NCBI GenBank assembly: GCA_002269645.1
Contig: NIVC01002320.1
Location: forward strand, 62,001 to 126,000
Direction of reading: 5' to 3'
Source: Macrostomum lignano
Taxonomy: Eukaryota
DNA length: 64,000 nucleotides
Shown: piece after piece, positions 1 through 64,000 of the stretch
How the letters are laid out: every line of letters begins with the position of its first letter
Position numbering within the stretch: position 1 is the stretch's first letter
Translations under genes and position numbers: made by a program
Notes under the pieces: model-generated
What the model saw: the letters and a program-made list of their open reading frames with translations, nothing else
Told to the model about the DNA's origin: nothing
Database searches by the model: none

Positions 1-766
1 TTTAAATTTTCACATTTTAACATCCCTAAAAAAGCAGAAAACTGCTTTTTAACCCCCCAATAACCTTCTTTGGCCACTCTGCCTGGGGCTGCAGCCAGTT
101 TGTAAAAATAGCCACCCCAACCTCCGCCCGCGGGCCGCTGTGTATTGAGGGGTGGTGGGTGCGCGTGTTCTGGGTTCAATGCAAGTAAAACCCCCCGCGT
201 GTTGGGGGGTTGAGTTAAATTTAATGATTCCCCCAGAACGGGGGTTGGGCTTGGGCTGAGTGTACATAGCAGTTGTACAGTGTAAATAGATAGACTGTGT
301 CGAGATTCATTTGGTTTTATTATTGGCAGCCCTGTGTATTAGTTTGGCAGTGAAATTCAATGAATTGCGAGCTTCTCTAGCAAGCAGTCGGGAAATCGGT
401 AAATTTCAAACGCTAACTGTTCCTCGAGTTTTAAACTTTGAGAGGAGAGACTTATATTGCTGGAAAGATCTTGCAACGCTGAGTTCGGGGATATAAGTTG
501 TATGCTTTAAATATGAAAAGAAAAAGCACAGAATTTAAAAAACTATTTCCATACTTCTAACTTTCTGCAAAAATTGTACTCAGTTTTGCGAGACGTAATA
601 GATAAAGTTGGGCGTATTGGAAGGGGGTCTGCCGCTGCGTATTGGAGGGTTGATTTAGATTGCGCAACCGTTTGTTTAACTTTAAATAAGACTGATACTG
701 TCTGACTGAGAAATGGTTTGCGCAATTAATTGATTCAATTAATTCAACACGCAGCTCTGTGCAGCT

Positions 767-784
767 CTAACCCTAACCCTAACC
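767..784. repeat. Interstitial telomeric-type repeat (CTAACC)3
   Basis: ctaaccctaaccctaacc seen directly. Confidence 0.9.
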
Positions 785-2710
785 AATGAATTCTGAGAGT
801 TAAGTTCTTTTTGACAGAGAAAATTTCGATTGAGTCCAGTTTCACGGAGTATTCTGATGGTTTTCGGTTTCACGGAGAGGATTTCTTTTTCGTGGAGAGA
901 ATCTAGATGTATTTCTGTTTTACGGAGACGATTTTGATGGATGTCAGTTTCACTCAGAGGATTTCCATGGAGCCCAGTTTCACGGAGAGGATTTCTGTTT
1001 CGCGGATTGGATTTCGAAAGGAGTCCAGTTTCACGGAGAGGGTTTCTGTTTCGCGGAGAGGATTTCTGTTTCGCGGAGAGGATTTCTGTTTCGCGGAGAG
1101 GATTTCTGTTTCGCGGAGAGGATTTCTGTTTCACGGAGGGATTTTGATGGATTTGGTATCTTCAGTCAGTCAGTAAAGAGAGTAAAGAGAAGAGTGAAAA
1201 GAGAAGAGAGAAGAGATTATAGAAAAGAGAGTAGAGATGAGAGAGGACAGATTAGACATGACAGATGGGAGAGAAGAGGGGAGTAAGGCGGGAACGAAGA
1301 GGGAGAGAAAAGAAAAGAGGAGAGAGGAGATGAGAGTGAAGATATGAGATAGCAGAGGGAGACAGGAGAGATGAGAGGAGAGAGAAGAGAGGAGCTGAGA
1401 GTAGAGGAGAAAGAAATAGTGAGATGAGGCATGAGGGATGAGAGATGAGAGAGGAGAGAAGAGAGGAGAGAGGAGAAAACAGGGGATAAAGGAGACAGGA
1501 GAGAAAGACGAAAGACGAGGGAGAAGAGATAAATAAGGTGGTAGAGATGAGAGACGTGAGAGGAGAGAAAAGAGAAGAGAGGAGACAGAAGAATCTGAGT
1601 CTGGACAATGGCAGTCAGTTTTTGCGAACAGGGAAAACAAGATATGGTTTTATGGCTTTACAGAGGATTTGGAGATGATTTGGAAGATGGGATTCAAGTC
1701 ATGGAATTTGAGCTGATGGATTTCAGGGAATGGAATTCCGGTGATGGGAGTTCTTCCCCTTTCTCCTCCAGAGGAGGAGTTGGCCTCGTCCTCCTAATAC
1801 TAAAACTGACGCGATGTTTGTCTGTCTGTATGTATGTATGTAGTAAGTGAACTCCTACAATTCTGCCAAGTCAGCGTTGAAACTTATATGGGAAAACTGC
1901 AAATTTTCCGGAGCAGGCTTTAGGCTATTTTAATTTTTAATTTTCACATTTTAACATCCCTAAAAAAGCAGAAAACTGCTTTTTTAACCCCCAATAACCT
2001 TCTTTGGCCACTCTGCCTGGGGCTGCAGCCAGTTTGTAAAAATAGCCACCCCAACCTCCGCCCGCGGGCCGCTGTGTATTGAGGGGTGGTGGGTGCGCGT
2101 GTTCTGCGTTCAATGCAAATAAAACCCCCGCGTGTTGGGGGTTAAGTTCAATTTAATGATTCACCCAGACTGGGGGGTTGGGCTTGGGCTGAGTGTACAT
2201 AGCAGTTGTACAGTGTAAACAGATATACTGTGTCGAGATTCAATTGGTTTTATTATTGGCGCCTTTTTTATATAGGCAGCCTATTGCGAGCTTCTCTAGC
2301 AAGCAGTCGGGAAATCGGTAAATTTCAAACGCTAACTGTTCCTCGAGTTTTAAACTTTGAGAGGAGAAACTTATATTGCTGGAAAGATCTTGCAATGCTG
2401 AGTTCGGGGATATAAGTTGTTTGCTTTAAATATGAAAAGAAAAAGCACAGCATTTAAAAAACTATTTCCATACTTTTAACTTTCTGCAAAAATTATACTC
2501 AGTTTTGCGAGACGTAATAGATAAAGTTGGGGGAAGGGTTCAACTTCTCCCTGCTGCTGTGTATTGGAGGGTTGATTTAGATTGCACAATGTTTTTGTTA
2601 ACTTTAACTGAGACTGATACTGACTGACTGTGAAATCGGTTGCGCAATGAATTGATTCAATTAGTTCAATATTTTTATCAGTGCCTTTTAACACGAAGCT
2701 GTGCGTAGTT

Positions 2711-2746
2711 CTAACCCTAACCCTAACCCTAACCCTAACCCTAACC
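2711..2746. repeat. Interstitial telomeric-type repeat (CTAACC)6
   Basis: Six exact hexamers at the position equivalent to 767-784 in the second unit. Confidence 0.95.
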
Positions 2747-3776
2747 AATGAATCCGGAGAGTTGAGTTGTTTGACGGAAAAAATTCGATTGAGTCCAGTT
2801 TAGCGGAGACGATTTCAATGTTTTAATTTTGACGGAGAGGATTTCTGTTTCGTGGAGAGGATTTCAATGGTGTTCAGTTTCACGGAGTGGATTTCGATGA
2901 TGTTCAGCTTCACGGAGAGGATTTCTGTTTCGCGGAGATAATTAATGATTGATTTCTGTTTTATGGAGACGATTTTGATGGATTTAAGTTTCAAGGAGAT
3001 AATTTCGAAGGAGTCCAGTTTCACTGAGAGGATTTCGAAGGAGTCCAGTTTCACGGAGAGAATTTCGATGGTTTTCAGTTGCACGGACAGGATTTCTGCT
3101 TCGCGGAGAAGATCTTGATAGATTTGGCATCTTCAATCAGTCAGAGAAGAGAGTAAAGAGAAGAATGAAAAGAGAAGAGAGATGAGATGATAGAAAACAG
3201 AGTAGAAATGAGTGGAGAAATTAGACATGACAGATGGGAGAAAAGAGGGGAGTAAGGCGGGAACGAAGGAGAGAGAAGAGAAGAGGAGAGAGGAGATGAA
3301 GGGAGAGGATATGAGAGAGGAGATATGAGATAGCAGAGAGGAGACAGGAGAGAGAAGAAAGGAGGGATAAGAGCGTACAGAGGCAATAGAAGAGAGGAAA
3401 GAGAGGAGAGAGGTGAGAGGTGAGAGGAGAGAGATGAAAGATCAGAGATCAGAGATGTAAGAGAAGAAAGTAGTGAGGAGAAAGAAGAGGGTAAAGATGA
3501 GAGTGCAGAGAGGAGAGAAACGTGAGGAGACAGGTGGTAGAAAGGAGTGTAAAAACAGCAGATAAGAAAGGGGAGGGTGAGAGTGAGAGCATATAGGGAA
3601 GTGTAAAAGGGGAGCAGAGGAGAGAGAATAGATAAGTGAGTAGAGAAGAGATATGAGAGAGGAGAGAAAAGGGGAGAGATAAGATAGAAGATAGGAGAGT
3701 AGACAGGAGAGGGTACAGACGAAAGACGAGGGAGAAGAGATAAATAAGGTAGTAGAGATAAATAAGAGAGTAGGGG

Positions 3777-3992
3777 TGTAGTGAGTTGCAAGTGTACTTG
3801 TATGCGCCAGTCGCTAGAGCGGGGTGGGGGTTGCTATTGTACAGCATGTACGTGCTTTTCACCCACCCCTGTCTCTATCTTTTATACCCAGTTATGTAAC
3901 AATCGTTGTATCGTATTTAACCTGCGTATCGATCTAATAAACGCCAAGAGGCTTCGTCAACTCTCAGTTGTATCTCTCTGCCTTAGTCTACA
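3777..3992 (+). repeat. 5' LTR (216 bp)
   Basis: TGTAG...CTACA terminal inverted repeat, an internal AATAAA, and a PBS 2 nt downstream. Only one copy is present, so the 5' boundary rests on the TIR. Confidence 0.75.
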
Positions 3993-3994
3993 AC

Positions 3995-4008
3995 TGGTAG
4001 CAGAGCAA
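3995..4008 (+). promoter_or_regulatory. Primer-binding site for animal initiator tRNA-Met
   Basis: TGGTAGCAGAGCAA is complementary to the 3' end of invertebrate tRNA-iMet (...UUGCUCUGCUACCA). Confidence 0.85.
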
Positions 4009-4019
4009 ATTATTCTAGA

Positions 4020-4829
4020 ATGGCTGAGAAAGGTTTGACCGCCAGTGCAGCGCTGCCCAGAGTTTTCAGTACCGGCAACTTTAAGGAATGGCTGCAGCGT
4101 TTCAATGTATGCGCAAAAGTCAACAAGTGGGACACGTGCAAAGCGGAGCGACTGGCCACATTTTTGGATGGCGAGGCTCTCGTCGTTTATTTGGAACTGT
4201 CGGCAGGAGATCAGGCAGACTACGACAAAGTAGTCCAGGCATTGGATGATGCATTCCACCCGAACCGCGAGCACTTCGCCGTCATGGAGGCGTTCAAATC
4301 AAGGAAGATTTTGTCGAATGAGACTCCACGCATGTATCTTTACGAGTTAAAGAAGATGCTCAAAAGCTCCTCCGTGGACAACAAAGATGCTCAAGAGGCT
4401 CTGCTGTTCCATCAGTTCGTCTGTGGCCTTCCCGAATCCGTGAGCTGGCAGATTCGCGCGGACTCCAGCGTTAAGACCTCAGAGCAAGCGCTTCAAAAGG
4501 CCCAGCTACTGATGCAGCACAGCTCGCCAAGAATCCCAGCAGCAGCGGTGCAACCTCAGTCGAGCCAATCCAGCGAAGTTCAGGAGCTGCGGGACACTGT
4601 GCAGAGTCTGGAGGCATCGGTGAGCACCCTGAGTTCCCAGCTGCAGCAGCTGGCAGCCTGTGGAGTGAGGACGAGCAGCACAACGAGACCGCAGCACCGT
4701 TCGAAGTCTGACATCATCTGCTACAACTGCCACAAGGCCGGCCACATTGCCAGAGATTGCTACAGCAGGCGACAGCCGGGAAACGCCAGAGGCTGGGGTG
4801 TGCGGGCCCGCAACCCCGGCCAGCAGTAA
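4020..4829 (+). CDS. gag: Gypsy Gag with CCHC zinc knuckle
   Basis: 269-aa ORF with CYNCHKAGHIARDC and an N-terminal WLQRF...W...LATFL.GEAL capsid-like segment. Confidence 0.92.
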   Translation: MAEKGLTASAALPRVFSTGNFKEWLQRFNVCAKVNKWDTCKAERLATFLDGEALVVYLELSAGDQADYDKVVQALDDAFHPNREHFAVMEAFKSRKILSNETPRMYLYELKKMLKSSSVDNKDAQEALLFHQFVCGLPESVSWQIRADSSVKTSEQALQKAQLLMQHSSPRIPAAAVQPQSSQSSEVQELRDTVQSLEASVSTLSSQLQQLAACGVRTSSTTRPQHRSKSDIICYNCHKAGHIARDCYSRRQPGNARGWGVRARNPGQQ

Positions 4830-4839
4830 CTGCGGGCCC
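4778..4839 (+). promoter_or_regulatory. Programmed -1 ribosomal frameshift signal (slippery heptamer plus H-type pseudoknot)
   Basis: G GGA AAC at 4778-4784 in the gag frame and a 6-nt spacer. Stem1 4791-4799/4813-4821, stem2 4804-4812/4831-4839. pol lies in the -1 frame. Confidence 0.85.
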
Positions 4840-7800
4840 AGCAGCAGCGGCTTCAAGGCCGGCGCTCACAGTCGGCGGGATCTTCGACGGATGCAGCGTC
4901 GCGCCCGACCGACTATCGCAGTGTGAGTGCAAGCTTGATGGCAGAAGTGTGAAGGCGCTGTTAGACACCGGAAGCCAGTGCTCACTAGTTGAGTCCAGCA
5001 TCCTGACAAAATCCCAGCTCAGACAGGCAACTGCAGCCAGAGTGCAACTTCATTCAGTGAACAAGCAGCCAATTAGCATAGAACGGCAAATCGAATTGCC
5101 ACTTACAGTCGGTGGAGTGACAGCCCGGCAATTGTTTTTCGTTGTGTCAGGTTTGGTCTGCCCTGTCATTGTTGGAGTCGACTTCATCGGCAAGCATAAT
5201 TTGCAACTGGACTTCACAGGATCTTCACAAGAAGCCGGCCAAGTCTGCAGCACCAGATTCCAGGCTGACACCGACGATCCAGTTGACATCGAAGACGCAC
5301 TCGTCCCCGAGTTCAGCTGTGAAGAGTTCGAGTTGCCGACTACCGACGACCCTGATGTACAACGGCTGCTGGTGGAGTTCAAAGACTTGTTCAAGAAAAA
5401 GCCGGGACTAACTCATCTGCAACAGCATCGAATTGTTCTCTCGGATGAAGTACCTGTCCGAGTGCCACCGCGCCGCATGCCTGTGCATTACCGGGAGAAG
5501 GTAGAGCAGCTGATTCAGGAACTGCTGGAGAACGACGTGATAGAGCTGAGCGAAAGTCCGTACGTGGCCCCACCGGTGTACGTGACAAAGAAGGATGGCA
5601 GTCTCCGCCTGACCATAGACTATCGAGAGATCAACAAGAAGACTATTCGCTCTGCACAGGGAATTCCGTTGATGGAGGAGGCAAGAGATCGAATCGCAGG
5701 CAGTTCAGTGTTCTCTGTGTTGGATCTCAATGGAGGCTATTTTCAAATTCCGATGGCGGAAGAAGACAAGCTAAAAACTGCTTTCTGTCCGGGACCAGGG
5801 ATGCCGCTGTACCAATTTAAGAGAATGCCCCAAGGTCTGTCGGGGGCCCAAGCACATTCTGCATGCTAATGTCAAAAGTTTTCAACGGCTGCGATTTCAT
5901 CTTCACGTTCTTCGATGACAGCCTGTGCTTCTCAAAGACCAAGTCGGATCATCTGCGGCAACTTCGAGAGACCTTCGAGCGATTTCGAGCAGCCGGACTG
6001 ACATTAAGAGGCTCCAAGTGCAAGATCGCGGTACCCGAAGTGACCTTTCTCGGCACACGGTATTCAAAGGATGGTGCCCAGCCCAGCCAGGAGAAGCTGG
6101 AGGCAATTCAGCAGTGGAGAGAGCCGAGGTCAGCCAAGGAGGTGCGTCAGTTCATCGGCCTGTGCAACCAATACCGACGCCATGTAGCCAACTTCGCTGC
6201 CATCGCCGCACCGCTGCACCATCTGACTGGCAAGGGCGTTCCATTTGACTGGACTTCGGAATGCCAGACGGCCTTCGACGAGCTCAAAAGGTGCCTAATT
6301 AGTCCTCCGATCCTGGTGAACCCGGATTTCACTAAGGAGTTCTCAGTCTTCACGGATGCCAGTGGCAGCGGAGTCGGTGCAATTCTGAAGCAAGGCGAGG
6401 CGGTGATCGAGTTCTCAAGCCGCGCATTCAATTCAGCTGAGAAGAAATACTCTGCAACAGAAAAGGAGTGCCTGGCCATCTTGCACGCATTCAAAGTTTT
6501 TCGCCACTATCTTCTCGGCAAGCATTTCACGGTGCACACGGATCACTGCCCGCTCACCTACATCGATTCACAGAGAGTTGACAGCTACGGCAGGCTAGGA
6601 CGATGGCGTCTGCTGCTTCAAGAGTTCGACTTCACCGTCAAGTACCGAAGAGGCGTTGAGAACTCAGATGCTGACGCGCTGTCCAGACTGCACGGCCAAG
6701 AAGTCGCAGCTACGCAGCTGACTCCGGAAATCGACACTGAAGAGCTCAAAACTGCGCAGCGACATGACCCGGAGCTCAGCCAGGTGATTCAGGCGATGGA
6801 CAAGGACGCAGAAATTGCACCCAGATGGCGAGCAGGACCACTGCAGCAACTCGGCAGAATCTGGAAGAAGCTAAAGCTGGATGATGACGGTGTTCTACTG
6901 CGCAAGTTCAATGACCCGGACGGCCTGCGGGAGGTTCCAGTGGTGCCAGCGCGGCTTCGACAACAGTTTTTGACCAACGCTCACGAAGGTCTGGGAGGTC
7001 ATTTCGGAGCCGAGAAATGCTACCGCACACTGAAACTGACCGCCTACTGGCCCGGCATGGCTGAAGACATCGTGCAACACTGCCAGAGTTGTTCTGTCTG
7101 TCAGGAGAAGAAAGCGGGCTCGCGGACCAGCGCGCCACTCGGAGAACTGCCAATCGGCTCGCCGTGGGATTCTGTGGCTATCGACATCGTCAAGGTGGCG
7201 CCATCATCGCGCGGCAACAAATACCTGCTGGTGGCTCAGGATCAGTTTTCCAAGTACCTGACGGCCGTGGCGATTCCTGACCAGACTGCTGAGACTACTG
7301 CTCGCGCCTTCCTCTCCATCTGCTCCCAGCCTGGACTTCCCCGAGTCATCCACTCCGATCAAGGACCGAATTTCGAGTCTCAGCTTTTTCAAGACACTCT
7401 GCGAGGCCTGGGAGTCACGAAGACAAGAACAACGGCTTACAATCCCAAAGGCAACGGATTAGCGGAGTCGGGCAACAAGTCAGTGCTGCAGTTACTCAGG
7501 TGTTTCACCGAGCGAGAGAGCGAGTGGGAGGACAAGCTGCCACTGATCCTGCTGTCCTACAATTCCCGGGTGCACTGCTCAACACAGCTGCCGCCACTGA
7601 AGGTGTTCACCGGGCGCGATCCGAGCCTGCCGGTCATCAGCCAGCAGTCCAGGCGATTCTATGACGTGCGCACCTACGCCGACAAGCTCGAGGGCGACCT
7701 GCTGCGAATTCGAGAGTTTGTCGAGGAGCATCTGGTGCAGGCGGCTGGCGAGCAAAAGAGCGGCTACGACAGGTCGACCGGGCAGCTGCGCATGTTCAGT

Positions 7801-8097
7801 CCTGGAGACGAGGTCCTGCTGCGCATCGAGCTGGCGCCTTACTGGGAGCCGGGCTGGCAGGTGCTGTCGCAGCGGGATCTGGTAGTCGAAATCCAAAAGA
7901 TCGAGAACGGCCGGACCCGCAGGGTGAGTGTGAATCGTCTGCGGCCGCGGATCCTGCCAGTCCCTGACGGAGAGCGCTTCCTGCAGCCGCCCTTTGCGCA
8001 CGCGGCGCACGGCGGCGATGAGGCGGACGAGGAGCCGCCCCCGAGACGCTACCCGGTGCGTAGGCGGATGCCGGTGGATCGCTATGTGGCCGGTTGA
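4778..8097 (+). CDS. pol: Gypsy Pol (protease, RT, RNase H, integrase) with one 1-nt frameshift at ~5847-5849
   Basis: LLDTGS protease; TIDYREIN, VLDLNGGY, MPQGL and FFDD in RT; FTDASG, EKECLA and TDH in RNase H; HHCC and D-D-E (AIDI, SDQG, AES) in integrase. Adding one C to the C run at 5847-5849 restores MPQGLSGAPSTFCMLM. Confidence 0.93.
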
Positions 8098-8129
8098 ATT
8101 TTTGATTGACTCAGTGACTGTTCGACTGA

Positions 8130-8500
8130 CTGTTGCGAATTATTTGAAAGCGAGAAATTCTTCGATGCAATAAAGAAGAGACATGAAAAGAAGCGAAACA
8201 ATATTTTGGCTCATAACAATGCTCCGATCGCTGTGTCAAACTTATCTAACCGGAAGCTAACCATCGTTGAGAAACACGCACTGCGCTTTGGCCTTCGCAA
8301 TCCAGCACTTCCCATGAAGATCAGAACCAACAGGATCCAAACTGAAGTGGAATGGATGGTAAGCAAATGTTATTCTGAGAAGCATTTAGATGAAAATGTT
8401 CAACTTGAGCCCAGAACTAAGCATAAGATTATTGCGGCTACCGAAAACTTTTTGACCTGGCCTGCAAATATGTTTACAGCAATGCCAATTCTGAGAAGCC
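8130..8500 (+). mobile_element. Penelope-like element, N-terminal ORF fragment
   Basis: KKRHEKK..N.L...VSNLSNRKLT..EK.AL.FGL resembles PLE N-termini; 8182-8330 is nearly identical, inverted, to 21505-21654, which is joined to PLE RT. Confidence 0.75.
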
Positions 8501-9204
8501 ACCGATGGTGCAGCTGTTTGCGAAAACCTTCAACACACACAATCGAAAAAGATAAAACGGCCCGATTGGGGGCCACCACACGCAAAATTACTCAGACGAG
8601 ATAGGAAAAAGAAGGATTATTGTGATTTTTTATGCATAAATCTGACAAGTTCTTTCAGACTGCTCAATGTAGGAGTAGTTCTAATAGAAGTAACAAATTA
8701 TGAGTTTGCTTGTAGATTCTCAATGAGGTGCAGAGTTTGATATTCGTCCAAGTTGAATTTTGAGTTGCATAAATAGAAAATCATTGGCCCGCACCGACGC
8801 TGCTATGTTCTGCGAGCCTCATCAAGCAACAGGCTTCACCCAAGGCACCCCAGCCAGCAGAACCATATGCGATAACTTCATCATTTACGAGAGAGTCTGA
8901 CCCCGAGCCGCTTTATAGATTCTGTGGACTCGATATGGCAGCAATTTCTGATAATGATCAACACAAAAATAATAAAGTAACGAATATTGATATAGCAACC
9001 ATCACAGTGAGCTATTTAAAAGCATATATTATGAAATTACTAATCGCGCAGCACACTCAAATCTCATCTCGAAATTTTAGAAACTTCATTCATGCGATGC
9101 ATTTAGAAATCACACTCTGTAGCTCTATATAGTACTCATAGTAGCTATTTACCCTAATTTGTTGGTCTTTTTGTTAGTCTTTTAAAACCTTACATAAATT
9201 GCAC

Positions 9205-9290
9205 TTGTGTTCCACCAATGACAAATGAGATTAGCGGCATTAAACCGTCAATCCGCGCCAAACACGTGCAGTTTAACCCAGGAGAGAAAT
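9205..9290 (+). promoter_or_regulatory. Putative proximal promoter of the receptor gene (CCAAT and CACGTG kept in all three copies)
   Basis: CCACCAATG and AAACACGTGCAG lie ~130-190 nt before the ATG in each copy. The conservation could simply reflect recent duplication. Confidence 0.3.
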
Positions 9291-9400
9291 TTCGCAACCG
9301 AGCCAGCAGTTTTCACTCCAAAGCACAGCTGCTGCTGCTGCTGCTGTTTCAGTTGCCAAGGAAATCAAACACTGAAAGCTGCTCTTCCTCATCAGCTGTC

Positions 9401-12400
9401 ATGGCGCAGCTCTTGGCGCTGTGCGCTCTGTGTGCAGCTCTTTGTGCTCTTGGAGGCGGTGAGTTGTCTGTCTGCCTTCAATGTCAGATATATTGTAAGC
9501 CTTCATCACTCATGTGAAGCCCCTGCTCTCTTACAGCGGCGAGCTCCAACAAGTTCGACATCACGACAACAAACATCGCGGCTTCCTGGCAGTCGTCAGA
9601 ATACTTCAACAGGTGCTTCAGAGACACGGCTGTTCTTGAGCAGTGGGATTACTTTCACACAACGGGCACCCCAGACTCTCATGGATACCAGTGGCTGCTC
9701 ATTAAGCTGTCCCGTGCAATCCGTGTGCAATCAGTCACTGTCTATGGCAGGGCAGCAGGTGAGTTGTCTTGTCCACTTCTGTCTCTTCCGCTTCACTTCT
9801 TTCTTACTTCTCTTCTCACTGCAGAGCCCAGCAGAGCAGAGAAGATCGAGATTCTGCTGAGTGACAGACTGCCACCGGGTCTGAATGCGAGCAATGGCAG
9901 TTGCTATGGGACTCTGTCCGGTAGCTTGAGCTCGCTCACTCAGTGCGGAGTCACCCAGCGTGAGCAGACTCAGACTCACAAGGTGGCTTGCAGCTACTCT
10001 GACTGCCCGAATGTAGGTTTATCTCCATCTACTCTGTTGTTGCTGAGTGCAAATTGGTGCAAATAGGTGCGATTAGGACGTGCAAATAGGTTCGAATAGG
10101 AGGTGCAAATAGGTGTGATAAGAAGGTGCAAATAGGTGAAAATAGGTGCAAATAGGTGCAAATAGGAGGTGCAAATAGGTGCAAATAGGTGCAAATAGGT
10201 GCAAAAAGGTGCAAATAGGTGCGATTAGGAGGTGCAAATAGGTGCAAATAGGTGAAAATAAATTCAAATAGGTGCAAATAGGTGCAAATGGGTGCAAATA
10301 GGTGCAAATAGGTGCAAATAGGTGCAAAATGGCGCAAATAGGTGCAAATAGGTGCAATTAGGCGCAAATAGGTGCAAATAGGTGCAAATAGGTGCAAATA
10401 GGTGCGATTAGGAGGTGCAAATAGGTGCGATTAGAAGGTGCAAATAGGTGCAAATAGGTGCGATTAGGAGGTGCAAATAGGTGCAAATAGGTGCAAATAA
10501 ATTGGTGCCAATAGCTGCAAAAAATGGGTAAATCACACGAAATTTCAGGTGACTGAGTACATCTTGCTAAGGAAGAACGTTCGAAACGAATCTGATAAGT
10601 ACATGAACTTTCAAGCTCTGGAAGTCGAAGAGGGTACGACTTTAGTTGATTAAAGCTTAATTATGCCTTTATAGGACATTGTTGACTTTAAACAGACTTT
10701 CTCTCTTTCAGCATCTCAGAATGCGCAGATTTATAGGTGTGAAGTGTCTGGCAGAAACCTCAGTAACTGCAGACTCAATGCTTTGCAAACTTTGAAAAAT
10801 GGCGACAGAGTTTATATGAAAGTCTGCCCACCGTGTCAGCTTCCGACAACTGATGCGGCATCTTGTCACATTGCTGCTCCAAGTGGCAATATCACACAGC
10901 TGAGAGTTGTGAGCTCACGGATGAATTTATTTCTTTTAAAATGATTTTCACGGACTATTTGACTAAATAATAGGAATAAGTGAAATGAGCAATGATGAAT
11001 GTTAACACTTTATTTTTTATACGATTGTAGCCAGTTTCTTAATGTTCTTTCACCATTTTCAGCATGGGCACCCAGACTCCAATTTAATTGTAATCTTCAC
11101 ATCGACTGCGGAAAGTCAAGGAGGAAACTTCACGTGCAGCTTTGATTGCTTGAGCGAGTTGCCTCAGTCAGCAACTGAACCAATCGGTTTCTTTGGTATG
11201 CAGCTTTTGTGTGTACTTTTTACCTCAGACAGGTGAATTCGTAAAGCAACCTTCTACTGTTCAAACTGTTGTAATCTAGGATATTGGTATTTTGCTAGCA
11301 GCCTACTATCAGGTGCAGTACAAATGACACCCTAAAAGCAGGTTGCAGTGCAAATGACACCCTAAAAGCAGGTTGCAGTGCAAATGACACCCTAAAAGCA
11401 GGTTGCAGTGCAAATGACACCCTAAAAGCAGGTTGCAGTGCAAATGACACCCTAAAAGCAGGTGCAGTACAAATGACACCCTAGCAGCAGGTGCAGTGCA
11501 ACTGGCACTCTAGCAGCAGGTGCAGTACAAATGGTACCCTAGCAGCAGGTGCAGTACAAATGACACCCCAGCAGCAGGTGCAGTACAAATGGCAGCCTAG
11601 CAGCAGGTGCAGTACAAATGACACCCTAGCAGCAGGTGCAGTACAAATGACACCCTAGCAGCAGGTGCAGTACAGATGGCTGCCTAGCAGCAGGTGCAGT
11701 ACAAATGACAGCCTAGCAGCAGGTGCAGTACAAATGGTACCCTAGCAGCAGGTGCAGTACAAATGACACCCTAGCAGCAGGTGCAGTACAAATGGCAGCC
11801 TAGCAGCAGGTGCAGTACAAATGACACCCTTAGCAGCAGGTGGGTCATTTCACGAGAGGGTCGCATCATTTTTTGAACTTTAAGCACTTGTAACTTCTGA
11901 ACCATAATAGGTAAACAAAGCTGCAAAAAGCAATCTGTGTCAAACTTCTAGTTCTATCTTTTTCACAAAGCTGCTTATGAATTCTAAAACAACTGAACAC
12001 ATAGCAGAGCGTCAACCGTCAGCATAGTTTATGCTCTGCTATGTGTTCAGCTGTTGTCCAGGTGCAGTGCAAACGGCTGAGCTCATTTTCTGTTGCAGAG
12101 GAGAAGCCCAGAAGTGTCAGCATTGAGCCCAGCAACGGGGTTCAGATTGGATCAAGGATATTTCTGGCTCCAGGCACGGAGTTTCACTTCAGCTTCATCA
12201 CAGAAGCTGCGTACCCAAGTCCCATCCATGCTTGTAGGCTGGTGAGAACTGCTAAACGGGAAACTACAGAAGATACTTCAGGTGTTCCACTGTATCCCTT
12301 TACAGAGGTGAGAAAATCCTGTGCAATCTTAATACTTTCATTTCCCATTCTTATCTCGTCCCATTAAATTATTTTTCAGAGATCCCTCACTGACGCCTCA

Positions 12401-15400
12401 GCCAACAAAAGCCATGTAATTACCAAGATCTCTGAGTACAGACTCAACATTAGCGCACACAATGCAGCTGAGAAAAAGATACAGTGCGTGTCGGCTGTCG
12501 GTGAAAGCAGTGGAAAATCGGTGAAATCAATTTCGCTGCCTGAGCTTGTAGGTAAGCAAAAATATTGGAGGGAGAGTACTGGCAGGTGATACCTGGAATT
12601 TCTCATATTAGATGAAGATGAGTTGTATTGAAATGATAAAAACTGCAGTTCCAAGCAAGCCAGAGTTTCTGCTACCGCCAATCACGGACTGGAAAGACGG
12701 CCACTCCGTCTCAGTTGCTGTCGACTCAACAACAGACAGCCCTGTTCCAACCAGCCACCGCTGCTTGCTGGAGACTCGAGACGGCAACAGAAGTCTCAAC
12801 GCTACTCAAGTGAGTCTTGCTTTGGTTTTATGCCGTCGTGATGTCGGTTTCGAAAACAAAAACTTTGGCAAAATATTGAATGCGTTTCATCAAATGTCAA
12901 ATATTTGACAAACGTCATGGGCTGCTGAAGTGATTCATTCGGTGTTCTAAGCATGAGCATGTTTACTTTCTTTGAATAAATACGAAATTTCTAAATTGCT
13001 ACAAATTTCGAGTTCTCTTAAAACATTTCCTGTAGTAACTCTGAATCAGTCCATGAGTGTGTGTACAGGACTATCCTTCTCGCATGGTAGAGACTTCTCA
13101 AATCGAAATTCCAGGTAACAAATAAAAGCAGTAAATTCGAGTTGGATGTTGATAGACACTGGGGCAGCCCAGCATCTCTGGTCTGTTTGGTAAATCAATC
13201 TGGGCTGATCCAGACGTGGACTCGACATCGGCTACCGAAGGTGCTCTGTGAGTCTCTGATGCCATGACTTTCTTCACAAGCCTATTACTGCATTTGAAGA
13301 TTAAATCACGATTGCATTTTCGAATTCAGACAAGGCCGAAGGGCTGGCCATCCGTATTTCGTCTGGAGACCTGGTGAGTGATGAAGAAGCCAGCTTCTCA
13401 GTGACTGCATCTGACTCAGGATACCCAGCGGCTCTGCACCAGTGCAGAATCGAGAGCAAGAGCCTCGGAGAAGACAAGGTATGAGGCTGATGTTATTGCT
13501 CATTCAGAGTTCCCAGCCAGCAGTTCAATGCTACAATTTCGGTTGACCATTCCGCAGACTGCAGAGTCAGACGGCTCAACTCAGTGGAGATTCACGCCTC
13601 AGCGAGGGCACAACGGTGAAAGAATCAGATGCGATGTGGTGCAGAAACTGAGTGGCTCTTTGATATTCAGTCAGACTGTCAACAGCTCTAATCTGGATGT
13701 TAACTGTGAGGCTCATGCTTTAATCTGCTGCATGCTGTGATCCCGATCGATACAGTAGGGCTGCTTGCACTTCAGACAAGGCAACTGTCACGTGGCCCAG
13801 AAATATCGCTCCGAAAAAGGAAGGAGAGACTCTGTCATTCGTTGTGCTCGCAGACGGCAACCCAGAGCCCAGCAGTCAGTGCTGGCTGCAGCTGGTTTCT
13901 GGCTCACAGGTGAGTCTTTGATTTGGGATGATGCTGCTTTCTGGCTCACAGGTGAGTCTTTGATTTGGGAGTGATGCTGGTTTCTGGCTCACAGGTGAGT
14001 CTCTGATTTGGGAGTTATGCTGCAGTCTCGGTGTTTCATAATAATCACTATTCTCGTTCCAGGTAGACCTGCATAAGCTGAAGCATTCCATGTTTGAAAG
14101 CACCTTCAACGTCACTGTTGATAGGTCAATGAACCGAGCCAATTTGAGCTGTGTTTTGACTCAACCTGGACTTCCATCTTCAACGGAGCAGAGCTTCACC
14201 CAATTGATCACAGTATTTTGTAAGTTTACAGAATTCATTTTCATAGGGTTCATAAAGAGGTATACAATTTGTAAATGAGTGCGTATCATTTGAGCCAATG
14301 GAAACATTTCCTGTCGCTTCGGAGGCTCTGACTTGAAGCACTTCTTAACTCGTAGAGTGAAAAATAATATCGACCCAATCATCCTACAGATCAGCCTCAG
14401 CCTCCACTCACCATCGACTTGGCTCAGACTGTCTACGAAGGCACCGACGTCACCTTCACGGTGCGGTCGGGCGCTGGAAACCCCAATGTCACCCACAGAT
14501 GCCACGTGTACAACGGAGAAATTGTGAGCGCAATATTTGCTCATCAAATCACCTGAATTGCAGCTTTGGTTTAACACAGAGTTGATCATTCCAGGAAGTT
14601 CAAAACAGCATGAAAATCGAATCGGAGTACTTGACAATGGTGAACTATGCACCCAACAGTCATGACACATTTGTGAGCTGCACGGCCGAGCAGATGCACC
14701 GCTCTGATGTTGTGTTCACCAGCAGCATCAGAAGGAACATCACCGTCAATTGTGAGAAGTCAAATGCTATTTTATTAGCATGCAGCCTGCCATTGACTTG
14801 AAAACCGGAGTATCCACTTTAACTTCAGACTTTGCGCGCAACTCCATGGACATCAGTCCGAGAGAAGGAGTTGTTGCTGGAGATCGAGTCGAAGTGACAC
14901 TCAGCTCTTCTGGTGGCCGGCCTGCCGTCAATCAGCATGAGTGTTCGCTTGGAGGTTCTGAGCTGACAATGAAAAATGTATGCTTTTGAATTGACTGAAA
15001 CCTTCTTCAGGCATCCTAAATGATCAATTTGGGAATTTTTCTACAGGTAACAAGGCGTCCCACCGAAGTGAAGTTCACGTTTCGTGCATCGAAAGAGCAC
15101 CACGGCAAGGTGCTCGCCTGCAAATTCGTACAGGATGAGCGACTGATTGAGTGGAAGAGAGAGAAACTCAGCGTCCTCTGTAAGTACAGTTTGAGTTGTT
15201 TATTGGTGTGAAAGTATGGGGGTATTTTCTACTTTGAAAAGTAACTCGTTAAGCCACACTGATGTAAATGTGCACTGCTTTTTCGCACCTGTAGACAAAG
15301 CGGATTTCGACTCTGAGGTACGAATCATAAATAGAACAGTCAGGTGGAACACGACAGTCCAGTTCAGCATCTCCTACTCTGATGTGGGAAACCCGTCCGC

Positions 15401-17235
15401 CAAGCACTTCTGCAGCATCGGCTCTCGGCCACTCACCGATGCTGAGGTGCGAAAATACTGACCAACATTTTTGTGCCCGCTTTATGTAAGTAACAAGGTA
15501 ATTAGAGGTTGTAATGGAAAACATCTGAAAATACATTTCAGTCGGTTTCGGCATCACAAATATTGTTGCGTTGGAAGTTCAAGGCTCAAGTCGGAGACAA
15601 CGGTCAGAAGATCGTCTGCCAGGTGGTGCAAGATGATCAGCATGGCGGCCGAGTCTTTAACCAAACAGTTGCCAGCCAGACTCTGGATGTGCTCTGTAAA
15701 GATTTTGTTTATCAGTTGTATTTATTGCTTCAATCGAGCTATTTATATTTATTCCAATATATTGAACCACTTTGACTGTCACAACATTGTTTTCTTAATC
15801 TCTCTATCTTTTCAGACCCAGTCAGCTACTCAGGATTTCTATCCCAGCCACCGTCGGTGACGGAGGGCGATCCCTTGGTTATTTCTTTCTTCTCAACTGG
15901 AGGAAACCCCGAGCCTCGTCACCGATGCTGGCTGCAGACACCTGAAGGTCGGATGGACGCAGTCGCTCTAACAGAGGCGAGGACAGGTGTGGACCTCTTG
16001 ACGAACTTCAGTGTGACTTCCGTAAAGCAGATGAATGGAGGATCTGTGTCTTGCCGCGTCTCTCAGATGGGCCTCGAGGACCTGGACAATGAGTTCTCCC
16101 GCAAAATTAATGTTTTCTGTGAGTTCTCTGTCGCGACTGCTCCAATTTTTATAACAATACAAAATCTAATAAAAAAACGTTCGTTTTCCGTTCCAGTCCG
16201 ATCGGAGGTGGATCTGACCGGCTCAAAGATTTCAGGATCCACAGTGGTTGTCAGCATCAATGTGACGGATGGAAACCCGACACCGCTGGTGAACTGCTCG
16301 CTGCTCTCGAGCTCTGAAACTCGATATGTGGGTTCTCAGTGTGCACAGTTGCTCCGCTTCTATTTGCATTGAGTAGCTTTAATGCAGCCGAACCCGTCAT
16401 TTTAGGAGGTGTCCAGGAAGGACTCGACAATGCTGAGAGTCGGACTGCATGAGATAGAAGTCGATCTGCTTTTAAGAGAGCAGCCTCAGTCAGCCAACGT
16501 CACGTGTTCTGTGAAGCAAGACTATGCGGGTTTCAAAAGCAGCAGCCTTGTCTTTTTGGCACTCAAAGCTGACGAGAGTTTTCAAGCTAGCGACCAAGAA
16601 AGTGAGCAGTTCTGTGTAGTCCAGCTTAGCTGCATTACTAAACTATTGTCTTTTAAGTTAATCGTATTGTAATGTCTTATCATATTGCTACTATTGTATT
16701 ATCGCTACAAAAACTGATCAATGCAGACCATGGGAGCCTCAGCTGGAATCAAATGTTTCAAATTCTCTGTCTGTGCGCAGTGGTTGCCGTCGCTAGCTTT
16801 CTTTCTCTGCCTGCCACAGTCTACGTCTGGAGGCGAACTGCATCGCCTCGGTTGGGAATTCAGCGGCAGCACGGAGCAGCCACAGACAGGAGACCAGCTG
16901 ACGTACCTCTGGTCCCTGTGACTGCTGCTGAGCGAGATCCCAATGTAATATTGCTTTTCAGAATTGCTTGCTCATTTTGCTGTTTAATCTGTGTGTGAGG
17001 CTGACAATCTGCGGCACTTTTCAGACCGTCTACTACTATGAGGAGAACCCGGCGCTTCCGGATCGGCCTCCAAGCGTTGAGGAGACGGACTCAAATGTGA
17101 GTCTACTGTCTGAATCTTTGCCAGATGCTCTCAGTGCATGCTCACTGCAGGATTCAGTTCCGTTTATTGCAGATGGCGAACTGTTCTGAGGAGGAGCAGA
17201 CGGCTCAGGGAGCCATCGAATTCTACGTGCAGTGA
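9401..17235 (+). CDS. Receptor copy 1: signal peptide, F-type-lectin/F5-8C-like domain, 10 Ig-like domains, TM and Tyr/Pro tail (~1308 aa, 25 exons)
   Basis: Exons 9401-9458, 9537-9758, 9825-10016, 10712-10908, 11063-11195, 12099-12307, 12380-12551, 12649-12809, 13115-13247, 13330-13478, 13558-13705, 13776-13909, 14063-14219, 14390-14523, 14595-14751, 14829-14977, 15047-15179, 15295-15446, 15542-15695, 15816-16118, 16197-16327, 16406-16601, 16727-16944, 17025-17096, 17173-17235. All are GT-AG and phase-compatible, totalling 3927 nt with no internal stop. Signal MAQLLALCALCAALCALGG; TM MFQILCLCAVVAVASFLSLPATVYVW-RR. The exon 3/4 junction has an alternative phase-0 pair. Confidence 0.85.
10051..10520. 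repeat. 10-nt satellite (AAATAGGTGC)n in intron 3 of copy 1
   Basis: Direct tandem repeats; equivalent array at ~22921-23365 in copy 2; unexpanded in copy 3. Confidence 0.95.
11310..11843. repeat. 29/30-nt minisatellite in intron 5 of copy 1
   Basis: Unit CAGGTGCAGTACAAATGACACCCTAGCAG; also at ~24162-24546 and ~35847-36433. Confidence 0.95.
13891..14020 (+). repeat. 42/43-nt repeat of the exon-12 splice donor, 3 units (copy 1)
   Basis: TTTCTGGCTCACAG|GTGAGT with GT at 13910, 13952 and 13995. Confidence 0.95.
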
Positions 17236-17555
17236 AAGTGATTTGCAAGTTTGCTGCTCAGACTCTGTTTTGGAGAAAACGAAACTGCAGATACGAGAGA
17301 GAGTATTGGCTGACCGTGCCTGCTTATATAGGCTCACTGCATGCTTCCCAGGTTTCTGTGTATAAGACTGGCAATGCTTGTCAGACACTAAGTAGCGATA
17401 TCAAAGAAATATTTTTATTTTCTTTTCTGTCTTGCTGGATAATATTTAAAACAATAACTCGATTTTCTTGAGAATCAAAGATGTCGAATCGAATCAGTGC
17501 CGTCAGTCTTGTGTATGATGGTGACAATGCTCGTCAGGCGCTATGTACGAGGAGC

Positions 17556-18263
17556 GTTGCAAAGGTTTCCGGACTGTGTTTACTGTGAACGACATGAACG
17601 CCCACAACTCCTTGTACAGCTGCTCTAATGAATGAAAAAGCTGCAAAATGATTCGAACTTGTGAGCAATTTTTTTACAATTTATAACAGGTTACACATGG
17701 GCTTTGTTATAACGATTGGGAAATTCAAATTTATCACTTGCTATCGCCGTCTTACTACTGGCGGGGGCTACGACGCCGCGGTTAGGCCGCAAGGCCCCTT
17801 TCGCACGCTATCACCGTCACTTTCACCATTTTCCCCTGCCGCTGACATGCCAGGATGAAGTGCCGTTGGCTCTCCTTTGATCCATAGTTCGAAGGATTTT
17901 TGCTCCGTGCATTGCTTCGTTTGAGTGACCGAAAAATTAACAGCTTAAAAGTACAAGTTGCTCTGTGTACTGTGATATTCCATTAGCAGGTTGTCTGTGG
18001 AAAATGTTTTCAAATCGTTTTATAAAAGCCAGGCATGATTTTGCTCAGCATGTAGAATCGCTCACAGTTTGCTCACAGTTTGCTCAGCATCGCTCACAGT
18101 TTGCTCACAGTTTGCTCAGCATCGCTCACAGTTTGCTCAGCATGTAGAATCGCTCACAGTTTTACCAGTCAACAGAGCGCTGTGCAAGGAGTTGTGGGTA
18201 AAGTTTAGTTTATTCGGACATTGCTGTCGTTCACTGTAAACAGAGTCCGGAAACTTTTGCAAC
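17556..18263. repeat. Degenerate inverted repeat pair (17556-17626 and 18174-18263) downstream of copy 1; possible foldback/MITE remnant
   Basis: The reverse complement of the left arm matches the right arm apart from a ~25-nt insertion. The region is absent at the equivalent position after copy 2. Confidence 0.55.
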
Positions 18264-19287
18264 CCCTCAAAGCGTTCAGGATATTTGCAGAGATTGCATA
18301 GACAAGAGTGATCTTGATTGTCGTCTTCTTGTCTAATAAAGATATTATTATTGTAACAGTAAATCGATTAGCTCCAGGCTTATTAGAGCCGCCAAATTGG
18401 TAAAAGAGTACCAATACCAAGTACCAGTACCAAAGTAACTCTGATTCGCATAACTTTTTGTTTTCGGAGAAACGACCGTCAAGCGATAATTTGCGATCCT
18501 CTGGTCTGCCTTGCCTGGTAGTCGGGGTTGAAGTTTGATTTCGGCCTGGCTCAATGAGACAATGCCTGCCGCATCATTGAGAATAAAATCGAGTTGATGT
18601 CTGGCAGAAGGAATCAAATCGCTTTTATAAGCCTTGGATTTCTTTTTGCAGCCATTGGTGAAGATGAATATCATTGAAATAATCTTTTTACACTTCGATA
18701 TGTTATCCCAGTGCATATTGTTTACATTTTATTCCTGTTTTAAGACTGTCTGACCCACAGCATCAGCTCACTACGTACAATGCTGCCTTTGTTTGCGGTA
18801 TTGGGTTAATTGTTAAATTGCATTATATTGTTAACAGGGCCAGTAAAAATTCAGCATGTGATCTACTGACCCATTACTTTATTAGTCACTCAAGAGCTGT
18901 ACTTCAGTGTTTATCTCTTGCCAAGTGGATCTTGTGTTTGGCAGAGGCATAAACTTATGTTGCAGATGCGAGATTCTGCACCACCTCATATTATTTGCTG
19001 TAGCCGCTCGAAAACACCGTTTTATCAGATTATACACTGCCACACCAACGCATTGGCATTGAAGCAGTGTCAGCCTAGTAAACTTCTTAATGTAAGAAAT
19101 ATTTGGAGTGAACTCCGAAATTGATAAATTTCTAAATATAGTAAACATTTCAGCTCGGATTTTCAACGATTATCTTAGAAAGTTGGATTTTGGCCCCTGT
19201 GAGCCAACCAGTAGTGCGCCTCAGTGCGGCTTTGGCTGCATCTCTGACTTCGGTGGCCACTGGCCTTCCGAAGGACAGAATTCTTTC

Positions 19288-19300
19288 TGATGTGTTTGGG

Positions 19301-19347
<47 letters not shown>

Positions 19348-19863
19348 AGCCCTCAGGGCGGTCCGGGACCGCTGCTCTGACTGGGGAACAGGAAGCCCGG
19401 CAGACCAATGACGTCCTTGGGACGAGTCCAGAGGTCTATCGGAGAAAGATTGGTAGGGTACGCAGGGCAGTTGAAGAGATGTTCGACTGTTTCGTCGGCT
19501 GCGTTGCACCTAGCGCAGATAGGGGCGATGTTAGGATCCAGCTTGGCCTTGTAGGTCGCAAGGAGCGTGCAGTGCCCCGACCGAAGCTGGGAGAGCGTCG
19601 TGTGAAAGGTCCTGCTCAGCAGGCACTCGGAAATGTCGATGGCGGGAGCCGGCTGATTGACAATGTTATTGGTGCGGTTGCTGAGGTAGGTCTGGACGCA
19701 GGCGGAATGGATAACCTTGATGAGCTTGGTTGGCGGAAGAGGATCGGCAGAGATGGCGTTAATGACAGGTTGATGATTGATGAGGAAGCTGGTGGCATGA
19801 GAGCGGAGAGAATTGCGGAGCTGACGATGGGCAGCCGGTTCGGTGGTGATGTATTTGGGAAGT
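19288..19863 (-). mobile_element. 5'-truncated non-LTR retrotransposon (ORF2 C-terminus) with (CA)n tail and target-site duplication
   Basis: LSQLRSGHC...CARC...ETVEHLFNCP...DLWTRP. (GT)n tail at 19303-19344. TSD TGATGT[G/A]TTTGGGAAG at 19288 and 19847. Confidence 0.88.
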
Positions 19864-20299
19864 CGTGTTTTAGATCGTTGGCTCGTTACTCGTATATTTG
19901 TTGAAATAAAGCAAGAGCTTGTCAATCGTTTCGCGCTTGTTCCGATCTCTCTTGCCGCTCAAACGCAGTTTATTAATTGTGGGCCTGTAAGCCAAGCATT
20001 TACCCATAAACTAATACGTGGCTGCTCTCAGCCACACATCACTTTCCAATTGCTAGTAGGACAAAAAACCAAAGACGGAACTAAATGACTAACAAATATC
20101 AGATTAGCAGCAGGCAGACAGTAATTCAAGGACTACTTAAGTAGATAGATGCAACACTCGAAATCTATAGCAATTTTTGTCCGATACATATAGATAACTT
20201 CAGTCGTCCTTTTTTAGGAATGCTACTTCGCTTAAGGAATGCAAGAAACAAGAATATAATTGCAAACATTTGCATTCTTTACAATTGATATTGTTGACG

Positions 20300-21654
20300 A
20301 ATATTATGACGAAAATATTTTATTTATTTTATTCACGTTTCGCTGTAACTTTCAGCATCGTCAGGTGACAATATTTGTAATAATTTGAAGGTAATAAAAT
20401 GAAAGTACGGGCCAAGAGTTTAAAAACGAGGTTAAAGTAGCCGTAGAATAGTCAAAAAAATTCTAAGAATAGTACTAGCCCCCTTCCTGTCAGTTGTACA
20501 TTCAGGGTAGGCTTTAACTGTTTGATGTACAGAGCAGGTATTTAGTTTGTGGTGGTGTTGAATCCGATCAATAATTTTAAACTTTTGATCATGTTTGATG
20601 TCGGCACACGCGTTGCACATTAGCAGATGGTCATGAATCGCGCTAGCCTTCTTGCGGTGTTCCTCGATCCTAGTGTACAGGTGTCGATCAGTCTTACCGA
20701 TGTACGACTGGCTCTGCTCAGCAGGGCAAACAAATTGATAGACGACACCAGCACACCGGGTGGAGGGTACTTTGCTTTTTAGGCTTGTCACAAAATTGGC
20801 CACCTTTTGAGTAGTGAAGATAACATCAATGCGTGTATCGAGACAGTCACGGCAGATATCAGTCAGGCTTTTTTTAAATTTAGTACTTGGCATTCCAATG
20901 TACGGAATACTGATGGTTGGTTTTCTTTCGGTAGAGGTAGAGTAAGTAACATTCTGGGGTCGTACTATAAAGCTGTCGTAGCGTAAGTTCGATCGTATTC
21001 GAATGCGTCGGAACTTTTACACTGCGGAGATGGGAGCTAAGAATGATCTTATCTTACGATGGCTTTATAGAACGGGCCCTCTGTTCTTTGGTAACTTTCT
21101 TATTGATGAAGGCATTAATCTCTGAGTTGATCAGGTCGTTTGGGTACTGTTTTTTTGTCAGGATCTTTTTGATCTTAGTTAATTCCTGGTGTAGGTTAGA
21201 CCAGTTGCTGCAAATGTTGTAGGCACGATGCAACATGCCTCGAATCAAACTCAGCTCCCAGCTTTTCGGGCACAGCGCCTGGAAATTTAGCAGCACTCCA
21301 GTAAACGTAGGTTTTCTGTAGACCGTTGTCTCCCAACGATTTGCATTACGGGTCACCATAGTATCAAGGAAACTCAAACAGTCATTTCCCGTTTCCGCAG
21401 TGAACTTGATGTTCTTATGAGTGTTGTTGAGCATCTTAAGAAAATTGTCACTCGAATTTCGGTCAAAAATCGCAAAATTATCGTCAACGTAACGGTAGTA
21501 CACCGTTGGTTCTGTTCTTCATGGGAAGTGTTGGATTGCGAAGGCCAAAGCGTAGTGCGTGTTTCTCAACGATGGTTAGCTTCCGGTTAGATAAATTTGT
21601 CACAGCGATCGGAGCATTGTTATGAGCCAAAAGATTGTTTAGCTTCTTTTCATG
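20300..21654 (-). mobile_element. Degenerate, internally deleted Penelope-like element (RT C-terminus plus GIY-YIG endonuclease)
   Basis: YYRYVDDNFAIF, IKFTAE, LSFLD and VYRKPT (21054-21503); VVYQFVC...SYIGKTDRHLYTRIEEH (20432-20893). The N-terminal segment is fused directly to RT motif C. Confidence 0.9.
20333..20368 (-). ncRNA. Degenerate hammerhead-ribozyme motif at the PLE 3' end
   Basis: Minus strand tcac-CTGACGA-t-gctg-aaagtta-cagc-GAAA-c-gtga. Core boxes and stems I and II are present; stem III and the NUH triplet are collapsed. Confidence 0.55.
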
Positions 21655-21659
21655 TTTTA

Positions 21660-21773
21660 GATTTGGGAGTGATGTTGCAGTCTCGGTGTTTCATAATAAT
21701 CGCTATTTTCGTTCCAGGTAGACCTGCATAAGCTGAAGCATTCCATGTTTGAAAGCACCTTCAACGTCACTGT
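21660..21773 (+). other. Displaced 114-bp fragment of receptor intron 12/exon 13 at the copy-2 duplication junction
   Basis: GATTTGGGAGTGATG...TTCCAG|GTAGACCTGCATAAG...AACGTCACTGT matches 14007-14119 and 39776-39929. Confidence 0.9.
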
Positions 21774-22268
21774 ATAGATTCGCTTTATAGATTCTGTGGA
21801 ATCGATATGGCAGCAATTTCTGATAATGATCAACACAAAAATAATAAAGTAACGAATATTCATATAGCAACCATCACAGTGAGCTATTTAAAAGCATATA
21901 TTATGAAATTACTAATCGCGCAGCACACTCAAATCTCATCTCGAAATTTTAGAAACTTCATTCATGCGATGCATTTAGAAATCACACTCTGTAGCTCTAT
22001 ATAGTACTCATAGTAGCTATTTACCCTAATTTGTTGGTCTTTTTGTTAGTCTTTTAAAACCTTACATAAATTGCACTTGTGTTCCACCAATGAAAATGGG
22101 ATTAGCGGTATTGAACCGTCAATCTTCACCAAACACGTGCAGTTTAACCCAGGAGAGAAATTTCGCAACCGAGCCAGCAGTTTTCACTCCAAAGCACAGC
22201 TGCTGCTGCTGCTGTTTCAGTTGCCAAAGAAATAAAAAACTGAAAGCTGCTCTTCCTCATCAGCTGTC

Positions 22269-25200
22269 ATGCGGCGCAGCTCTTGGCGCTGTGCGCTCTG
22301 TGTGCAGCTCTTTGTGCTCTTGGAGGCGGTGAGTTGTCTGTCTGCCCTCAATACCAGATATATTGTAAGCCTTCATCACTCATGTGAAAGCCCCTGCTCT
22401 CCTACAGAGGCAAACTCCATCAAGTTCAACATCACGACAACAAACATCGCGGCTTCCTGGCAGTCGTCGGAATTCGGCAACAGGTGCTTCAGAGACACGG
22501 CTGTTCTTGAGCAGTGGGATTACTTTCACACAACGGACACCCCAGACTCTCATGGATACCAGTGGCTGCTCATTAAGCTGTCCCGTGCAATCCGTGTGCA
22601 ATCAGTCACTGTCTATGGCAGGGCATCAGGTGAGTTGTCTTGTCCACTTCTGTCTCTTCCGCTTCACTTCTTTCTTACTTCTCTTCTCACTGCAGAGCCC
22701 AGCAGAGCACAGAACATCGAGATTCTGCTGAGTGACAGACTGCCATCGGGTCTGAATGCGAGTGGCGATAGTTGCTATGGGACTCTGTCCGGTAGCTTGA
22801 GCTCGCTCACTCAGTGCGGAGTCACCCAGCGTGAGCAGACTCAGACTCACAAGGTGGCCTGCAGCTACTCTGACTGCCCGAATGTGGGTTTATCTCCATC
22901 TACTCTGTTGTTGCTGAGTGCAAATAGGTGCAAATAGGTGCGATTAGGACGTGCAAATAGGTGCGATTAGGAGGTGCAAATAGGTGCGATTAGGAGGTGC
23001 AAATAGGTGAAAATAGGTGCAAATAGGTGCAAATAGGAGGTGCAAATAGGTGCGAATAGGTGAAAATAAATGCAAATAGGTGCAAATAGGTGCAAATAGG
23101 TGCAAATGGGTGCAAATAGGTACAAATTGGTGAAAATAGGTGCAAATAGGTGCAAATATGTGCAAATAGGTGCAAATAGGCGCAAATAGGTGCAAATAGG
23201 TGCAAATAGGCGCAAATAGGTGCAAATAGGTGCAAATAGGTGCGATTAGGAGGTGCAAATAGGTGCGATTAGGAGGTGCAAATAGGTGCGATTAGAAGGT
23301 GCAAATAGGTGCAAATAGGTGCGATTAGGAGGTGCAAATAGGTGCAAATAAATTGGTGCAAATAGCTGCAAAAAATGGGTAAATCACACGAAATTTCAGG
23401 TGACTGAGTACATCTTGCTAAGGAAGAACGTTCGAAACGAATCTGATAAGTACATGAACTTTCAAGCTCTGGAAGTCGAAGAGGGTACGACTTTAGTTGA
23501 TTAAAGCTTAATTATGCCTTTATAGGACATTGTTGATTTGAAACAGACTTTCTCTCTTTCAGCATCTCAGAATGCGCAGATTTATAGGTGTGAAGTGTCT
23601 GGCAGAAACCTCAGTAACTGCAGACTCAATGCTTTGCAAACTTTGAAAAATGGCGACAGAGTTTATATGAAAGTCTGCCCACCGTGTCAGCTTCCGACAA
23701 CTGATGCGGCATCTTGTCACATTGCTGCTCCAAGTGGCAATATCACACAGCTGAGAGTTGTGAGCTCACGGATGAATTTATTTCTTTTAAAATGATTTTC
23801 ACGGACTATTTGACTAACTAATAGGAATAAGTGGAATGAGAAATTATGAATGGTAAAAAAATCGTGTTTTTATACGATTTTAGCCAGTTTCTTAAAGTTC
23901 TTTCACCATTTTCAGCATGGGCACCCAGACTCCAATTTAATTGTAATTTTCACATCGACTGCGGAAAGTCAAGGAGGAAACTTCACGTGCAGCTTTAATT
24001 GCTTGAGCGAGTTGCCTCAGTCAGCAACTGAACCAATCGGTTTCTTTGGTATGCAGCTTTTGTGTGTACTTTTTACCTTGACAGGTGAATTCGTAAAGCA
24101 ACCTTCTACTGTTCAAACTGTTGTAATCTAGGATATTGGTATTTTGCTAGCAGCCTACTATCAGGTGCAGTACAAATGACACCCTAAAAGCAGGTTGCAG
24201 TGCAAATGACACCCTAAAAGCAGGTTGCAGTGCAAATGACACCCTAAAAGCAGGTGCAGTACAAATGACACCCTAGCAGCAGGTGCAGTACAAATGGTAC
24301 CCTAGCAGCAGGTGCAGTACAAATGACACCCTAGCAGCAGGTGCAGTACAAATGACACCCTAGCAGCAGGTGCAGTACAAATGGTACCCTAGCAGCAGGT
24401 GCAGTACAAATGACACCCTAGCAGCAGGTGCAGTACAAATGACACCCTAGCAGCAGGTGCAGTACAAATGACACCCTAGCAGCAGGTGCAGTACAAAGGA
24501 CAGCCTAGCAGCAGGTGCAGTACAAATGACACCCTTAGCAGCAGGTGGGTCATTCCACGAGACAGTCCCATAATGTTTTTGAACTTTAAGCACTTGTAAC
24601 TTCTGAGCCATAATAGATAAACAAAGCTGCAAAAAGCAATCTGTGTCAAACTTCTAGTTCTACATTTTTCACAAAGCTGCTTATGAATTCTAAAACAACT
24701 GAACACATAGCAGAGCGTCAACCGTCAGCATAGTTTATGCTCTGCTATGTGTTCAGCTGTTGTCCAGGTGCAGTGCAAACGGCTGAGCTCATTTTCTGTT
24801 GCAGAGGAGAAGCCCAGAAGTGTCAGCATTGAGCCTAGCAACGGCGTTCAGCTTGGATCAAGGATATTTCTGGCTCCAGGCACGGAGTTTCACTTCAGCT
24901 TCATCACAGAAGCTGCGTACCCAAGTCCCATCCATGCTTGTAGGCTGGTGAGAACTGCTAAACGGGAAACTACAGAAGATACTTCAGGTGTTCTACTGCA
25001 TCCCGTCAGAGAGGTGAGAAAATCCTGTGCAATCTTACTACCTCCATTCCCCATTCTGATCTTCTCTCATCAAATGCTTTTTCAGAGATCCCTCACTGAC
25101 GCATCATCGAACAAAAGCCATGCAATTACCAAGATCTCAGAGTACAGACTCAACATTACAGCACACATGCAAGCAGCTGGGCAAAAGATACAGTGCGTAT

Positions 25201-28200
25201 CGACTGTCGGTGAAAGCAGTGGAAAACTGGTGAAATCAATTTCGCTGCCTGAGCTTGTAGGTAAGCAAAAATATTGGAGGGAGAGTACTGGCAGGTGATA
25301 CCTGGAATTTCTCATATTAGATGAAGATGAGTTGTATTGAAATGATAAAAACTGCAGTTCCAAGCAAGCCGGAGTTTCTGCTACCGCCAATCACGGATTG
25401 GAAAGACGGCCACTCCGTCTCAGTTGCTGTCGACTCAACAACAGACAGCTCTGTTCCAACCAGCCACCGCTGCTTGCTGGAGACTCGAGACGGCAACAGA
25501 AGCCTCTTCGCTACCCAGGTGAGTCTTGCTTTGGTTTGATGTCTTTGTGATGTCGGTTTCGAAAACAAAAACTTTGGCAAAATATTGAATGCGTTTCATC
25601 AAATGTCAAATATTTGACAAACGTCATGGGCTGCTGAAGTGATTCATTCGGTGTTCTAAGCATGAGCATGTTTACTTTCTTTGAATAAATACGAAATTTC
25701 TAAATTGCTACAAATTTCGAGTAGTTCTTTTAAAAAATTTCCTGTAGTAACTCTGAATCAGTCCATGAGTGTGTGTACAGGACTACTCATTCTCGCATGG
25801 TAGAGACTTCTCAAATCGAAATTCCAGGTAACATATAAAAGCAGTAAATTCGAGTTGGATGTTGATAGACACTGGGGCAGCCCAGCATCTCTGGTCTGTT
25901 TGGTAAATCAATCTGGGCTGATCCAGACATGGACTCGACATCGGCTACCGAAGGTGCTCTGTGAGTCTCTGATGCCATGACTTTCTTCACAAGCCTATTA
26001 CTGCATTTGAAGATTAAATCACGATTGCATTTTCGAATTCAGACAAGGCCGAAGGGCTGGCCATCCGTATTTCGTCTGGAGACCTGGTGAGTGATGAAGA
26101 AGCCAGCTTCTCAGTGACTGCATCTGACTCAGGATACCCAACGGCTCTGCACCAGTGCAGAATCGAGAGCAAGAGCCTCGGAGAAGACAAGGTATGAGGC
26201 TGATGTTATTGCTCATTCAGAGTTCCCAACCAGCAGTTCAATGCTGCAATTTCGGTTGATCATTCCGCAGACTGCAGAGTCAGACGGCTCAAGTCACTGG
26301 AGATTCACGCCTCAGCGAGGGCACAACGGTGAACAAATCAGATGCGATGTGGTGCAGAAACTGAATGGCTCTTTGATATTCAGTCAGACTGTAAACAGCT
26401 CTAATCTGGAGGTTAAATGTGAGGCTCATGCTTTATTATGCTGCATGCTGTGATCCCGATCGATACAGTAGGGCTGCTTGCACTTCAGACAAGGCAACTG
26501 TCACGTGGCCCAGAAATATCGCTCCGAAAAAGGAAGGAGAGGCTCTGTCATTTGTTGTACTCGCAGACGGCAACCCAGAGCCCAGCAGTCAGTGCTGGCT
26601 GCAGCTGGTTTCTGGCTCACAGGTGAGTATTTGATTTGGGATGATGCTGGTTTCTGGCTCACAGGTGAGTATTTGATTTGGGAGTGATGCTGGTTTCTGG
26701 CTCACAGGTGAGTCTTTGATTTGGGATGATGCTGGTTTCTGGCTCACAGGTGAGTCTTCAATTTGGGAGTGATGCTGGTTTCTGGCTCACAGGTGAGTCT
26801 TTGATTTGGGAGTGATGCTGGTTTCTGGCTCACAGGTGAGTCTTTGATTTGGGAGTGATGCTGGTTTCTGGCTCACATGTGAGTCTTTGATTTGGGAGTG
26901 ATGCTGGTTTCTGGCTTACAGGTGAGTCTTTGATTTGGGAGTGATGCTGGTTTCTGGCTCACAGGTGAGTCTTCGATTTGGGAGTGATGCTGGTTTCTGG
27001 CTCACAGGTGAGTCTTTGATTTTGGAGTGATGCTGGTTTCTGGCTCACAGGTGAGTCTTTGATTTGGGAGTGATGCTGGTTTCTGGCTCACAGGTGAGTC
27101 TTTGATTTGGGAGTGATGCTGGTTTCTGGCTCACATGTGAGTCTTTGATTTGGGATGATGCTGGTTTCTGGCTCACAGGTGAGTCTTTGATTTGGGAGTG
27201 ATGCTGGTTTCTGGCTCACAGGTGAGTTTTTGTTTTATGATGATGCTGGTTTCTGGCTCACAGGTGAGTCTTTGATTTGGGAGTGATGCTGGTTTCTGGC
27301 TCACAGGTGAGTCTTTGATTTGGGAGTGATGCTGCAGTCTCGGTGTTTCATAATAATCACTATTCTCGTTCCAGGTAGACCTGCATAAGCTGAAGCATTC
27401 CATGTTTGACAGCACCTTCAACGTCACTGTTAATAGGTCAATGAACCGAGCCAATTTGAGCTGTGTTTTGACTCAACCTGGACTTCCATCTTCAACGGAG
27501 CAGAGCTTCACCCAATTGATCACAGTATTTTGTAAGTTTACAGTATCCATTTTCATAGGGTTCATAAAGAGGTATACAATTTGTAAATGCGTGCGTATTT
27601 TTTGAGTTAATGGAAACATTTCCTGTCGCTTCGGAGGCTCTGACTTGAAGCACTTCTTAAATCGTAGACTGAAAAATAATATCGACCCAATCATCCTACA
27701 GATCATCCTCAGCCTCCACTCACCATCGACTTGGCTCAGACTGTCTACGAAGGCACCGACGTCACCTTCACGGTGCGGTCGGGCGATGGAAACCCCAATG
27801 TCACCCACAGATGCCACGTGTACAACGGAGAAATTGTGAGCGCAATATTTGCTCATCAAATCACCTGAATTGCAGCTTTGATTTAACACAGAGTTGATCA
27901 TTTCAGGAAGTTCAAAACAGCATGAAAATCGAATCGGAGTACTTGACAATGGTGAACTATGCACCCAACAGATGCACCGCTCTGAAGTTGTGTTCACCAG
28001 CACCATCAGAAGGAACATCACCGTCAATTGTGAGAAATCAAATGCCATTTTATTAGCATGCAACCTGCCATTTACTTGAAAACCGGAGTATCCACTTTGA
28101 CTTCAGACTTTGCGCACAACTCCATGGACATCAGTCCGACAGACGGAGTTCTTGCTGGAGATTGAGTCGAAGTGACACTCAAATCTTATGGTGGCCGGCC

Positions 28201-30554
28201 TGCCGTCACGCGGCATGAGTGTTCGCTTGGAGACTCTGAGCTGACTATGGAAAACGTATGCTTTTTCATCACCTGAGTGCTTTTGAGTTGACTGTAAACC
28301 TTCTTCAGGCATCCTAAATGATCAATTTGAGAATTTTCCTACAGGTAAGAAGCCATCCCACCGAAGTGAAGTTCACGTTCCGTGCATCGAAAGAACACCA
28401 CGGCAAGGTGCTCGCCTGCAAATTCGTACAGGATGAGCGACTGATTGAGTGGAAGAGAGAGAAACTCAGCGTCTTCTGTAAGTACAGTTTTAGTTGTTTA
28501 TTGGTGTGAAAGTATGGGGGTATCTTCTACTTTGAAAAGTAACTCGTTAAGCCACACTGATGTAAATGTGCACTGCTTTTTCGCACCTGTAGACAAAGCG
28601 GATTTCGACTCTGAGGTGCAAACCTTAAAGAGAAAAGTCAGGTGGAACACGACAGTCCAGTTCAGCATCTCCTACTCTGATGTGGGAAACCCGTCCGCCA
28701 AGCACTTCTGCCGCATCGGCTCTCGGCCACTCACCGATCCTGAGGTGCGAAAATACTGATACGCATTTTTGTGTCTTCTTTGTGTAAGGGACTGGGAGTT
28801 GATATTTTAATGGAAAACATCCGGTCAAAATACATTTCAGTCGGTTTCGGCATCACAAAGATTGTCGCGCTGGCAGTTCAAGGCTCAAGTCGGAGACAAC
28901 GGTCAGAAGATCGTCTGCCAGGTGGTGCAAAATGATCGACATGGCGGCCTCGTCTTTAACCAAACAGTTGCCAGCCAGACTCTGGATGTGCTCTGTAAGG
29001 ATTTTGTTTATGTGCTGTATTCATTTCTTCGATAGAGCTATTTGTATTTATTCCAATATATTGAACCACTTTGACTGTCACAACATTGTTTTCTTGATCT
29101 CTCTATCTTTTCAGACCCAGTCAGCTACTCAGGATTTCTATCCCAGCCACCGTCGGTGACGGAGGGCGATCCCTTGGTTATTTCTTTCTTCTCAACTGGA
29201 GGAAACCCCGAGCCTCGTCATCACCGATGCTGGCTGCGGACACCTGAAGGTCGGATGGACGCAGTCGCTCTAACAGAGGCGAGGACAGGTGTGGATCTCG
29301 TGACGAACTTCAGTGTGACTTCCGTAAAGCAGATGAATGGAGGATCTGTGGTTTGTCGCGTCTCTCAGATGGGCCTCGAGGACCTGGACAAGAATTTCTC
29401 CCAGAACATTACTGTTTTCTGTGAGTTCTCTGTCGCGACTTCTCCAATTTTTATATCAATATAAAATCTAATAGAGGCTTGCAGTGCGTTTGTTTTCTGT
29501 TTGCAGTCCGATCGAAGGTGGATCTGACTGGCTCAAGGATTTCAAGATCCATTGTGCTCGTCAGCATCAATTTGACGGACGGAAACCCGACACCGCTGGT
29601 GAACTGCTCGCTGCTCTCGAGCTCTGGAACTCGACATGTGGGTTCTCAGTGTGCACAGTTGCTCCGCTTCTATTTGCATTGAGTAGCTTTAATGCAGCCG
29701 AACCCGTCATTTTAGGAGCTGTCCAGGAATGACTCGACATTGCTGAGAGTCGGACTGCATGAGATAGAAGTCGATCTGCTTTCAAGAGAGCAGCCTCAGT
29801 CAGCCAACGTCACGTGTTCTGTGAAGCAAGACTATGCGGGTTTCAAAAGCAGCAGCCTTGTCTTCTTGGCACTCAAAGCTGACGAGAGTTTCCAAGCTAG
29901 CGACCAAGAAAGTGAGCAGTTCTGTGTAGTCCAGCTTAGCTGCATTACTAAACTATTGTCTTTTAAGTTAATCGTATTGTAATGTCTTATCATATTGCTA
30001 CTATTGTATTATCGCTACAAAAACTGATCAATGCTGACCATGGGAGCCTCAGCTGGAATCAAATGTTCCAAATTCTCTGTCTGTGCGCAGTGGTTGGTGT
30101 CGCCATCGTTCTGTCCATCTCGCTGCCTGCCACAGTCTACGTCTGGAGGCGAACTGCATCGCCTCGGTTGGGAATTCAGCGGCAGCACAGAGCAGCCACA
30201 GACTGGAGATCAGCTGACGTGCCTCTGGCCCCTGTGACTGCTGCTGAGCGAGACCCCAATGTATTATTATTGCTTTTCAGTATTGCTTGCTCATTTTGCT
30301 GTTTAATCTGTGTGTGAGGCTGACAATCTGCGGCACTTTTCAGACCGTCTACTACTATGAGGAGAACCCGGCGCTTCCGGATCGGCCTCCGAGCGTTGAG
30401 GAGACGGACTTAAATGTAAGTCTATTGTCTGCATCTTTGCCAGATGCTCTCAGTGCATGCTCAGTGCAGGATTCAGTTCCGCTCATTGCAGATGGTGCAC
30501 TGTTCTGAGGAGGAGCAGACGGCTCAGGGAGCTGTCGAATTCTACGTGCAGTGA
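22269..30554 (+). pseudogene. Receptor copy 2: pseudogene, or a gene for a truncated secreted form (lectin plus 5 Ig)
   Basis: Collinear with copy 1. Lesions: +2 nt in exon 1, 34-nt deletion in exon 15 (27971/27972), CGA>TGA at 28163-28165, and TM-exon acceptor CAG>CTG at ~30035. Exons 2-14 are open. Confidence 0.75.
26603..27330 (+). repeat. 42/43-nt splice-donor repeat, ~17 units (copy 2)
   Basis: First GT at 26623, last at 27307. Confidence 0.95.
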
Positions 30555-32114
30555 AAGTGATTTGCAAGTTCGAGTTTCGCTACTCAGACTCTTGGAGAAA
30601 CCAAAACTGCATATATGAGAGCATTGGCTGACTGAGCTTGCCTACATAGTCAACAAACAAAGTCTCGGTTTCGATATATTATTTTTAAACGATGCTATCA
30701 AAAACGATGCACAATAATGGTTATTAATCTAGAATTGGAGTGGCGTTGGGCACGGGGCACAAAATGGGGTGGTGGGCTCACAAGGATGTACAATCAATAA
30801 TTCAATAGTTAATTAGTTCACGCACGCATTGGCGGTTAGCGTAAAATTTTAAAACAAGCCACAGGTACAGCGACAGACCCAGCGTTGCCTCAGACTCAGT
30901 GCATGCTTTCAAGGTTCCTGTGTATAAGACTGGCAATGCTTTCCAGACACTAAGTAGCGATAGCAAAGTATTTTGATTTTGCTTTTGGTCTTGCCGAATA
31001 ACATTCTTTTAACAATAACTCGATTAACTTGAGAATCACAGATGCCTCTGCTACAAATTAGCTATTAGAGCAGTCAAAATGCTAACAAGTACACGAGACT
31101 GATTTGCATAATTTTTGTTTTTTAAGAAACGGCCGTCAAGTTGCGATCCTCCAGTCTTTCTCGTCTGGCAGTCGGGATTGAAGCTTTTTTGGCCTGACTC
31201 AATGAGACAATGCCTGACAGAGCAACTTTGGAAGGCTTGCAGAAGTATTTAAATCACTTTTATAAGCCTTGGGTTTCTTTTTGTAGCCATTGGTGTTTGA
31301 TGAATGTCATTAAAATAACCTTTTCTACAGATCTAGTGCATATATTTGACATTTTAATCCGGTTTGAAGGCTCTCTAACTCACAGTATCAGTTTACTACT
31401 TAAAATGCTGTCTTCTTTGCATGATATTTTTGTAACAGGGTCTATGAAAGTTCAGCACGTGATCTACTGACCCATTACTTTATTAGTCACTCAGGAGCTG
31501 CACTTCAGTGTGTATCTCTTGCAAAGTGGAACTTGTGTTTGGCATCGGAACAAACAGATGCACCACCTCATCTCCTCTGCTTTAGCCGCTCGAAAACAAT
31601 GTTTTATCAAGATTACACACTTTGGCACCTACACATTGGCATTGAAGCGTGCAGTAGCGTGCAGTAGAAGTGTGCCGTCAGCCTAGTGCACTTGTCTGTG
31701 CTTAGAGTGACTGATTTTCTCTTCTTGGTTCGACGACTTGAATAGTTTATAATTCCATTTTGCAGGCTTCTCCGTTATGCCGTAAAGACGGTCTCTGATG
31801 AGAATGTCACCGAAGGTGTACTCGACCCGGAGGGTTGTGGTTCGGGCTGGGACTTCTGGCCGGCGATCTTGTATCCCGTATTTCAGGAAGAGTACCGCGC
31901 TCTGTGCTGCTTTGAGCTGCCATTGCGCTAGGTGAACCTACTCCAAAGACTACTCAAGTAGGACGGGAAACCTCGTTTCTTGGAAAATTTTAGGAGCCAG
32001 GTTTTCCCGAAAAAATACACTACGGAGATGGGAAGATCCTATCTTTCGATAGGAGGCAGACCTAATGTTCATTTTTTATGTTCTGCCTTTCTTATAGGTC
32101 TATTGATATTCATA

Positions 32115-32409
32115 AAGCTTTTCGTTCAGAAAATTAGGATTCTTTGTTAATCTTTTATTCTGCGTACATTCCCTGTACCTAAAAATCATAAAAATGCATG
32201 GCACAGCTCCACTCATTGGTTCTATGAATCTGTTTTATTATCTCTGTTACACGCATTGTTACACGGTCAGCTAAGTGTTACAAAATGGATTCAAAAACCA
32301 ATGAACCGAACCGCGCCATTCAAATGGTTTTCAGGCACAGGACATGTGCAATTGTACGTAGAATAAGAAATTATAAACATAGAATCCTAATTCTCTAAAT
32401 GAAAAGCTT
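32115..32409. mobile_element. Possible MITE with ~29-bp imperfect TIRs
   Basis: AAGCTTTTCGTTCAGAAAATTAGGATTCT against AGAATCCTAATTCTCTAAATGAAAAGCTT; no clear TSD. Confidence 0.3.
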
Positions 32410-34383
32410 ATCCTAGGCTTTGGAGATGTGTTCGGCGCCGGAGTGAAAGGCTCTCACCTGTTTGCGGCACAGCCCGGTGGTGCAATTGCTCTCCCAGTTG
32501 CCCACAGCGACCCTGCCTGAAGGGTAGTTTAGGCCAGAGGATGACGGTCTCTGAGGAGGCCGACCTGGTCCACTAAAAGCGGGTTGGCGGAGCCATACCA
32601 ATTGCAAGAAATAAAGAGCTTCGCAGTTAGGATCACCCAGAATCTCTCGCCCCTGATGGCGCCCAATCTTTGCCTCTTATGGCTATGGCTCACCCCTGCC
32701 TATCCAAAATTACTGCTCTCTTTGTGATGCAGCCCAAGCTTTGTGCTACGCAAAGGGGGATTCCAGTTTTTAGGTGGCCCGGGTCCAGTACCCATGGGGA
32801 ACTCAACCCACTATTCAAAAGGCAGAGCCAAATCCGTGCTTAGGCAACCCCGTTTAACAACAACAGCGGGGCCTGTGAAAGTTCAGCGGTTGGATCTACT
32901 GACCTGATACTTTATTAGTGCACTTCAGCGTTTTTCTCTTGCAAAGTGGAACTTGTGTTTGGCATCGGAATAAACTTTTTACAGATGCGAGATTCTGCAC
33001 CACCTCGTATCCTCTGCTTTAGCCGCTCGAAAACAATGTTTTATCAAGATTAGACTCTGCGAAACCAACGCATTGGCATTGAAGCAGTGTGCAGTCAGCA
33101 TAGTGCACTTCTTTGTCCTTGGAGCAACTGATTTTTCATCTTGGTTAGACGACTTGAATAGTTTATAATTCCATTCTGCAGGCTTCTCCGTTATGCCTTC
33201 ACTGATAACTTTGATAACCCTTACCAACTAAATTTCATCTAAACCTGCATCTCTGACTTGCGTGTTCACTGGCCTTCAGCTTTTGGACCTTCAACTGCTA
33301 TTTGAAGTTTAATAGAGTTCTGTCCAATTGCTGGTTGGACAAATAACCGAAGACGGAAGTTAATGACCAACACATACCAGAGACTGAAATTACTCGTAGC
33401 AGCACGGGACAGTGAATTTGAAACAGTTGGAAGATGGCTGCCCGAGGCGTCTTAAGAGCTTGCCTATTTTTAGAGACAGAACTGGACCTCTTCGTACACC
33501 ACGCGCGCTGAGAAGCCTAAATTATCGATCGTGCAACTGTTTGCGAAAGCGTTCAACGCACACAAGCGCAACAGATTAAGCGGCCCAATTGGGGAGCCAC
33601 CGCACGCAAAATTACACAGACAGACGATACGATGATTTATCTTACAAGTTATTTCAGACGCAGAATCTCGGTATAGCAGTTCCTTCTACTGGAAGTAATA
33701 AATGCGGAGTATACTTGTAGATTCTGAATGACGTGCAGAGTTTAATTTGTCACAGATAAATTTTGAGTTCGAAAATGGAAATAAAAAATCATTGGCCCGC
33801 ACAGTCGCTGCCATGTTCTGCGAGCCTCATCAAGCAACAGGCTTCACCCAAGGCACCCAAGCCAGCAGACGGGAGCATCCGGCCACCAGACTTTTGCGCT
33901 GATGGCGGGATTCAATACCGAATCACAGGCGATTACTTCTGATAAAAATGATCAATGCTAAAATAATAAAGAAACTACTATTCATATTGCAATCAGCACA
34001 ATGAACTATGGAATATGTAAAACAGTATATTATGCAATTTCCAATCGTGCAGCACACTCAAATCTCATCTCGAAATTTTAAAAACTTTTCATTCACGCGA
34101 TGGATTTCGATATCGCTCTCCGTAGCTCTATATAGTACTCATAGTAGCTATTTAACTTGATTTGTTGGTTTTGTCGAAAATGTATATAAATCACACTTGT
34201 GTTCCACCAATGAAAATGAGATTAGCGGTATCAAGACGTTAATCTTCACCAAACACGTGCAGTTTAACCCAGGAGAGAAATTTCGCAACCGAGCCAGCAG
34301 TTTTCACTCCAAAGCACAGCTGCTGCTGCTGCTGTCTCAGTTGCCAAGGAAACACTGAAAGCTGCTCTTCCTCATCAGCTGTC

Positions 34384-37300
34384 ATGGCGCAGCTCTTGGC
34401 GCTGTGCGCTCTGTGTGCAGCTCTTTGTGCTCTTGGAGGCGGTGAGTTGTCTGTCTGCCCTCAATGCCAGATATATTGTAAGCCTTCATCAGTCATGTGA
34501 AGCCCCTGCTCTCTTACAGCGGCGAGCTCCATCAAGTTCAACATCACGACAACAAACATCGCGGCTTCCTGGCAGTCGTCGGCATACAACAACAGGTGCT
34601 TCAGAGACACGGCTGTTCCTGAGCAGTGGGATTACTTTCACACAACGGACACCCCAGACTCTCATGGAAACCAGTGGCTGCTCATTAAGCTGTCCCGTGC
34701 AATCCGTGTGCAATCAGTCACTGTCTATGGCAGGGCAGCAGGTGAGTTGTCTTGTCCACTTCTGTCTCTTCCGCTTCACTTCTTTCTTACTTCTCTTCTC
34801 ACTGCAGTGCCCAGCAGAGCAGAGAACATCGAGATTCTGCTGAGTGACAGACTGCCATCGGGTCTGAATGCGAGCAATGGCAGTTGCTATGGGACTCTGT
34901 CCGGTAGCTTGAGCTCGCTCACTCAGTGCGGAGTCACCAAGGATGAGCAGACTCAGACTCACAAGGTGGCCTGCAGCTACTCTGGCTGCCCGAAAGTGGG
35001 TTTGTCTCCATTTACTCTGTTGTTGCTGAGCAAAGTGCAAAAGGTGCAAATAAATGGGTAAATCACACGAAATTTCAGGTGACTGAGTACATCTTGCTAA
35101 GGAAGAACGTTCGAAACGAATCTGATAAGTACTCGTACATGAACTTTCAAGCTCTGGAAGTCGAAGAAGGTACGACTTTAGTTGAATAAAGCTTAATTAA
35201 GTCTTCATGGGACATTTTTGACTCTAAACAGACTTTCTCTCTTTCAGCATCTCAGAATGCGCAGATTTATAGGTGTGAAGTGTCTGGCGGACACCTCAGT
35301 AACTGCAGACTCAATGCTTTGCAAACTTTGAAAAATGGCGACAGAGCTTATATGAAAGTCTGCTCACCGTGTCAGCTTCCGACAACTGATGCAGCATCTT
35401 GTCACATTGCTGCTCCAAGTGGCAATATCACACAGCTGAGAGTTGTGAGCTCACGGATGAATTTATTTCTTTTTAAATGATTTTCACAGACTATTCGACT
35501 AAATAATAGGAATAAGTGGAATGAGAAATTATGAATGGTAAAAAAATCGTGTTTTTATTCGATTTTAGCCAGTTCCTTAAATTTCTTTCACCATTTTCAG
35601 AATGGGAACCCAGACTTCTTTTTAATTGTAATTTTCATACCGACTGCGGAAAGTCAAGGAGGAAACTTCACGTGTAACTTTAACTGCTCGAACGAGTTGC
35701 CTCAGTCAGCAACTGAACCAATCGGTTTCTTTGGTATGCAGCTTTTGTGTGTACTTTTTACCTTGACAGGTGAATTCGTAAAGCAACCTTCTACTGTTCA
35801 AACTGTTGTAATCTAGGATATTGGTATTTTGCTAGCAGCCTACTATCAGGTGCAGTGCAAATGACACCCTAAAAGCAGGTTGCAGTGCAAATGACACCCT
35901 AAAAGCAGGTTGCAGTGCAAATGACACCCTAAAAGCAAGTGCAGTACAAATGACACCCTAGCAGCAGGTGCAGTACAAATGACACCCTAGCAACAGGTGC
36001 AGTACAAATGACACCCTAGCAGCAGGTGCAGTACAAATGGCAGCCTAGCAGCAGGTGCAGTACAAATGACACCCTAGCAACAGGTGCAGTACAAATGACA
36101 CCCTAGCAGCAGGTGCAGTACAAATGACACCCTAGCAGCAGGTGCAGTACAAATGACACCCTAGCAGCAGGTGCAGTACAAATGGTACCCTAGCAGCAGG
36201 TGCAGTACAAATGACACCCTAGCAGCAGGTGCAGTACAAATGGTACCCTAGAAGCAGGTGCAGTACAAATGACACCCTAGCAGCAGGTGCAGTGCAAATG
36301 ACACCCTAGCAGCAGGTGCAGTACAAATGACACCCTAGCAGCAGGTGCAGTACAAATGACACCCTAGCAGCAGGTGCAGTACAAATGGCACCCTAGCAGC
36401 AGGTGCAGTACAAATGACACCCTAGCAGCAGGTGGGTCATTCCACGAGAGGGTCCCATCATGTTTTTGAACTTTAAGCACTTGTAACTTCTGAGCCATAA
36501 TAGATAAACAAAGCTGCAAACAGCAATATGTGTCAAACTTCTAGTTCTATCTTTTTCACATAGCTGCTTATGAATTCTAAAACAACTGAAAACATAGCAG
36601 AGCGTCAACCGTCAGCATAGTTTATTCTCTGCTATGTGTTCAGTTGTTTTCCAGGTGCAGTGCAAACGGCTGAGCTCATTTTCTGTTGCAGAGGAGAAGC
36701 CCAGAAGTGTCAGCATTGAGCCCAGCAACGGGGTTCAGCTTGGATCAAGGATATTTCTGGCTTCAGGCATGGAGTTCCACTTCAGCTTCATCACAGAAGC
36801 TGCGTACCCAAGTCCCATCCATGCTTGCAGGCTGGTGAGAGCTGCTGAGCAGGAAACTACAGAAGATACTTCAGGTGTTCCACTGCATCCCGTCAGAGAG
36901 GTGAGAAAATCCTGTGCAATCTTAATACTTTCATTCCCCATTCTGATATTCTCATTAAATGCTTTTTCAGAGATCCCTCACTGACGCATCATCGAACAAA
37001 AGCCATGCAATTACCAAGATCTCAGAGTACAGACTCAACATTAGCGCACACATGCAAGCAGCTGGGCAAAAGATACAGTGCGTGTCGACTGTCGGTGAAA
37101 GCAGTGGAAAATCGGTGAAACCAATTTCACTGCCTGAGCTTGTAGGTAAGCAAAATATTGGAGGGAGAGTACTGGCAGGTGATACCTGGAATTTCTCATG
37201 TTAGATGAAGATGAGTTGTGTTGAAATGATAAAAACTGCAGTTCCAAGCAAGCCAGAGTTTCTGCTACCGCCAATCACGGATTGGAAAGACGGCCACTCC

Positions 37301-40300
37301 GTCTCAGTTGCTGTCGACTCAACAACAGACAGCCCTGTTCCAACCAGCCACCGCTGCTTGCTGGAGACTCGAGACGGCAACAGAAGTCTCACCGCTACTC
37401 AAGTGAGTCTTGCTTTGGTTTTATGCTGTCGTGAGGTTGGTTTCGAAAACAAAAACTTTGGCAAAATATTGAATGCTTTTCATCAAATGTCAAATATTTG
37501 ACAATCGTCGTGGGCTGCTGAAGTGATTCGTTCGGTGTTCTAAGCATGAGCATGTTTGAGCATGTTTACTTTCTTTGAATAAATACGAAATTTCTAAATT
37601 GCTACAAATTTCGATTTGTTCTCTTAAAACATTTCCTGTAGTAACTCTGAATCAGTCCATGAGTGTGTGTACAGGACTACTCATTCTTGCATGGTAGAGA
37701 CTTCTCAAATCGAAATTCCAGGTAACAAATAAAAGCTGTAAATTCGAGTTGGATGTTGATAGACACTGGGGAAACGCAGCCTCTCTGGTCTGTTTGGTAA
37801 ATCAATCTGGGCTGATCCAGACATGGACTCGACATCGGCTACCGAAGGTGCTCTGTGAGTCTCTGATGCCATGACTTTCTTCACAAACCTATTTCTGCAT
37901 TTGAAGATTAAGTCACGATTGCATTTTCGAATTCAGACAAGGCCGAAGGGCTGGCCATCCGTATTTCGTCTGGAGACCTGGTGAGTGATGAAGAAGCCAG
38001 CTTCTCAGTGACTGCATCTGACTCAGGATACCCAGCGGCTCTGCACCAGTGCAGAATCGAGAGCAAGAGCCTCGGAGAAGACAAGGTATGAGGCTGATGT
38101 TATTGCTCATTCAGAGTTCCCAACCAGCAGTTCAATGCTACAATTTCGGTTGACCATTCCGCAGACTGCAGAGTCAGACGGCTCAAGTCACTGGAGATTC
38201 ACGCCTCAGCGAGGGCACAACGGTGAACAAATCAGATGCGATGTGGTGCAGAAACTGAGTGGCTCTTTGATATTCAGTCAGACTGTCAACAGCTCTAATC
38301 TGGAGGTTAAATGTGAGGCTCATGCTTTAATCTGCTGCATGCTGTGATCCCGATCGATACAGTAGGGCTGCTTGCACTTCAGACAAGGCAAATGTCACGT
38401 GGCCCAGCAATATCCCTCTGAAAAAGGAAAGAGAGGCTCTGTCATTCGTTGTGCTCGCAGACGGCAACCCAGAGCCCAGCAGTCAGTGCTGGCTGCAGCT
38501 GATATCTGGTGCACAGGTGAGTCTTTGATTTGGGATGATGCTGGTTTCTGGCTCACAGGTGAGTCTTTGATTTGGGAGTGATGCTGGTTTCTGGCTCACA
38601 GGTGAGTCTTTGATTTGGGATGATGCTGGTTTTTGGCTCACAAGTGAGTCTTTGATTTGGGAGTGATGCTGGTTTCTGGCTCACAGGTGAGTCTTTGATT
38701 TGGGATGATGCTGGTTTTTGGCTCACAAGTGAGTCTTTGATTTGGGAGTGATGCTGGTTTCTGGCTCACAGGTGAGTCTTTGATTTGGGAGTGATGAGTG
38801 ATGCTGGTTTTTGGCTCACAGGTGAGTCTTTGATTTGGGATGATGCTGGTTTCTGGCTCACAGGTGAGTCTTTGATTTGGGAGTGATGCTGGTTTCTGGC
38901 TCACAGGTGAGTCTTTGATTTGGGATGATGCTGGTTTCTGGCTCACAGGTGAGTCTTTGATTTGGGAGTGATGCTGGTTTCTGGCTCACAGGTGAGTCTT
39001 TGATTTGGGATGATGCTGGTTTCTGGCTCACAGGTGAGTCTTTGATTTGGGATGATGCTGGTTTCTGGCTCACAGGTGAGTCTTTGATTTGGGAGTGATG
39101 CTGGTTTCTGGCTCACAGGTGAGTCTTTGATTTGGGATGATGCTGGTTTCTGGCTCACAGGTGAGTCTTTGATTTGGGAGTGATGCTGGTTTCTGGCTCA
39201 CAGGTGAGTCTTTGATTTGGGAGTGATGAGTGATGCTGGTCTCTGGCTCACAGGTGAGTCTTTGATTTGGGATGATGCTGGTTTCTGGCTCACAGGTGAG
39301 TCTTTGATTTGGGAGTGATGCTGGTTTCTGGCTCACAGGTGAGTCTTTGATTTGGGATGATGCTGGTTTCTGGCTCACAGGTGAGTCTTTGATTTGGGAG
39401 TGATGCTGGTATCTGGCTCACAGGTGAGTCTTTGATTTGGGAGTGATGCTGGTTTCTGGCTCACAGGTGAGTCTTTGATTTGGGATGATGCTGGTTTCTG
39501 GCTCACAGGTGAGTCTTTGATTTGGGATGATGCTGGTATCTGGCGCACAAGTGAGTCTTTGATTTGGGATGATGCTGGTATCTGGCGCACAAGTGAGTCT
39601 TTGATTTGGGAGTGATGCTGGTATCTGGCTCACAAGTGAGTCTTTGATTTGGGATGATGCTGGTATCTGGCTCACAGGTGAGTCTTTGATTTGGGAGTGA
39701 TGCTGGTTTCTGGCTCACAGGTGAGTCTTTGATTTGGGAGTGATGCTGGTCTCTGGCTCACAGGTGAGTCTTTGATTTAGGATGATGCTGGTTTCTGGCT
39801 CACAGGTGAGTCTTTGATTTAGGATGATGTTGCAGTCTTGGTGTTTCATAATAATCGCTATTTTCGTTCCAGGTAGACCTGCATAAGCTGAAGCATTCTA
39901 TGTTTGAAAGCACCTTCAACGTCACTGTTGATAGGTCAATGAACCGAGCCAATTTGAGCTGTGTTTTGACTCAACCTGGACTTCCATCTTCAACGGAGCA
40001 GAGGTTCACCCAATTGATCACAGTATTTTGTAAGTTTACAGAATCCATTTTCATAGGGTTCACAATGAGGTATACGATTTGTAAATGAGTGCATACTTTT
40101 TGAGCCAATGGAAACATTTCCTGTCGCTTCGGAGGCTCTGACTTGAAGCACTTCTTAAATCATAGACTGAAAAATAATATCGACCCAACCATCTCACAGA
40201 TCAGCCTCAGCCTCCACTCACCATCGGCTTGGCTCAGACTGTCTACGAAGGCACCGACGTCACCTTCACGGTGCGGTCGGGCGCTGGAAACCCCACTGTC

Positions 40301-42723
40301 AACCACAGATGCCACGTGTACAACGGAACAATTGTGAGCGCAATATTTGCTCATCAAATCACCTGACTTGTAGCTTTGATTTAACACAGAGTTGATCATT
40401 CCAGGAAGTTCAAAACAGCATGAAAATCGAATCGGAGTACTTGACAATGGTGAACTATGCACCCAACAGTCATGACACATTTGTGAGCTGCACGGCCGAG
40501 CAGATGCACCGCTCTGAAGTTGTGTTCACCAGCAGCATCAGAAGGAACATCACCGTCAATTGTGAGAAGTCAAATGCCATTTTATTAGCATGCAGCCTGC
40601 CATTTACTTAAAAACCGGAGTATCCACTTTAACTTCAGACCTTGCGCACAACTCCATGGACATCAGTCCGAGAGAAGGAGTTCTTGCTGGAGATCGAGTC
40701 GAAGTGACACTCAAATCTTATGGTGGCCGGCCTGCCGTCACGCGGCATGAGTGTTCGCTTGGAGACTCTGAGCTGACTATGGAAAACGTATGCTTTTTCA
40801 TCACCTGAGTGCTTTTGAATTGACTGTAAACCTTCTTCAGGCATCCTAAATGATCAATTTGGGAATTTTTCTACAGGTAACAAGGCGTCCCACCGAAGTG
40901 AAGTTCACGTTCCGTGCATCGGAAGAGCACGACGGCAAGGTGCTCGCCTGCAAATTCGTCCAGGATGAGCGACTGATTGAGTGGAAGAGAGAGAAACTCA
41001 GCGTCTTCTGTAAGTACAGTTTGAGTTGTTTATTGGTGTGAAAGTATGGGGGTATCTTCTACTTTGAAAAGTAACTCGTTAAGCCACACATTACTGTTTT
41101 CTGTGAGTTCTCTGTCGCGACTTCTCCAACTTTTATATCAATATAAAATCTAATAGAGGCTTGCAGTGCGTTCGTTTTTCCGTTTGCAGTCCGATCGGAG
41201 GTGGATCTGACCGGCTTAAGGATTTCAGGATCCATTGTGCTCGTCAGCATCAATGTGACGGACGGAAACCCGACACCGCTGGTGAACTGCTCGCTGCTCT
41301 CAAGCTCTGGAACTCGACATGTGGGTTCTCAGTGTGCACAGTTGCTCCGCTTCTATTTGCATTGAGTAGCTTTAATGCAGCTGAGCCGGTCTTTTTAGGA
41401 GCTGTCCAGGAATGACTCGACATTGCTGAAAGTCGGACTGCATAAGATGAAAGTCGATCTGTTTTCAAGAGAGCAGTCTAAGTCAGCCAACGTCACGTGT
41501 TCTGTAAAGCAAGACTATGCGGGTTTCAAAAACAGCAGCCTTGTCTTCTTGGCACTCAAAGCTGACGAGAGTTTTCAAGCTAGCGACCAAGAAAGTGAGC
41601 CGATCTCAGCTGCTCGTATTGGTTTTTTCAGCTAGCATGACTTTTTCTGATATTAAAATGTATAAGTGCATTATTTCACCGATTTCTCGTATTAAATAGT
41701 GCGTTGTCTCACACCGCCAAAAGCAGGAGGGTCGGTAGGCGGCGTTGTCGGCGCCACATTCGGAACGCTGTTGGCCTTGGGACTGGTCGGGGCCGCAATC
41801 CTGCTGCTGCTGAGAGCTCGGCGACTCAGGGCAACTGACCGACCCGACAATCGCAGCGGCTACTCCAACGGTAGAAGAGGAGCCAGTGGAGCTGCTCGAA
41901 CGGAACGAGAAAAGCAACAGCCTAGAAAAAAGCAGACCGAAGATCCCACGGAGACTGAGCTGCAGTTCATGGACAAGCACTATCTGTATCCGGTGAGATG
42001 ACCATCATGGGACTTTAATTAACAGATTCCTGATCCCACTGGAACAATTTGTATCCTTGAGCAAGACACTTAACTCTGCATTGCTTCAGTCACCCAGCTG
42101 TAAAATGAGTGCCAGCATTAGCTGGGGTAATTGAGGGGTGTATGACGACCCCACAGTCCTTGGGCTGAACAGCCGTACGCAGCCTTCAGATGCGCCGCGC
42201 AATAGCTCGGCGCAATAGGTTGCACGTCTGGCCCCCTGGGTCAGGTGTAATAAATTATTATTATTATTATACATCTGCAGCATCTCCCTAGCAATATCTG
42301 CAGCCTCTCTCTAGCAACATCTGCAGCATCTCCCCAGCAACATCTGCAGCCTCTGCCTAGCAACATCTGCAGCATCTCCCTAGAAGCATCTGCAGCATCT
42401 TCTCAGCAACATCTGCAGCATCTCCCTAGCAACATCTGCAGCCTCTCTCTAGCAACATCTGCAGCATCTCCCTAGCAACATCTGTAGCATCTCCCTAGCG
42501 AAATCTGCAACGTACCTATTAGCTGTAACCAACACCTACAGTATTCAAAAACTTGATACCATTGCAGAAGCCCCGCATGGAGTACGCTACGGTTGTCAAG
42601 GGCGAACTAATGGAAGAGACCAGCCTAGCCGACAGCACAGAGACAATCTACCTGACCATCGTGGGCTGCACACAGCCTGAGGATGACAAGGCGCCCACAA
42701 TGCAGAAATCTAAGGTCAACTGA
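34384..42723 (+). CDS. Receptor copy 3: signal peptide, lectin-like domain, 8 Ig-like domains, different TM and ITIM-like/ITSM tail (~1140 aa)
   Basis: Exons 1-17, 21 and 22 are open and collinear with copy 1; exons 18-20 are deleted. TM exon 41700-41992 (GGVVGATFGTLLALGLVGAAILLLL-RARR) ends at phase-0 donor CCG|GTGAGA. Last exon 42568-42723 follows CATTGCAG and encodes KPRMEYATVV...TETIYLTIV...KSKVN*. Confidence 0.8.
38500..39830 (+). repeat. 42/43-nt splice-donor repeat, ~31 units (copy 3)
   Basis: First GT at 38517, last at 39806. Confidence 0.95.
42277..42510. repeat. 23-nt minisatellite in the last intron of copy 3
   Basis: Unit AGCAACATCTGCAGCATCTCCCT. Confidence 0.9.
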
Positions 42724-43323
42724 ACCTTCTCGAAATTGAAAAGCGACTGTTTTACAGTTTCAGCTTTTTAATTATGAATATTACAAGGGTTAGACTGTAG
42801 AGGTATGTCTAATTCTTGGCAACAATACAATTTACTGTTTGACAAATCGCTTAACAAATTCTGTTTGTACTTTTGCTTAGACTTTAAAGCGTTACAATAA
42901 TAGCCCCGTTATGAAGCTTTATACCTGTCTCGTATCCAAGACTTTCATCAGCAAAATTCTGCATGAATAAATTAATTAACTCTGCGAGAATGCAGTAAAT
43001 ATACGAGCGTAGATGTAGGAGGGTACATCATATACTAATTCAGAATGTACTAAATGTACTATATATAAGTCTAGCTTATTTATTTAGCTTATGTAGTTTC
43101 CATGTACATGAAAGTTTTGACTCTGAAGTAAGTTTGTGAAATTGCAATTTCAATTTACTTTAGAATCTACGAGTATTCTTTTTATTCCTGTAAATTTTGT
43201 TCCTCGTTATCAACTGTACAATATGTAATTTCCCTGTGTGCTTATTAATTCGTATAATATAGTTTCAAGATTTTCTTATACAGAAAAAATCCCTCAAATT
43301 TGAAGTTTAATAGCCGGCGGTGT

Positions 43324-43475
43324 TTCAGAAGACCTAAATTTCAGAAGATCTGAATTTCATAAGACCTAAATTTCATAAGACCTAAATTTTAGAAGACCTA
43401 ATTTCATTAGACCTAAATCTCGAAAGACCTAAATTTCGAAAGACTTAAATTTCAAGACCTAAATTTCATTAGGCC
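43324..43475. repeat. ~16-nt minisatellite AAGACCTAAATTTCAT with a nearby inverted copy (~43523-43540)
   Basis: Direct repeats; a related motif recurs at ~62497. Confidence 0.75.
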
Positions 43476-44587
43476 TAAAGTTCACATCGTGAAAAGTGGA
43501 GGCTGATAACTTGGTGACAAGAAATTTAGGTTTTCTGAAAATTTGGCGTTCTGATGTGGCGTTTGACGAATTTTATTTTTAACGATGTGAAATATTGGGG
43601 TCCTATGAATTTATGAAAGTATCCAAAAAACGGCTACTACTCGTAAAATACCCGCTACAGTTAAATAAATCGCCCACACTGTGAAGTTGAACGCAGATTT
43701 GTTTTACTGCGAGATTGGTTGCCACCGATAGACAAGCCCTCGCTTCGGTTTCCGCTGCTATCCGTTGATTCAATAATTAAAAACGAGAATTTAGCTGCCG
43801 GCACAAACATTTGAGACACTGCATGGTTTGCCTCGACCAAATATGCACGGAGTATATTGTGAGCGATGCATATCAGCAGCCATGCAATTCAACTAAGAAC
43901 TGTACAGTGTACATTGGAAAATGCTGCAATTGCAGAGAGACAGTTTTGGTATATACAATTGATAAGCATCAATTCAGTTGAACATAGTAACCATAGAAAT
44001 CAGGATGGGCCGAAAGCCCACGCAGCTATACTGTAGGTTGCAGCATACTGTTTGAAAATTGGCAAAATTTAACAATTTACAAGCAATAATTGCGTACATG
44101 AAAGTTGAAGCTTAAATTATCATTGATGTCAGCGCGCGAATGCAAAGATGCAGCGAAAAATCTGTGAAATTATACACAAATATATTTTAGGGGGTGACCC
44201 TCTAGAAGTTACGGCTATCAACAAGTATAGTTTATCTTATCTTCAGGTCTTACACAGCAGGTATTTGTTTAATTGGGAGGTTGCAAGTTTAAATTTGCGT
44301 TTTCTTAAATGGATTTTTGTCTTTTTTTGCGTTCGTCTGTGAACTCATGAAAAGCCACCTTGCACCAAACACGACTGCTCTGGCTTCATGCAAGAAGGCG
44401 TCCTTTAATAAATGCGCCAAAAACTAAAGGTTCCCAATCTCACTAATGCATTTTAATGCGACATTGAGCCCTCAAAAATGAGCTGTCAAAAAAGAACGTC
44501 AGCGTTACGTTCTGATACAATTGCGCAATTTCCAATGGTTCTTGGGCCAAAAGTCGAACTAAAGACCGAACTAACATATCAGCAAGC

Positions 44588-47182
44588 CTATAATGAAGCA
44601 TTTCCTGAGCAGCGACTCAAAAGCCGCTTGCTGCTTGGCCTCTTCGGCCGGGTCGTTCGCAGGCTTGATTGCCTCGGCTGCCGCTGACTGCGGACCACCG
44701 ACACCCGGCGGCGGCGTTGGCGGCCGCGGCCCGTTGACGCCGACGCTGCCGGGGACGCGCGACAGCGCCTCGGCGACAGGAGAGCGGCGGTGAAGAAAGC
44801 CGGAGGCAGCAGGCTCTCCATCAGAGTCTGGACACCCCGAGCATCGCCAGCGACTGTCAATATTTGAGAGCGAGCGTTGATTGAGCTTGAATCATTTTTA
44901 ATATTTTTGGAATGATTTTTTGTGTCTTAGAAAAGTATTAAGTATGGTTACTATCGATTTTTAAGAATTTTATTTCGGGGACTACTCAAAAATGGTTTGA
45001 GCACTATTTTTACCAGGTAGTCTCTGGGGTTTGAAATGCATTTAAGCTTAAAGGATCTTAAACGCTTTGATATAAAAGATTTCTTTACATCCATATACTA
45101 AAAATGGTCTATCGGTAGGTAGGTAGGTAGGTATCTATCTAGGTATGTGATCGATTTTAGCAAAATTTTAACTATTTTCAAAACGTTTTAAATGATTTAG
45201 TAGGTGTATCGAACATTTAAAGATTGTTGTATCGAATATTTAGAAAGTTTTTTATTAATTTTATAAACTCGCAAAATTAAATCACGAAAACTTAAATTTA
45301 GGTTAATTTTTCATTAAATTTACATACAAATTTACAGTTGTTGTCCATATTTGAGCCTCAATCTATAATTATAAACAGCAAGCAGACCTTAGTTTAAATT
45401 TAATATATATATATTATTTTAAAATTACACATCATAGCAAATAGTACTGGCGTTTTTTACACGGTAACTACAATAAATACTGATTGTATATACTGTAGTA
45501 TTTATAGCAATGGTCCAGCTACATTTGAAGGACCACAAATCCATTCTTTTGAAGGCGTATGAGTTGCATTCGCCATTCTCGTTCGTTTCTTTTGAAGCAA
45601 CCTTCGTACTTTACATTATTAAAAGTACGAGCTAATAACAAACGCTAAGCTATAATTGCACATAAATTACGCCTAAACTCCATCTACCGACTTTAGTTAG
45701 TTTAAATTTAAATTCATTATGAAAATAAGAGATACAGGAACAAATATTGAGTAGTCCCTGATGAGGTAACTATTTACAAGGTATTTATTTCAGTTACCGT
45801 GACACTCAAACTCGGAATACCAAAAATATATAGTTACGTAAGAGCCCTCCCTGGGCTGATGCGCAGGGCTTTAATTTGCCCAAACTTATCAACGTGAACA
45901 TGAACGTATTTATTTCAGTTACCGTGTAAATAACGACTGCCAGTAGCTTTAGCTACCTTCCGGTTTTACCATAAATTAGTCCTATTAATTCACATTGTTG
46001 CTGACTGAGACATTTACCTATCTGCCAAGCTGTGATTAAATTAGTCACATGTTTATGACCGGCATAAATTGCTGTTAAATTTAGGATGCATCTGTAACTA
46101 TCTAAAGCTGTGCAGTCATTTACAGTCTAAATGTACACTAAAAATAATATACATTTTCTGCTTACATGGAAACATTCGCGTCAGCAGCTCCCGATGCAGC
46201 TGGTCAATGTACGCAGCCGCCTGTTGCACTACTTTCACCTGTAAGGTGGTAGAGAGAGAGGGAGAGAGAAGTTTAGCGTGAAAGAAAATTATGTAGCCAT
46301 CTTTACTAGACTACTATCAATAGACAGTTTAGAGATTATTAATTGCATTACTTGTATATAATTACAAAGGATAGTAACTTCTTAGCAGTCCACTGAGTCC
46401 CATTCGGGTGTCTAAAGTGGGTACTGAAGTAGTTGCTCGTGGCCCCATGAGGTAACTGGGTTATCTAGAGTGGGTAGTTGCTCGTGGCCCCATGAGGTAA
46501 CTGGGTTATCTAGAGTGGGTAGTTGCTCGCGGCCCCATGAGGTATGGAGGTATCTGGGTATCTAGAGTGGGTAGTTGCTCGCGGCATTATGAGGTATGGA
46601 GGTATCTGGGTATCTAGAGTGGGTAGTTGCTCGCGGACCCATGAGGTATCTGGGTATCTAGAGTGGGTAGTTGCTCGTGGCCCCATGAGGTACCTTGGTA
46701 TCTAGAGTTAGGTAGTTGCTCGCGGCCCTATGAGGTACCTTGGTATCTAGAGTGGGTAGTTGCTCGCGGCCCTATGAGGTACCTGGGTATCTAGAGTTGG
46801 GTAGTTGCTCGCGGCCCCATGAGGTATCTGGGTATCTAGAGTTGGTCGTGGGAATATACTGACGGCCCATTGAAGTATCTGGGCATCTAAATCTTATGGC
46901 GCTAGGTGAAGCATTAACACACAAAAGTAATTATTTTGGCCCAGGTAAGCTGGTAGGAAAACGGTTGTTGGCAACATAGATAATCTTGTAGAATCCAGCT
47001 AAATAGCTTGAATATAACGGTACACGTCTTCCACAGCCCAGTGGAACTCTCACCTGTCCTGTCTCCGATGCCAGCGGCCCGTCAGCCGAGACTTCGGCGG
47101 CACCAGGCAGCACCCGGAGCAGCCGACGGCACTCGCGCACCTCCTCCAGTTGGCGAGACCGAAGCTGCAGCTGCTGCGTCAT
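44588..47182 (-). CDS. Three-exon HLH protein, ~155 aa, Id/emc-like or orphan HLH with no obvious basic region
   Basis: Exons 47182-47054 (phase 0), 46238-46166 (phase 1) and 44853-44588, all GT-AG. Helix1 LEEVRECRRLLRVLP, loop, helix2 KVVQQAAAYIDQLHREL; Arg-rich C-terminal tail. Confidence 0.7.
46425..46845. repeat. ~44-nt minisatellite in HLH intron 1
   Basis: Unit GGGTAGTTGCTCGCGGCCCCATGAGGTATCTGGGTATCTAGAGT, with longer variants. Confidence 0.92.
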
Positions 47183-47264
47183 GACTTGTTGAACTGGATG
47201 ATGCTGGGCCTGAGTCTGAGTCTCTGCGAGTTTCCTTTGCTTTCTGAGTCTCAGTCACTGCTTG

Positions 47265-47304
47265 TATTTATAGCTATACTCAAGCGGGGCTCACGTTCAA
47301 TTGG
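47265..47304 (-). promoter_or_regulatory. TATA box (47265-47272) and CCAAT box (47300-47304) of the HLH gene
   Basis: Minus-strand TATAAATA lies ~83 nt upstream of the ATG, with CCAAT ~30 nt further upstream. Confidence 0.6.
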
Positions 47305-47637
47305 TTGCTGCGGGTTTCTGTGCGCCCGACAGCTGGGGGGGGGGGGCTTGAGTCCGAATTTTCGCTCGCTTCTAGGCTGGGGTGGAGAGGGGAGCCGTCA
47401 CCTGCCGGGCCCCGGGGACCCCCACCTCCACGTTCCTCGGTTCCCATGGCCTCCACCCCTAAGCCAGACCATGATATCGGAGAGGGGAGGCGGTAACTGT
47501 GTGGGGGTGGGACACCTACCTATGGAATTGCCTCATTCTCATTGGGCAGGGAGCCCGCAAGCTAGAAGTCTGGAGAGAGGGGGGGGCATCGCAAACCCGA
47601 AAAAGCTTCGAAAGTGCTAGCAACGCGCCCAACGCTT

Positions 47638-48056
47638 TGGATTTCGGAGTTATGTTATTTCGGGTTTTTTATGGGAAGTGATGTCGGAGTTATGTTATTT
47701 CGGGTTTTTGATGGGAGCGATTTCGGAGTTGTGATATTTCGGGTTTTTGATGGGAGCGATTTCGGAGTTGTGATATTTCGGGTTTTTGATGGGAGCGATT
47801 TCGGAGTTGTGATATTTCGGGTTTTTGATGGGAGCGATTTCAGAGTTGTGATATTTCGGGTTTTTGATGGGAGCGATTTCGGAGTTGTGATATTTCGGGT
47901 TTTTGATGGGAGCGATTTCGGAGTTGTGATATTTCGGGTTTTTGATGGGAGCGATTTCGGAGTTGTGATATTTCGGGTTTTTGATGGGAGCGATTTCGGA
48001 GTTGTGATATTTCGGGTTTTTGATGGGAGCGATTTCGGAGTTTTGATATTTCGGGT
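47638..48056. repeat. 39-nt minisatellite
   Basis: Unit GATTTCGGAGTTGTGATATTTCGGGTTTTTGATGGGAGC. Confidence 0.95.
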
Positions 48057-48894
48057 TGCACCCGAACAGACACACACATTGCAGCTAAAAAACAGAATCG
48101 GAATTCCTAAACTCAAAAATAAAAATTTTTGACAGTTGGAAAATTTATGTATCTTAATTTTAAATACCGGATGCACATCTAGCTCCTATTAGCTATGAAA
48201 TTACTTTCAGACCTTTCTAATCCGAAGTTTAAGTTTTCTTTGACTGTGACAGAAATTTGCTGAAGAAATTAGATAAAGGAAGGGAGTAAACAGTCCAGAT
48301 ATTCTCTCTGTCGGTGGGCGGTGGCATTAGGAGTAAGGAGAGTAGGGGAGTAGGACGACCTCGGGTCTATTTGAGACAAGGGGGTGGGTGTCGCCACGGG
48401 CCTCCCCACATGCTCACCTGGCTCACTGCGCACGTGGTACGGATACCGAGGCCTCTCCCACGCTTGTGCAATCTGAGTGTCTGGCAGCTGCTTGGCCTCA
48501 GAGCTGGGGGGGGGGGCGCCCCGAGGCCCCAGCAACACGCGGCCATAGCGGGTGAAGAAGCGCGCCATCTGCTGCCGCAAACGGCTGGGACTCTCAGCTT
48601 TCTGCCCAGCCCCTGCCATGCGCTGCGTTCTCAGTTGTTAACCGCCTGGCGTTTAACTTTCCCAGCACAGCTTGACGACTCCACAGTAACAGCCTGGCAA
48701 CAAGCAGTTTATGGCGCCTTCTGGCGTGCAAAAGCAGATAATGGGCTCAAAAATGCTGGAGTTCTTATGCGCCGGCATGAGAAGCCTAGATGGAGAGAAA
48801 TAAAAGTTCGTCTGGCACTTTCAATCAGGACACAAGGAATTGAATCGCCAATGCTGGACTCGCTGGGCCATTAGATTCTCCCAATGAGCTCTAA

Positions 48895-49245
48895 GAATTC
48901 TCTCCCTTCCCGCCCATGAGATTAGAAGATTCTCTCCCTTCCCGTACATGAGATTAGAATATTCTCTCTATTCCCACCCATTAGATTAGAAGATTCTCTG
49001 CCTTCCCTCTCATGAGATTATAGAATTCTCTTCCTTCCGCCCATGAGATTAGAAAAGACCCTCTCCCTTCCTTCTCATGAGATTAGAAGACTCTCTCCTT
49101 CTCGCCCATGAGATTAGAAGATTCTCTCCCTTCCCGCCCTTAAGCTTAGAAGATCCTCTGCCTTCCCGCCCATGAGATTAGAAGATTCTCTCCCTTCCCG
49201 CCCATGAGATTAGAAGATTCTCTCCCTTACCGCTCATGAGATTAG
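48895..49245. repeat. 32/33-nt minisatellite
   Basis: Unit CATGAGATTAGAAGATTCTCTCCCTTCCCGCC. Confidence 0.9.
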
Positions 49246-49584
49246 AGTCCTGTCATAGCAATTCGTTAATTAGTTTCGAATTGATTCATTTCAAGCATGG
49301 ATAAGAGCCGCCACTAAGACACGAAGTAGAGAAAATTAAAAAAAGACTCCAACTAAGCCCCGTGCCCGGGGGCTGCATCGAAATTGAGCTATTTATTGGG
49401 GGGGACTCGCTTTTAGATAAAGCGTTGCGCAATCGGCCCCTATTAGACTGACTCCATCTGCCCCATCAAATAGGCACGAGTCTGCCGCCACTGCCCCCCT
49501 ACTTGAGGATTGACTCGGTTGCCAACCATCTTGCCGTCATGGATACGTGAGTGGGGAGTTTGAATAGATGCATTGGAGGGCACC

Positions 49585-50530
49585 GAGTCACTGTGAATAC
49601 TGTGACTGTGTGATGCATAGTGACTGAGGCTGGCACTGACTCACTGTGAATACTGTGAGTGTGTGATGCATAGTGACTGAGGCTGGCACTGACTCACTGT
49701 GAATACCATGACTGTGTGGTTTATAGTGACTGAGGCTGACACTGACTCACTGTGAATAGTGTGACTGTGTGATGTATAGTGACTGAGGCTGGCACTGACT
49801 CACTGTGAATACTGACTGTGTGGTTTATAGTGACTGAGGCTGACACTGAGTCACTGTGAATAGTGACTGTGTGGTTTATAGTGACTGAGGCTGACACTGA
49901 GTCACTGTGAATACTGACTGTGTGGTTTATAGTGACTGAGGCTGACACTGAGTCACTGTGAATACTGACTGTGTGGTTTATAGTGACTGAGGCTGACACT
50001 GAGTCACTGTGAATACTGACTGTGTGGTTTATAGTGACTGAGGCTGACACTGAGTCACTGTGAATACTGACTGTGTGGTTTATAGTGACTGAGGCTGACA
50101 CTGAGTCACTGTGAATACTGACTGTGTGGTTTATAGTGACTGAGGCTGACACTGAGTCACTGTGAATACTGACTGTGTGGTTTATAGTGACTGAGGCTGA
50201 CACTGAGTCACTGTGAATACTGACTGTGTGGTTTATAGTGACTGAGGCTGACACTGAGTCACTGTGAATACTGACTGTGTGGTTTATAGTGACTGAGGCT
50301 GACACTGAGTCACTGTGAATACTGACTGTGTGGTTTATAGTGACTGAGGCTGGCACTGACTCACTGTGAATACCTGTGTGATGTATAGTGACTGAGGCTG
50401 GCACTGACTCACTGTGAATACCTGTGTGATGTATAGTGACTGAGGCTGGCACTGACCCACTGTGAATACCGTGACTGTGTGATGTATAGTGACTGAGGCT
50501 GGCACTGAGTCACTGTGAATAGTGTGACTG
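49585..50530. repeat. 51-nt minisatellite with an internal hairpin
   Basis: Unit AGTGACTGAGGCTGACACTGAGTCACTGTGAATACTGACTGTGTGGTTTAT; AGTGACT/AGTCACT stem. Confidence 0.95.
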
Positions 50531-51334
50531 ATTGTGATACCATGAATACCAACTTGTCAGTGCCTTAATAAAGGTTTTGACAGGAGGGAATTGTAAAAAT
50601 GCCTGAAGTATCTTACTACTGATTTAACTTTAGTAGTATTGAAGGGATGTTTTTAAGCTTTTCGACGATATTTCTTTGCACTGTATATTCCTTAATTAAT
50701 AATTCATAACTGGCAAGGGGCTGTCATGCAGACAGTGTTATGACGTCGGTGTCCATATGGACCAAATCGAATTTGTCAGATTAGAACGAACCTATTTGTT
50801 GAATTGCTGTTTAAAAAAGCAGAGATGGAAAGCGGCTCTGTAATATTAATGAGAGTAGGATAGAGGGGGACTGGGGGGGGGGTACGAACTGTGAGGCCTC
50901 AATATGAGAGGCAGGTGAGGGATATGGGAGGAGTTCACCGCAGGCCCGTGAGGACAGGAGTTTTAACATGCACTCAGGCAGTCGCCCGGGCTTCCACCTC
51001 CCCTTTCACTTTCCGGGTTAACGGGGGGGGGGAAGTCAGGGGTGAGTCATTAGGACGGGCGAATGGAGAGGTTGGAGAGCAAGTCTCCCCTTTGCTCTCG
51101 CGTGTTCGCGTGGCTTAGATACATGTAGAATAAAGCAAACCGGATTATCTCTGCTGAGCTCCTTTGCCAATGGATTTTGCATCCACCCCTAATTCTATTC
51201 CTGTCTGCAAAATTAATCAAAGGAAACCAAAATAAGCCTCTCCTCTCCTTCTGGCTAATGCTTTTTGCTTGTCAGGAGTTCGGACGCTCTATTTAATCTG
51301 AGTAGCTCTTTGGCTTACTTTTGACTGACATAAA

Positions 51335-52242
<908 letters not shown>

Positions 52243-53106
52243 TGCCATACAATAGGATAGTTTTTTCTTGACTAAACGACGCAGTAAAAACTGAATGTAT
52301 TTGAAATGAAAACGAAGTGGACACAAAGCCCTCTTCAGCTGTGTATTTATGACATTAAATGACATTAAATGGATGTGAATTGTGTACCAAAAGTGCATCA
52401 CTTGCTATCACATGATGATTTGCAATTGGCTTACTAGAGAGCCGCATCGCGCGGACACAAATAAACTATTTATTGATATTTAAAACACGGACCAGGTCGT
52501 GTAAACATGAAATAATAATAATGTAGTAAACTAAAAATCCTGTGATGAAAGATTAGACTAGCTGGTAGTACAGTTCTGTGCTACGGCTGGGATAAACGGA
52601 TGGCAGATATAGAATAGAAAAAGTGATAATTGCACCTGCGGGCGCCCTTGACTTCTCATACTGTAGGTGTTAAGTCGAAAATTTCGTGAGCCAGCGGCCT
52701 CGCCAAGTGGCTGGAGGGCCCTGGGCAGACTGCTGCTCAAAGAGGTCGAAATACGGTTGGACAGAAACTGGAGACGAAAGTTGGACCATGATGACGACTG
52801 GCCGGCTGTCAAGGGCGGTGACGGTGCACAAGGACTTCTAACAATTCTTCTAAACCTAAAATCTAAACTAAAATGCCTCCTAGCCAAGGCTCTTGGGGCT
52901 TGCTTCTAGGAGGACTGCAAAATTAACTGCAGAGCAGATTGTCGGGCAAACAGCAAAACAAAATAATGGCTAAAACGAAACTAGAAAACTAAAAAAATAG
53001 CTAGAAAAAGCTGAACCAAACAAGAGAAGGATGCTGATTTAACTTCATCAGCAGCATAGCAACTTGAATTTTACCTGGATGAATTGATTTAAATTGATGT
53101 TGAATC

Positions 53107-54365
53107 CAGACTGTCTGTTCTGTGGTTTACAGACTGTCTGATCTGTGGTTTACAGACTGTCTGTTCTGTGGTTTACAGACTGTCTGCTCTGTGGTTTACA
53201 GGCTTTCTGATCTGTGGTTTACAGACTGTCTGATCTGTGGTTTACAGACTGTCTGTTCTGTGATTTACAGACTGTCTGATCTGTGGTTTACAGACTGTCT
53301 AATCTGTGATTTACAGACTGTCTGTTCTGTGGTTTACAGACTGTCTGTTCTGTGGTTTACAGACTGTCTGATCTGTGATTTACAGACTGTCTGATCTGTG
53401 GTTTACAGACTGTCTGTTCTGTGGTTTACAGACTGTCTGATCTGTGATTTACAGACTGTCTGCTCTGTGGTTTACAGACTGTCTGATCTGTGATTTACAG
53501 ACTGTCTGATCTGTGGTTTACAGACTGTCTGATCTGTGATTTACAGACTGTCTGATCTGTGGTTTACAGACTGTCTGATCTGTGGTTTCCAGACTGTCTG
53601 ATCTGTGGTTTACAGACTGTCTGATCTGTGGTTTACAGACTGTCTGTTCTGTGGTTTACAGACTGTCTGATCTGTGATTTACAGACTGTCTGCTCTGTGG
53701 TTTACAGACTGTCTGATCTGTGATTTACAGACTGTCTGATCTGTGGTTTACAGACTGTCTGATCTGTGATTTACAGACTGTCTGATCTGTGGTTTACAGA
53801 CTGTCTGATCTGTGGTTTACAGACTGTCTGCTCTGTGGTTTACAGACTGTCTGATCTGTGGTTTACAGACTGTCTGATCTGTGATTTACAGACTGTCTGA
53901 TCTGTGGTTTACAGACTGTCTGATCTGTGGTTTACAGACTGTCTGATCTGTGGTTTACAGACTGTCTGCTCTGTGGTTTACAGACTGTCTGATCTGTGGT
54001 TTACAGACTGTCTGATCTGTGGTTTACAGACTGTCTGATCTGTGGTTTCCAGACTGTCTGATCTGTGGTTTCCAGACTGTCTGTTCTGTGGTTTACAGAC
54101 TGTCTGATCTGTGATTTACAGACTGTCTGATCTGTGATTTACAGACTGTCTGCTCTGTGGTTTACAGACTGTCTGATCTGTGGTTTACAGACTGTCTGCT
54201 CTGTGGTTTACAGACTGTCTGATCTGTGGTTTACAGACTGTCTGCTCTGTGGTTTACAGACTGTCTGATCTGTGGTTTACAGACTGTCTGCTCTGTGGTT
54301 TACAGACTGTCTGATCTGTGGTTTCCAGACTGTCTACTCTGTGGTTTCCAGACTGTCTGTTCTGG
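53107..54365. repeat. 23-nt minisatellite
   Basis: Unit CTGTGGTTTACAGACTGTCTGAT. Confidence 0.96.
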
Positions 54366-54879
54366 TCAAGAAGACTCAGACACCAACATTACCCTAGCCT
54401 GGTGGGCATGGGAGAATTCTTATCCTGGTAAAACTCGTGTCAATTTGCTGCTTCGATGCAGTTTACAATAAGACAGACTTTGCTAAACAGTATCTAAATA
54501 AAATATAATAGAATATATTGCATAGCAACTATTTACAGCAAATAAGCTCGACAGTAAAGCATTAACACAGACTTTTCAACTATAGGGAAACAAGAAACGT
54601 TAACAAAACACAATTGCATTGTCAAAATAGCAATTGAAAAGACCAATAGATTAAAAAAGTGACATTCAGTTACCGCGACTCCAGCAAGATGGCAAACGGT
54701 TGCTAAGGACTCTGGGATGCTCAAAACTACAGCTAGATGACCAGGAAGAGTTCGGGGGACAGTTGCTCGCTTTGTTCAGAGGACAAGCGGTGAGGTAGCC
54801 ATCTGGAATTGATTAGCTGGGGATGTTAATATTCAATCGATAATAAACTTGTTGGTTACAGGCCTCAGCTGCTCAAATA

Positions 54880-55318
54880 GTCTAATGATCCCCTCAGGTA
54901 TTCTAATGATTCCCTCGGGTATTCTAATGATTCCCTCAGGTATTCTAATGATTCCCTCGGGTATTCTAATGATTCCCTCAGGTATTCTAATGATTCCCTC
55001 GGGTATTCTAATGATCCCCTCAGGTATTCTAATGATCCCCTCAGGTATTCTAATGATTCCCTCGGGTATTATAATGATCCCCTCAGGTATTCTAATGATC
55101 CCCTCAGGTATTCTAATGATTCCCTCGGGTATTCTAATGATCCCCTCAGGTATTCTAATGATCCCCTCAGGTATTCTAATGATTCCCTCGGGTATTCTAA
55201 TGATCCCCTCAGGTATTCTAATGATCCCCTCAGGTATTCTAATGATTCCCTCGGGTATTCTAATGATCCCCTCAGAATGATCCCCTCAGGTATTCTAATG
55301 ATTCCCTCGGGTATTCTA
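54880..55318. repeat. 21-nt minisatellite
   Basis: Unit TTCTAATGATTCCCTCGGGTA. Confidence 0.96.
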
Positions 55319-55794
55319 ATTTCGCATTGCCTGCATTGTGAATCAGTATAAAACCTTCTGTTTATGTGTTTATGGCCGCTATTGTAAATACATTTATTGA
55401 TTTGACTGTGTCGCGCATAGCCCATAGCTTTACCGCAGAATTCAATACCAATTCGCTATCATTTAATCTTTAAATACTTGATCAAGCCAGTAATTTGAAT
55501 TATTCGCCCATATTTTATCGCACTGAAATAAACTCTCTGAAGTGGTCATAAAAAGCCCACTGTATTGCGCAAATGCGCTTTCAGCCGCAGCTAGGCGAGT
55601 CGCAGGGGGTGGCGACAGGATCGCAGAATTTGTGGTAAAAATTTTGCGACTTAAATTTTTTTACGACTGTGGCTTGGCTGCCCTCTCTAGTGAGGCTTTT
55701 ACTGCCAGTTAGTTGATAATATGGCCCGGTAAAAGCTCAATTTTTTGCCATTTATAACTGACTTATAAGACTGCAATCAACACTGCTTATCCCT

Positions 55795-56235
55795 TCGGAC
55801 ACTGCTTATCCTACTGACTTTCGGACACTGCTTATCCTACTGACTCTCGGACACTGCTTATCCTACAGGTTCTTCGGACACTGCTTATCCTACAGGCTCT
55901 TCGGACACTGCTTATCCTACAGGCTCTTCGGACACTGCTTATCCTACTGACTCTCGGACACTGCTTATCCTACAGGCTCTTCGGACACTGCTTATCCTAC
56001 TGACTCTTCGGACACTGCTTATCCTACAGGCTCTTCGGACACTGCTTATCCTACTGACTCTTCGGACACTGCTTATCCTACTGACTCTTCGGACACTGCT
56101 TATCCTACAGGCTCTTCGGACACTGCTTATCCTACAGGCTCTTCGGACACTGCTTATCCTACAGGCTTTTCGGACACTGCTTATTTCAATGACTCTTCGG
56201 ACACTGCTTATTTCAATGACTCTTCGGACACCATA
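55795..56235. repeat. ~27-nt minisatellite
   Basis: Unit CGGACACTGCTTATCCTACAGGCTCTT. Confidence 0.95.
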
Positions 56236-56330
56236 GCTTCGGACACTACGATTCCCCGTACCCTTGATGAACCCTGGTCATTCGTCATGACACGCAGCAA
56301 GTGACCCACCTGCTCTGTCGCGGGCCCAGC

Positions 56331-57989
56331 TCAGTGGTAGGACATCCGCTCTCCCGGGCCGCACCGCACGATCGGCAGGCGGCCGCACGGGTCCGAAGCC
56401 TGTCGGAGGCAGTTCTGCGGCGGCTGAGGCGGAGGCGGCGGAGGCGGCGGCTGCTGTTTGAGCTGCAACATCTGGTAGTCGAGCTGGTCCCGCACGGAGG
56501 CCAGGGCCCGCAGCAGCAGCTCTCGCCGGTAGAGCTCCAGCTCCCGAGCAAAGAGGCCGCCGCCGACGCCGCCGCCGCTTCTGTACGTCGCCTCGCCGGC
56601 GTCGCGGAAGCGCCGGTCCAGGCTGTCCCGCTGGGCGGCGAGTCGCTGCACAGCCTCCGCTAGCGACTCCTCCGTCGACTTTGGCGACGGCGACGGCAGC
56701 TCGAACTCCATCTCGGAGTCGGAGTCGGTGTCAGCTGGCGAGTCGAACTCGGTACCTTCAGAATCGGAGCGGAGCACCGGGGTCTGGCAGGCGGCGGCCT
56801 CGGTGAGGTTGAGGCTGCTGCCGCTGCTGCAGCTACTGGTGTCGGGCGGTGGTGCCATCATCAGCAGCATCTGACGCCGATCCATGTCCCACCACAGGCT
56901 GCTGGAGTCGGCACCGCTGCTCATGCTCACCGGTGTCACCTCGGCGACGGCCATCAGCTGCTGCTCCTCGGGCACAAAGCCTACGCTGGCGACGCCCTCA
57001 GCCATGATGGACAGCGGCTGGGCGTCGGGGCCGAACGCGGAGTTGTGAATCGCCATGACTTCGGCATCGGCGGCCAGATCTTCATCGTTGCTGGAGCCGC
57101 AGTCCCAGCGCTGCTCGGGTGACTGTTGGTGCGAGCGCTGACGGTGACGACGCTTCTTGAGCACCTTTCGTTTCGATTGAAACTGCTGCTGCTGCTCAAG
57201 AACCGGCGTCGAACTGCCATCGCTGTCAGTGCCGACCAGACTGACCTGAGCCTGCACCGTCTTCAGGCCGCAGTCGCTCGTCCCGAAGTCCTCGAAATCC
57301 TCAGTTTGGGCCGCGGTTGCAGTGGTCTCGGCGGGCTGCATCGACGGAGGCACTCGGCTGCCAACTTCCTCAATGCCGGAGATGCCGGAGTCCAGACTCT
57401 TCTGCATCACTCCGCTGTCCTCAATTCGCGGCCGTTTGCGCTCCCTCAGCCAGGGATTGGTGCGGATCTGCGACCGCTTCTTCATCGTGAGCGGCTGCAC
57501 CACAGCGCGGCAGTGCGGGCAGTAGGCTAGCGGCGACTCCTCCTCTGCGCTGAGCAGGTCGCCAGACGAAGCGGACGGGAGCCCCTCATCCGAGCTCGTG
57601 TTGGCTTTCTCGGCGATTCCGGAGCCGCTGGCGGCGTTCCCGGCCTGTCCTGTCGCAGCCGCCTTGCCGCTGCGCCCGACGCTGGCAGCTCGGCGCAGGA
57701 ACCGCGGCAGCGAGTGGCTCTCCTTCTTCCTCGGTGGTGGCAGCGGAGGCGGCTGCTGCTCCTCCGGCGGCGGCTGCTGGGCCGCTGGCTGCCGAACGGC
57801 AAACACAGCTCGACGCTCGAAGCCCTCGAAGACGAACTCCTCGTCGCCGGTGTCCGCCCCGGCGATGCAGGAGGCTTCGAAGTGTCTCCGCTTCTTCCGA
57901 CGGCTGAGGCTTCTGCCAGGCTCTGCTGGCAGCTGCTGCTGCTGCGGCTGCTGCGCCGGCTCCGCCTTCTTCCAGAACTTCCAGCGCAT
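56331..57989 (-). CDS. Hypothetical 552-aa low-complexity protein encoded in one coding exon
   Basis: Long GC-rich ORF. The ATG lies 26 nt after an acceptor (TTCTCGCAG, exon start 58015), with an in-frame stop upstream. Contains CPHC, DSGISG and a C-terminal coiled-coil-like segment; family not recognised. Confidence 0.75.
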   Translation of the reverse strand: MRWKFWKKAEPAQQPQQQQLPAEPGRSLSRRKKRRHFEASCIAGADTGDEEFVFEGFERRAVFAVRQPAAQQPPPEEQQPPPLPPPRKKESHSLPRFLRRAASVGRSGKAAATGQAGNAASGSGIAEKANTSSDEGLPSASSGDLLSAEEESPLAYCPHCRAVVQPLTMKKRSQIRTNPWLRERKRPRIEDSGVMQKSLDSGISGIEEVGSRVPPSMQPAETTATAAQTEDFEDFGTSDCGLKTVQAQVSLVGTDSDGSSTPVLEQQQQFQSKRKVLKKRRHRQRSHQQSPEQRWDCGSSNDEDLAADAEVMAIHNSAFGPDAQPLSIMAEGVASVGFVPEEQQLMAVAEVTPVSMSSGADSSSLWWDMDRRQMLLMMAPPPDTSSCSSGSSLNLTEAAACQTPVLRSDSEGTEFDSPADTDSDSEMEFELPSPSPKSTEESLAEAVQRLAAQRDSLDRRFRDAGEATYRSGGGVGGGLFARELELYRRELLLRALASVRDQLDYQMLQLKQQPPPPPPPPQPPQNCLRQASDPCGRLPIVRCGPGERMSYH

Positions 57990-59659
57990 TTGAGTCAGCT
58001 TGCGGGGCCCTCACACTGCGAGAATAGGAGGGCACAAGGATGTACGAGTATAAGCCACAAGAAAGTTGGAGTCAAAAGCTAATCTTCGCTTCGGCTTGCA
58101 GATTTCTGCTCTGGAGATTGGATGACAAAATGTTCAGATATCCCCATCGGCTCCCTGTTCCCCACTCGACCTGCCTGCGTGTCTAGACAGGGTGGAAGGA
58201 CAGGCAGGCAAGGCTGACAACGGGGGAGCGGCTTCTGCTGTCGCTGCGGGATAGAGGGAGCAGATAGAGGGAGGAGATAGAATGGGCCGGCAGGGAGGCG
58301 GCCATGCGACACACTCGTAGGGCTGCTGTATGGGCGATGCCGCGGATGCCGCCAGGGATTGACAGCTGCGCGTTAGAAGCCTGCCAAATGCCGTAGCAAT
58401 GTAGAGCAAAGGAAGAGAGGACTGCATGCGCCTCACTGGCCCCAATCATTGTGGCAGCGCAGAGCCTGAGTAGACAGAACTATGGCAGATTCCCAATGCT
58501 AAGCACTTTAGCCCAATATAGAGAGTGGAGAGCAGGTTGGTGAGGTGGAATTTCCATTGACCTGGAACTGATGTCGAAGCTCTTCTCTCTCTCTCTTTTC
58601 TAATTTTGGACTGCCTCAGCCCGTGCGGACCCGGATGCAGAGAGAGTCTCGACCACTTCGCACAGCGTTTAACTCCTTATAACTTTTTGTACCCTCGTAG
58701 CTTATGAAGTAAAGCATTGAAGGATGAAGGTGAAAGCTTAGGAGAAGGAGGCTGGAATCTTGTAGTTTCGTTGTTCAATGATTGCTAGTCTGCTTTCCCC
58801 GTCAGTTAACTGGAGTTAGAAAAGGCAATTCGCAAATTTCAGAATTCCACAAATTCGCCGGCAAGCTGAACTGGCTGTCCATCTTCCATGCGGGGCGATG
58901 AGGCCGCCATTTTCGGAATCCCCTGCTGGCGGAAGAAATTTGCGAACTTTTAAGAAATGGCCAAGCAAATGGCGAGAGAAAGGCCGAGAGACGGGGCTTG
59001 GCAAGAACTCTTCGCTGACGATAAACAGGTGCGGCCAGGTGTGCGAAATCCGCCTCATTACCGACCGGCTTGCGTGTGGCCGCGCAGCTTCCCATGCAGA
59101 ACTTTTTCCCACTTCTGCCCATCCCCGCTATCTTCACCGCTCCTGACATGGGCGAGGAAAAGAGCGACAGAAAAGTATGAAAATAAAGTTTGGGAGGAGG
59201 GAGATTTGCGATTAAGATTCGAGCGGAAAAAATCCCTCATTTTGCGGTGAAGAAGAACCTTGGTCTGCCCGTTCTGCCTGTCCTCTTGTGGCAACAGTTG
59301 GCTTCAAAGCTCTTCCAGAAGAACTTGCACTCTTTTGTCGCAGAGTGCAGTTGGAAAATTCTTGGCTCGCGAGAGTGGAAGGCGAAATGAAAAGCAAACA
59401 GAACCCAAAAATGCGCTGAGCGAGGCAAAACAAATTCCTGGCGGCAATTTTCTGGCGACATTGTTGCTTTTAATTGAAAAGAAGATTTGTTAACTGTGTC
59501 CCAGAGGCGGCGCAAAAGCGCTGCGCATTCACTGGCCGGTTGAACGATTGGACCAGGGGGTCGGCGAACTCCGGCCAAGGCCACAAAGCCTCTCTATCCG
59601 GCCCTCGGGTCCTTTGAACTTCACAATAGCAATCCGGCCCGCTCAGGGTTTGTGTCTCT

Positions 59660-60050
59660 TCTCAGCTCCTCTCCTCTACTCTCCTCTCCTCTCCTCTCCT
59701 CTCTCCTCTCCTCTCTCCTCTCCTCTCCTCTACTCTCCTCTCCTCTCCTCTCCTCTCCTCTCCTCTCCTCTCCTCTCCTCTCCTCTCCTCTCCTCTCCTC
59801 TCCTCTCCTCTCCTCTCCTCTCCTCCCTCTCCTCTCCTCTCCTTTCCTCTCCCCTCTCCTCTCCCCTCTCCTCTCCTCTCCTCTCCTCTCCTCTCCTCTC
59901 CTCTCCTCCTCCTCTCCTCTCCTCTCCTCTCCTCTCCTCTCCTCTCCTCTCCTCTCCTCTCCTCTCCTCTCCTCTCCTCTCCTCTCTTCTCTGCTCTGCT
60001 CTGCTCTCTTCTCTCTCCTCTATTCCCTTTGACCCTCTCCTCTCTCCCCT
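59660..60050. repeat. (CTCTC)n microsatellite
   Basis: Seen directly. Confidence 0.97.
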
Positions 60051-62274
60051 CTGGCCCGCAGTAATGCCACTAGATTTTATCTGGCTCCAAATGTAAAAAA
60101 TTTTGCCGAGCCCTGGATCATTCGAGCGTTCATTAGGCATCCAAGACTTCACAAGACTACAGTAGAGGCTTATAACTATTTGGCAGTGTGAAATTTCGGA
60201 GATCACAGGGAAATCATGTCTCTGTACTTAAGCATCGGATGCCAGCTAGAATGCTTCACTGCCGGTTGCTTTGCTTCTCCTAGAAGAACAAGTAGAAACT
60301 GAACTGGGCAAATGATAGAACTCCATTCGTCCCTGTAACTAGGCTAGATCAGAATCTTCTCCCTAACTGCTTGTCAAAAAGCAGATCCGGAGGTAAGAGC
60401 CGTGCACTTTTCTACCCTAGAACATCTAGCTGCCAGCATATTGCAGGCTTTCAAGGCACTTATTATTTCTACGAAGCTGCATGCAGGCTAGCTAGGGGAG
60501 GGCTTTTCAGCCAAGGATTCTGCGTGATTTACCGGACGCTAGGGACAACAGCTTCATCATATGCATTTCAGTCGGGTGGCTGCTGAAAGTCAGGGAAGGA
60601 AGAAGAGGAGAAGGGATAATAATAATTAGTTCTCAAGGTAAGCTGGGCAGCCTTGCCATGAGGGTTTTCTCCCGCACGTCACCAACAACTTATTGGAATG
60701 CGGGTCGCGAACTGATTTGCATGCAGCTGTTTCCATCACCGCTCTCCGCAAGAGTCCTGTAGCTGGGGCTAAAATCAATGAATCCATATGCCATAGCAGG
60801 GTTTGAGTAACAGCTCAAGCGCTGAGTGCGATCCCGTGTTTCTCTTGCTTGCCCACGCCGCTGCAGCCAGGAGTCTGGGAGTTAATGAGCCGGGCTGCTT
60901 TCACCCGTGAGCCTGCTTCACGCCTGACCGCTCACAACAGAGAGAGAGAGAGAGCAATGGAGATTGAGGCTTGTCTCTTACTAATAGTCGGTTCTTTATA
61001 TTTGTGAGGCCTCTTTAAGATTGTGTGGAGATCCCCCGCATTGAATTCCGTGTGTAATAAAATTGAGGGCCACGCTGGTCGAACGAGAGTCGCACGAGAT
61101 TCGCTACAGATATTAACCACAGATCCCCATCCCCTGCTGAAAATGCAATTCCCAATTCTGTGACTGGAACGGAAGCCGCAATCAATCATGAAGCCTCGGC
61201 CGAAGCGAGTCGAGCACAATGGTTACAAGTGAGGAGCTCCATCTCTCACTTTCTCTCTCTTCAGGGCTCTGAGCAGAATCACTCAACCAGCGCGTGACGC
61301 CGCTCGCATATTCGGCTTGGTCAAGCGAAAGAGAGAGGGGAGAAGGGAGAGAGGCTTAGAGGAGCAAAACTCAGACGGACTCACCTGGATGTTGAGAGCT
61401 GCCCGTTCTGCTGTTCTTCCCTGACTCGTGGGTCTCAAGCGCCAAGCGTCCCGATCTGCAGAGCTGGACAGGTGCGAGGATGCCTGCGGTGTCACAGGTT
61501 GCTCCCAGGCTTGACCAGTGGATAGGAAATAACGGTTAAAGACTGCAGTGATGGATACAATTTGAAAAGTTAAGCCTTGGTTTAGCTGATCGGGGAGGCG
61601 GGCGAGGGCGTGGTGTTCCCTGTTGGCCGACTGAAATACCTCAGATGAGTCGTTCCGGGTGGGAAGCCTGACTGCTATGCACTCGCTTCCCCTTTCTCTC
61701 CGCCAATCTCCCCCTGTCTTTGGCCATCTAGATCTAAGCAAAGAAAGGCTTTGCGGGAAGGAGGAGGGATAGCGATCAGCCAATCAGAGCCCAGCTGGCT
61801 ACGCGGGAACAGAACGCACGGAAACTCGAGTGCTTTGTACACTTCCCCAAGGCCGGCCATGCAAAGGTATATCAAGGAAGTGAGAAGAAAGAGAATTATA
61901 GAAGGGTTAGAACAATTTTCTATCGCTCACCCACCCCGGGAAGCTCAGAGCTACTTTTGTCAGGCGCGTGAGTCACTCTCCTGACTGGCAGAGAAACAAG
62001 TGCATGTGTACTGCATGCGGCTCATGCAGGAAGGGAACTGGGGCCGGTGGTTGTCTCGGCCAGACTGGGTGAGGGGGCGTGAAGGAAGAGAATTGACAGC
62101 GGGGCAGAGGAAATTGCACTCTCTAAATTTAATTTGCTAAAGCCATAAAGTGCTGAGGTGAAGTTCTGTCACTCTTTCTAATCCTGTTCACCTGTCCGTT
62201 GCTGGCACAGCAGGGGTGGCATTAGTCATGCGGCCACCATGAGTGAGTAAGTCAAAGTAGGGACGCTACACTCT

Positions 62275-62443
62275 ATTCTCTTAGAAACGAGCGGGAGACC
62301 GGTAAGAAACGGATTTTTATCGACAGATTTTGTCTATGGTGGAATCCCATTAAGCGCTATGCGTTCTACAGAGCATACCGAATGCACAGGCGATATGACA
62401 GACATTCGTTCTTTACCGACATCCAGTTCGTTTCTAGGAAAAT
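62275..62443. mobile_element. ~170-bp foldback/MITE-like element
   Basis: TCTTAGAAACGAGCGGGAGACCGGTAAGAAACG is an imperfect inverted match to CGTTCTTTACCGACATCCAGTTCGTTTCTAGGA, with further internal pairing. Confidence 0.5.
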
Positions 62444-63799
62444 CGATACGCGTCCTTCTAACTTCGGCTGTGCATAGAGTTCAGAAAAATGGAGTTCAGA
62501 AGACCTAAATTCATGTTTTTTAGTTTTACATAACTCAGTAACTCATAGTTGCTGCAATAAGGGACTTTCGATCATCATGTGCATACTGCCACTCACTCGC
62601 ATACGTGCTACACCTTGGGGGACGGGCCCTCATTCCGCCCCAATTCTGAGGTTATCCTCATAGTTTTAAAAATCTTTTAGCTTGCAGCATACTCATATAA
62701 CTGCATAAATTTGCTAGCTGTGCGGGAAAGCTGGACCAGTTCCAATATTATTGATCATTGGTACAGGCATGCAAGGATTTTGCCAATGCAAATTTAACAC
62801 ATTGGGAATTGCATAATCAAACTGCCTTCTCAAGTAAACAGGATTAGGCAGGCCAGATGCCCCGAGTGGGTGACTCATCGCACTGCACAAACCTGCTATT
62901 GGATGGGCGGGTCGGTGAAGCTGCCTGCACTGCATCATTCCCGCGCGGCTGCGGAGTCCCAGAGTTGCACTGATGGAGAGCCTCGGAGACAGCAAAGTGG
63001 AGCTCAAGTTTCCCAGAATTTCTCTACCGCCTGCCGCTATAACAGGGATTGCGTAATAGGAATGCAAATGATGAAGCTGTCAGCCTCTCTATTTATTTGA
63101 ATGGCTCTTCTGCTGGCGCATGGGATAGATCCTCTTGCCTTAAAAGCTCCCCCATCAACTGTCATATAGGCGAGCAATAGCTGGTCAATCAAATAGCTAA
63201 ATGCATTGCAGTCAGGAGAGGTTGCCTCTGTCGCCGAAGCATTGAGTATAGAGTATAGAGAGCCCTCCTGCTAGTATGCTAAGGATTGTACAAGCGGAGT
63301 GAACGGTAACTAAACTTTCAAGGGCAACATACAGCGCTATGCTCATACGAACTGAGACCAAGAACCCCCCCCCCAACCCGAGCCTCGTGCAAGCTGTAAA
63401 TATAGTTTACTCCAATTCAATCAAGCCAACTAGAGCACAATGAGCCGAGATTAAACAGCTTTCCACATATAGAATCGATAGCCGTATGGGTGATAATTGT
63501 GCATCAGTATCGTCATCAGTAAGCAATTCTAACACATGCATGCTGTATTCGGGAGCATAAAATTAGAGTCTGAAAAACAACCTGATTGACAAGTAGCTAG
63601 GCACAGCTGCAGAAAACCGCGCTAGATCGGGTTGCCAAGGCTTGCTGATCAGTGCACCCCTCAAACTAGCTGGTCAAAATGCGCACAGCTGGCTGCAGTT
63701 CGGTTGATGATTATTTATTGTTGACTAAGTGAGACGAACACAGATTGTGTCCTGAAAGTCCTCCAATCCAGCCCAGTGCTGCTGCTCTCCCCGTGGGTC

Positions 63800-63950
63800 T
63801 ACGACGTTTGCCTGCGGGACGTTTGCCAGCCGACATTTGCCAGCCGACGTTTACCAGCCGACGTTTGCCTGCGGGACGTTTGCCAGCCGACATTTTCCAG
63901 CCGACGTTTACCAGCCGATGTTTGCCTGCCGGACGTTTGCCAGCCGACTT
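63800..63950. repeat. 14-nt-based minisatellite (GTTTGCCAGCCGAC)
   Basis: Direct repeats with alternating variants. Confidence 0.85.
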
Positions 63951-64000
63951 TTTATTTTTATTAGTATTAGAGGCAGGGGGGTTGTGTGCACCCTGGCGCA

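Follow-up and report, generated by a model that had tools for sequence, protein, structure and literature searches.

A cell-surface receptor of the flatworm Macrostomum lignano probably carries a stalk of C2-set-like Ig domains in which the disulfide joining strand B to strand F is replaced by a predicted one between strands C and F. The receptor gene occurs three times in tandem within the analysed stretch of 64,000 nucleotides (the window; contig NIVC01002320.1, positions 62,001 to 126,000). The region 10712-16601 of the first copy would encode the ectodomain stalk, in which ten C2-set-like Ig domains follow a lectin-like head and precede a TM helix and a short tail with Tyr residues. We propose that this tandemly duplicated receptor is probably fast-evolving and may serve adhesion or recognition. 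An interpretation made earlier from the letters of the window (the sequence-only reading) had described ten Ig-like domains with a relocated, possibly redox-sensitive disulfide, and is partly supported by the present analysis.

Gene organization and domain architecture

Copy 1 is a complete gene model (Table 1) with GT-AG borders at all introns, and its spliced translation, which starts with the ATG at 9401, runs unbroken to the TGA at 17233-17235. The product is a type I membrane protein of the M. lignano cell surface, composed of a signal peptide, an N-terminal jelly-roll-like domain, the repeats D1-D10, a TM segment and a cytoplasmic tail. Hydrophobic peaks are located at aa 4-22 and aa 1228-1250, the ectodomain contains 26 N-x-S/T sequons, and YYYEENP and EFYVQ are found in the tail. 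The Ig-repeat region, 10712-16601, is the middle part of this larger gene, 9401-17235. Its 19 exons on the forward strand have AG/GT borders throughout, with phases in strict 1-0-1 alternation, and encode ten repeats of ~95-125 aa apiece. As had been stated for most domains, nine are split into two exons in this phase pattern; D9 occupies one.

Table 1. Location of the receptor gene copies and of the parts of copy 1 in the window. Motifs around the Cys residues are given in brackets.
Feature	Span	Strand	Exons	Strand-B position	Strand-C Cys codon	Strand-F Cys codon	Remarks
Copy 1	9401..17235	+	26				complete gene model, 1335 aa
Signal peptide (MAQLLALCALCAALCALGG)	9401..9458	+	9401-9458				ends in phase 1
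N-terminal domain	9537..10633	+	9537-9758, 9825-10012, 10549-10633				~165 aa
D1	10712..11195	+	10712-10908, 11063-11195				divergent, Cys-rich Ig-like repeat, 7 Cys
D2	12099..12551	+	12099-12307, 12380-12551	Phe 12194-12196	12233-12235 (HACRL)	12485-12487 (IQCV)	~25-aa insert between strands C and E
D3	12649..13247	+	12649-12809, 13115-13247	Val	12762-12764 (HRCLL)	13184-13186 (LVCL)	
D4	13330..13705	+	13330-13478, 13558-13705	Val	13443-13445 (HQCRI)	13630-13632 (IRCD)	
D5	13776..14219	+	13776-13909, 14063-14219	Val	13880-13882 (SQCWL)	14150-14152 (LSCV)	
D6	14390..14751	+	14390-14523, 14595-14751	Val	14500-14502 (HRCHV)	14679-14681 (VSCT)	
D7	14829..15179	+	14829-14977, 15047-15179	Leu	14942-14944 (HECSL)	15119-15121 (LACK)	
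D8	15295..15695	+	15295-15446, 15542-15695	Ile	15411-15413 (HFCSI)	15617-15619 (IVCQ)	
D9	15816..16118	+	single, 303 nt	Phe 15887-15889	15926-15928 (HRCWL)	16052-16054 (VSCR)	domain used for AF2 model
D10	16197..16601	+	16197-16327, 16406-16601	Ile	16295-16297 (VNCSL)	16505-16507 (VTCS)	
TM exon (MFQILCLCAVVAVASFLSLPATVYVW-RR)	16727..17235 (with tail)	+	16727-16944				
Tail	16727..17235 (with TM exon)	+	17025-17096, 17173-17235				stop within the latter exon
Copy 2	22269..30554	+	same 26				tandem paralog, ~92-97% nt identity
Copy 3	34384..~42001	+					tandem paralog; open frame with signal peptide, N-terminal domain, D1-D7 and D10

The N-terminal domain, which is also present in diverged M. 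lignano paralogs, tentatively resembles a jelly roll of the galactose-binding-like type (F5/8C, F-type lectin or CBM32-like). The top Foldseek matches of its low-confidence AF2 model (pLDDT 58) are fucolectin 1k12, F-lectin 3cqo, discoidin I/II, CBM32 and APC10. Compared with F-type lectins, discoidin, F5/8 type C and CBM32 domains, it has a W-W-L-x-x-x-L and L-L-R-K...L-E-V-E pattern, but its scores are sub-threshold (E=0.021 for Pfam F5_F8_type_C, under the Pfam cut-off).

Copy 2 looks disabled, judging from a 2-nt insertion that directly follows the ATG, the loss of 34 nt from exon 16 (27907-28029), which takes out the strand-F Cys of D6, and a change of the TM-exon acceptor from AG to TG at 30035-30036. 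It is possible that these lesions are an assembly error. Copy 3 is devoid of the D8 and D9 exons, and its TM and tail exon, from 41700 (VGGVVGATFGTLLALGLVGAAILLLL-RARR...), differs; the N-terminal half of this copy matches UniRef A0A1I8H8M2. Among the three copies in the window dN/dS is 0.66-0.88, which indicates weak recent constraint.

The repeats are Ig-like domains

The assignment of the repeats to the Ig fold is supported at several levels. The whole protein scores 33.6 bits against Pfam C2-set_2 (cut-off 21), with single repeats under the gathering thresholds, and the solved structures matched by the family profile are Ig domains only. The AF2 model of D9 (mb29e6f7bf443), computed from an alignment of paralogous repeats that is shallow (20 rows) and of moderate confidence itself (pLDDT 75.7, pTM 0.62), is a 7-strand Ig sandwich with strands at 4-8, 19-26, 33-40, 46-53, 60-67, 76-83 and 90-96. 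Foldseek matches it to antibody V, PD-1 and VCAM-1 domains (TMq 0.57-0.70). An Fn3 or CUB fold, named beforehand as the outcome that would speak against Ig domains, is ruled out by the Pfam, profile, AF2 and Foldseek results.

The count of ten Ig-like domains holds for D2-D10 and is generous for D1. This repeat retains the strand-C and strand-F Cys columns of the family, and one of its Cys residues adjoins the strand-B position; its assignment comes from a weak HMM match (P0002 261-334) and from a model of low confidence.

The first Cys lies on strand C

D2-D10 contain two Cys each. All 18 Cys among 924 residues fall within two alignment columns, and since the repeats share just ~20% identity, this placement is not due to chance. 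The strand B, C and F motifs on which the relocation had been based are all present in the spliced translation (strand B: SFVVLADGNP, TFTVRSGAGNP, QFSISYSDVGNP; strands C and F: Table 1). The strand-B position is V, I, L or F and never Cys in D2-D10. H-x-C, described as the prevailing strand-C motif, occurs in seven of these nine domains, the exceptions being D5 (SQC) and D10 (VNC).

Comparison of the family profile with PDB sequences supports the location of the first Cys at the canonical Trp position of strand C rather than on strand B. SYG-2 D3 (TIACSVTGGNPPPDVFWYH) aligns to the profile segment 'sfsvsstagnPepthrCslq' without gaps, so that its strand-B Cys corresponds to Val, its Trp to the family Cys and its strand-F Cys to the strand-F Cys. 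For strands B and F the mapping of ICAM-1 D2 is identical, which confirms, together with SYG-2, that the strand-F Cys is kept; strand C of ICAM-1 D2 lacks the Trp, and the family Cys pairs with Val. The match to B7-H3 IgC ends two residues ahead of the family Cys and covers the strand-B substitution only. The move from strand B to strand C is further borne out by the D9 model, in which Cys37 is in the middle of strand C and Cys79 in the middle of strand F, and by an hhalign comparison with CD4 (see below).

A different register, with the first Cys one residue before the Trp position and thus on the surface, would make inter-domain or inter-chain links and leave the strand-F Cys unpaired. This is highly improbable. 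In a pairwise alignment the Trp of D5 (SQCWL) does fall on the Trp of nectin-4 D2, contrary to the Cys-on-Trp mapping, but only via a 1-residue gap, and Trp directly follows Cys in D5 and D9. However, Trp is found there in just two of the nine domains, with R, L, R, H, S, S and S elsewhere, whereas the SYG-2 alignment sets Cys on Trp ungapped. Because the Cys+1 position varies and has a polar character (in D2-D10 R, L, R, W, H, S, S, W, S), the two Trp residues are presumably incidental and outward-facing. Cys+2, in contrast, is L, I or V throughout D2-D10, which places the strand-C Cys on the buried face. The spacing between the proline of the G-x-P turn and Cys also equals the canonical spacing to Trp: it is 6 in seven of ten domains and 7 in the remaining three, and the proline-to-Trp spacing of 6 in SYG-2 equals that of most family domains.

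A lineage-expanded Ig subtype

The HMM and profile search was exhaustive and retrieved 229 of 1.84 billion proteins at E<=1e-3. About 17 diverged M. lignano clusters share the signature GNPxxxHxC...CxVxQ, which this search of 1.84 billion proteins returned from no named taxon outside Macrostomum. Among 40 complete domains from these clusters, 37 combine a non-Cys residue on strand B with Cys on strands C and F; the other three have all three Cys, and single-Cys domains do not occur among the 40. One paralog, A0A1I8HRG2, has the B/C/F Cys triad in every detected domain. Hence, the proposal of a distinct Ig subtype is supported by the taxon survey, and this subtype is expanded within the lineage.

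H-x-C is also present in most M. lignano paralogs. Its prevalence there and in copy 1 might suggest that the Cys pair and His bind a metal (H-x-C...C), as clusters of Cys and His typically coordinate metals (PMC5766482), or that the Cys residues remain free thiols. We give this very little credence, since paired Cys are normally oxidised in an extracellular protein of the secretory pathway, as indicated here by the signal peptide, TM segment and 26 sequons. Moreover, D5 and D10 keep both Cys without the His, the His at Cys-2 is one rung along the sheet and not opposite the Cys pair, and a three-ligand site in a β-sheet core would be unusual.

A predicted disulfide between strands C and F

In the proposed arrangement the canonical inter-sheet B-F disulfide would be lost through replacement of the strand-B Cys by V, I, L or F and of the strand-C Trp by Cys, with the strand-F Cys kept. 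As the strand-F Cys is a direct cross-strand neighbour of the Trp position within the GFC sheet and both point into the core, an intra-sheet C-F disulfide is predicted for each domain. According to the IgStrand scheme, the GFCC' anchors, among them the strand-C Trp (3550) and the strand-F Cys (8550), make up one uninterrupted row with backbone pairing, in which 3550 is hydrogen-bonded to C' (PMC12051499). Consequently, 3550 and 8550 should form a non-hydrogen-bonded pair. Pairs of this type are suited to cross-strand disulfides. In the D9 model strands C and F are the blocks of highest confidence (pLDDT 80-84), and their limits follow the register of directly opposed residues (33+83 = 40+76 = 37+79), which is suggestive of Cys37 and Cys79 lying directly opposite each other.

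Such a bond would staple strands C and F, with packing alone joining the two sheets. The room left by the Trp may be filled by the bigger strand-B residue and the conserved His at Cys-2. This His could also be a sign of chemistry beyond a plain disulfide.

From cross-strand disulfide geometry, we infer that the C-F bond may be redox-labile. The bonds might accordingly be strained (-RHStaple-type) switches that extracellular oxidoreductases reduce or that force opens or isomerises. The stalk would thereby change in length, stiffness or oligomeric state; this corresponds to the redox-sensitive function suggested by the sequence-only reading. We consider a switch unlikely, although it deserves more weight than metal binding or an outward-facing Cys. 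The arrangement is that of CD4 D2, whose cross-strand disulfide is metastable (PMC4354306), the Trp/F-Cys pair is presumably a non-hydrogen-bonded site, and most domains have the conserved His on the same face. The B/C/F triad of A0A1I8HRG2 can formally isomerise, comparable to the B/F/G triad of titin (PMC5766482). On the other hand, both Cys point into the core from interior strands, so that access for a reductase would require partial unfolding, and a series of nine or ten of these bonds resembles a fixed structural solution more than a regulated site. Most likely, the predicted C-F bond is formed and mainly structural.

Comparison with known systems

The best sequence relatives are the CD80-like C2-set domains (PF08205: nectins, nephrin/SYG-2, B7-H3, ICAM, CD22). 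They share with the family the length of the domain, a G-x-P turn following strand B, an N-G that precedes strand F, the strand-F motif C-x-V/A-x-Q/N, the domain end L-x-V-x-Y and the arrangement in long chains within type I membrane proteins. They differ in that strands B, C and F carry the canonical Cys, Trp and Cys, respectively.

Conserved disulfides within one sheet, rather than bridging two, are also found in the V-set domains of Siglecs and MAG, where strands B and E are joined. That bond is B-E instead of C-F and occurs in one domain only, the N-terminal V-set domain that binds sialic acid. The term intra-sheet disulfide appears in PMC9875244 and PMC2116432.

Titin I-band Ig domains have a Cys triad on strands B, F and G with non-canonical intradomain disulfides, the isomerisation of which was shown experimentally (PMC5766482). 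The third Cys permits this exchange, which is reminiscent of A0A1I8HRG2, and the position of the bond determines the chain length released on unfolding, as it may in the M. lignano family. Titin is cytoplasmic, however, with the third Cys placed on strand G, and isomerisation in M. lignano is conjecture.

The closest parallel in disulfide arrangement is CD4 D2, for which the atypical, redox-labile C-F bond was correctly described in the sequence-only reading: a cross-strand disulfide joins C and F, the strand-B Cys is lost, and the bond was acquired in primates and muroid rodents only (PMC4354306). In human CD4 (e.g. PDB 1cdh/1cdy) the strand-B Cys is replaced by the aliphatic Leu118, and Cys130-Cys159 connects strands C and F. 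In the hhalign comparison, with a probability of 9.7%, Leu118 is matched by the Val of the family and Cys130 by the family Cys, and strand F has C-x-V-x-Q in both (CTVLQ in CD4, sequence checked against PDB chains). Given this low probability and the absence of CD4 from the PDB profile matches at E<=1, the likeness is without specific homology and convergent. The conserved His at Cys-2 and the three-Cys paralog are found in the family but not in CD4 D2, which suggests a route of gain then loss, whereas CD4 lost the strand-B Cys first. Thus, an arrangement known from one domain of a vertebrate coreceptor is predicted here to have become fixed in all repeats across a flatworm multi-gene family.

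Gene structure and tandem copies

The 19 exons that encode the ten Ig-like repeats (D1–D10, 94–127 aa each) belong to a gene, copy 1, whose full model has 26 exons and 1335 codons for amino acids, with a frame open from end to end. AG acceptors and GT donors are present throughout the 19 exons and the phases alternate strictly in a 1-0-1 pattern. A phase-0 intron splits nine of the ten repeats, 6–24 residues past the first conserved cysteine; D9 is undivided. This agrees with the sequence-only reading, which had described most domains as two-exon units with these phases, and all motif strings that it quoted were found in the spliced translation. Strong hydrophobic segments in the protein are restricted to the signal peptide and a transmembrane (TM) helix, and the ectodomain contains 26 N-x-S/T sequons. 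Hence, the product of copy 1 is a type I membrane glycoprotein.

The domain that precedes the repeats also occurs in M. lignano paralogs of greater divergence, which likewise have repeats with the cysteine pattern described below. Pfam F5/8 type C scored 15.4 bits here, below the cut-off of 28.2. An AlphaFold2 (AF2) model of low confidence (pLDDT 58) had fucolectin, F-lectin, discoidin, CBM32 and APC10 as its nearest Foldseek matches, with E values of at least 3.8e-3. A PDB sequence search with this domain returned spurious integrase matches only (E~0.6). Profile and model tentatively point to a galactose-binding-like jelly roll. Most likely, the protein serves in adhesion or recognition as a receptor of the cell surface, its lectin-like head being borne by an Ig-like stalk.

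Coordinates of the receptor genes and of other features in the window
Feature	Position	Strand	Remarks
Copy 1	9401-17235	+	intact
Signal peptide exon, copy 1	9401-9458	+	
N-terminal domain, copy 1		+	~165 aa; three exons between signal peptide exon and D1
Ten Ig-like repeats, copy 1	10712-16601	+	19 exons
D9	15816-16118	+	single exon, 303 nt
TM exon, copy 1	16727-16944	+	followed by two tail exons, stop 17233-17235
TM and cytoplasmic exons, copy 1	16727-17235	+	tail motif YYYEENP...EFYVQ
Copy 2	22269-30554		2-nt insertion past ATG; 34-nt deletion in exon 16; TM-exon acceptor AG changed to TG
Copy 3	34384-~42001		open; without D8 and D9 exons; different TM and tail exon from 41700 onward
TM and cytoplasmic exons, copy 3	41700-42001		tail motif ...KHYLYPVR
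42-43-bp minisatellite, copy 1	13891-14022		3 units
42-43-bp minisatellite, copy 2	26604-27334		~17 units
42-43-bp minisatellite, copy 3	38498-39829		~31 units
29-bp minisatellite, D1-D2 intron	11310-11842; 24162-24547; 35847-36434		copies 1, 2 and 3
10-bp repeat, intron preceding exon 4	10047-10499; 22918-23372		copies 1 and 2; ~43 units
Predicted LTR retrotransposon	4020-8097	+	long ORFs of 269, 370 and 744 aa, adjoining or overlapping
Non-LTR-like ORF fragments	19353-21503	-	between copies 1 and 2
552-aa ORF	56331-57989	-	in an island of 65% G+C
Repeat-rich regions	1-3800; 46400-56300		many more minisatellites, periods 5-51 bp
Minisatellite	53107-54364		period 23
Minisatellite	51335-52242		period 12/16
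Strong GC skew	1-4000		

The window carries three tandem paralogs of this receptor gene with ~92–97% nucleotide identity. Copy 2 looks disabled, and its exon 16 deletion takes out the strand-F cysteine of D6; these lesions may be errors of the assembly rather than true disablement. Among the three copies dS is ~0.053 and dN/dS is 0.66–0.88, which indicates weak recent constraint or a mixture of purifying and diversifying selection. About two changes in cysteine codons would be expected by chance among the copies and none was observed, a count that is uninformative on constraint. The ectodomain is common to copies 1 and 3, and their TM and cytoplasmic exons are unrelated. The differing tails are reminiscent of paired receptors with distinct signalling tails. 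Taken together, tandem duplication, domain loss, alternative TM and tail exons and a dN/dS of ~0.7–0.9 are typical of fast-evolving surface receptors.

Several repeats within these genes contain splice-site or splice-site-like sequence. The unit of the 42–43-bp minisatellite includes the last ~19 nt of the first D5 exon and a GTGAGT donor (GCTGGTTTCTGGCTCACAG/GTGAGTCT...), so that the D5 5' splice site is tandemly repeated. Splicing at a downstream unit would add 42–43 nt per unit, usually shifting the frame. The 29-bp unit (CAGGTGCAGTACAAATGACACCCTAGCAG) and the related 10-bp unit (GTGCAAATAG) both include AGGTG-like splice-site motifs. Outside the receptor genes, the element just upstream of copy 1 is probably, by the gag-like zinc-knuckle, protease/reverse-transcriptase and integrase features of its ORFs, an LTR retrotransposon. 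By eye, the ORF fragments between copies 1 and 2 resemble non-LTR reverse transcriptase and endonuclease. The 552-aa ORF has a high content of Q, P, S and E, including tracts of poly-Q and poly-P.

Ig fold and position of the cysteines

The disulfide from strand B to strand F, which links the two sheets, and the tryptophan of strand C form the best-conserved hallmark of the Ig fold. D2–D10 have two cysteines apiece, and all 18 cysteines in 924 residues fall into two alignment columns, at a pairwise identity among the repeats of merely 14–33%. D1 has cysteines in both of these columns and five others. The column of the canonical strand-C Trp is occupied by Cys in 10 of 10 domains (the family Cys), and the strand-F Cys occurs throughout D2–D10. 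The canonical strand-B Cys is absent from D2–D10, where its place is taken by F, V, V, V, V, L, I, F and I, respectively. Consensus motifs are G-N-P-x-x-x-H-x-C-x-L around the first cysteine and N-G-x-x-[ILV]-x-C-x-V-x-Q around the second. The alignment columns thus bear out the earlier description, namely loss of the strand-B Cys, a Cys at the strand-C Trp position and retention of the strand-F Cys.

Sequence matches and a model identify the repeats as Ig-like. Pfam C2-set_2 (PF08205) matched the whole protein with 33.6 bits (cut-off 21, E=4e-8). Single domains scored below the Pfam gathering score (best E 0.035 among the 11 domain sequences scanned), hence current Pfam models under-detect this Ig subtype. 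In a search of all PDB sequences, the ten-domain profile matched the Ig domains of B7-H3, SYG-2, ICAM-1, CD22, CADM4 and nectin-4, and otherwise gave two weak chance matches. Finally, the AF2 model of D9, for which the alignment was assembled from D9, substrings of UniRef matches and separate exon halves and then trimmed, is a seven-stranded sandwich of moderate confidence (pLDDT 75.7, pTM 0.62). Foldseek matched this model to antibody V/VHH domains, PD-1 and VCAM-1 in the PDB (TMq 0.57–0.70, best E 3.5e-4). An Fn3, CUB or cadherin identity is without support, since all meaningful PDB sequence matches are Ig domains; no Fn3 or CUB match to Pfam was found in the 11 domain sequences scanned, fn3_PAP alone appearing in one of them (E=0.15).

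The strand of the first cysteine was derived from alignment, spacing, periodicity and the model. SYG-2 D3 (TIACSVTGGNPPPDVFWYH) aligned with the profile 'sfsvsstagnPepthrCslq' such that its strand-B Cys corresponds to Val, its Trp to the family Cys and its strand-F Cys to that of the family. ICAM-1 D2 gave the same mapping on strands B and F; in its strand C, the residue matched to the family Cys is Val instead of Trp. B7-H3 is matched up to two residues short of the family Cys, so that the strand-B substitution alone is visible. Counted from the G-x-P proline, the Cys comes at a spacing of 6 in seven domains and of 7 in three; in SYG-2 the proline-to-Trp spacing is likewise 6. Position Cys+2 is restricted to L, I and V, and Cys+1 is polar and varies between domains (R, L, R, W, H, S, S, W, S). 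This periodicity places the family Cys on the buried face, so that a Trp directly after it, as in D5 and D9, is incidental. A pairwise alignment with nectin-4, which matches Trp with Trp via a gap, would put the family Cys one residue before the Trp position; it is overruled by the profiles, the spacing and the periodicity.

In the D9 model Phe24, at the strand-B Cys position, lies in strand 19–26. Cys37 and Cys79 are located in the middle of strands 33–40 and 76–83, respectively, which the model predicts with its highest confidence. Since 33+83 = 40+76 = 37+79, the two strands have the register expected for Cys37 facing Cys79 in an antiparallel pair. Profile alignment, spacing, periodicity and model agree and support the predicted position of the first cysteine on strand C and of the second on strand F. 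Neither a fold other than an Ig sandwich nor a strand-B position of the first cysteine, the two outcomes upon which the sequence-only reading was to be abandoned, was found.

Distribution of the pattern

With the domain profile, HMMER was run exhaustively over 1.84 billion representative proteins and yielded only 229 at E<=1e-3, of which the best 150 were re-aligned to the profile and read at the three key columns. A distinct Ig subtype had been proposed, together with a survey of taxa by HMM. Among these 150 proteins the combination of non-Cys on strand B with Cys on strands C and F occurs in ~17 distinct clusters at 50% identity, and the named ones are all from M. lignano. The pattern was present in 37 of 40 complete domains of these clusters, and in the remaining three every one of the B, C and F positions is a Cys; a complete domain with only one Cys of the C/F pair was not found among the 40. 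All three-Cys domains belong to one M. lignano paralog outside the window, A0A1I8HRG2, a type I membrane protein. Its detected repeats (e.g. VNFTCTS...QHRCEL...SIECSVQQ) have Cys on strand B, at the strand-C Trp position and on strand F. From its sequence, this paralog could be an evolutionary intermediate or a triad competent for isomerisation.

A word-indexed search with the full protein returned only three M. lignano UniRef 'Ig-like domain-containing proteins', two of them covering about half and one about a third of the query, and with the domain profile only short M. lignano fragments. The family signature was also detected in a metagenome contig (ERZ925700, k127_46441, 805 bp; GNPPPTHECKL...TVMCSVKQ at 266–787), whose coding stretch reads through at intron positions matching the window gene. 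Judged from this sequence, the contig is presumably from a related flatworm and probably genomic DNA from an environmental sample. No publication on Ig-like proteins of M. lignano turned up in the literature searched.

The best non-flatworm matches are large bacterial 'immunoglobulin domain-containing' repeat proteins such as Clostridia WP_118702055, in whose repeats strand C reads Y-Q-W and strand F has one Cys. With the Trp kept and the strand-B Cys absent, this strand-F Cys is a conserved but unpaired one. Vertebrate CD22-like and ICAM5-like matches have canonical features. Mollusc (Pecten, Ylistrum nephrin-like) and echinoderm (Amphiura) matches were flagged with an extra Cys, the three-Cys status of Ylistrum and Amphiura being read from HMM column calls alone. 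Pecten, inspected by sequence, does not have the same arrangement, as the canonical Trp is retained and the extra Cys follows two residues on (GGNPLATLSWEC).

A predicted intra-sheet disulfide and its comparison with known systems

Cross-strand disulfides are accommodated at non-hydrogen-bonded pairs of an antiparallel sheet. IgStrand numbering gives 3550 to the strand-C Trp and 8550 to the strand-F Cys. Both sit in a continuous anchor row of backbone interactions through strands G, F, C and C', and 3550 makes a hydrogen bond to its neighbour in C' (PMC12051499). Because of the latter bond, 3550 and 8550 form a non-hydrogen-bonded pair, the kind of site also described for CD4 domain 2 (PMC4354306). 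Most likely, each stalk domain has one predicted intra-sheet C–F disulfide instead of the B–F bond, as suggested by the cysteine columns, the register of the D9 model and the analogy with CD4. Such a bond would enclose 36–44 residues per domain (60 in D2), and stretching would then lengthen a domain by more than with a B–F bond. A metal site in place of this disulfide has a low probability. The C–F bond would staple each domain within one sheet, leaving the two sheets joined through packing alone, and the larger strand-B residue, perhaps together with the conserved His, would fill the room vacated by the Trp.

To our knowledge, CD4 domain 2 is the one well-studied C–F case, a single, recently evolved domain with a functionally labile bond of the allosteric -RHStaple class. 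As the sequence-only reading had stated, its disulfide is atypical: solved structures show Cys130 (strand C) joined to Cys159 (strand F), and Leu118 replaces the lost strand-B Cys (PMC4354306). Using a CD4 sequence identical to the PDB chains over residues 98–178, hhalign placed the strand-B Val of the family profile on Leu118 and the family Cys on Cys130. Together with the D9 model, this shows the likeness of the two systems: an aliphatic residue takes the place of the strand-B Cys, and strand C has a Cys across from that of strand F. With an hhalign probability of just 9.7% over 27 columns, however, the relation is one of analogy and not of close homology. Common descent with CD4 or LAG-3 was rejected for this reason, and because CD4 was not found among the PDB matches of the family profile and the host is a flatworm.

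The C–F bond may be a plain structural solution or a labile switch. Disulfides of the CD4 domain 2 type are in general metastable by their geometry (PMC4354306), and the three-Cys paralog would permit isomerisation as titin does with its Cys triad (PMC5766482), A0A1I8HRG2 being a conjectured parallel. On the other hand, both cysteines are buried on interior strands. We consider it rather improbable that the family swapped an inert B–F bond for a strained C–F staple with a neighbouring His, that the stalk of 8–10 domains is a redox- or force-gated extensible element and that A0A1I8HRG2 is a living intermediate with a disulfide hopping between B–F and C–F. If true, this paralog would show how a core disulfide is relocated without passing an unpaired state.

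As natural replicates, the dozens of flatworm domains allow a test of whether an Ig sandwich can depend on a staple within one sheet. The sequence set reveals accompanying compensating changes, namely the larger strand-B residue and the His at Cys-2, and includes a three-Cys form that may be an intermediate in moving a core disulfide during evolution. Since M. lignano is a laboratory organism for which RNAi and transgenesis are in place, the function is accessible to testing. A C–F disulfide in an Ig domain is known already from CD4 domain 2; what appears to be new is its independent fixation over all repeats of an expanded invertebrate family, along with a candidate three-Cys intermediate.

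Follow-up and report, generated by a model that had tools for sequence, protein, structure and literature searches.

What kind of protein is encoded by the three head-to-tail gene copies that lie between positions 9401 (first ATG) and 42723 (last stop codon) on the plus strand of a 64,000-nucleotide stretch (the window) of the Macrostomum lignano genome? In many animals, the recognition of self and non-self is driven by lineage-specific clusters of receptors of the immunoglobulin superfamily (IgSF) or the lectins, and to our knowledge such clusters are almost undescribed in free-living flatworms. An earlier note on this DNA had proposed a paired-receptor cluster comparable to the vertebrate Siglec and KIR families. 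Taken as a whole, the genes are best explained as recent tandem duplicates, three in number, of a gene for a type-I membrane receptor specific to Macrostomum, an account to which we give slightly less than an even chance.

Self-BLAST resolves the region into three tandem units (8909–17299, 21781–30621 and 33947–41600), and the gene copies, with 22–26 exons each, are 92–97% identical at the nucleotide level when introns are counted in. The motifs QWLLIKL and VYGR occur exactly three times, all on the plus strand, at 9689, 22560 and 34672, and a set of tail motifs (YYYEE/PALPDR/EFYVQ) is found at 17031–17218 and 30350–30537. The M. lignano protein A0A1I8H8M2 served as the anchor for the spliced gene models; it fits copy 3 almost exactly (3 mismatches, all introns GT-AG), and the remainder was extended through projection and splice-site rules. 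Two minisatellites differ in extent among the copies. A 43-bp unit in intron 13 is present in 3 copies in gene 1 (13891–14022), 17 in gene 2 (26604–27334, plus strand) and 31 in gene 3 (38498–39829), and this unit includes the final 19 nucleotides of exon 13 together with the GTGAGT donor site. A 29-bp unit occupies intron 6 at 11310–11842 (plus strand) and recurs at 24162–24547 and 35847–36434. The region as a whole is rich in minisatellites and transposon remnants.

Gene 1 (9401–17235, plus strand) is intact, with 26 exons, GT-AG boundaries at every intron and a complete open reading frame of 1335 amino acids that specifies, in order, a signal peptide, an F-type-lectin-like head, an extra beta-sandwich, nine Ig-like repeats (D1–D9), a transmembrane (TM) segment and a tail. 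Gene 2 (22269–30554, plus strand) has the same 26-exon layout and the same tail type, and is disrupted by two frame-breaking indels: a 2-nucleotide insertion directly after the ATG (22269–22275) and a 34-nucleotide deletion in exon 16 (27907–28029). It is probably a pseudogene, or is rescued only if both D5 exons are skipped. Gene 3 (34384–42723, plus strand) is intact, with 22 exons and 1167 amino acids, and it lacks D7–D8 and carries a different TM segment and tail; protein P0001 agrees with its exons 1–15 except at 3 residues. The earlier claim of three tandem genes, one full-length and one truncated, therefore holds, with gene 1 intact, gene 2 disrupted and gene 3 as the third copy.

The head of gene 1 (9537–10633, plus strand; exons 2–4, residues 20–184) carries the pattern FHT...QWLLIKL...VYGR...PSRAEKIEI, and its previously suggested likeness to F-type lectins and F5/8-C domains is borne out by profile and structure predictions. 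A profile of the head family has a sole match among PDB sequences, the F-lectin FBP32 (E=5.8e-5), in which the NR and ERL arginines line up with the YGR and PSRA arginines of the head. The AF2 model of the head (pLDDT 77.9) has FBP32 (3cqo) as its best Foldseek match (E=2.6e-6), with eel agglutinin 1k12 and discoidin II next in rank, and hhalign gives 91% probability for the head against P0020, a Pfam-positive F5/8-C protein. Pfam scores for the head itself fall below the cut-offs (F5_F8_type_C, 16.6 versus 28.2 bits; F5_F8_type_C_2, 14.0 versus 27.8 bits), and paralogs P0007 and P0008 have zero Pfam matches. A family whose head has no significant match in Pfam scans is one that domain databases overlook. 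The predicted fold of the head is closest to that of F-type lectins, an F5/8-C-like jelly-roll, in a highly diverged form.

The canonical fucose-binding motif of F-type lectins is HX24RXDX4(R/K) (PMC5712786). The head departs from it, having R-x5-R spacing (R91 and R97 of gene 3, which align with the lectin arginines) with an acidic residue at +3. The His conserved in FHT lies 30 rather than 24 residues upstream and is replaced by Leu in one paralog. In the family alignment and the FBP32 alignment, the head segment that matches the calcium motif h2DGx (NRCFRDTAVLEQW) contains no DG. Because the head combines the absence of the calcium motif with R-x5-R spacing and a distant His, sugar binding may be altered or lost.

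Between head and stalk, exons 5–6 of gene 1 (10712–11195, plus strand) encode a cysteine-rich beta-sandwich of about 110 amino acids that has no Pfam match, and the equivalent part of gene 3 is all-beta in the AF2 model (pLDDT 82–92). The stalk of gene 1 (12099–16601, plus strand) consists of repeats D1–D9, mostly of two exons each, and phase-1 introns bound every repeat, such that repeats can be lost in frame. Gene 1 has nine of these C2-type repeats and gene 3 has seven, or 10 and 8 domains when the extra beta-sandwich is counted, in line with the 8–10 Ig-like domains and the variable stalk length that had been described. The length difference arises from in-frame loss of phase-1 modules: an 846-bp segment of gene 1 (15260–16105) corresponds to a junction at 41089–41090 (plus strand) in gene 3, from which exactly three exons (609 nucleotides, two Ig repeats) are missing with the frame kept.

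That the stalk is Ig-like, as had been claimed, is likewise indicated by several comparisons. The Pfam C2-set_2 threshold is reached (the full protein scores 34.8 bits, D4 and D8 score 21.7 bits), the AF2 model of D4 has a pLDDT of 80–90, Foldseek matches a stalk repeat to CD4, NCAM2, nectin and Siglec-10, and the repeat profile matches nectin-4 D2 (E=1e-4). The repeats are thus predicted to have the Ig beta-sandwich fold of C2 type. They lack the canonical B–F disulfide and C-strand tryptophan, since there is no B-strand Cys; the F-strand Cys is retained, and the invariant cysteine of an HxC motif aligns with the canonical Trp of nectin-4. The closeness of the repeats to the C2-type domains of nectin, CADM and NCAM favours a different account, in which the proteins are IgCAM/nectin-like adhesion molecules for tissue organization or neural wiring. 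Here the head would bind protein as a module of discoidin type, as the missing canonical sugar and calcium motifs might suggest, and the tails would connect with the cytoskeleton or feed into generic phosphotyrosine signalling, with no activating/inhibitory pair. We regard this account as unlikely, for reasons that lie in the distribution and divergence of the family described below.

Genes 1 and 3 are approximately 95.5% identical across the exons they share (4.5% mismatch), yet their TM and cytoplasmic regions differ. Homology of gene 3 to genes 1 and 2 ends at 41600 (16607 in gene 1), right after the last Ig exon. In gene 1, the TM segment (MFQILCLCAVVAVASFLSLPATVYVW) and tail (16727–17235, plus strand) include YYYEE at 17031, PALPDR at 17049 and a C-terminal EFYVQ at 17218, and the M. 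lignano model P0004 has matching tail exons. The TM exon of gene 3 (41700–41992, plus strand) specifies GGSVGGVVGATFGTLLALGLVGAAILLLL followed by RARRLR, and its last exon (42568–42723, plus strand) specifies MEYATV (42577–42594) and TIYLTI (42643–42660), 22 residues apart. Both gene 3 exons (41700–41992 and 42568–42723) were modelled from open reading frame and splice-site logic alone; the databases searched hold no transcript or protein that covers them, and the protein database has no homolog of the TM exon.

With ITIM defined as [ILVS]xYxx[ILV] and ITSM as TxYxx[VI], TIYLTI in the predicted gene 3 tail is a canonical ITSM, and MEYATV is ITIM-like rather than canonical because of the Met at position −2. 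An ITIM-like plus ITSM tail, as the earlier note had claimed, is therefore present in the predicted protein. In shuffled tails, the ITSM has p=0.03 and the relaxed motif pair p=0.009. Furthermore, the divergent paralog P0008 (37% head identity) carries a canonical ITIM (VVYAQV) and an ITSM (TEYTEI) in a non-homologous tail (p=0.005). The further claim that the tails are opposing is not supported. Gene 1 has no K, R, D or E in its TM segment and no ITAM (Yxx[LI]x6-12Yxx[LI]), ITIM or ITSM in its tail, which leaves a KIR/LILR-type pair without its activating half. The lack of an immunoreceptor motif in this tail is also a point for the adhesion account.

Sequence exchange among the copies, another of the original proposals, is evident from informative sites, which divide 117:81:91 among the three possible pairings with significant heterogeneity (chi-square 97.6, p=4e-7; matched by 0 of 5000 permutations). 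Such mosaic copies are consistent with gene conversion. When gene 1 is compared with gene 3, exons contain only two indels (6 and 3 nucleotides, both in-frame), against 8 indels in short introns of half the exon length (Poisson p=2e-5), and the chance of zero premature stops after 137 random substitutions is 0.006. Exons and introns have diverged nearly equally (4.5% versus 4.9%). Overall dN/dS is 0.7–0.9, and in the head it exceeds 1 without reaching significance (3 synonymous versus 12–16 non-synonymous changes). Twenty-seven of 35 variable head sites fall in predicted loops, and the variation among heads is combinatorial. From these comparisons, the reading frames of genes 1 and 3 are maintained while amino-acid change is nearly unconstrained and concentrated in the head loops. 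A dN/dS near 1 is compatible with relaxed constraint too.

Could the locus be a young array of duplicates in decay, or an artefact of assembly, with no current function? The similarity of the copies and their mixed tails would then stem from recent segmental duplication and from rearrangement, in a genome that is repeat-rich and recently became polyploid. The two frame-breaking indels of gene 2, the near-equal exon and intron divergence, and the abundant minisatellites and transposon remnants are what such an origin would leave. Against it, genes 1 and 3 retain reading frames of 4.0 and 3.5 kb over 26 and 22 exons with all splice sites intact, and their exon indels are all in-frame with no stops, at the probabilities given above. 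Moreover, P0004, from an independent annotation, is a read-through model in which the tail of one copy is joined to the head of the next; at least seven other distinct proteins of the subfamily exist, and the 37%-identical paralog P0008 retains the same architecture. We therefore consider decay or artefact very improbable.

Every relative recovered in database searches is an M. lignano protein, with none detectable outside this species. The order of lectin-fold head, Ig stalk, TM segment and tyrosine-motif tails was not found in the literature searched, consistent with the earlier suggestion that the architecture had gone without description. On these searches, the receptor family is undescribed and restricted to M. 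lignano. This distribution counts against the adhesion account, since developmental adhesion molecules are usually conserved between species and under purifying selection, whereas this family is undetectable beyond M. lignano, has a dN/dS of about 0.9 and has undergone duplication, conversion and pseudogenization.

Restriction to one species, a dN/dS near 1 with reading frames kept, and combinatorial head variation are also features that recognition between gametes or mates could produce. The head would then resemble the F-lectin repeats of oyster bindin and act between sperm and egg or between sperm and female tract, and sexual selection in a hermaphrodite would account for the turnover of copies and for the fast divergence focused on loops. 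F-lectins do serve fertilization besides immunity (PMC5712786; PMC8878817). Bindin-type proteins, however, are secreted or acrosomal and have neither a TM segment nor ITIM/ITSM tails, and the tyrosine-motif tails found here suggest signalling receptors. On balance we think a function in gamete or mate recognition unlikely.

In the preferred model of a duplicated membrane receptor, the head would bind a ligand on another cell or a microbe, most likely a glycan through the two head arginines whose counterparts in the F-lectin alignment bind fucose, while the stalk would hold the head away from the membrane. Precisely at its last Ig exon, gene 3 has acquired a different predicted TM segment and tail. 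Ligand engagement would lead to phosphorylation of tail tyrosines, whereupon the gene 3 tail (MEYATV...TIYLTI) may recruit an SHP/Csw-type phosphatase with tandem SH2 domains and dampen signalling. In gene 1, YYYEE beside the PxxPxR motif PALPDR may dock Src-type SH2/SH3 proteins, with an output that would differ from that of gene 3 and might be activating; given that gene 1 has no ITAM, ITIM, ITSM or charged TM residue, signalling of opposite sign is conjecture. Gamete recognition or adhesion fits such a receptor equally as well as an immune or allorecognition role.

A bolder version holds that a flatworm independently evolved a Siglec/KIR-like system, in which a polymorphic, gene-converting, glycan-sensing cluster uses a single recognition ectodomain, the F-lectin-fold head on its Ig stalk, and swaps tail exons between an SHP-recruiting ITIM/ITSM form and a Src-docking form for balanced inhibitory and activating sensing of self/non-self or microbes. 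We think this improbable; if true, such sensing would exist in an invertebrate that is genetically tractable. Should the tails signal in the way their motifs imply, the locus would represent convergent paired-receptor logic in Spiralia. RNAi and transgenesis are feasible in M. lignano, and so the paired-receptor hypothesis is directly testable. One small region here displays several routes of receptor diversification: phase-1 modules are lost, tail exons are swapped, and copies undergo gene conversion or become pseudogenes.

Like the vertebrate Siglec/CD33-related, KIR and LILR clusters, this is a tandem multigene array whose products carry the recognition domain distally, on a stalk of C2-type Ig domains that varies in length. 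Shared too are near-identical ectodomains with unrelated TM segments and tails, pseudogenes, patchwork exchange among copies, and one member whose tail, predicted in the case of gene 3, has an ITIM-like motif (in gene 3, with Met at −2) and an ITSM roughly 22 residues apart. Homology to the vertebrate proteins is limited to the generic Ig fold, and the Siglec recognition domain is a V-set Ig with a sialic-acid-binding arginine where M. lignano has a predicted F-type-lectin-fold jelly-roll. The non-ITIM partner, gene 1, has a long tail with neither an ITAM nor a charged TM residue, unlike the activating KIR and LILR members, and hence no DAP12/FcRgamma-type activating logic is visible.

Among invertebrates, the histocompatibility-linked Hydractinia Alr and Botryllus fester/uncle fester families likewise consist of IgSF type-I membrane proteins that are lineage-specific and encoded in clusters. 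They include pseudogenes, and show highly divergent cytoplasmic tails (some with ITIM or ITAM) and alternative or in-frame domain variation (PMC9546547, PMC12582321). Their sequences are unrelated to those of the M. lignano family, and their N termini are V-set/I-set Ig or SCR domains rather than a lectin-fold head. Their allorecognition role has been shown genetically, whereas such a role is hypothetical for the family of M. lignano, a solitary and non-colonial animal.

The F-type lectins (1k12 and FBP32, 3cqo) share with the head a predicted jelly-roll, the core WQSS...W..L.L...V..V.V..R....R...IE and two basic residues of the sugar-binding triad; they differ in that the head lies below Pfam/SMART thresholds and has R-x5-R for RxDx4R, His at 30 rather than 24 and no h2DGx. 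In Drosophila furrowed, too, an F-type lectin domain sits on a long stalk built from repeated modules and a TM segment is present, but the stalk modules are CCP rather than Ig. The domains listed in a review as co-occurring with F-type lectin domains are CTL, pentraxin, CCP, TM and FA58C, with Ig not among them (PMC5712786). Finally, the gastropod VIgL proteins (FREP, CREP, GREP, QREP and HREP) also unite IgSF and lectin-type domains in expanded, diversified, lineage-restricted families. These are secreted and carry their Ig domains towards the N terminus and the lectin at the C-terminal end (PMC8878817), whereas the M. lignano proteins place the lectin-fold domain at the N terminus and are predicted to be membrane-anchored with signalling-type tails.

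Self-BLAST resolves three tandem units in the window, at 8909–17299, 21781–30621 and 33947–41600, which are 92–97% identical including introns and are broken up by intronic minisatellites. This agrees with the three tandem genes proposed in the earlier note, whose quoted head motifs occur exactly three times, and whose YYYEE, PALPDR and EFYVQ tail motifs occur exactly twice, on the forward strand. Only four proteins matched rough concatenated coding pieces of copy 1 in a search of 5.8 billion proteins, all from Macrostomum lignano and all annotated as 'Ig-like domain-containing protein'. The window is thus eukaryotic, M. lignano DNA; a fish (vertebrate) source, which GT microsatellites and the ITIM-type tail had brought to mind, is ruled out by the restriction of matches to this flatworm. 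The M. lignano protein A0A1I8H8M2 (P0001) aligns to copy 3 with three amino-acid mismatches. Anchored on this protein, all introns of copy 3 are GT-AG, with GTRAGT-like donors and (C/T)AG acceptors. A generic metazoan splice-site weight matrix gave unreliable junctions, and the three gene models were instead built from the P0001 anchor, the local GTRAGT/YAG rule and projection of exons between copies.

Gene 1 (9401–17235, forward strand) comprises 26 exons with an intact open reading frame (ORF) of 1335 codons, and gene 3 (34384–42723, forward strand) comprises 22 exons with an intact ORF of 1167 codons. Gene 2 (22269–30554, forward strand) is laid out as gene 1 and carries two frame-breaking lesions, a 2-nt insertion directly 3′ of the ATG and a 34-nt deletion within exon 16. 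The proposal of three tandem receptor genes holds, with gene 2 as a disrupted copy. We delimited the cluster (9401–42723) by the gene 1 start codon and the gene 3 stop codon, and found no further family members elsewhere in the window. The reference gene model P0004 joins one copy's tail to the head of the following copy, a read-through that supports the tandem arrangement in a separate annotation. A 65-bp fragment at 21709–21773, directly ahead of the copy 2 unit (which begins at 21781), reproduces the first part of gene 1 exon 14 and 9 nt of its upstream intron with 100% identity, and may be a scar of duplication or rearrangement.

Gene 3 differs from the other copies in its stalk and tail. 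An 846-bp segment of gene 1 is missing at junction 41089/41090 of gene 3, and corresponds to exactly three exons (609 nt) encoding Ig repeats D7 and D8. Each Ig repeat is flanked by phase-1 introns, so that repeat loss or skipping preserves the reading frame; skipping of both D5 exons would bypass the exon-16 lesion of gene 2. Homology of gene 3 to the other copies ends at 41600, just past the splice donor that closes the last Ig exon, and downstream lie two unrelated exons encoding a transmembrane (TM) helix and a 111-residue tail. This bears out the claim that one ectodomain is joined to different tails. These two exons are predicted from ORF, splice-site and topology logic, are covered by no protein in the databases, and their tail gave no match in a word-indexed protein search.

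The N-terminal head (residues 20–184) scores 16.6 bits against the F5_F8_type_C family, below the Pfam cut-off of 28.2. A word-indexed protein search with the head alone returned only two near-identical paralogs, and exhaustive HMMER searching of 1.84 billion representative proteins was needed to recover divergent ones. The true relatives number roughly 14, belong without exception to M. lignano and fall into several subfamilies with 35–44% identity to the query. Three further hits of the representative search (P0016–P0018) were rejected as low-complexity or repeat artefacts. The reference protein P0013 (A0A1I8J207) apparently has a tandem pair of head-type domains, which places the head in other arrangements within M. 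lignano too.

A single head sequence found no match in the PDB using phmmer. The head family profile has a sole match among PDB sequences, the striped-bass F-type lectin FBP32 (3cqo; E = 5.8e-5), which covers both lectin domains of FBP32 and aligns the YGR and PSRA arginines of the family with the NR and ERL arginines of FBP32. The gene 3 head, modelled in AlphaFold2 together with the domain that follows it (pLDDT 77.9, pTM 0.70), takes on the expected galactose-binding-like fold, and the model has 3cqo as its best Foldseek match in the PDB (E = 2.6e-6), with eel agglutinin (1k12), discoidin II and SUN domains ranked lower; the entire two-domain model served as the query, which keeps the TM-scores low. 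Moreover, hhalign gives a probability of 91% between the head profile and P0020, an F5/8-C protein scoring 90 bits in Pfam. Together, the profile match, the predicted structure and the hhalign result assign the head to the F-lectin/discoidin jelly-roll class, of which it is, on this modelling, a strongly diverged member. The aligned family heads depart from the published F-type lectin motif HX24RXDX4(R/K) (PMC5712786), in that the arginines are spaced R-x5-R with an acidic residue at +3 and a conserved histidine 30 residues upstream; the h2DGx calcium motif (PMC5712786) is not present in this alignment. Sugar binding by the head is thus no more than plausible.

No Pfam family matches the linker domain encoded by exons 5–6, which is cysteine-rich and, in a high-confidence model, all-beta. 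The stalk repeats that follow reach the Pfam C2-set_2 threshold, as expected for the Ig-like stalk that had been proposed. D3 is low-confidence in the stalk model, which leaves D4 (pLDDT 80–90) alone interpretable; it matches Ig domains of CD4, NCAM2, nectin, LAR and Siglec-10, and the repeat profile matches nectin-4 D2 (E = 1e-4). Plain adhesion molecules are a rival reading with which such matches sit readily. All Ig repeats (12099–16601) lack the B-strand cysteine and keep the F-strand cysteine, and an invariant HxC cysteine occupies the canonical C-strand tryptophan position, a pattern that suggests a C–F instead of a B–F disulfide. In the reference models P0005 and P0006 (A0A1I8GPA9 and A0A1I8HM06), the head is joined straight to later Ig repeats. 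The modules left out (exons 5–6, or 5–8 and others) are phase-compatible, and their skipping could be real alternative splicing of a modular stalk or prediction errors.

The gene 3 tail had been described as carrying ITIM-like and ITSM motifs. In the predicted exons, the ITSM (TIYLTI) is canonical, and MEYATV, 22 residues upstream, departs from the ITIM consensus by its Met at −2. When the gene 3 tail is shuffled, 3% of trials yield an ITSM and 0.9% the relaxed motif pair. The divergent paralog P0008 (BOX15_Mlig012130g1, 804 amino acids) is a singleton gene adjoining a PABP gene, with no family members found around its locus, and shares its head, linker and Ig architecture with the cluster genes. 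Its tail shows no detectable homology, and at the end of this tail stand canonical VVYAQV and TEYTEI motifs with a spacing of 27 residues (p = 0.005, shuffled tails). That such a pair recurs within the family, in two tails unrelated to each other, is the strongest argument for a function of the motifs. By analogy with established vertebrate immunoreceptor signalling, a tail of the gene 3 type would recruit an SHP/Csw-type phosphatase. The notion of 'opposing' tails is not supported, since a motif scan finds no ITIM, ITSM or ITAM in the gene 1/2 tail and its TM segment has no charged residue. In this tail, YYYEE adjoins PALPDR, a PxxPxR motif, tentatively forming a putative Src-type SH2/SH3 docking site.

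The lesions of gene 2 lend themselves to the rival view that the copies are decaying duplicates, against which the substitution and indel patterns of genes 1 and 3 can be set. Between these genes, exons differ by two indels only (6 and 3 nt) and short introns by eight in half the exon length (Poisson p = 2e-5), and the probability that 137 substitutions, the number observed, introduce no premature stop is 0.006. These few, in-frame exon indels and the lack of stops argue that genes 1 and 3 are maintained as coding genes. Ectodomain dN/dS is 0.73 for genes 1–2 and 0.90 for genes 1–3, with divergence of 4.5% in exons versus 4.9% in short introns; the amino-acid sequence of genes 1 and 3 is therefore free to change, or driven to change. 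Head dN/dS exceeds 1, on 3 synonymous versus 12–16 non-synonymous changes, which is not significant, and positive selection on the head is not claimed. Gamete recognition molecules are a rival reading of proteins that change in this way, to be weighed against the immunoreceptor-like motif pairs in the tails.

Three-way informative sites back all three pairings of the copies (117:81:91). Pairings are heterogeneous among segments (chi-square 97.6, 38 degrees of freedom, p = 4e-7; 0 of 5000 permutations reach this value), a signature of gene conversion or unequal exchange. A comparison of nine subfamily sequences (three from the window and six from the reference annotation) shows variation at 35 of 167 head positions, 27 of them in predicted loops, and variants recur in different combinations.

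Repeats also distinguish the copies. In intron 13, a minisatellite whose 43-bp unit contains the GTGAGT donor and the 19 nt of exon 13 that precede it is present in about 3, 17 and 31 copies in genes 1, 2 and 3 (13891–14022, 26604–27334 and 38498–39829), giving these genes as many tandem consensus splice donors; splicing at a copy further downstream would insert 43 nt and cause a frameshift. In genes 1 and 2, intron 3 is filled by about 43 copies of a 10-bp repeat, GTGCAAATAG (10047–10499 and 22918–23372), which is absent from that of gene 3, which is only 83 bp. Just upstream of the cluster lies a Ty3/gypsy-type LTR retrotransposon interior (4020–8097, forward strand), with three overlapping ORFs encoding gag zinc knuckle, aspartyl protease, RT, RNase H and integrase domains. 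Further upstream, positions 1–3433 are internally duplicated (1–747 versus 1935–2669, 91% identity; 767–1465 versus 2729–3433, 77%) with strong GC skew (+0.3 to +0.37). In the spacer between genes 1 and 2, an ORF at 20432–20893 (reverse strand) with a near-threshold GIY-YIG nuclease score (22.1 bits, cut-off 22.6) may be a Penelope-like element remnant. Downstream of the cluster, 46429–56231 is dense in long minisatellite arrays (46429–46846, 47640–48057, 48884–49246, 49579–50538, 53105–54364, 54872–55320 and 55793–56231). An intronless, proline/glutamine-rich ORF of 552 codons at 56331–57989 (reverse strand), in a 65% GC island and with no Pfam match, may be a real gene.

We file the cluster as a lineage-specific, clustered IgSF/lectin recognition receptor family of new architecture. 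The literature searched contains no report of the family, its locus tags or an architecture joining an F-type lectin domain to Ig domains, in line with the earlier note. An F-lectin review lists CTL, pentraxin, CCP, TM and FA58C as partners of this domain, Ig not among them, and Drosophila furrowed comes closest as a stalked F-lectin with a TM segment (PMC5712786). Molluscan Ig-plus-lectin proteins differ, as had been anticipated: gastropod VIgL proteins are secreted, with a domain order the reverse of that in M. lignano. The cluster resembles the vertebrate Siglec, KIR and LILR clusters and the invertebrate Alr (Hydractinia) and fester (Botryllus) clusters (PMC9546547) in logic, shared homology being the Ig fold only. 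Recognition in the M. lignano cluster falls to a lectin-fold jelly-roll instead of a V-set Ig domain.

Follow-up and report, generated by a model that had tools for sequence, protein, structure and literature searches.

A tandem gene copy in Macrostomum lignano that shares an Ig-like ectodomain with its neighbours and carries an unrelated transmembrane and tail module with ITIM-like and ITSM motifs

Tyrosine-motif receptors and the Macrostomum array

PECAM-1 (CD31) and PD-1 are immunoglobulin superfamily (IgSF) receptors in which a cytoplasmic pair of motifs, an ITIM and an ITSM, docks the tandem SH2 domains of SHP-2. The product predicted from the third of the three gene copies described here resembles them in being a type I IgSF protein with an uncharged transmembrane (TM) segment and with two tyrosine motifs separated by 22 to 25 residues, of which the distal one matches TxYxx(V/I) perfectly; its proximal motif, MEYATV, resembles the PD-1 ITSM, TEYATI. 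It differs from both in that it has no sequence homology to them, has M at position -2 of the proximal motif, and binds SH2 domains only putatively. Its ectodomain is also different, with a possibly lectin-like N-terminal domain and with Ig-like repeats that lack the canonical B-strand Cys and C-strand Trp.

As a cluster, the array can be compared with the vertebrate paired receptor clusters KIR, LILR, SIRP, and FcR-like (PMC2413239). It shares with them tandem paralogues that have near-identical ectodomains and nonhomologous TM/tail modules, module boundaries that lie in introns, signs of gene conversion or unequal crossover, and the presence of pseudogenes. Unlike those clusters, the array has in copy 1 a receptor with neither a charged TM residue nor ITAM adaptor logic and with tail tyrosines of its own; moreover, copy 3 differs from its neighbours by two Ig domains, and the sequences are unrelated to the vertebrate ones. 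Invertebrate receptors with ITIM-type tails include Botryllus fester/uncle fester (PMC12582321, PMC11507803) and an amphioxus inhibitory LRR receptor (PMC8211107), and an ITIM-bearing IgSF protein, an NCAM1-like receptor, has been reported from the oyster, a lophotrochozoan (PMC11841013). The family of copy 3 is similar to these in being lineage specific, clustered, and rapidly diversifying and in having ITIM/ITSM-like tyrosine motifs, whereas the Botryllus, amphioxus, and oyster receptors come with expression and in part binding data and copy 3 is known from sequence alone. The literature that we searched contained nothing relevant on ITIM receptors in Macrostomum or in flatworms.

Gene models and the ectodomain

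The 64-kb Macrostomum lignano window (the whole stretch of DNA analysed) contains three tandem copies of a lineage-specific type I membrane protein gene (Table 1), with a family layout of signal peptide, possibly lectin-like N-terminal domain, and Ig-like repeats. Copy 1 has two more Ig-like domains than copy 3. Its tail matches the UniRef M. lignano models P0001-P0003 and has the tyrosine stretches TVYYYEENP and EFYVQ; no ITAM was found in this tail, and the TM segment, VAVASFLSLPATVYVW, contains no charged residue for pairing with an ITAM adaptor. Copy 2, in which the end of tail exon B was placed by tblastn only, has 2 extra nt immediately past the ATG, has lost 34 nt from exon 16 (27907-28029), and is probably a pseudogene in this assembly. 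The M. lignano models in UniRef carry only the copy-1/2 type of tail.

Table 1. Positions of the gene copies and of features of copy 3 in the 64-kb window
Feature	Position	Strand	Remarks
Copy 1 gene	9401..17235	+	Intact, 25 exons, 1308 aa
Copy 1 TM/tail module, three exons	16781-16917, 17025-17096, 17173-17235	+	
Copy 2 gene	22269..30551	+	Architecture as copy 1, two frameshifts
High-identity tract, copy 3 versus copies 1/2	34192..41606	+	92-99% identity, introns and exons alike, bounded at both ends
Copy 3 gene, start codon to stop	34384..42723	+	22 exons, 1167 aa
Exon 20, second half of last Ig-like domain	41399..41594	+	Ends in phase 1 (...CAA GAA A/GT)
Breakpoint interval	41595..41606	+	Shared donor GTGAGC, then 6 nt with 4 matches, then similarity lost
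Intron 20 of copy 3, 105 nt	41595..41699	+	The 179-nt intron of copy 1 in this position is unrelated
Exon 21, phase 1 to phase 0	41700..41992	+	Extracellular stalk, TM helix, membrane-proximal tail; end ...HYLYP
TM helix VGGVVGATFGTLLALGLVGAAILLLL, 26 residues	41735..41812	+	Kyte-Doolittle maximum 2.35 at residue 1038
Intron 21, 575 nt	41993..42567	+	GTGAGA...CAG
23-bp minisatellite in intron 21, 10.4 units	42271..42509	+	CTGCAG acceptor-like site in each unit
Exon 22, phase 0: KPRMEYATVVKGELMEETSLADSTETIYLTIVGCTQPEDDKAPTMQKSKVN, then TGA	42568..42723	+	AG acceptor; TGA at 42721-42723
MEYATV (Y1122)	42577..42594	+	ITIM-like, M at -2; also fits YxxΦ
TIYLTI (Y1144), residues 1142-1147	42643..42660	+	Fits ITSM TxYxx(V/I); also fits YxxΦ
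AATAAA poly(A) signal	42966..42971	+	Begins 243 nt downstream of the copy 3 stop

Joining the 22 exons of copy 3 gave a single uninterrupted coding sequence of 3504 nt, with GT-AG boundaries at every intron and no internal stop. The UniRef entry A0A1I8H8M2 (P0004, M. lignano) is an almost exact match to exons 1-15. The predicted protein consists of a signal peptide, the possibly lectin-like N-terminal domain, a Cys-rich module, seven Ig-like domains, a TM helix, and a cytoplasmic tail of 111 residues. Hydrophobic peaks were found only at residues 4-22 and 1031-1056, leaving a single TM peak, which is flanked on the cytoplasmic side by positive charges. The TM segment has no charged residue, shows abundant Gly/small-residue spacing, and leads into the stop-transfer sequence RARRLR. 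The initial annotation had placed a phase-1 TM exon and then a phase-0 tail exon after the last Ig exon, and our model bears this out: the frame is open through all 22 exons, the 41992^42568 junction falls exactly where it had been put, and the codon usage of both exons is of the coding type in this frame and in no other. Exon 21 has an AG acceptor, a GTGAGA donor of the type that also serves exons 7 and 16, and 98 in-frame codons; its codon-usage log-likelihood ratio was 64.7, a value reached by no sampled intron window. Exon 22 scored +25.1 in frame, compared with -7.1 and -5.0 in the other two frames (reference values, 21.6 ± 7.4 for windows of real exons and -28.5 ± 9.8 for intron windows), and again no sampled intron window matched its score. 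The GC3 of exon 22 was 0.71, and GC content dropped to 0.31 past the stop. A scan of 880 nt past the stop showed no canonical poly(A) signal other than the AATAAA listed in Table 1. If intron 21 remained unspliced, the protein would end with ...HYLYPVR and a stop. We also considered the tail as a separate gene and rejected this, since exon 21, which lies 105 nt past exon 20, begins in phase 1 and contains no in-frame ATG ahead of the TM segment. The gene structure of copy 3, and the difference between its TM/tail module and that of copies 1 and 2, can be stated with high confidence.

The ectodomain had been described as common to copy 3 and its neighbours. This is right in that copies 1 and 3 have 90% amino acid identity over the 20 exons that they share, but copy 3 is without two of the Ig-like domains found in copies 1 and 2. 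The repeats are Ig-like beta-sandwich domains, as judged from profile searches and structure models, the latter made for domains within database proteins or for single exons. A profile of the repeat matched PDB sequences of CD276 (5e-6), SYG-2 (1e-4), titin (4e-4), and ICAM-1 (9e-4), and the AF2 model of the repeat (pLDDT 86.8) had only Ig domains as its top Foldseek matches (CD147, neuroplastin, ICAM-1, and titin). Pfam searches with the full protein returned only subthreshold matches, the best from the Ig family being C2-set_2 at 19.6 bits against a cutoff of 21. Two cysteines are invariant in the repeat alignment, one in GNPxxxHxC and one before a conserved Q, 36 to 39 residues apart; the earlier segment of the repeats contains no Cys in the alignment, and the canonical B-F disulfide with a C-strand Trp was not found. 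In our own reading of the alignment, the first invariant Cys would take the usual position of the C-strand Trp and the second would lie on strand F. The N-terminal domain is possibly lectin-like. It matched F-type lectin/discoidin sequences weakly (Pfam F5_F8_type_C_2, E = 0.11; PDB FBP32, E = 0.28), and its AF2 model, of low confidence (pLDDT 58.6), had Foldseek matches mostly to CBM32, fucose-binding, and F5/8 type C modules at TM-scores of only 0.3 to 0.46.

Where the copies part and how the array may have arisen

Exon 20 is 93 to 95% identical to its counterparts in copy 1 (16406-16601) and copy 2 (29716-29911), and in a three-way alignment all three copies are identical through ...CAAGAAA/GTGAGC. 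The exon ends at 41594, the intron begins at 41595, and copy 3 diverges from 41601 on; the BLAST match extends to 41606 in copy 3 (29923 in copy 2 and 16613 in copy 1) because 4 of the 6 nt past 41600 still match. Identity had been said to stop 6 nt past the end of the last Ig exon, and the alignment and BLAST together place its end at 41600-41606, 6 to 12 nt into the intron that follows. Past this point, positions 41607-43200 matched nothing else in the window except their own 23-bp minisatellite, and the two-exon TM/cytoplasmic module of copy 3 has neither DNA nor protein similarity to its counterpart in copies 1 and 2, which is spread over three exons. The two modules are nonhomologous. The proposal that TM and tail differ from those of the neighbours, with the boundary in an intron, is thus upheld by the alignment and by the lack of tail similarity, and the exons at the switch all join in phase 1, so that the reading frame is kept. 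Divergence of the tail in situ was considered and rejected, given that the flanking intron and exon are about 95% identical and the tail shows no DNA or protein similarity.

Searches of the window by tblastn with both tails found no second copy of either one: neither a relic of the copy 3 type behind copies 1 and 2 nor a relic of the copy-1/2 type behind copy 3. A weak tblastn tail match at 47289-47519 on the minus strand was dismissed as low-complexity sequence. An exhaustive phmmer search with the TM/tail module against 1.84 billion representatives gave 0 matches at E ≤ 0.001, and a TM-plus-tail query gave none at E ≤ 10 among 5.8 billion proteins; a query made up of the Ig half-exon, TM, and tail retrieved only M. 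lignano proteins of the copy-1/2 type. Neither the word-indexed protein searches nor phmmer therefore turned up the gene family that was to have donated the tail.

The tract of high identity is also bounded at its 5′ end. In sliding comparisons, the identity of copy 3 to copies 1 and 2 upstream of ~34190 is 75 to 82%, against 99% between those two copies in that flank, and no identity is left downstream of 41606. Informative sites within the tract are mosaic. The second boundary favours an older paralogue with a homogenised ectodomain over a recent gain of the tail. Copy 3 would then be an older or outlying paralogue of the array. Gene conversion or unequal crossover would have homogenised its body with those of copies 1 and 2 over a tract that starts ~190 nt before the ATG, reaches the last Ig exon, and halted at the end of homology; on this history, the tail already differed before the ectodomains became alike. 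We regard this history, as read from the pattern of identity, as moderately probable. One locus cannot decide the direction of the tail change.

The initial annotation had copy 3 gain its motifs by exon shuffling, a claim that fits poorly with the two-sided ~95% tract, with the flank values just given, and with the missing donor. In its fuller form, this reading has a copy-2-like duplicate losing its own TM/tail exons in a recent intron-to-intron deletion or crossover and capturing 3′ exons from an unrelated gene located downstream. The sharp loss of homology inside an intron and the compatible phase 1 would suit such an event, as would a second intron-to-intron difference in copy 3, the absence of two Ig-like domains at junction 41089/41090; however, a 5′ flank only 75 to 82% identical, against 99% between copies 1 and 2, indicates that the whole copy 3 locus is no recent duplicate, downstream in the window there is no remnant of a copy-1/2-type tail, and the protein searches revealed neither a donor gene nor a donor family. 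We consider recent shuffling or fusion rather unlikely. A different concern is that exons 21 and 22 are unused or that copy 3 is decaying, with transcripts ending by read-through after exon 20 (...DQESEPISAARIGFFS and a stop, giving a secreted product) or after exon 21 (...HYLYPVR and a stop) and with functionless motifs. P0004, the public M. lignano model for copy 3, does end at exon 15, copy 2 next door is frameshifted, and the 138 coding-site differences between copies 1 and 3 give a dS of 0.050 and a dN of 0.046 (ratio, 0.91). A dN/dS near 1 would also suit relaxed constraint. Against decay, both frames are open despite ~5% divergence (simulated probability of no stop, 0.007), the 1167-codon frame of copy 3 among them, and the intron rate predicts ~15 indels, compared with the two observed, both in frame. 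Moreover, exon 21 encodes, in the correct phase, a textbook TM segment with a stop-transfer sequence, and in exon 22 only one frame has the codon usage of an exon and the GC content falls sharply past the stop. We judge decay or disuse very improbable; copy 3 is intact and, as far as its sequence indicates, probably functional, and it belongs to a fast-evolving family of type I membrane glycoproteins specific to Macrostomum.

Tyrosine motifs and possible signalling

A motif pair with tyrosines 22 residues apart had been predicted, and Y1122 and Y1144 do lie in exon 22 at that spacing. By the consensus definitions (S/I/V/L)xYxx(I/V/L) for the ITIM and TxYxx(V/I) for the ITSM (PMC8631942), TIYLTI is an ITSM, as had been noted, and MEYATV departs from the strict ITIM only by its M at -2, again in agreement with the initial annotation. 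The N-SH2 domain of SHP2 favours hydrophobic residues at -2, M included, and A or L at +1 (PMC8007070), so that MEYATV is outside the strict consensus and inside this preference. In composition-preserving shuffles of the tail, TxYxx[VI] arose in ~3%, and TxYxx[VI] together with a second Yxx[IVL] 15 to 35 residues away arose in 0.2 to 0.3%; the pair is beyond chance for one tail but was chosen after the sequence had been read. Two YxxΦ-type motifs occurred in 5 to 16% of tail shuffles.

Clustering driven by a ligand might lead a Src-type kinase to phosphorylate Y1122 and Y1144, and the two sites together could then bind a Csw/SHP-2-type phosphatase through its tandem SH2 domains, or else some other SH2 protein, giving copy 3 a signalling output different from that of copy 1, with its own tail tyrosines. 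Docking of an SH2 phosphatase is plausible, and we put it forward tentatively. For the account as a whole, in which a probably functional copy 3 is an older paralogue with a homogenised ectodomain and an SH2-docking tail, the chances of its being right or wrong appear to us about even.

The word "inhibitory" would have to be inferred from two short motifs that match YxxΦ endocytic signals equally well. Both YATV and YLTI fit Yxx[LIVMF], which does not separate sorting from SH2 docking, and such pairs are common, as the shuffles indicate; the exons could be real and both motifs ordinary YxxΦ sorting signals for AP-2 mu2, with the tail altering endocytosis or trafficking and recruiting no SH2 phosphatase. 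However, tandem SH2 phosphatases prefer what the tail offers at -2 (M and T), at +1 (small or hydrophobic residues), and in the 22-residue distance between the tyrosines, and AP-2 needs none of these; we think a sorting role by itself somewhat unlikely. YxxΦ sorting and SH2 docking are not mutually exclusive. It could also be that copy 3 is an adhesion or recognition molecule like PECAM-1, nectin, nephrin, or SYG-2, in which docking of an SHP-2-type phosphatase gives a positive or scaffolding signal, and not an "inhibitory immune receptor." Its long ectodomain of C2/I-set-like repeats, closest to Ig domains of SYG-2, ICAM-1, nectin-like proteins, NCAM2, and titin, is in line with this, as is the finding that both TM segments (copies 1 and 3) are free of charged residues and that no ITAM partner was apparent. 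The array, on the other hand, shows tandem amplification, a pseudogenised neighbour, and a dN/dS close to 1, features more typical of recognition or immune-type families, and we judge the adhesion reading unlikely. Nothing at the locus separates an adhesion role from an immune role. Overall, the gene structure is a well-supported observation, and an SH2-docking function for its tail is a reasonable guess from the motifs.

At its broadest, the array may represent paired-type receptors of flatworms: a lineage-specific tandem family in which gene conversion preserves similarity between the fast-diversifying ectodomains of neighbours and in which alternative tails (ITIM-like plus ITSM versus YYYEEN) would have opposite or distinct signalling, in convergence with vertebrate paired NK/myeloid receptors and perhaps for recognition of self/nonself, mates, or microbes. 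We offer this as a speculation that is quite unlikely to hold in full. M. lignano, for which transgenesis is available, is a tractable model for regeneration and stem cells, and we know of no earlier paired-type cluster of tyrosine-motif receptors in a flatworm. Should the copy 3 tail be expressed and dock an SH2 phosphatase, the array would be, to our knowledge, the first such cluster in a flatworm and would add a data point on independent origins of the "same ectodomain, different tail" design and on the genomic route to it, through intron-bounded modules, compatible phases, and gene conversion.

Gene model and 3' end of copy 3

Self-comparison of the window revealed three tandem copies of one gene (copy 1, ~8.5 to 17.5 kb; copy 2, ~21.8 to 31.0 kb; copy 3, ~33.5 to 41.6 kb), the translated exons of which match M. 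lignano UniRef proteins. A0A1I8H8M2 (P0004) maps almost exactly, exon by exon, to copy 3 and is a truncated public model of this gene ending at exon 15. From this mapping, together with splice-site and phase logic, copy 3 was predicted to have 22 exons (all introns GT-AG; coding sequence [CDS], 3504 nt; 1167 amino acids), and the sole canonical AATAAA within the 880 nt scanned past the stop begins 243 nt downstream of it. Another public M. lignano model, A0A1I8J1C7 (P0008), is a chimera in which the tail of one tandem copy is followed by the next copy, so automatic annotation merged neighboring family members.

In a three-way alignment, the three copies were identical through ...CAAGAAA/GTGAGC, where the copy 3 exon ends at 41594; divergence of copy 3 begins at 41601, and BLAST carries the match on to 41606. 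The alignment thus bears out the initial annotation, which had placed the loss of identity just inside the intron after the last Ig exon, and its coordinates, phases, and motifs for this 3' end were all correct when judged by alignment and gene model. From 41607 on, copy 3 matched nothing else in the window except its own internal 23-bp minisatellite. The tail exons of the copy 1/2 type encode MVAVASFLSLPATVYVWRR...PLVP, TVYYYEENPALPDRPPSVEETDSN, and MANCSEEEQTAQGAIEFYVQ followed by a stop, in agreement with UniRef models P0001 to P0003 from M. lignano, and comparison with the copy 3 type showed no similarity. Both types of transmembrane (TM) exon (phase 1) open with TG, so that the final base of exon 20 completes an ATG across the junction.

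The coding status of exons 21 and 22 was assessed with a codon-usage log-likelihood trained on exons 1 to 20 versus introns. Exon 22 scored +25.1 in the proposed frame, and the alternative frames gave -7.1 and -5.0; reference windows of equal size gave 21.6 ± 7.4 for copy 1 exons and -28.5 ± 9.8 for introns, and no sampled intron window reached the score of either exon. GC3 in exon 22 is 0.71, and GC drops to 0.31 immediately past the stop. Exon 21 holds the only hydrophobic peak of the copy 3 protein besides the signal peptide, with inside-positive charges, and its donor, GTGAGA, also serves two other copy 3 exons. That exon 21 is a separate gene was ruled out: it begins in phase 1 at a distance of 105 nt from exon 20 and lacks an in-frame ATG ahead of the TM segment. 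At the level of the predicted gene, we regard the structural observation on the copy 3 3' end as confirmed and as more than chance.

Selected features of the window
Feature	Position	Strand	Remarks
Copy 3 exon 21	41700-41992	+	phase 1; encodes MRCLTPPKAGGS, TM VGGVVGATFGTLLALGLVGAAILLLL, RARRLR, then tail to ...HYLYP
Copy 3 exon 22	42568-42723	+	phase 0; encodes KPRMEYATVVKGELMEETSLADSTETIYLTIVGCTQPEDDKAPTMQKSKVN, then stop
Copy 1 TM/tail exons	16781-16917 (TM exon), 17025-17096, 17173-17235		three exons, as in copy 2
42-bp minisatellite, copy 1	13891-14022		~3 donor sites
42-bp minisatellite, copy 2	26604-27334		~17 donor sites
42-bp minisatellite, copy 3	38498-39829		~31 donor sites
Ty3/gypsy-type retrotransposon coding region	4020-8097	+	three ORFs, just upstream of copy 1
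Minisatellites	35847-36434, 42271-42509, 46429-46889, 47640-48057, 49579-50527		
Minisatellites, further	51323-52260, 53105-54364, 54872-55320, 55780-56231		
552-aa ORF	56331-57989	-	65% GC block; no Pfam match

History of the array

Sliding identities of copy 3 to copies 1 and 2 are 92 to 99% from ~34192 to 41606. The upstream flank of copy 3 (33508 to 34191) is only 75 to 82% identical to copies 1 and 2, which are themselves 99% identical at 33937 to 34191, a stretch comparable in all three copies; downstream of 41606, copy 3 has no similarity to the other two. The tract of high identity therefore has a boundary at each end, and informative sites along the gene form a mosaic. These observations fit an older paralogue whose body would have been homogenized by gene conversion or unequal crossover, in which case the 3' limit of the tract would fall at the end of homology and the copy 3 tail would already have been different by then. 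The initial annotation had instead envisaged exon shuffling; a recent deletion-fusion in which foreign 3' exons were captured is possible but leaves the diverged 5' flank unexplained. Protein searches (word-indexed to an E value of ≤10, plus exhaustive phmmer) found no relatives of the copy 3 TM/tail module, and the window holds no second copy of it. With no donor family found and the 5' flank diverged, gain of the tail by exon shuffling is not established.

The proposal that copy 3 shares the ectodomain of its neighbors holds only approximately, since copy 3 lacks two Ig-like domains carried on three exons in copies 1 and 2 (15259 to 16106; 28557 to 29406). The junction replacing them lies at 41089/41090, inside intron 18, and this family shows repeated intron-to-intron changes at the domain level. 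One of the extra domains is a single unsplit exon (15816 to 16118), versus two exons for every other repeat.

Minisatellite density is very high in introns and intergenic sequence, and several arrays differ in length among the three copies. The 3' end of exon 13 contains the start of a 42-bp minisatellite, and the exon 13 donor CACAG/GTGAGT recurs in every unit, giving tandem consensus 5' splice sites that could influence splice-site choice. The Ty3/gypsy-type ORFs encode, in order, a zinc-knuckle gag; an aspartyl protease and the start of reverse transcriptase (RT); and RT, RNase H, and integrase.

Tyrosine motifs of the copy 3 tail

Y1122 (MEYATV) and Y1144 (TIYLTI) are 22 residues apart. 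By the consensus definitions (PMC8631942), TIYLTI fits the ITSM, TxYxx(V/I), and MEYATV misses the ITIM, (S/I/V/L)xYxx(I/V/L), solely at -2, as initially described; the SHP2 N-SH2 domain favors hydrophobic residues, M included, at -2, +1, and +3 (PMC8007070). Both motifs also fit the YxxΦ sorting-signal pattern. Shuffled tails contained an ITSM in ~3% of cases and an ITSM together with another Yxx[IVL] at a distance of 15 to 35 residues in 0.2 to 0.3%; the observed pair was picked out post hoc. ITIM-type receptors have been reported in oyster (PMC11841013), amphioxus (PMC8211107), and Botryllus (PMC12582321, PMC11507803), and a literature search found none in flatworms. It is reasonable to read the predicted copy 3 protein as a receptor with its neighbors' ectodomain and a different, tyrosine-motif tail; the label "inhibitory" is not established.

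Ectodomain and selection

Pfam gave only subthreshold matches to the copy 3 protein (C2-set_2, 19.6 bits versus a cut-off of 21; F5_F8_type_C_2, E value of 0.11). The ~95-aa repeat is split over exon pairs (phases 1-0 and 0-1), and in an alignment of 13 repeat sequences, one Pro and two Cys residues (GNPxxxHxC ... C..Q) were invariant. The repeat profile matches Ig domains of CD276, SYG-2, titin, ICAM-1, nectin-4, and CD22, and Ig domains make up almost all of the Foldseek neighbors of an AF2 model of one repeat (pLDDT, 86.8), with CD147 Ig0, neuroplastin, ICAM-1, titin, NCAM2, and CD33 among them. On this basis, the repeats are unusual Ig-like domains. In all repeats (e.g., at window positions 40200 to 40561), reading of the alignment would place the first Cys at the usual position of the C-strand Trp and the second on strand F, with none at the B strand, and a noncanonical disulfide between the two is possible.

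Over the 20 shared exons, 138 sites distinguish copy 1 from copy 3 (dS, 0.050; dN, 0.046; ratio, 0.91), and exon divergence is about equal to intron divergence (4.8%). The frames of copy 1 (25 exons, 1308 amino acids) and copy 3 are nevertheless open; only 0.7% of neutral-substitution simulations were free of stop codons, and 2 CDS indels, both in frame, were observed versus ~15 predicted from the intron indel rate. The frames are therefore being maintained in the face of rapid amino acid replacement, as usually seen in recognition families. Barring assembly errors, copy 2 is probably a pseudogene: it carries two frameshifts, +2 nt directly after the ATG (22269 to 22328) and the loss of 34 nt from exon 16 (27907 to 28029).

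The N-terminal domain (copy 3 exons 2 to 4, 34520 to 35169) may weakly resemble an F-type lectin or discoidin (galactose-binding-like) fold: FBP32 was matched at an E value of 0.28, and among the Foldseek matches to a low-confidence model, CBM32, fucose-binding, and F5/8 type C modules predominated. Such a resemblance would suggest a putative glycan-binding head carried by an Ig stalk.
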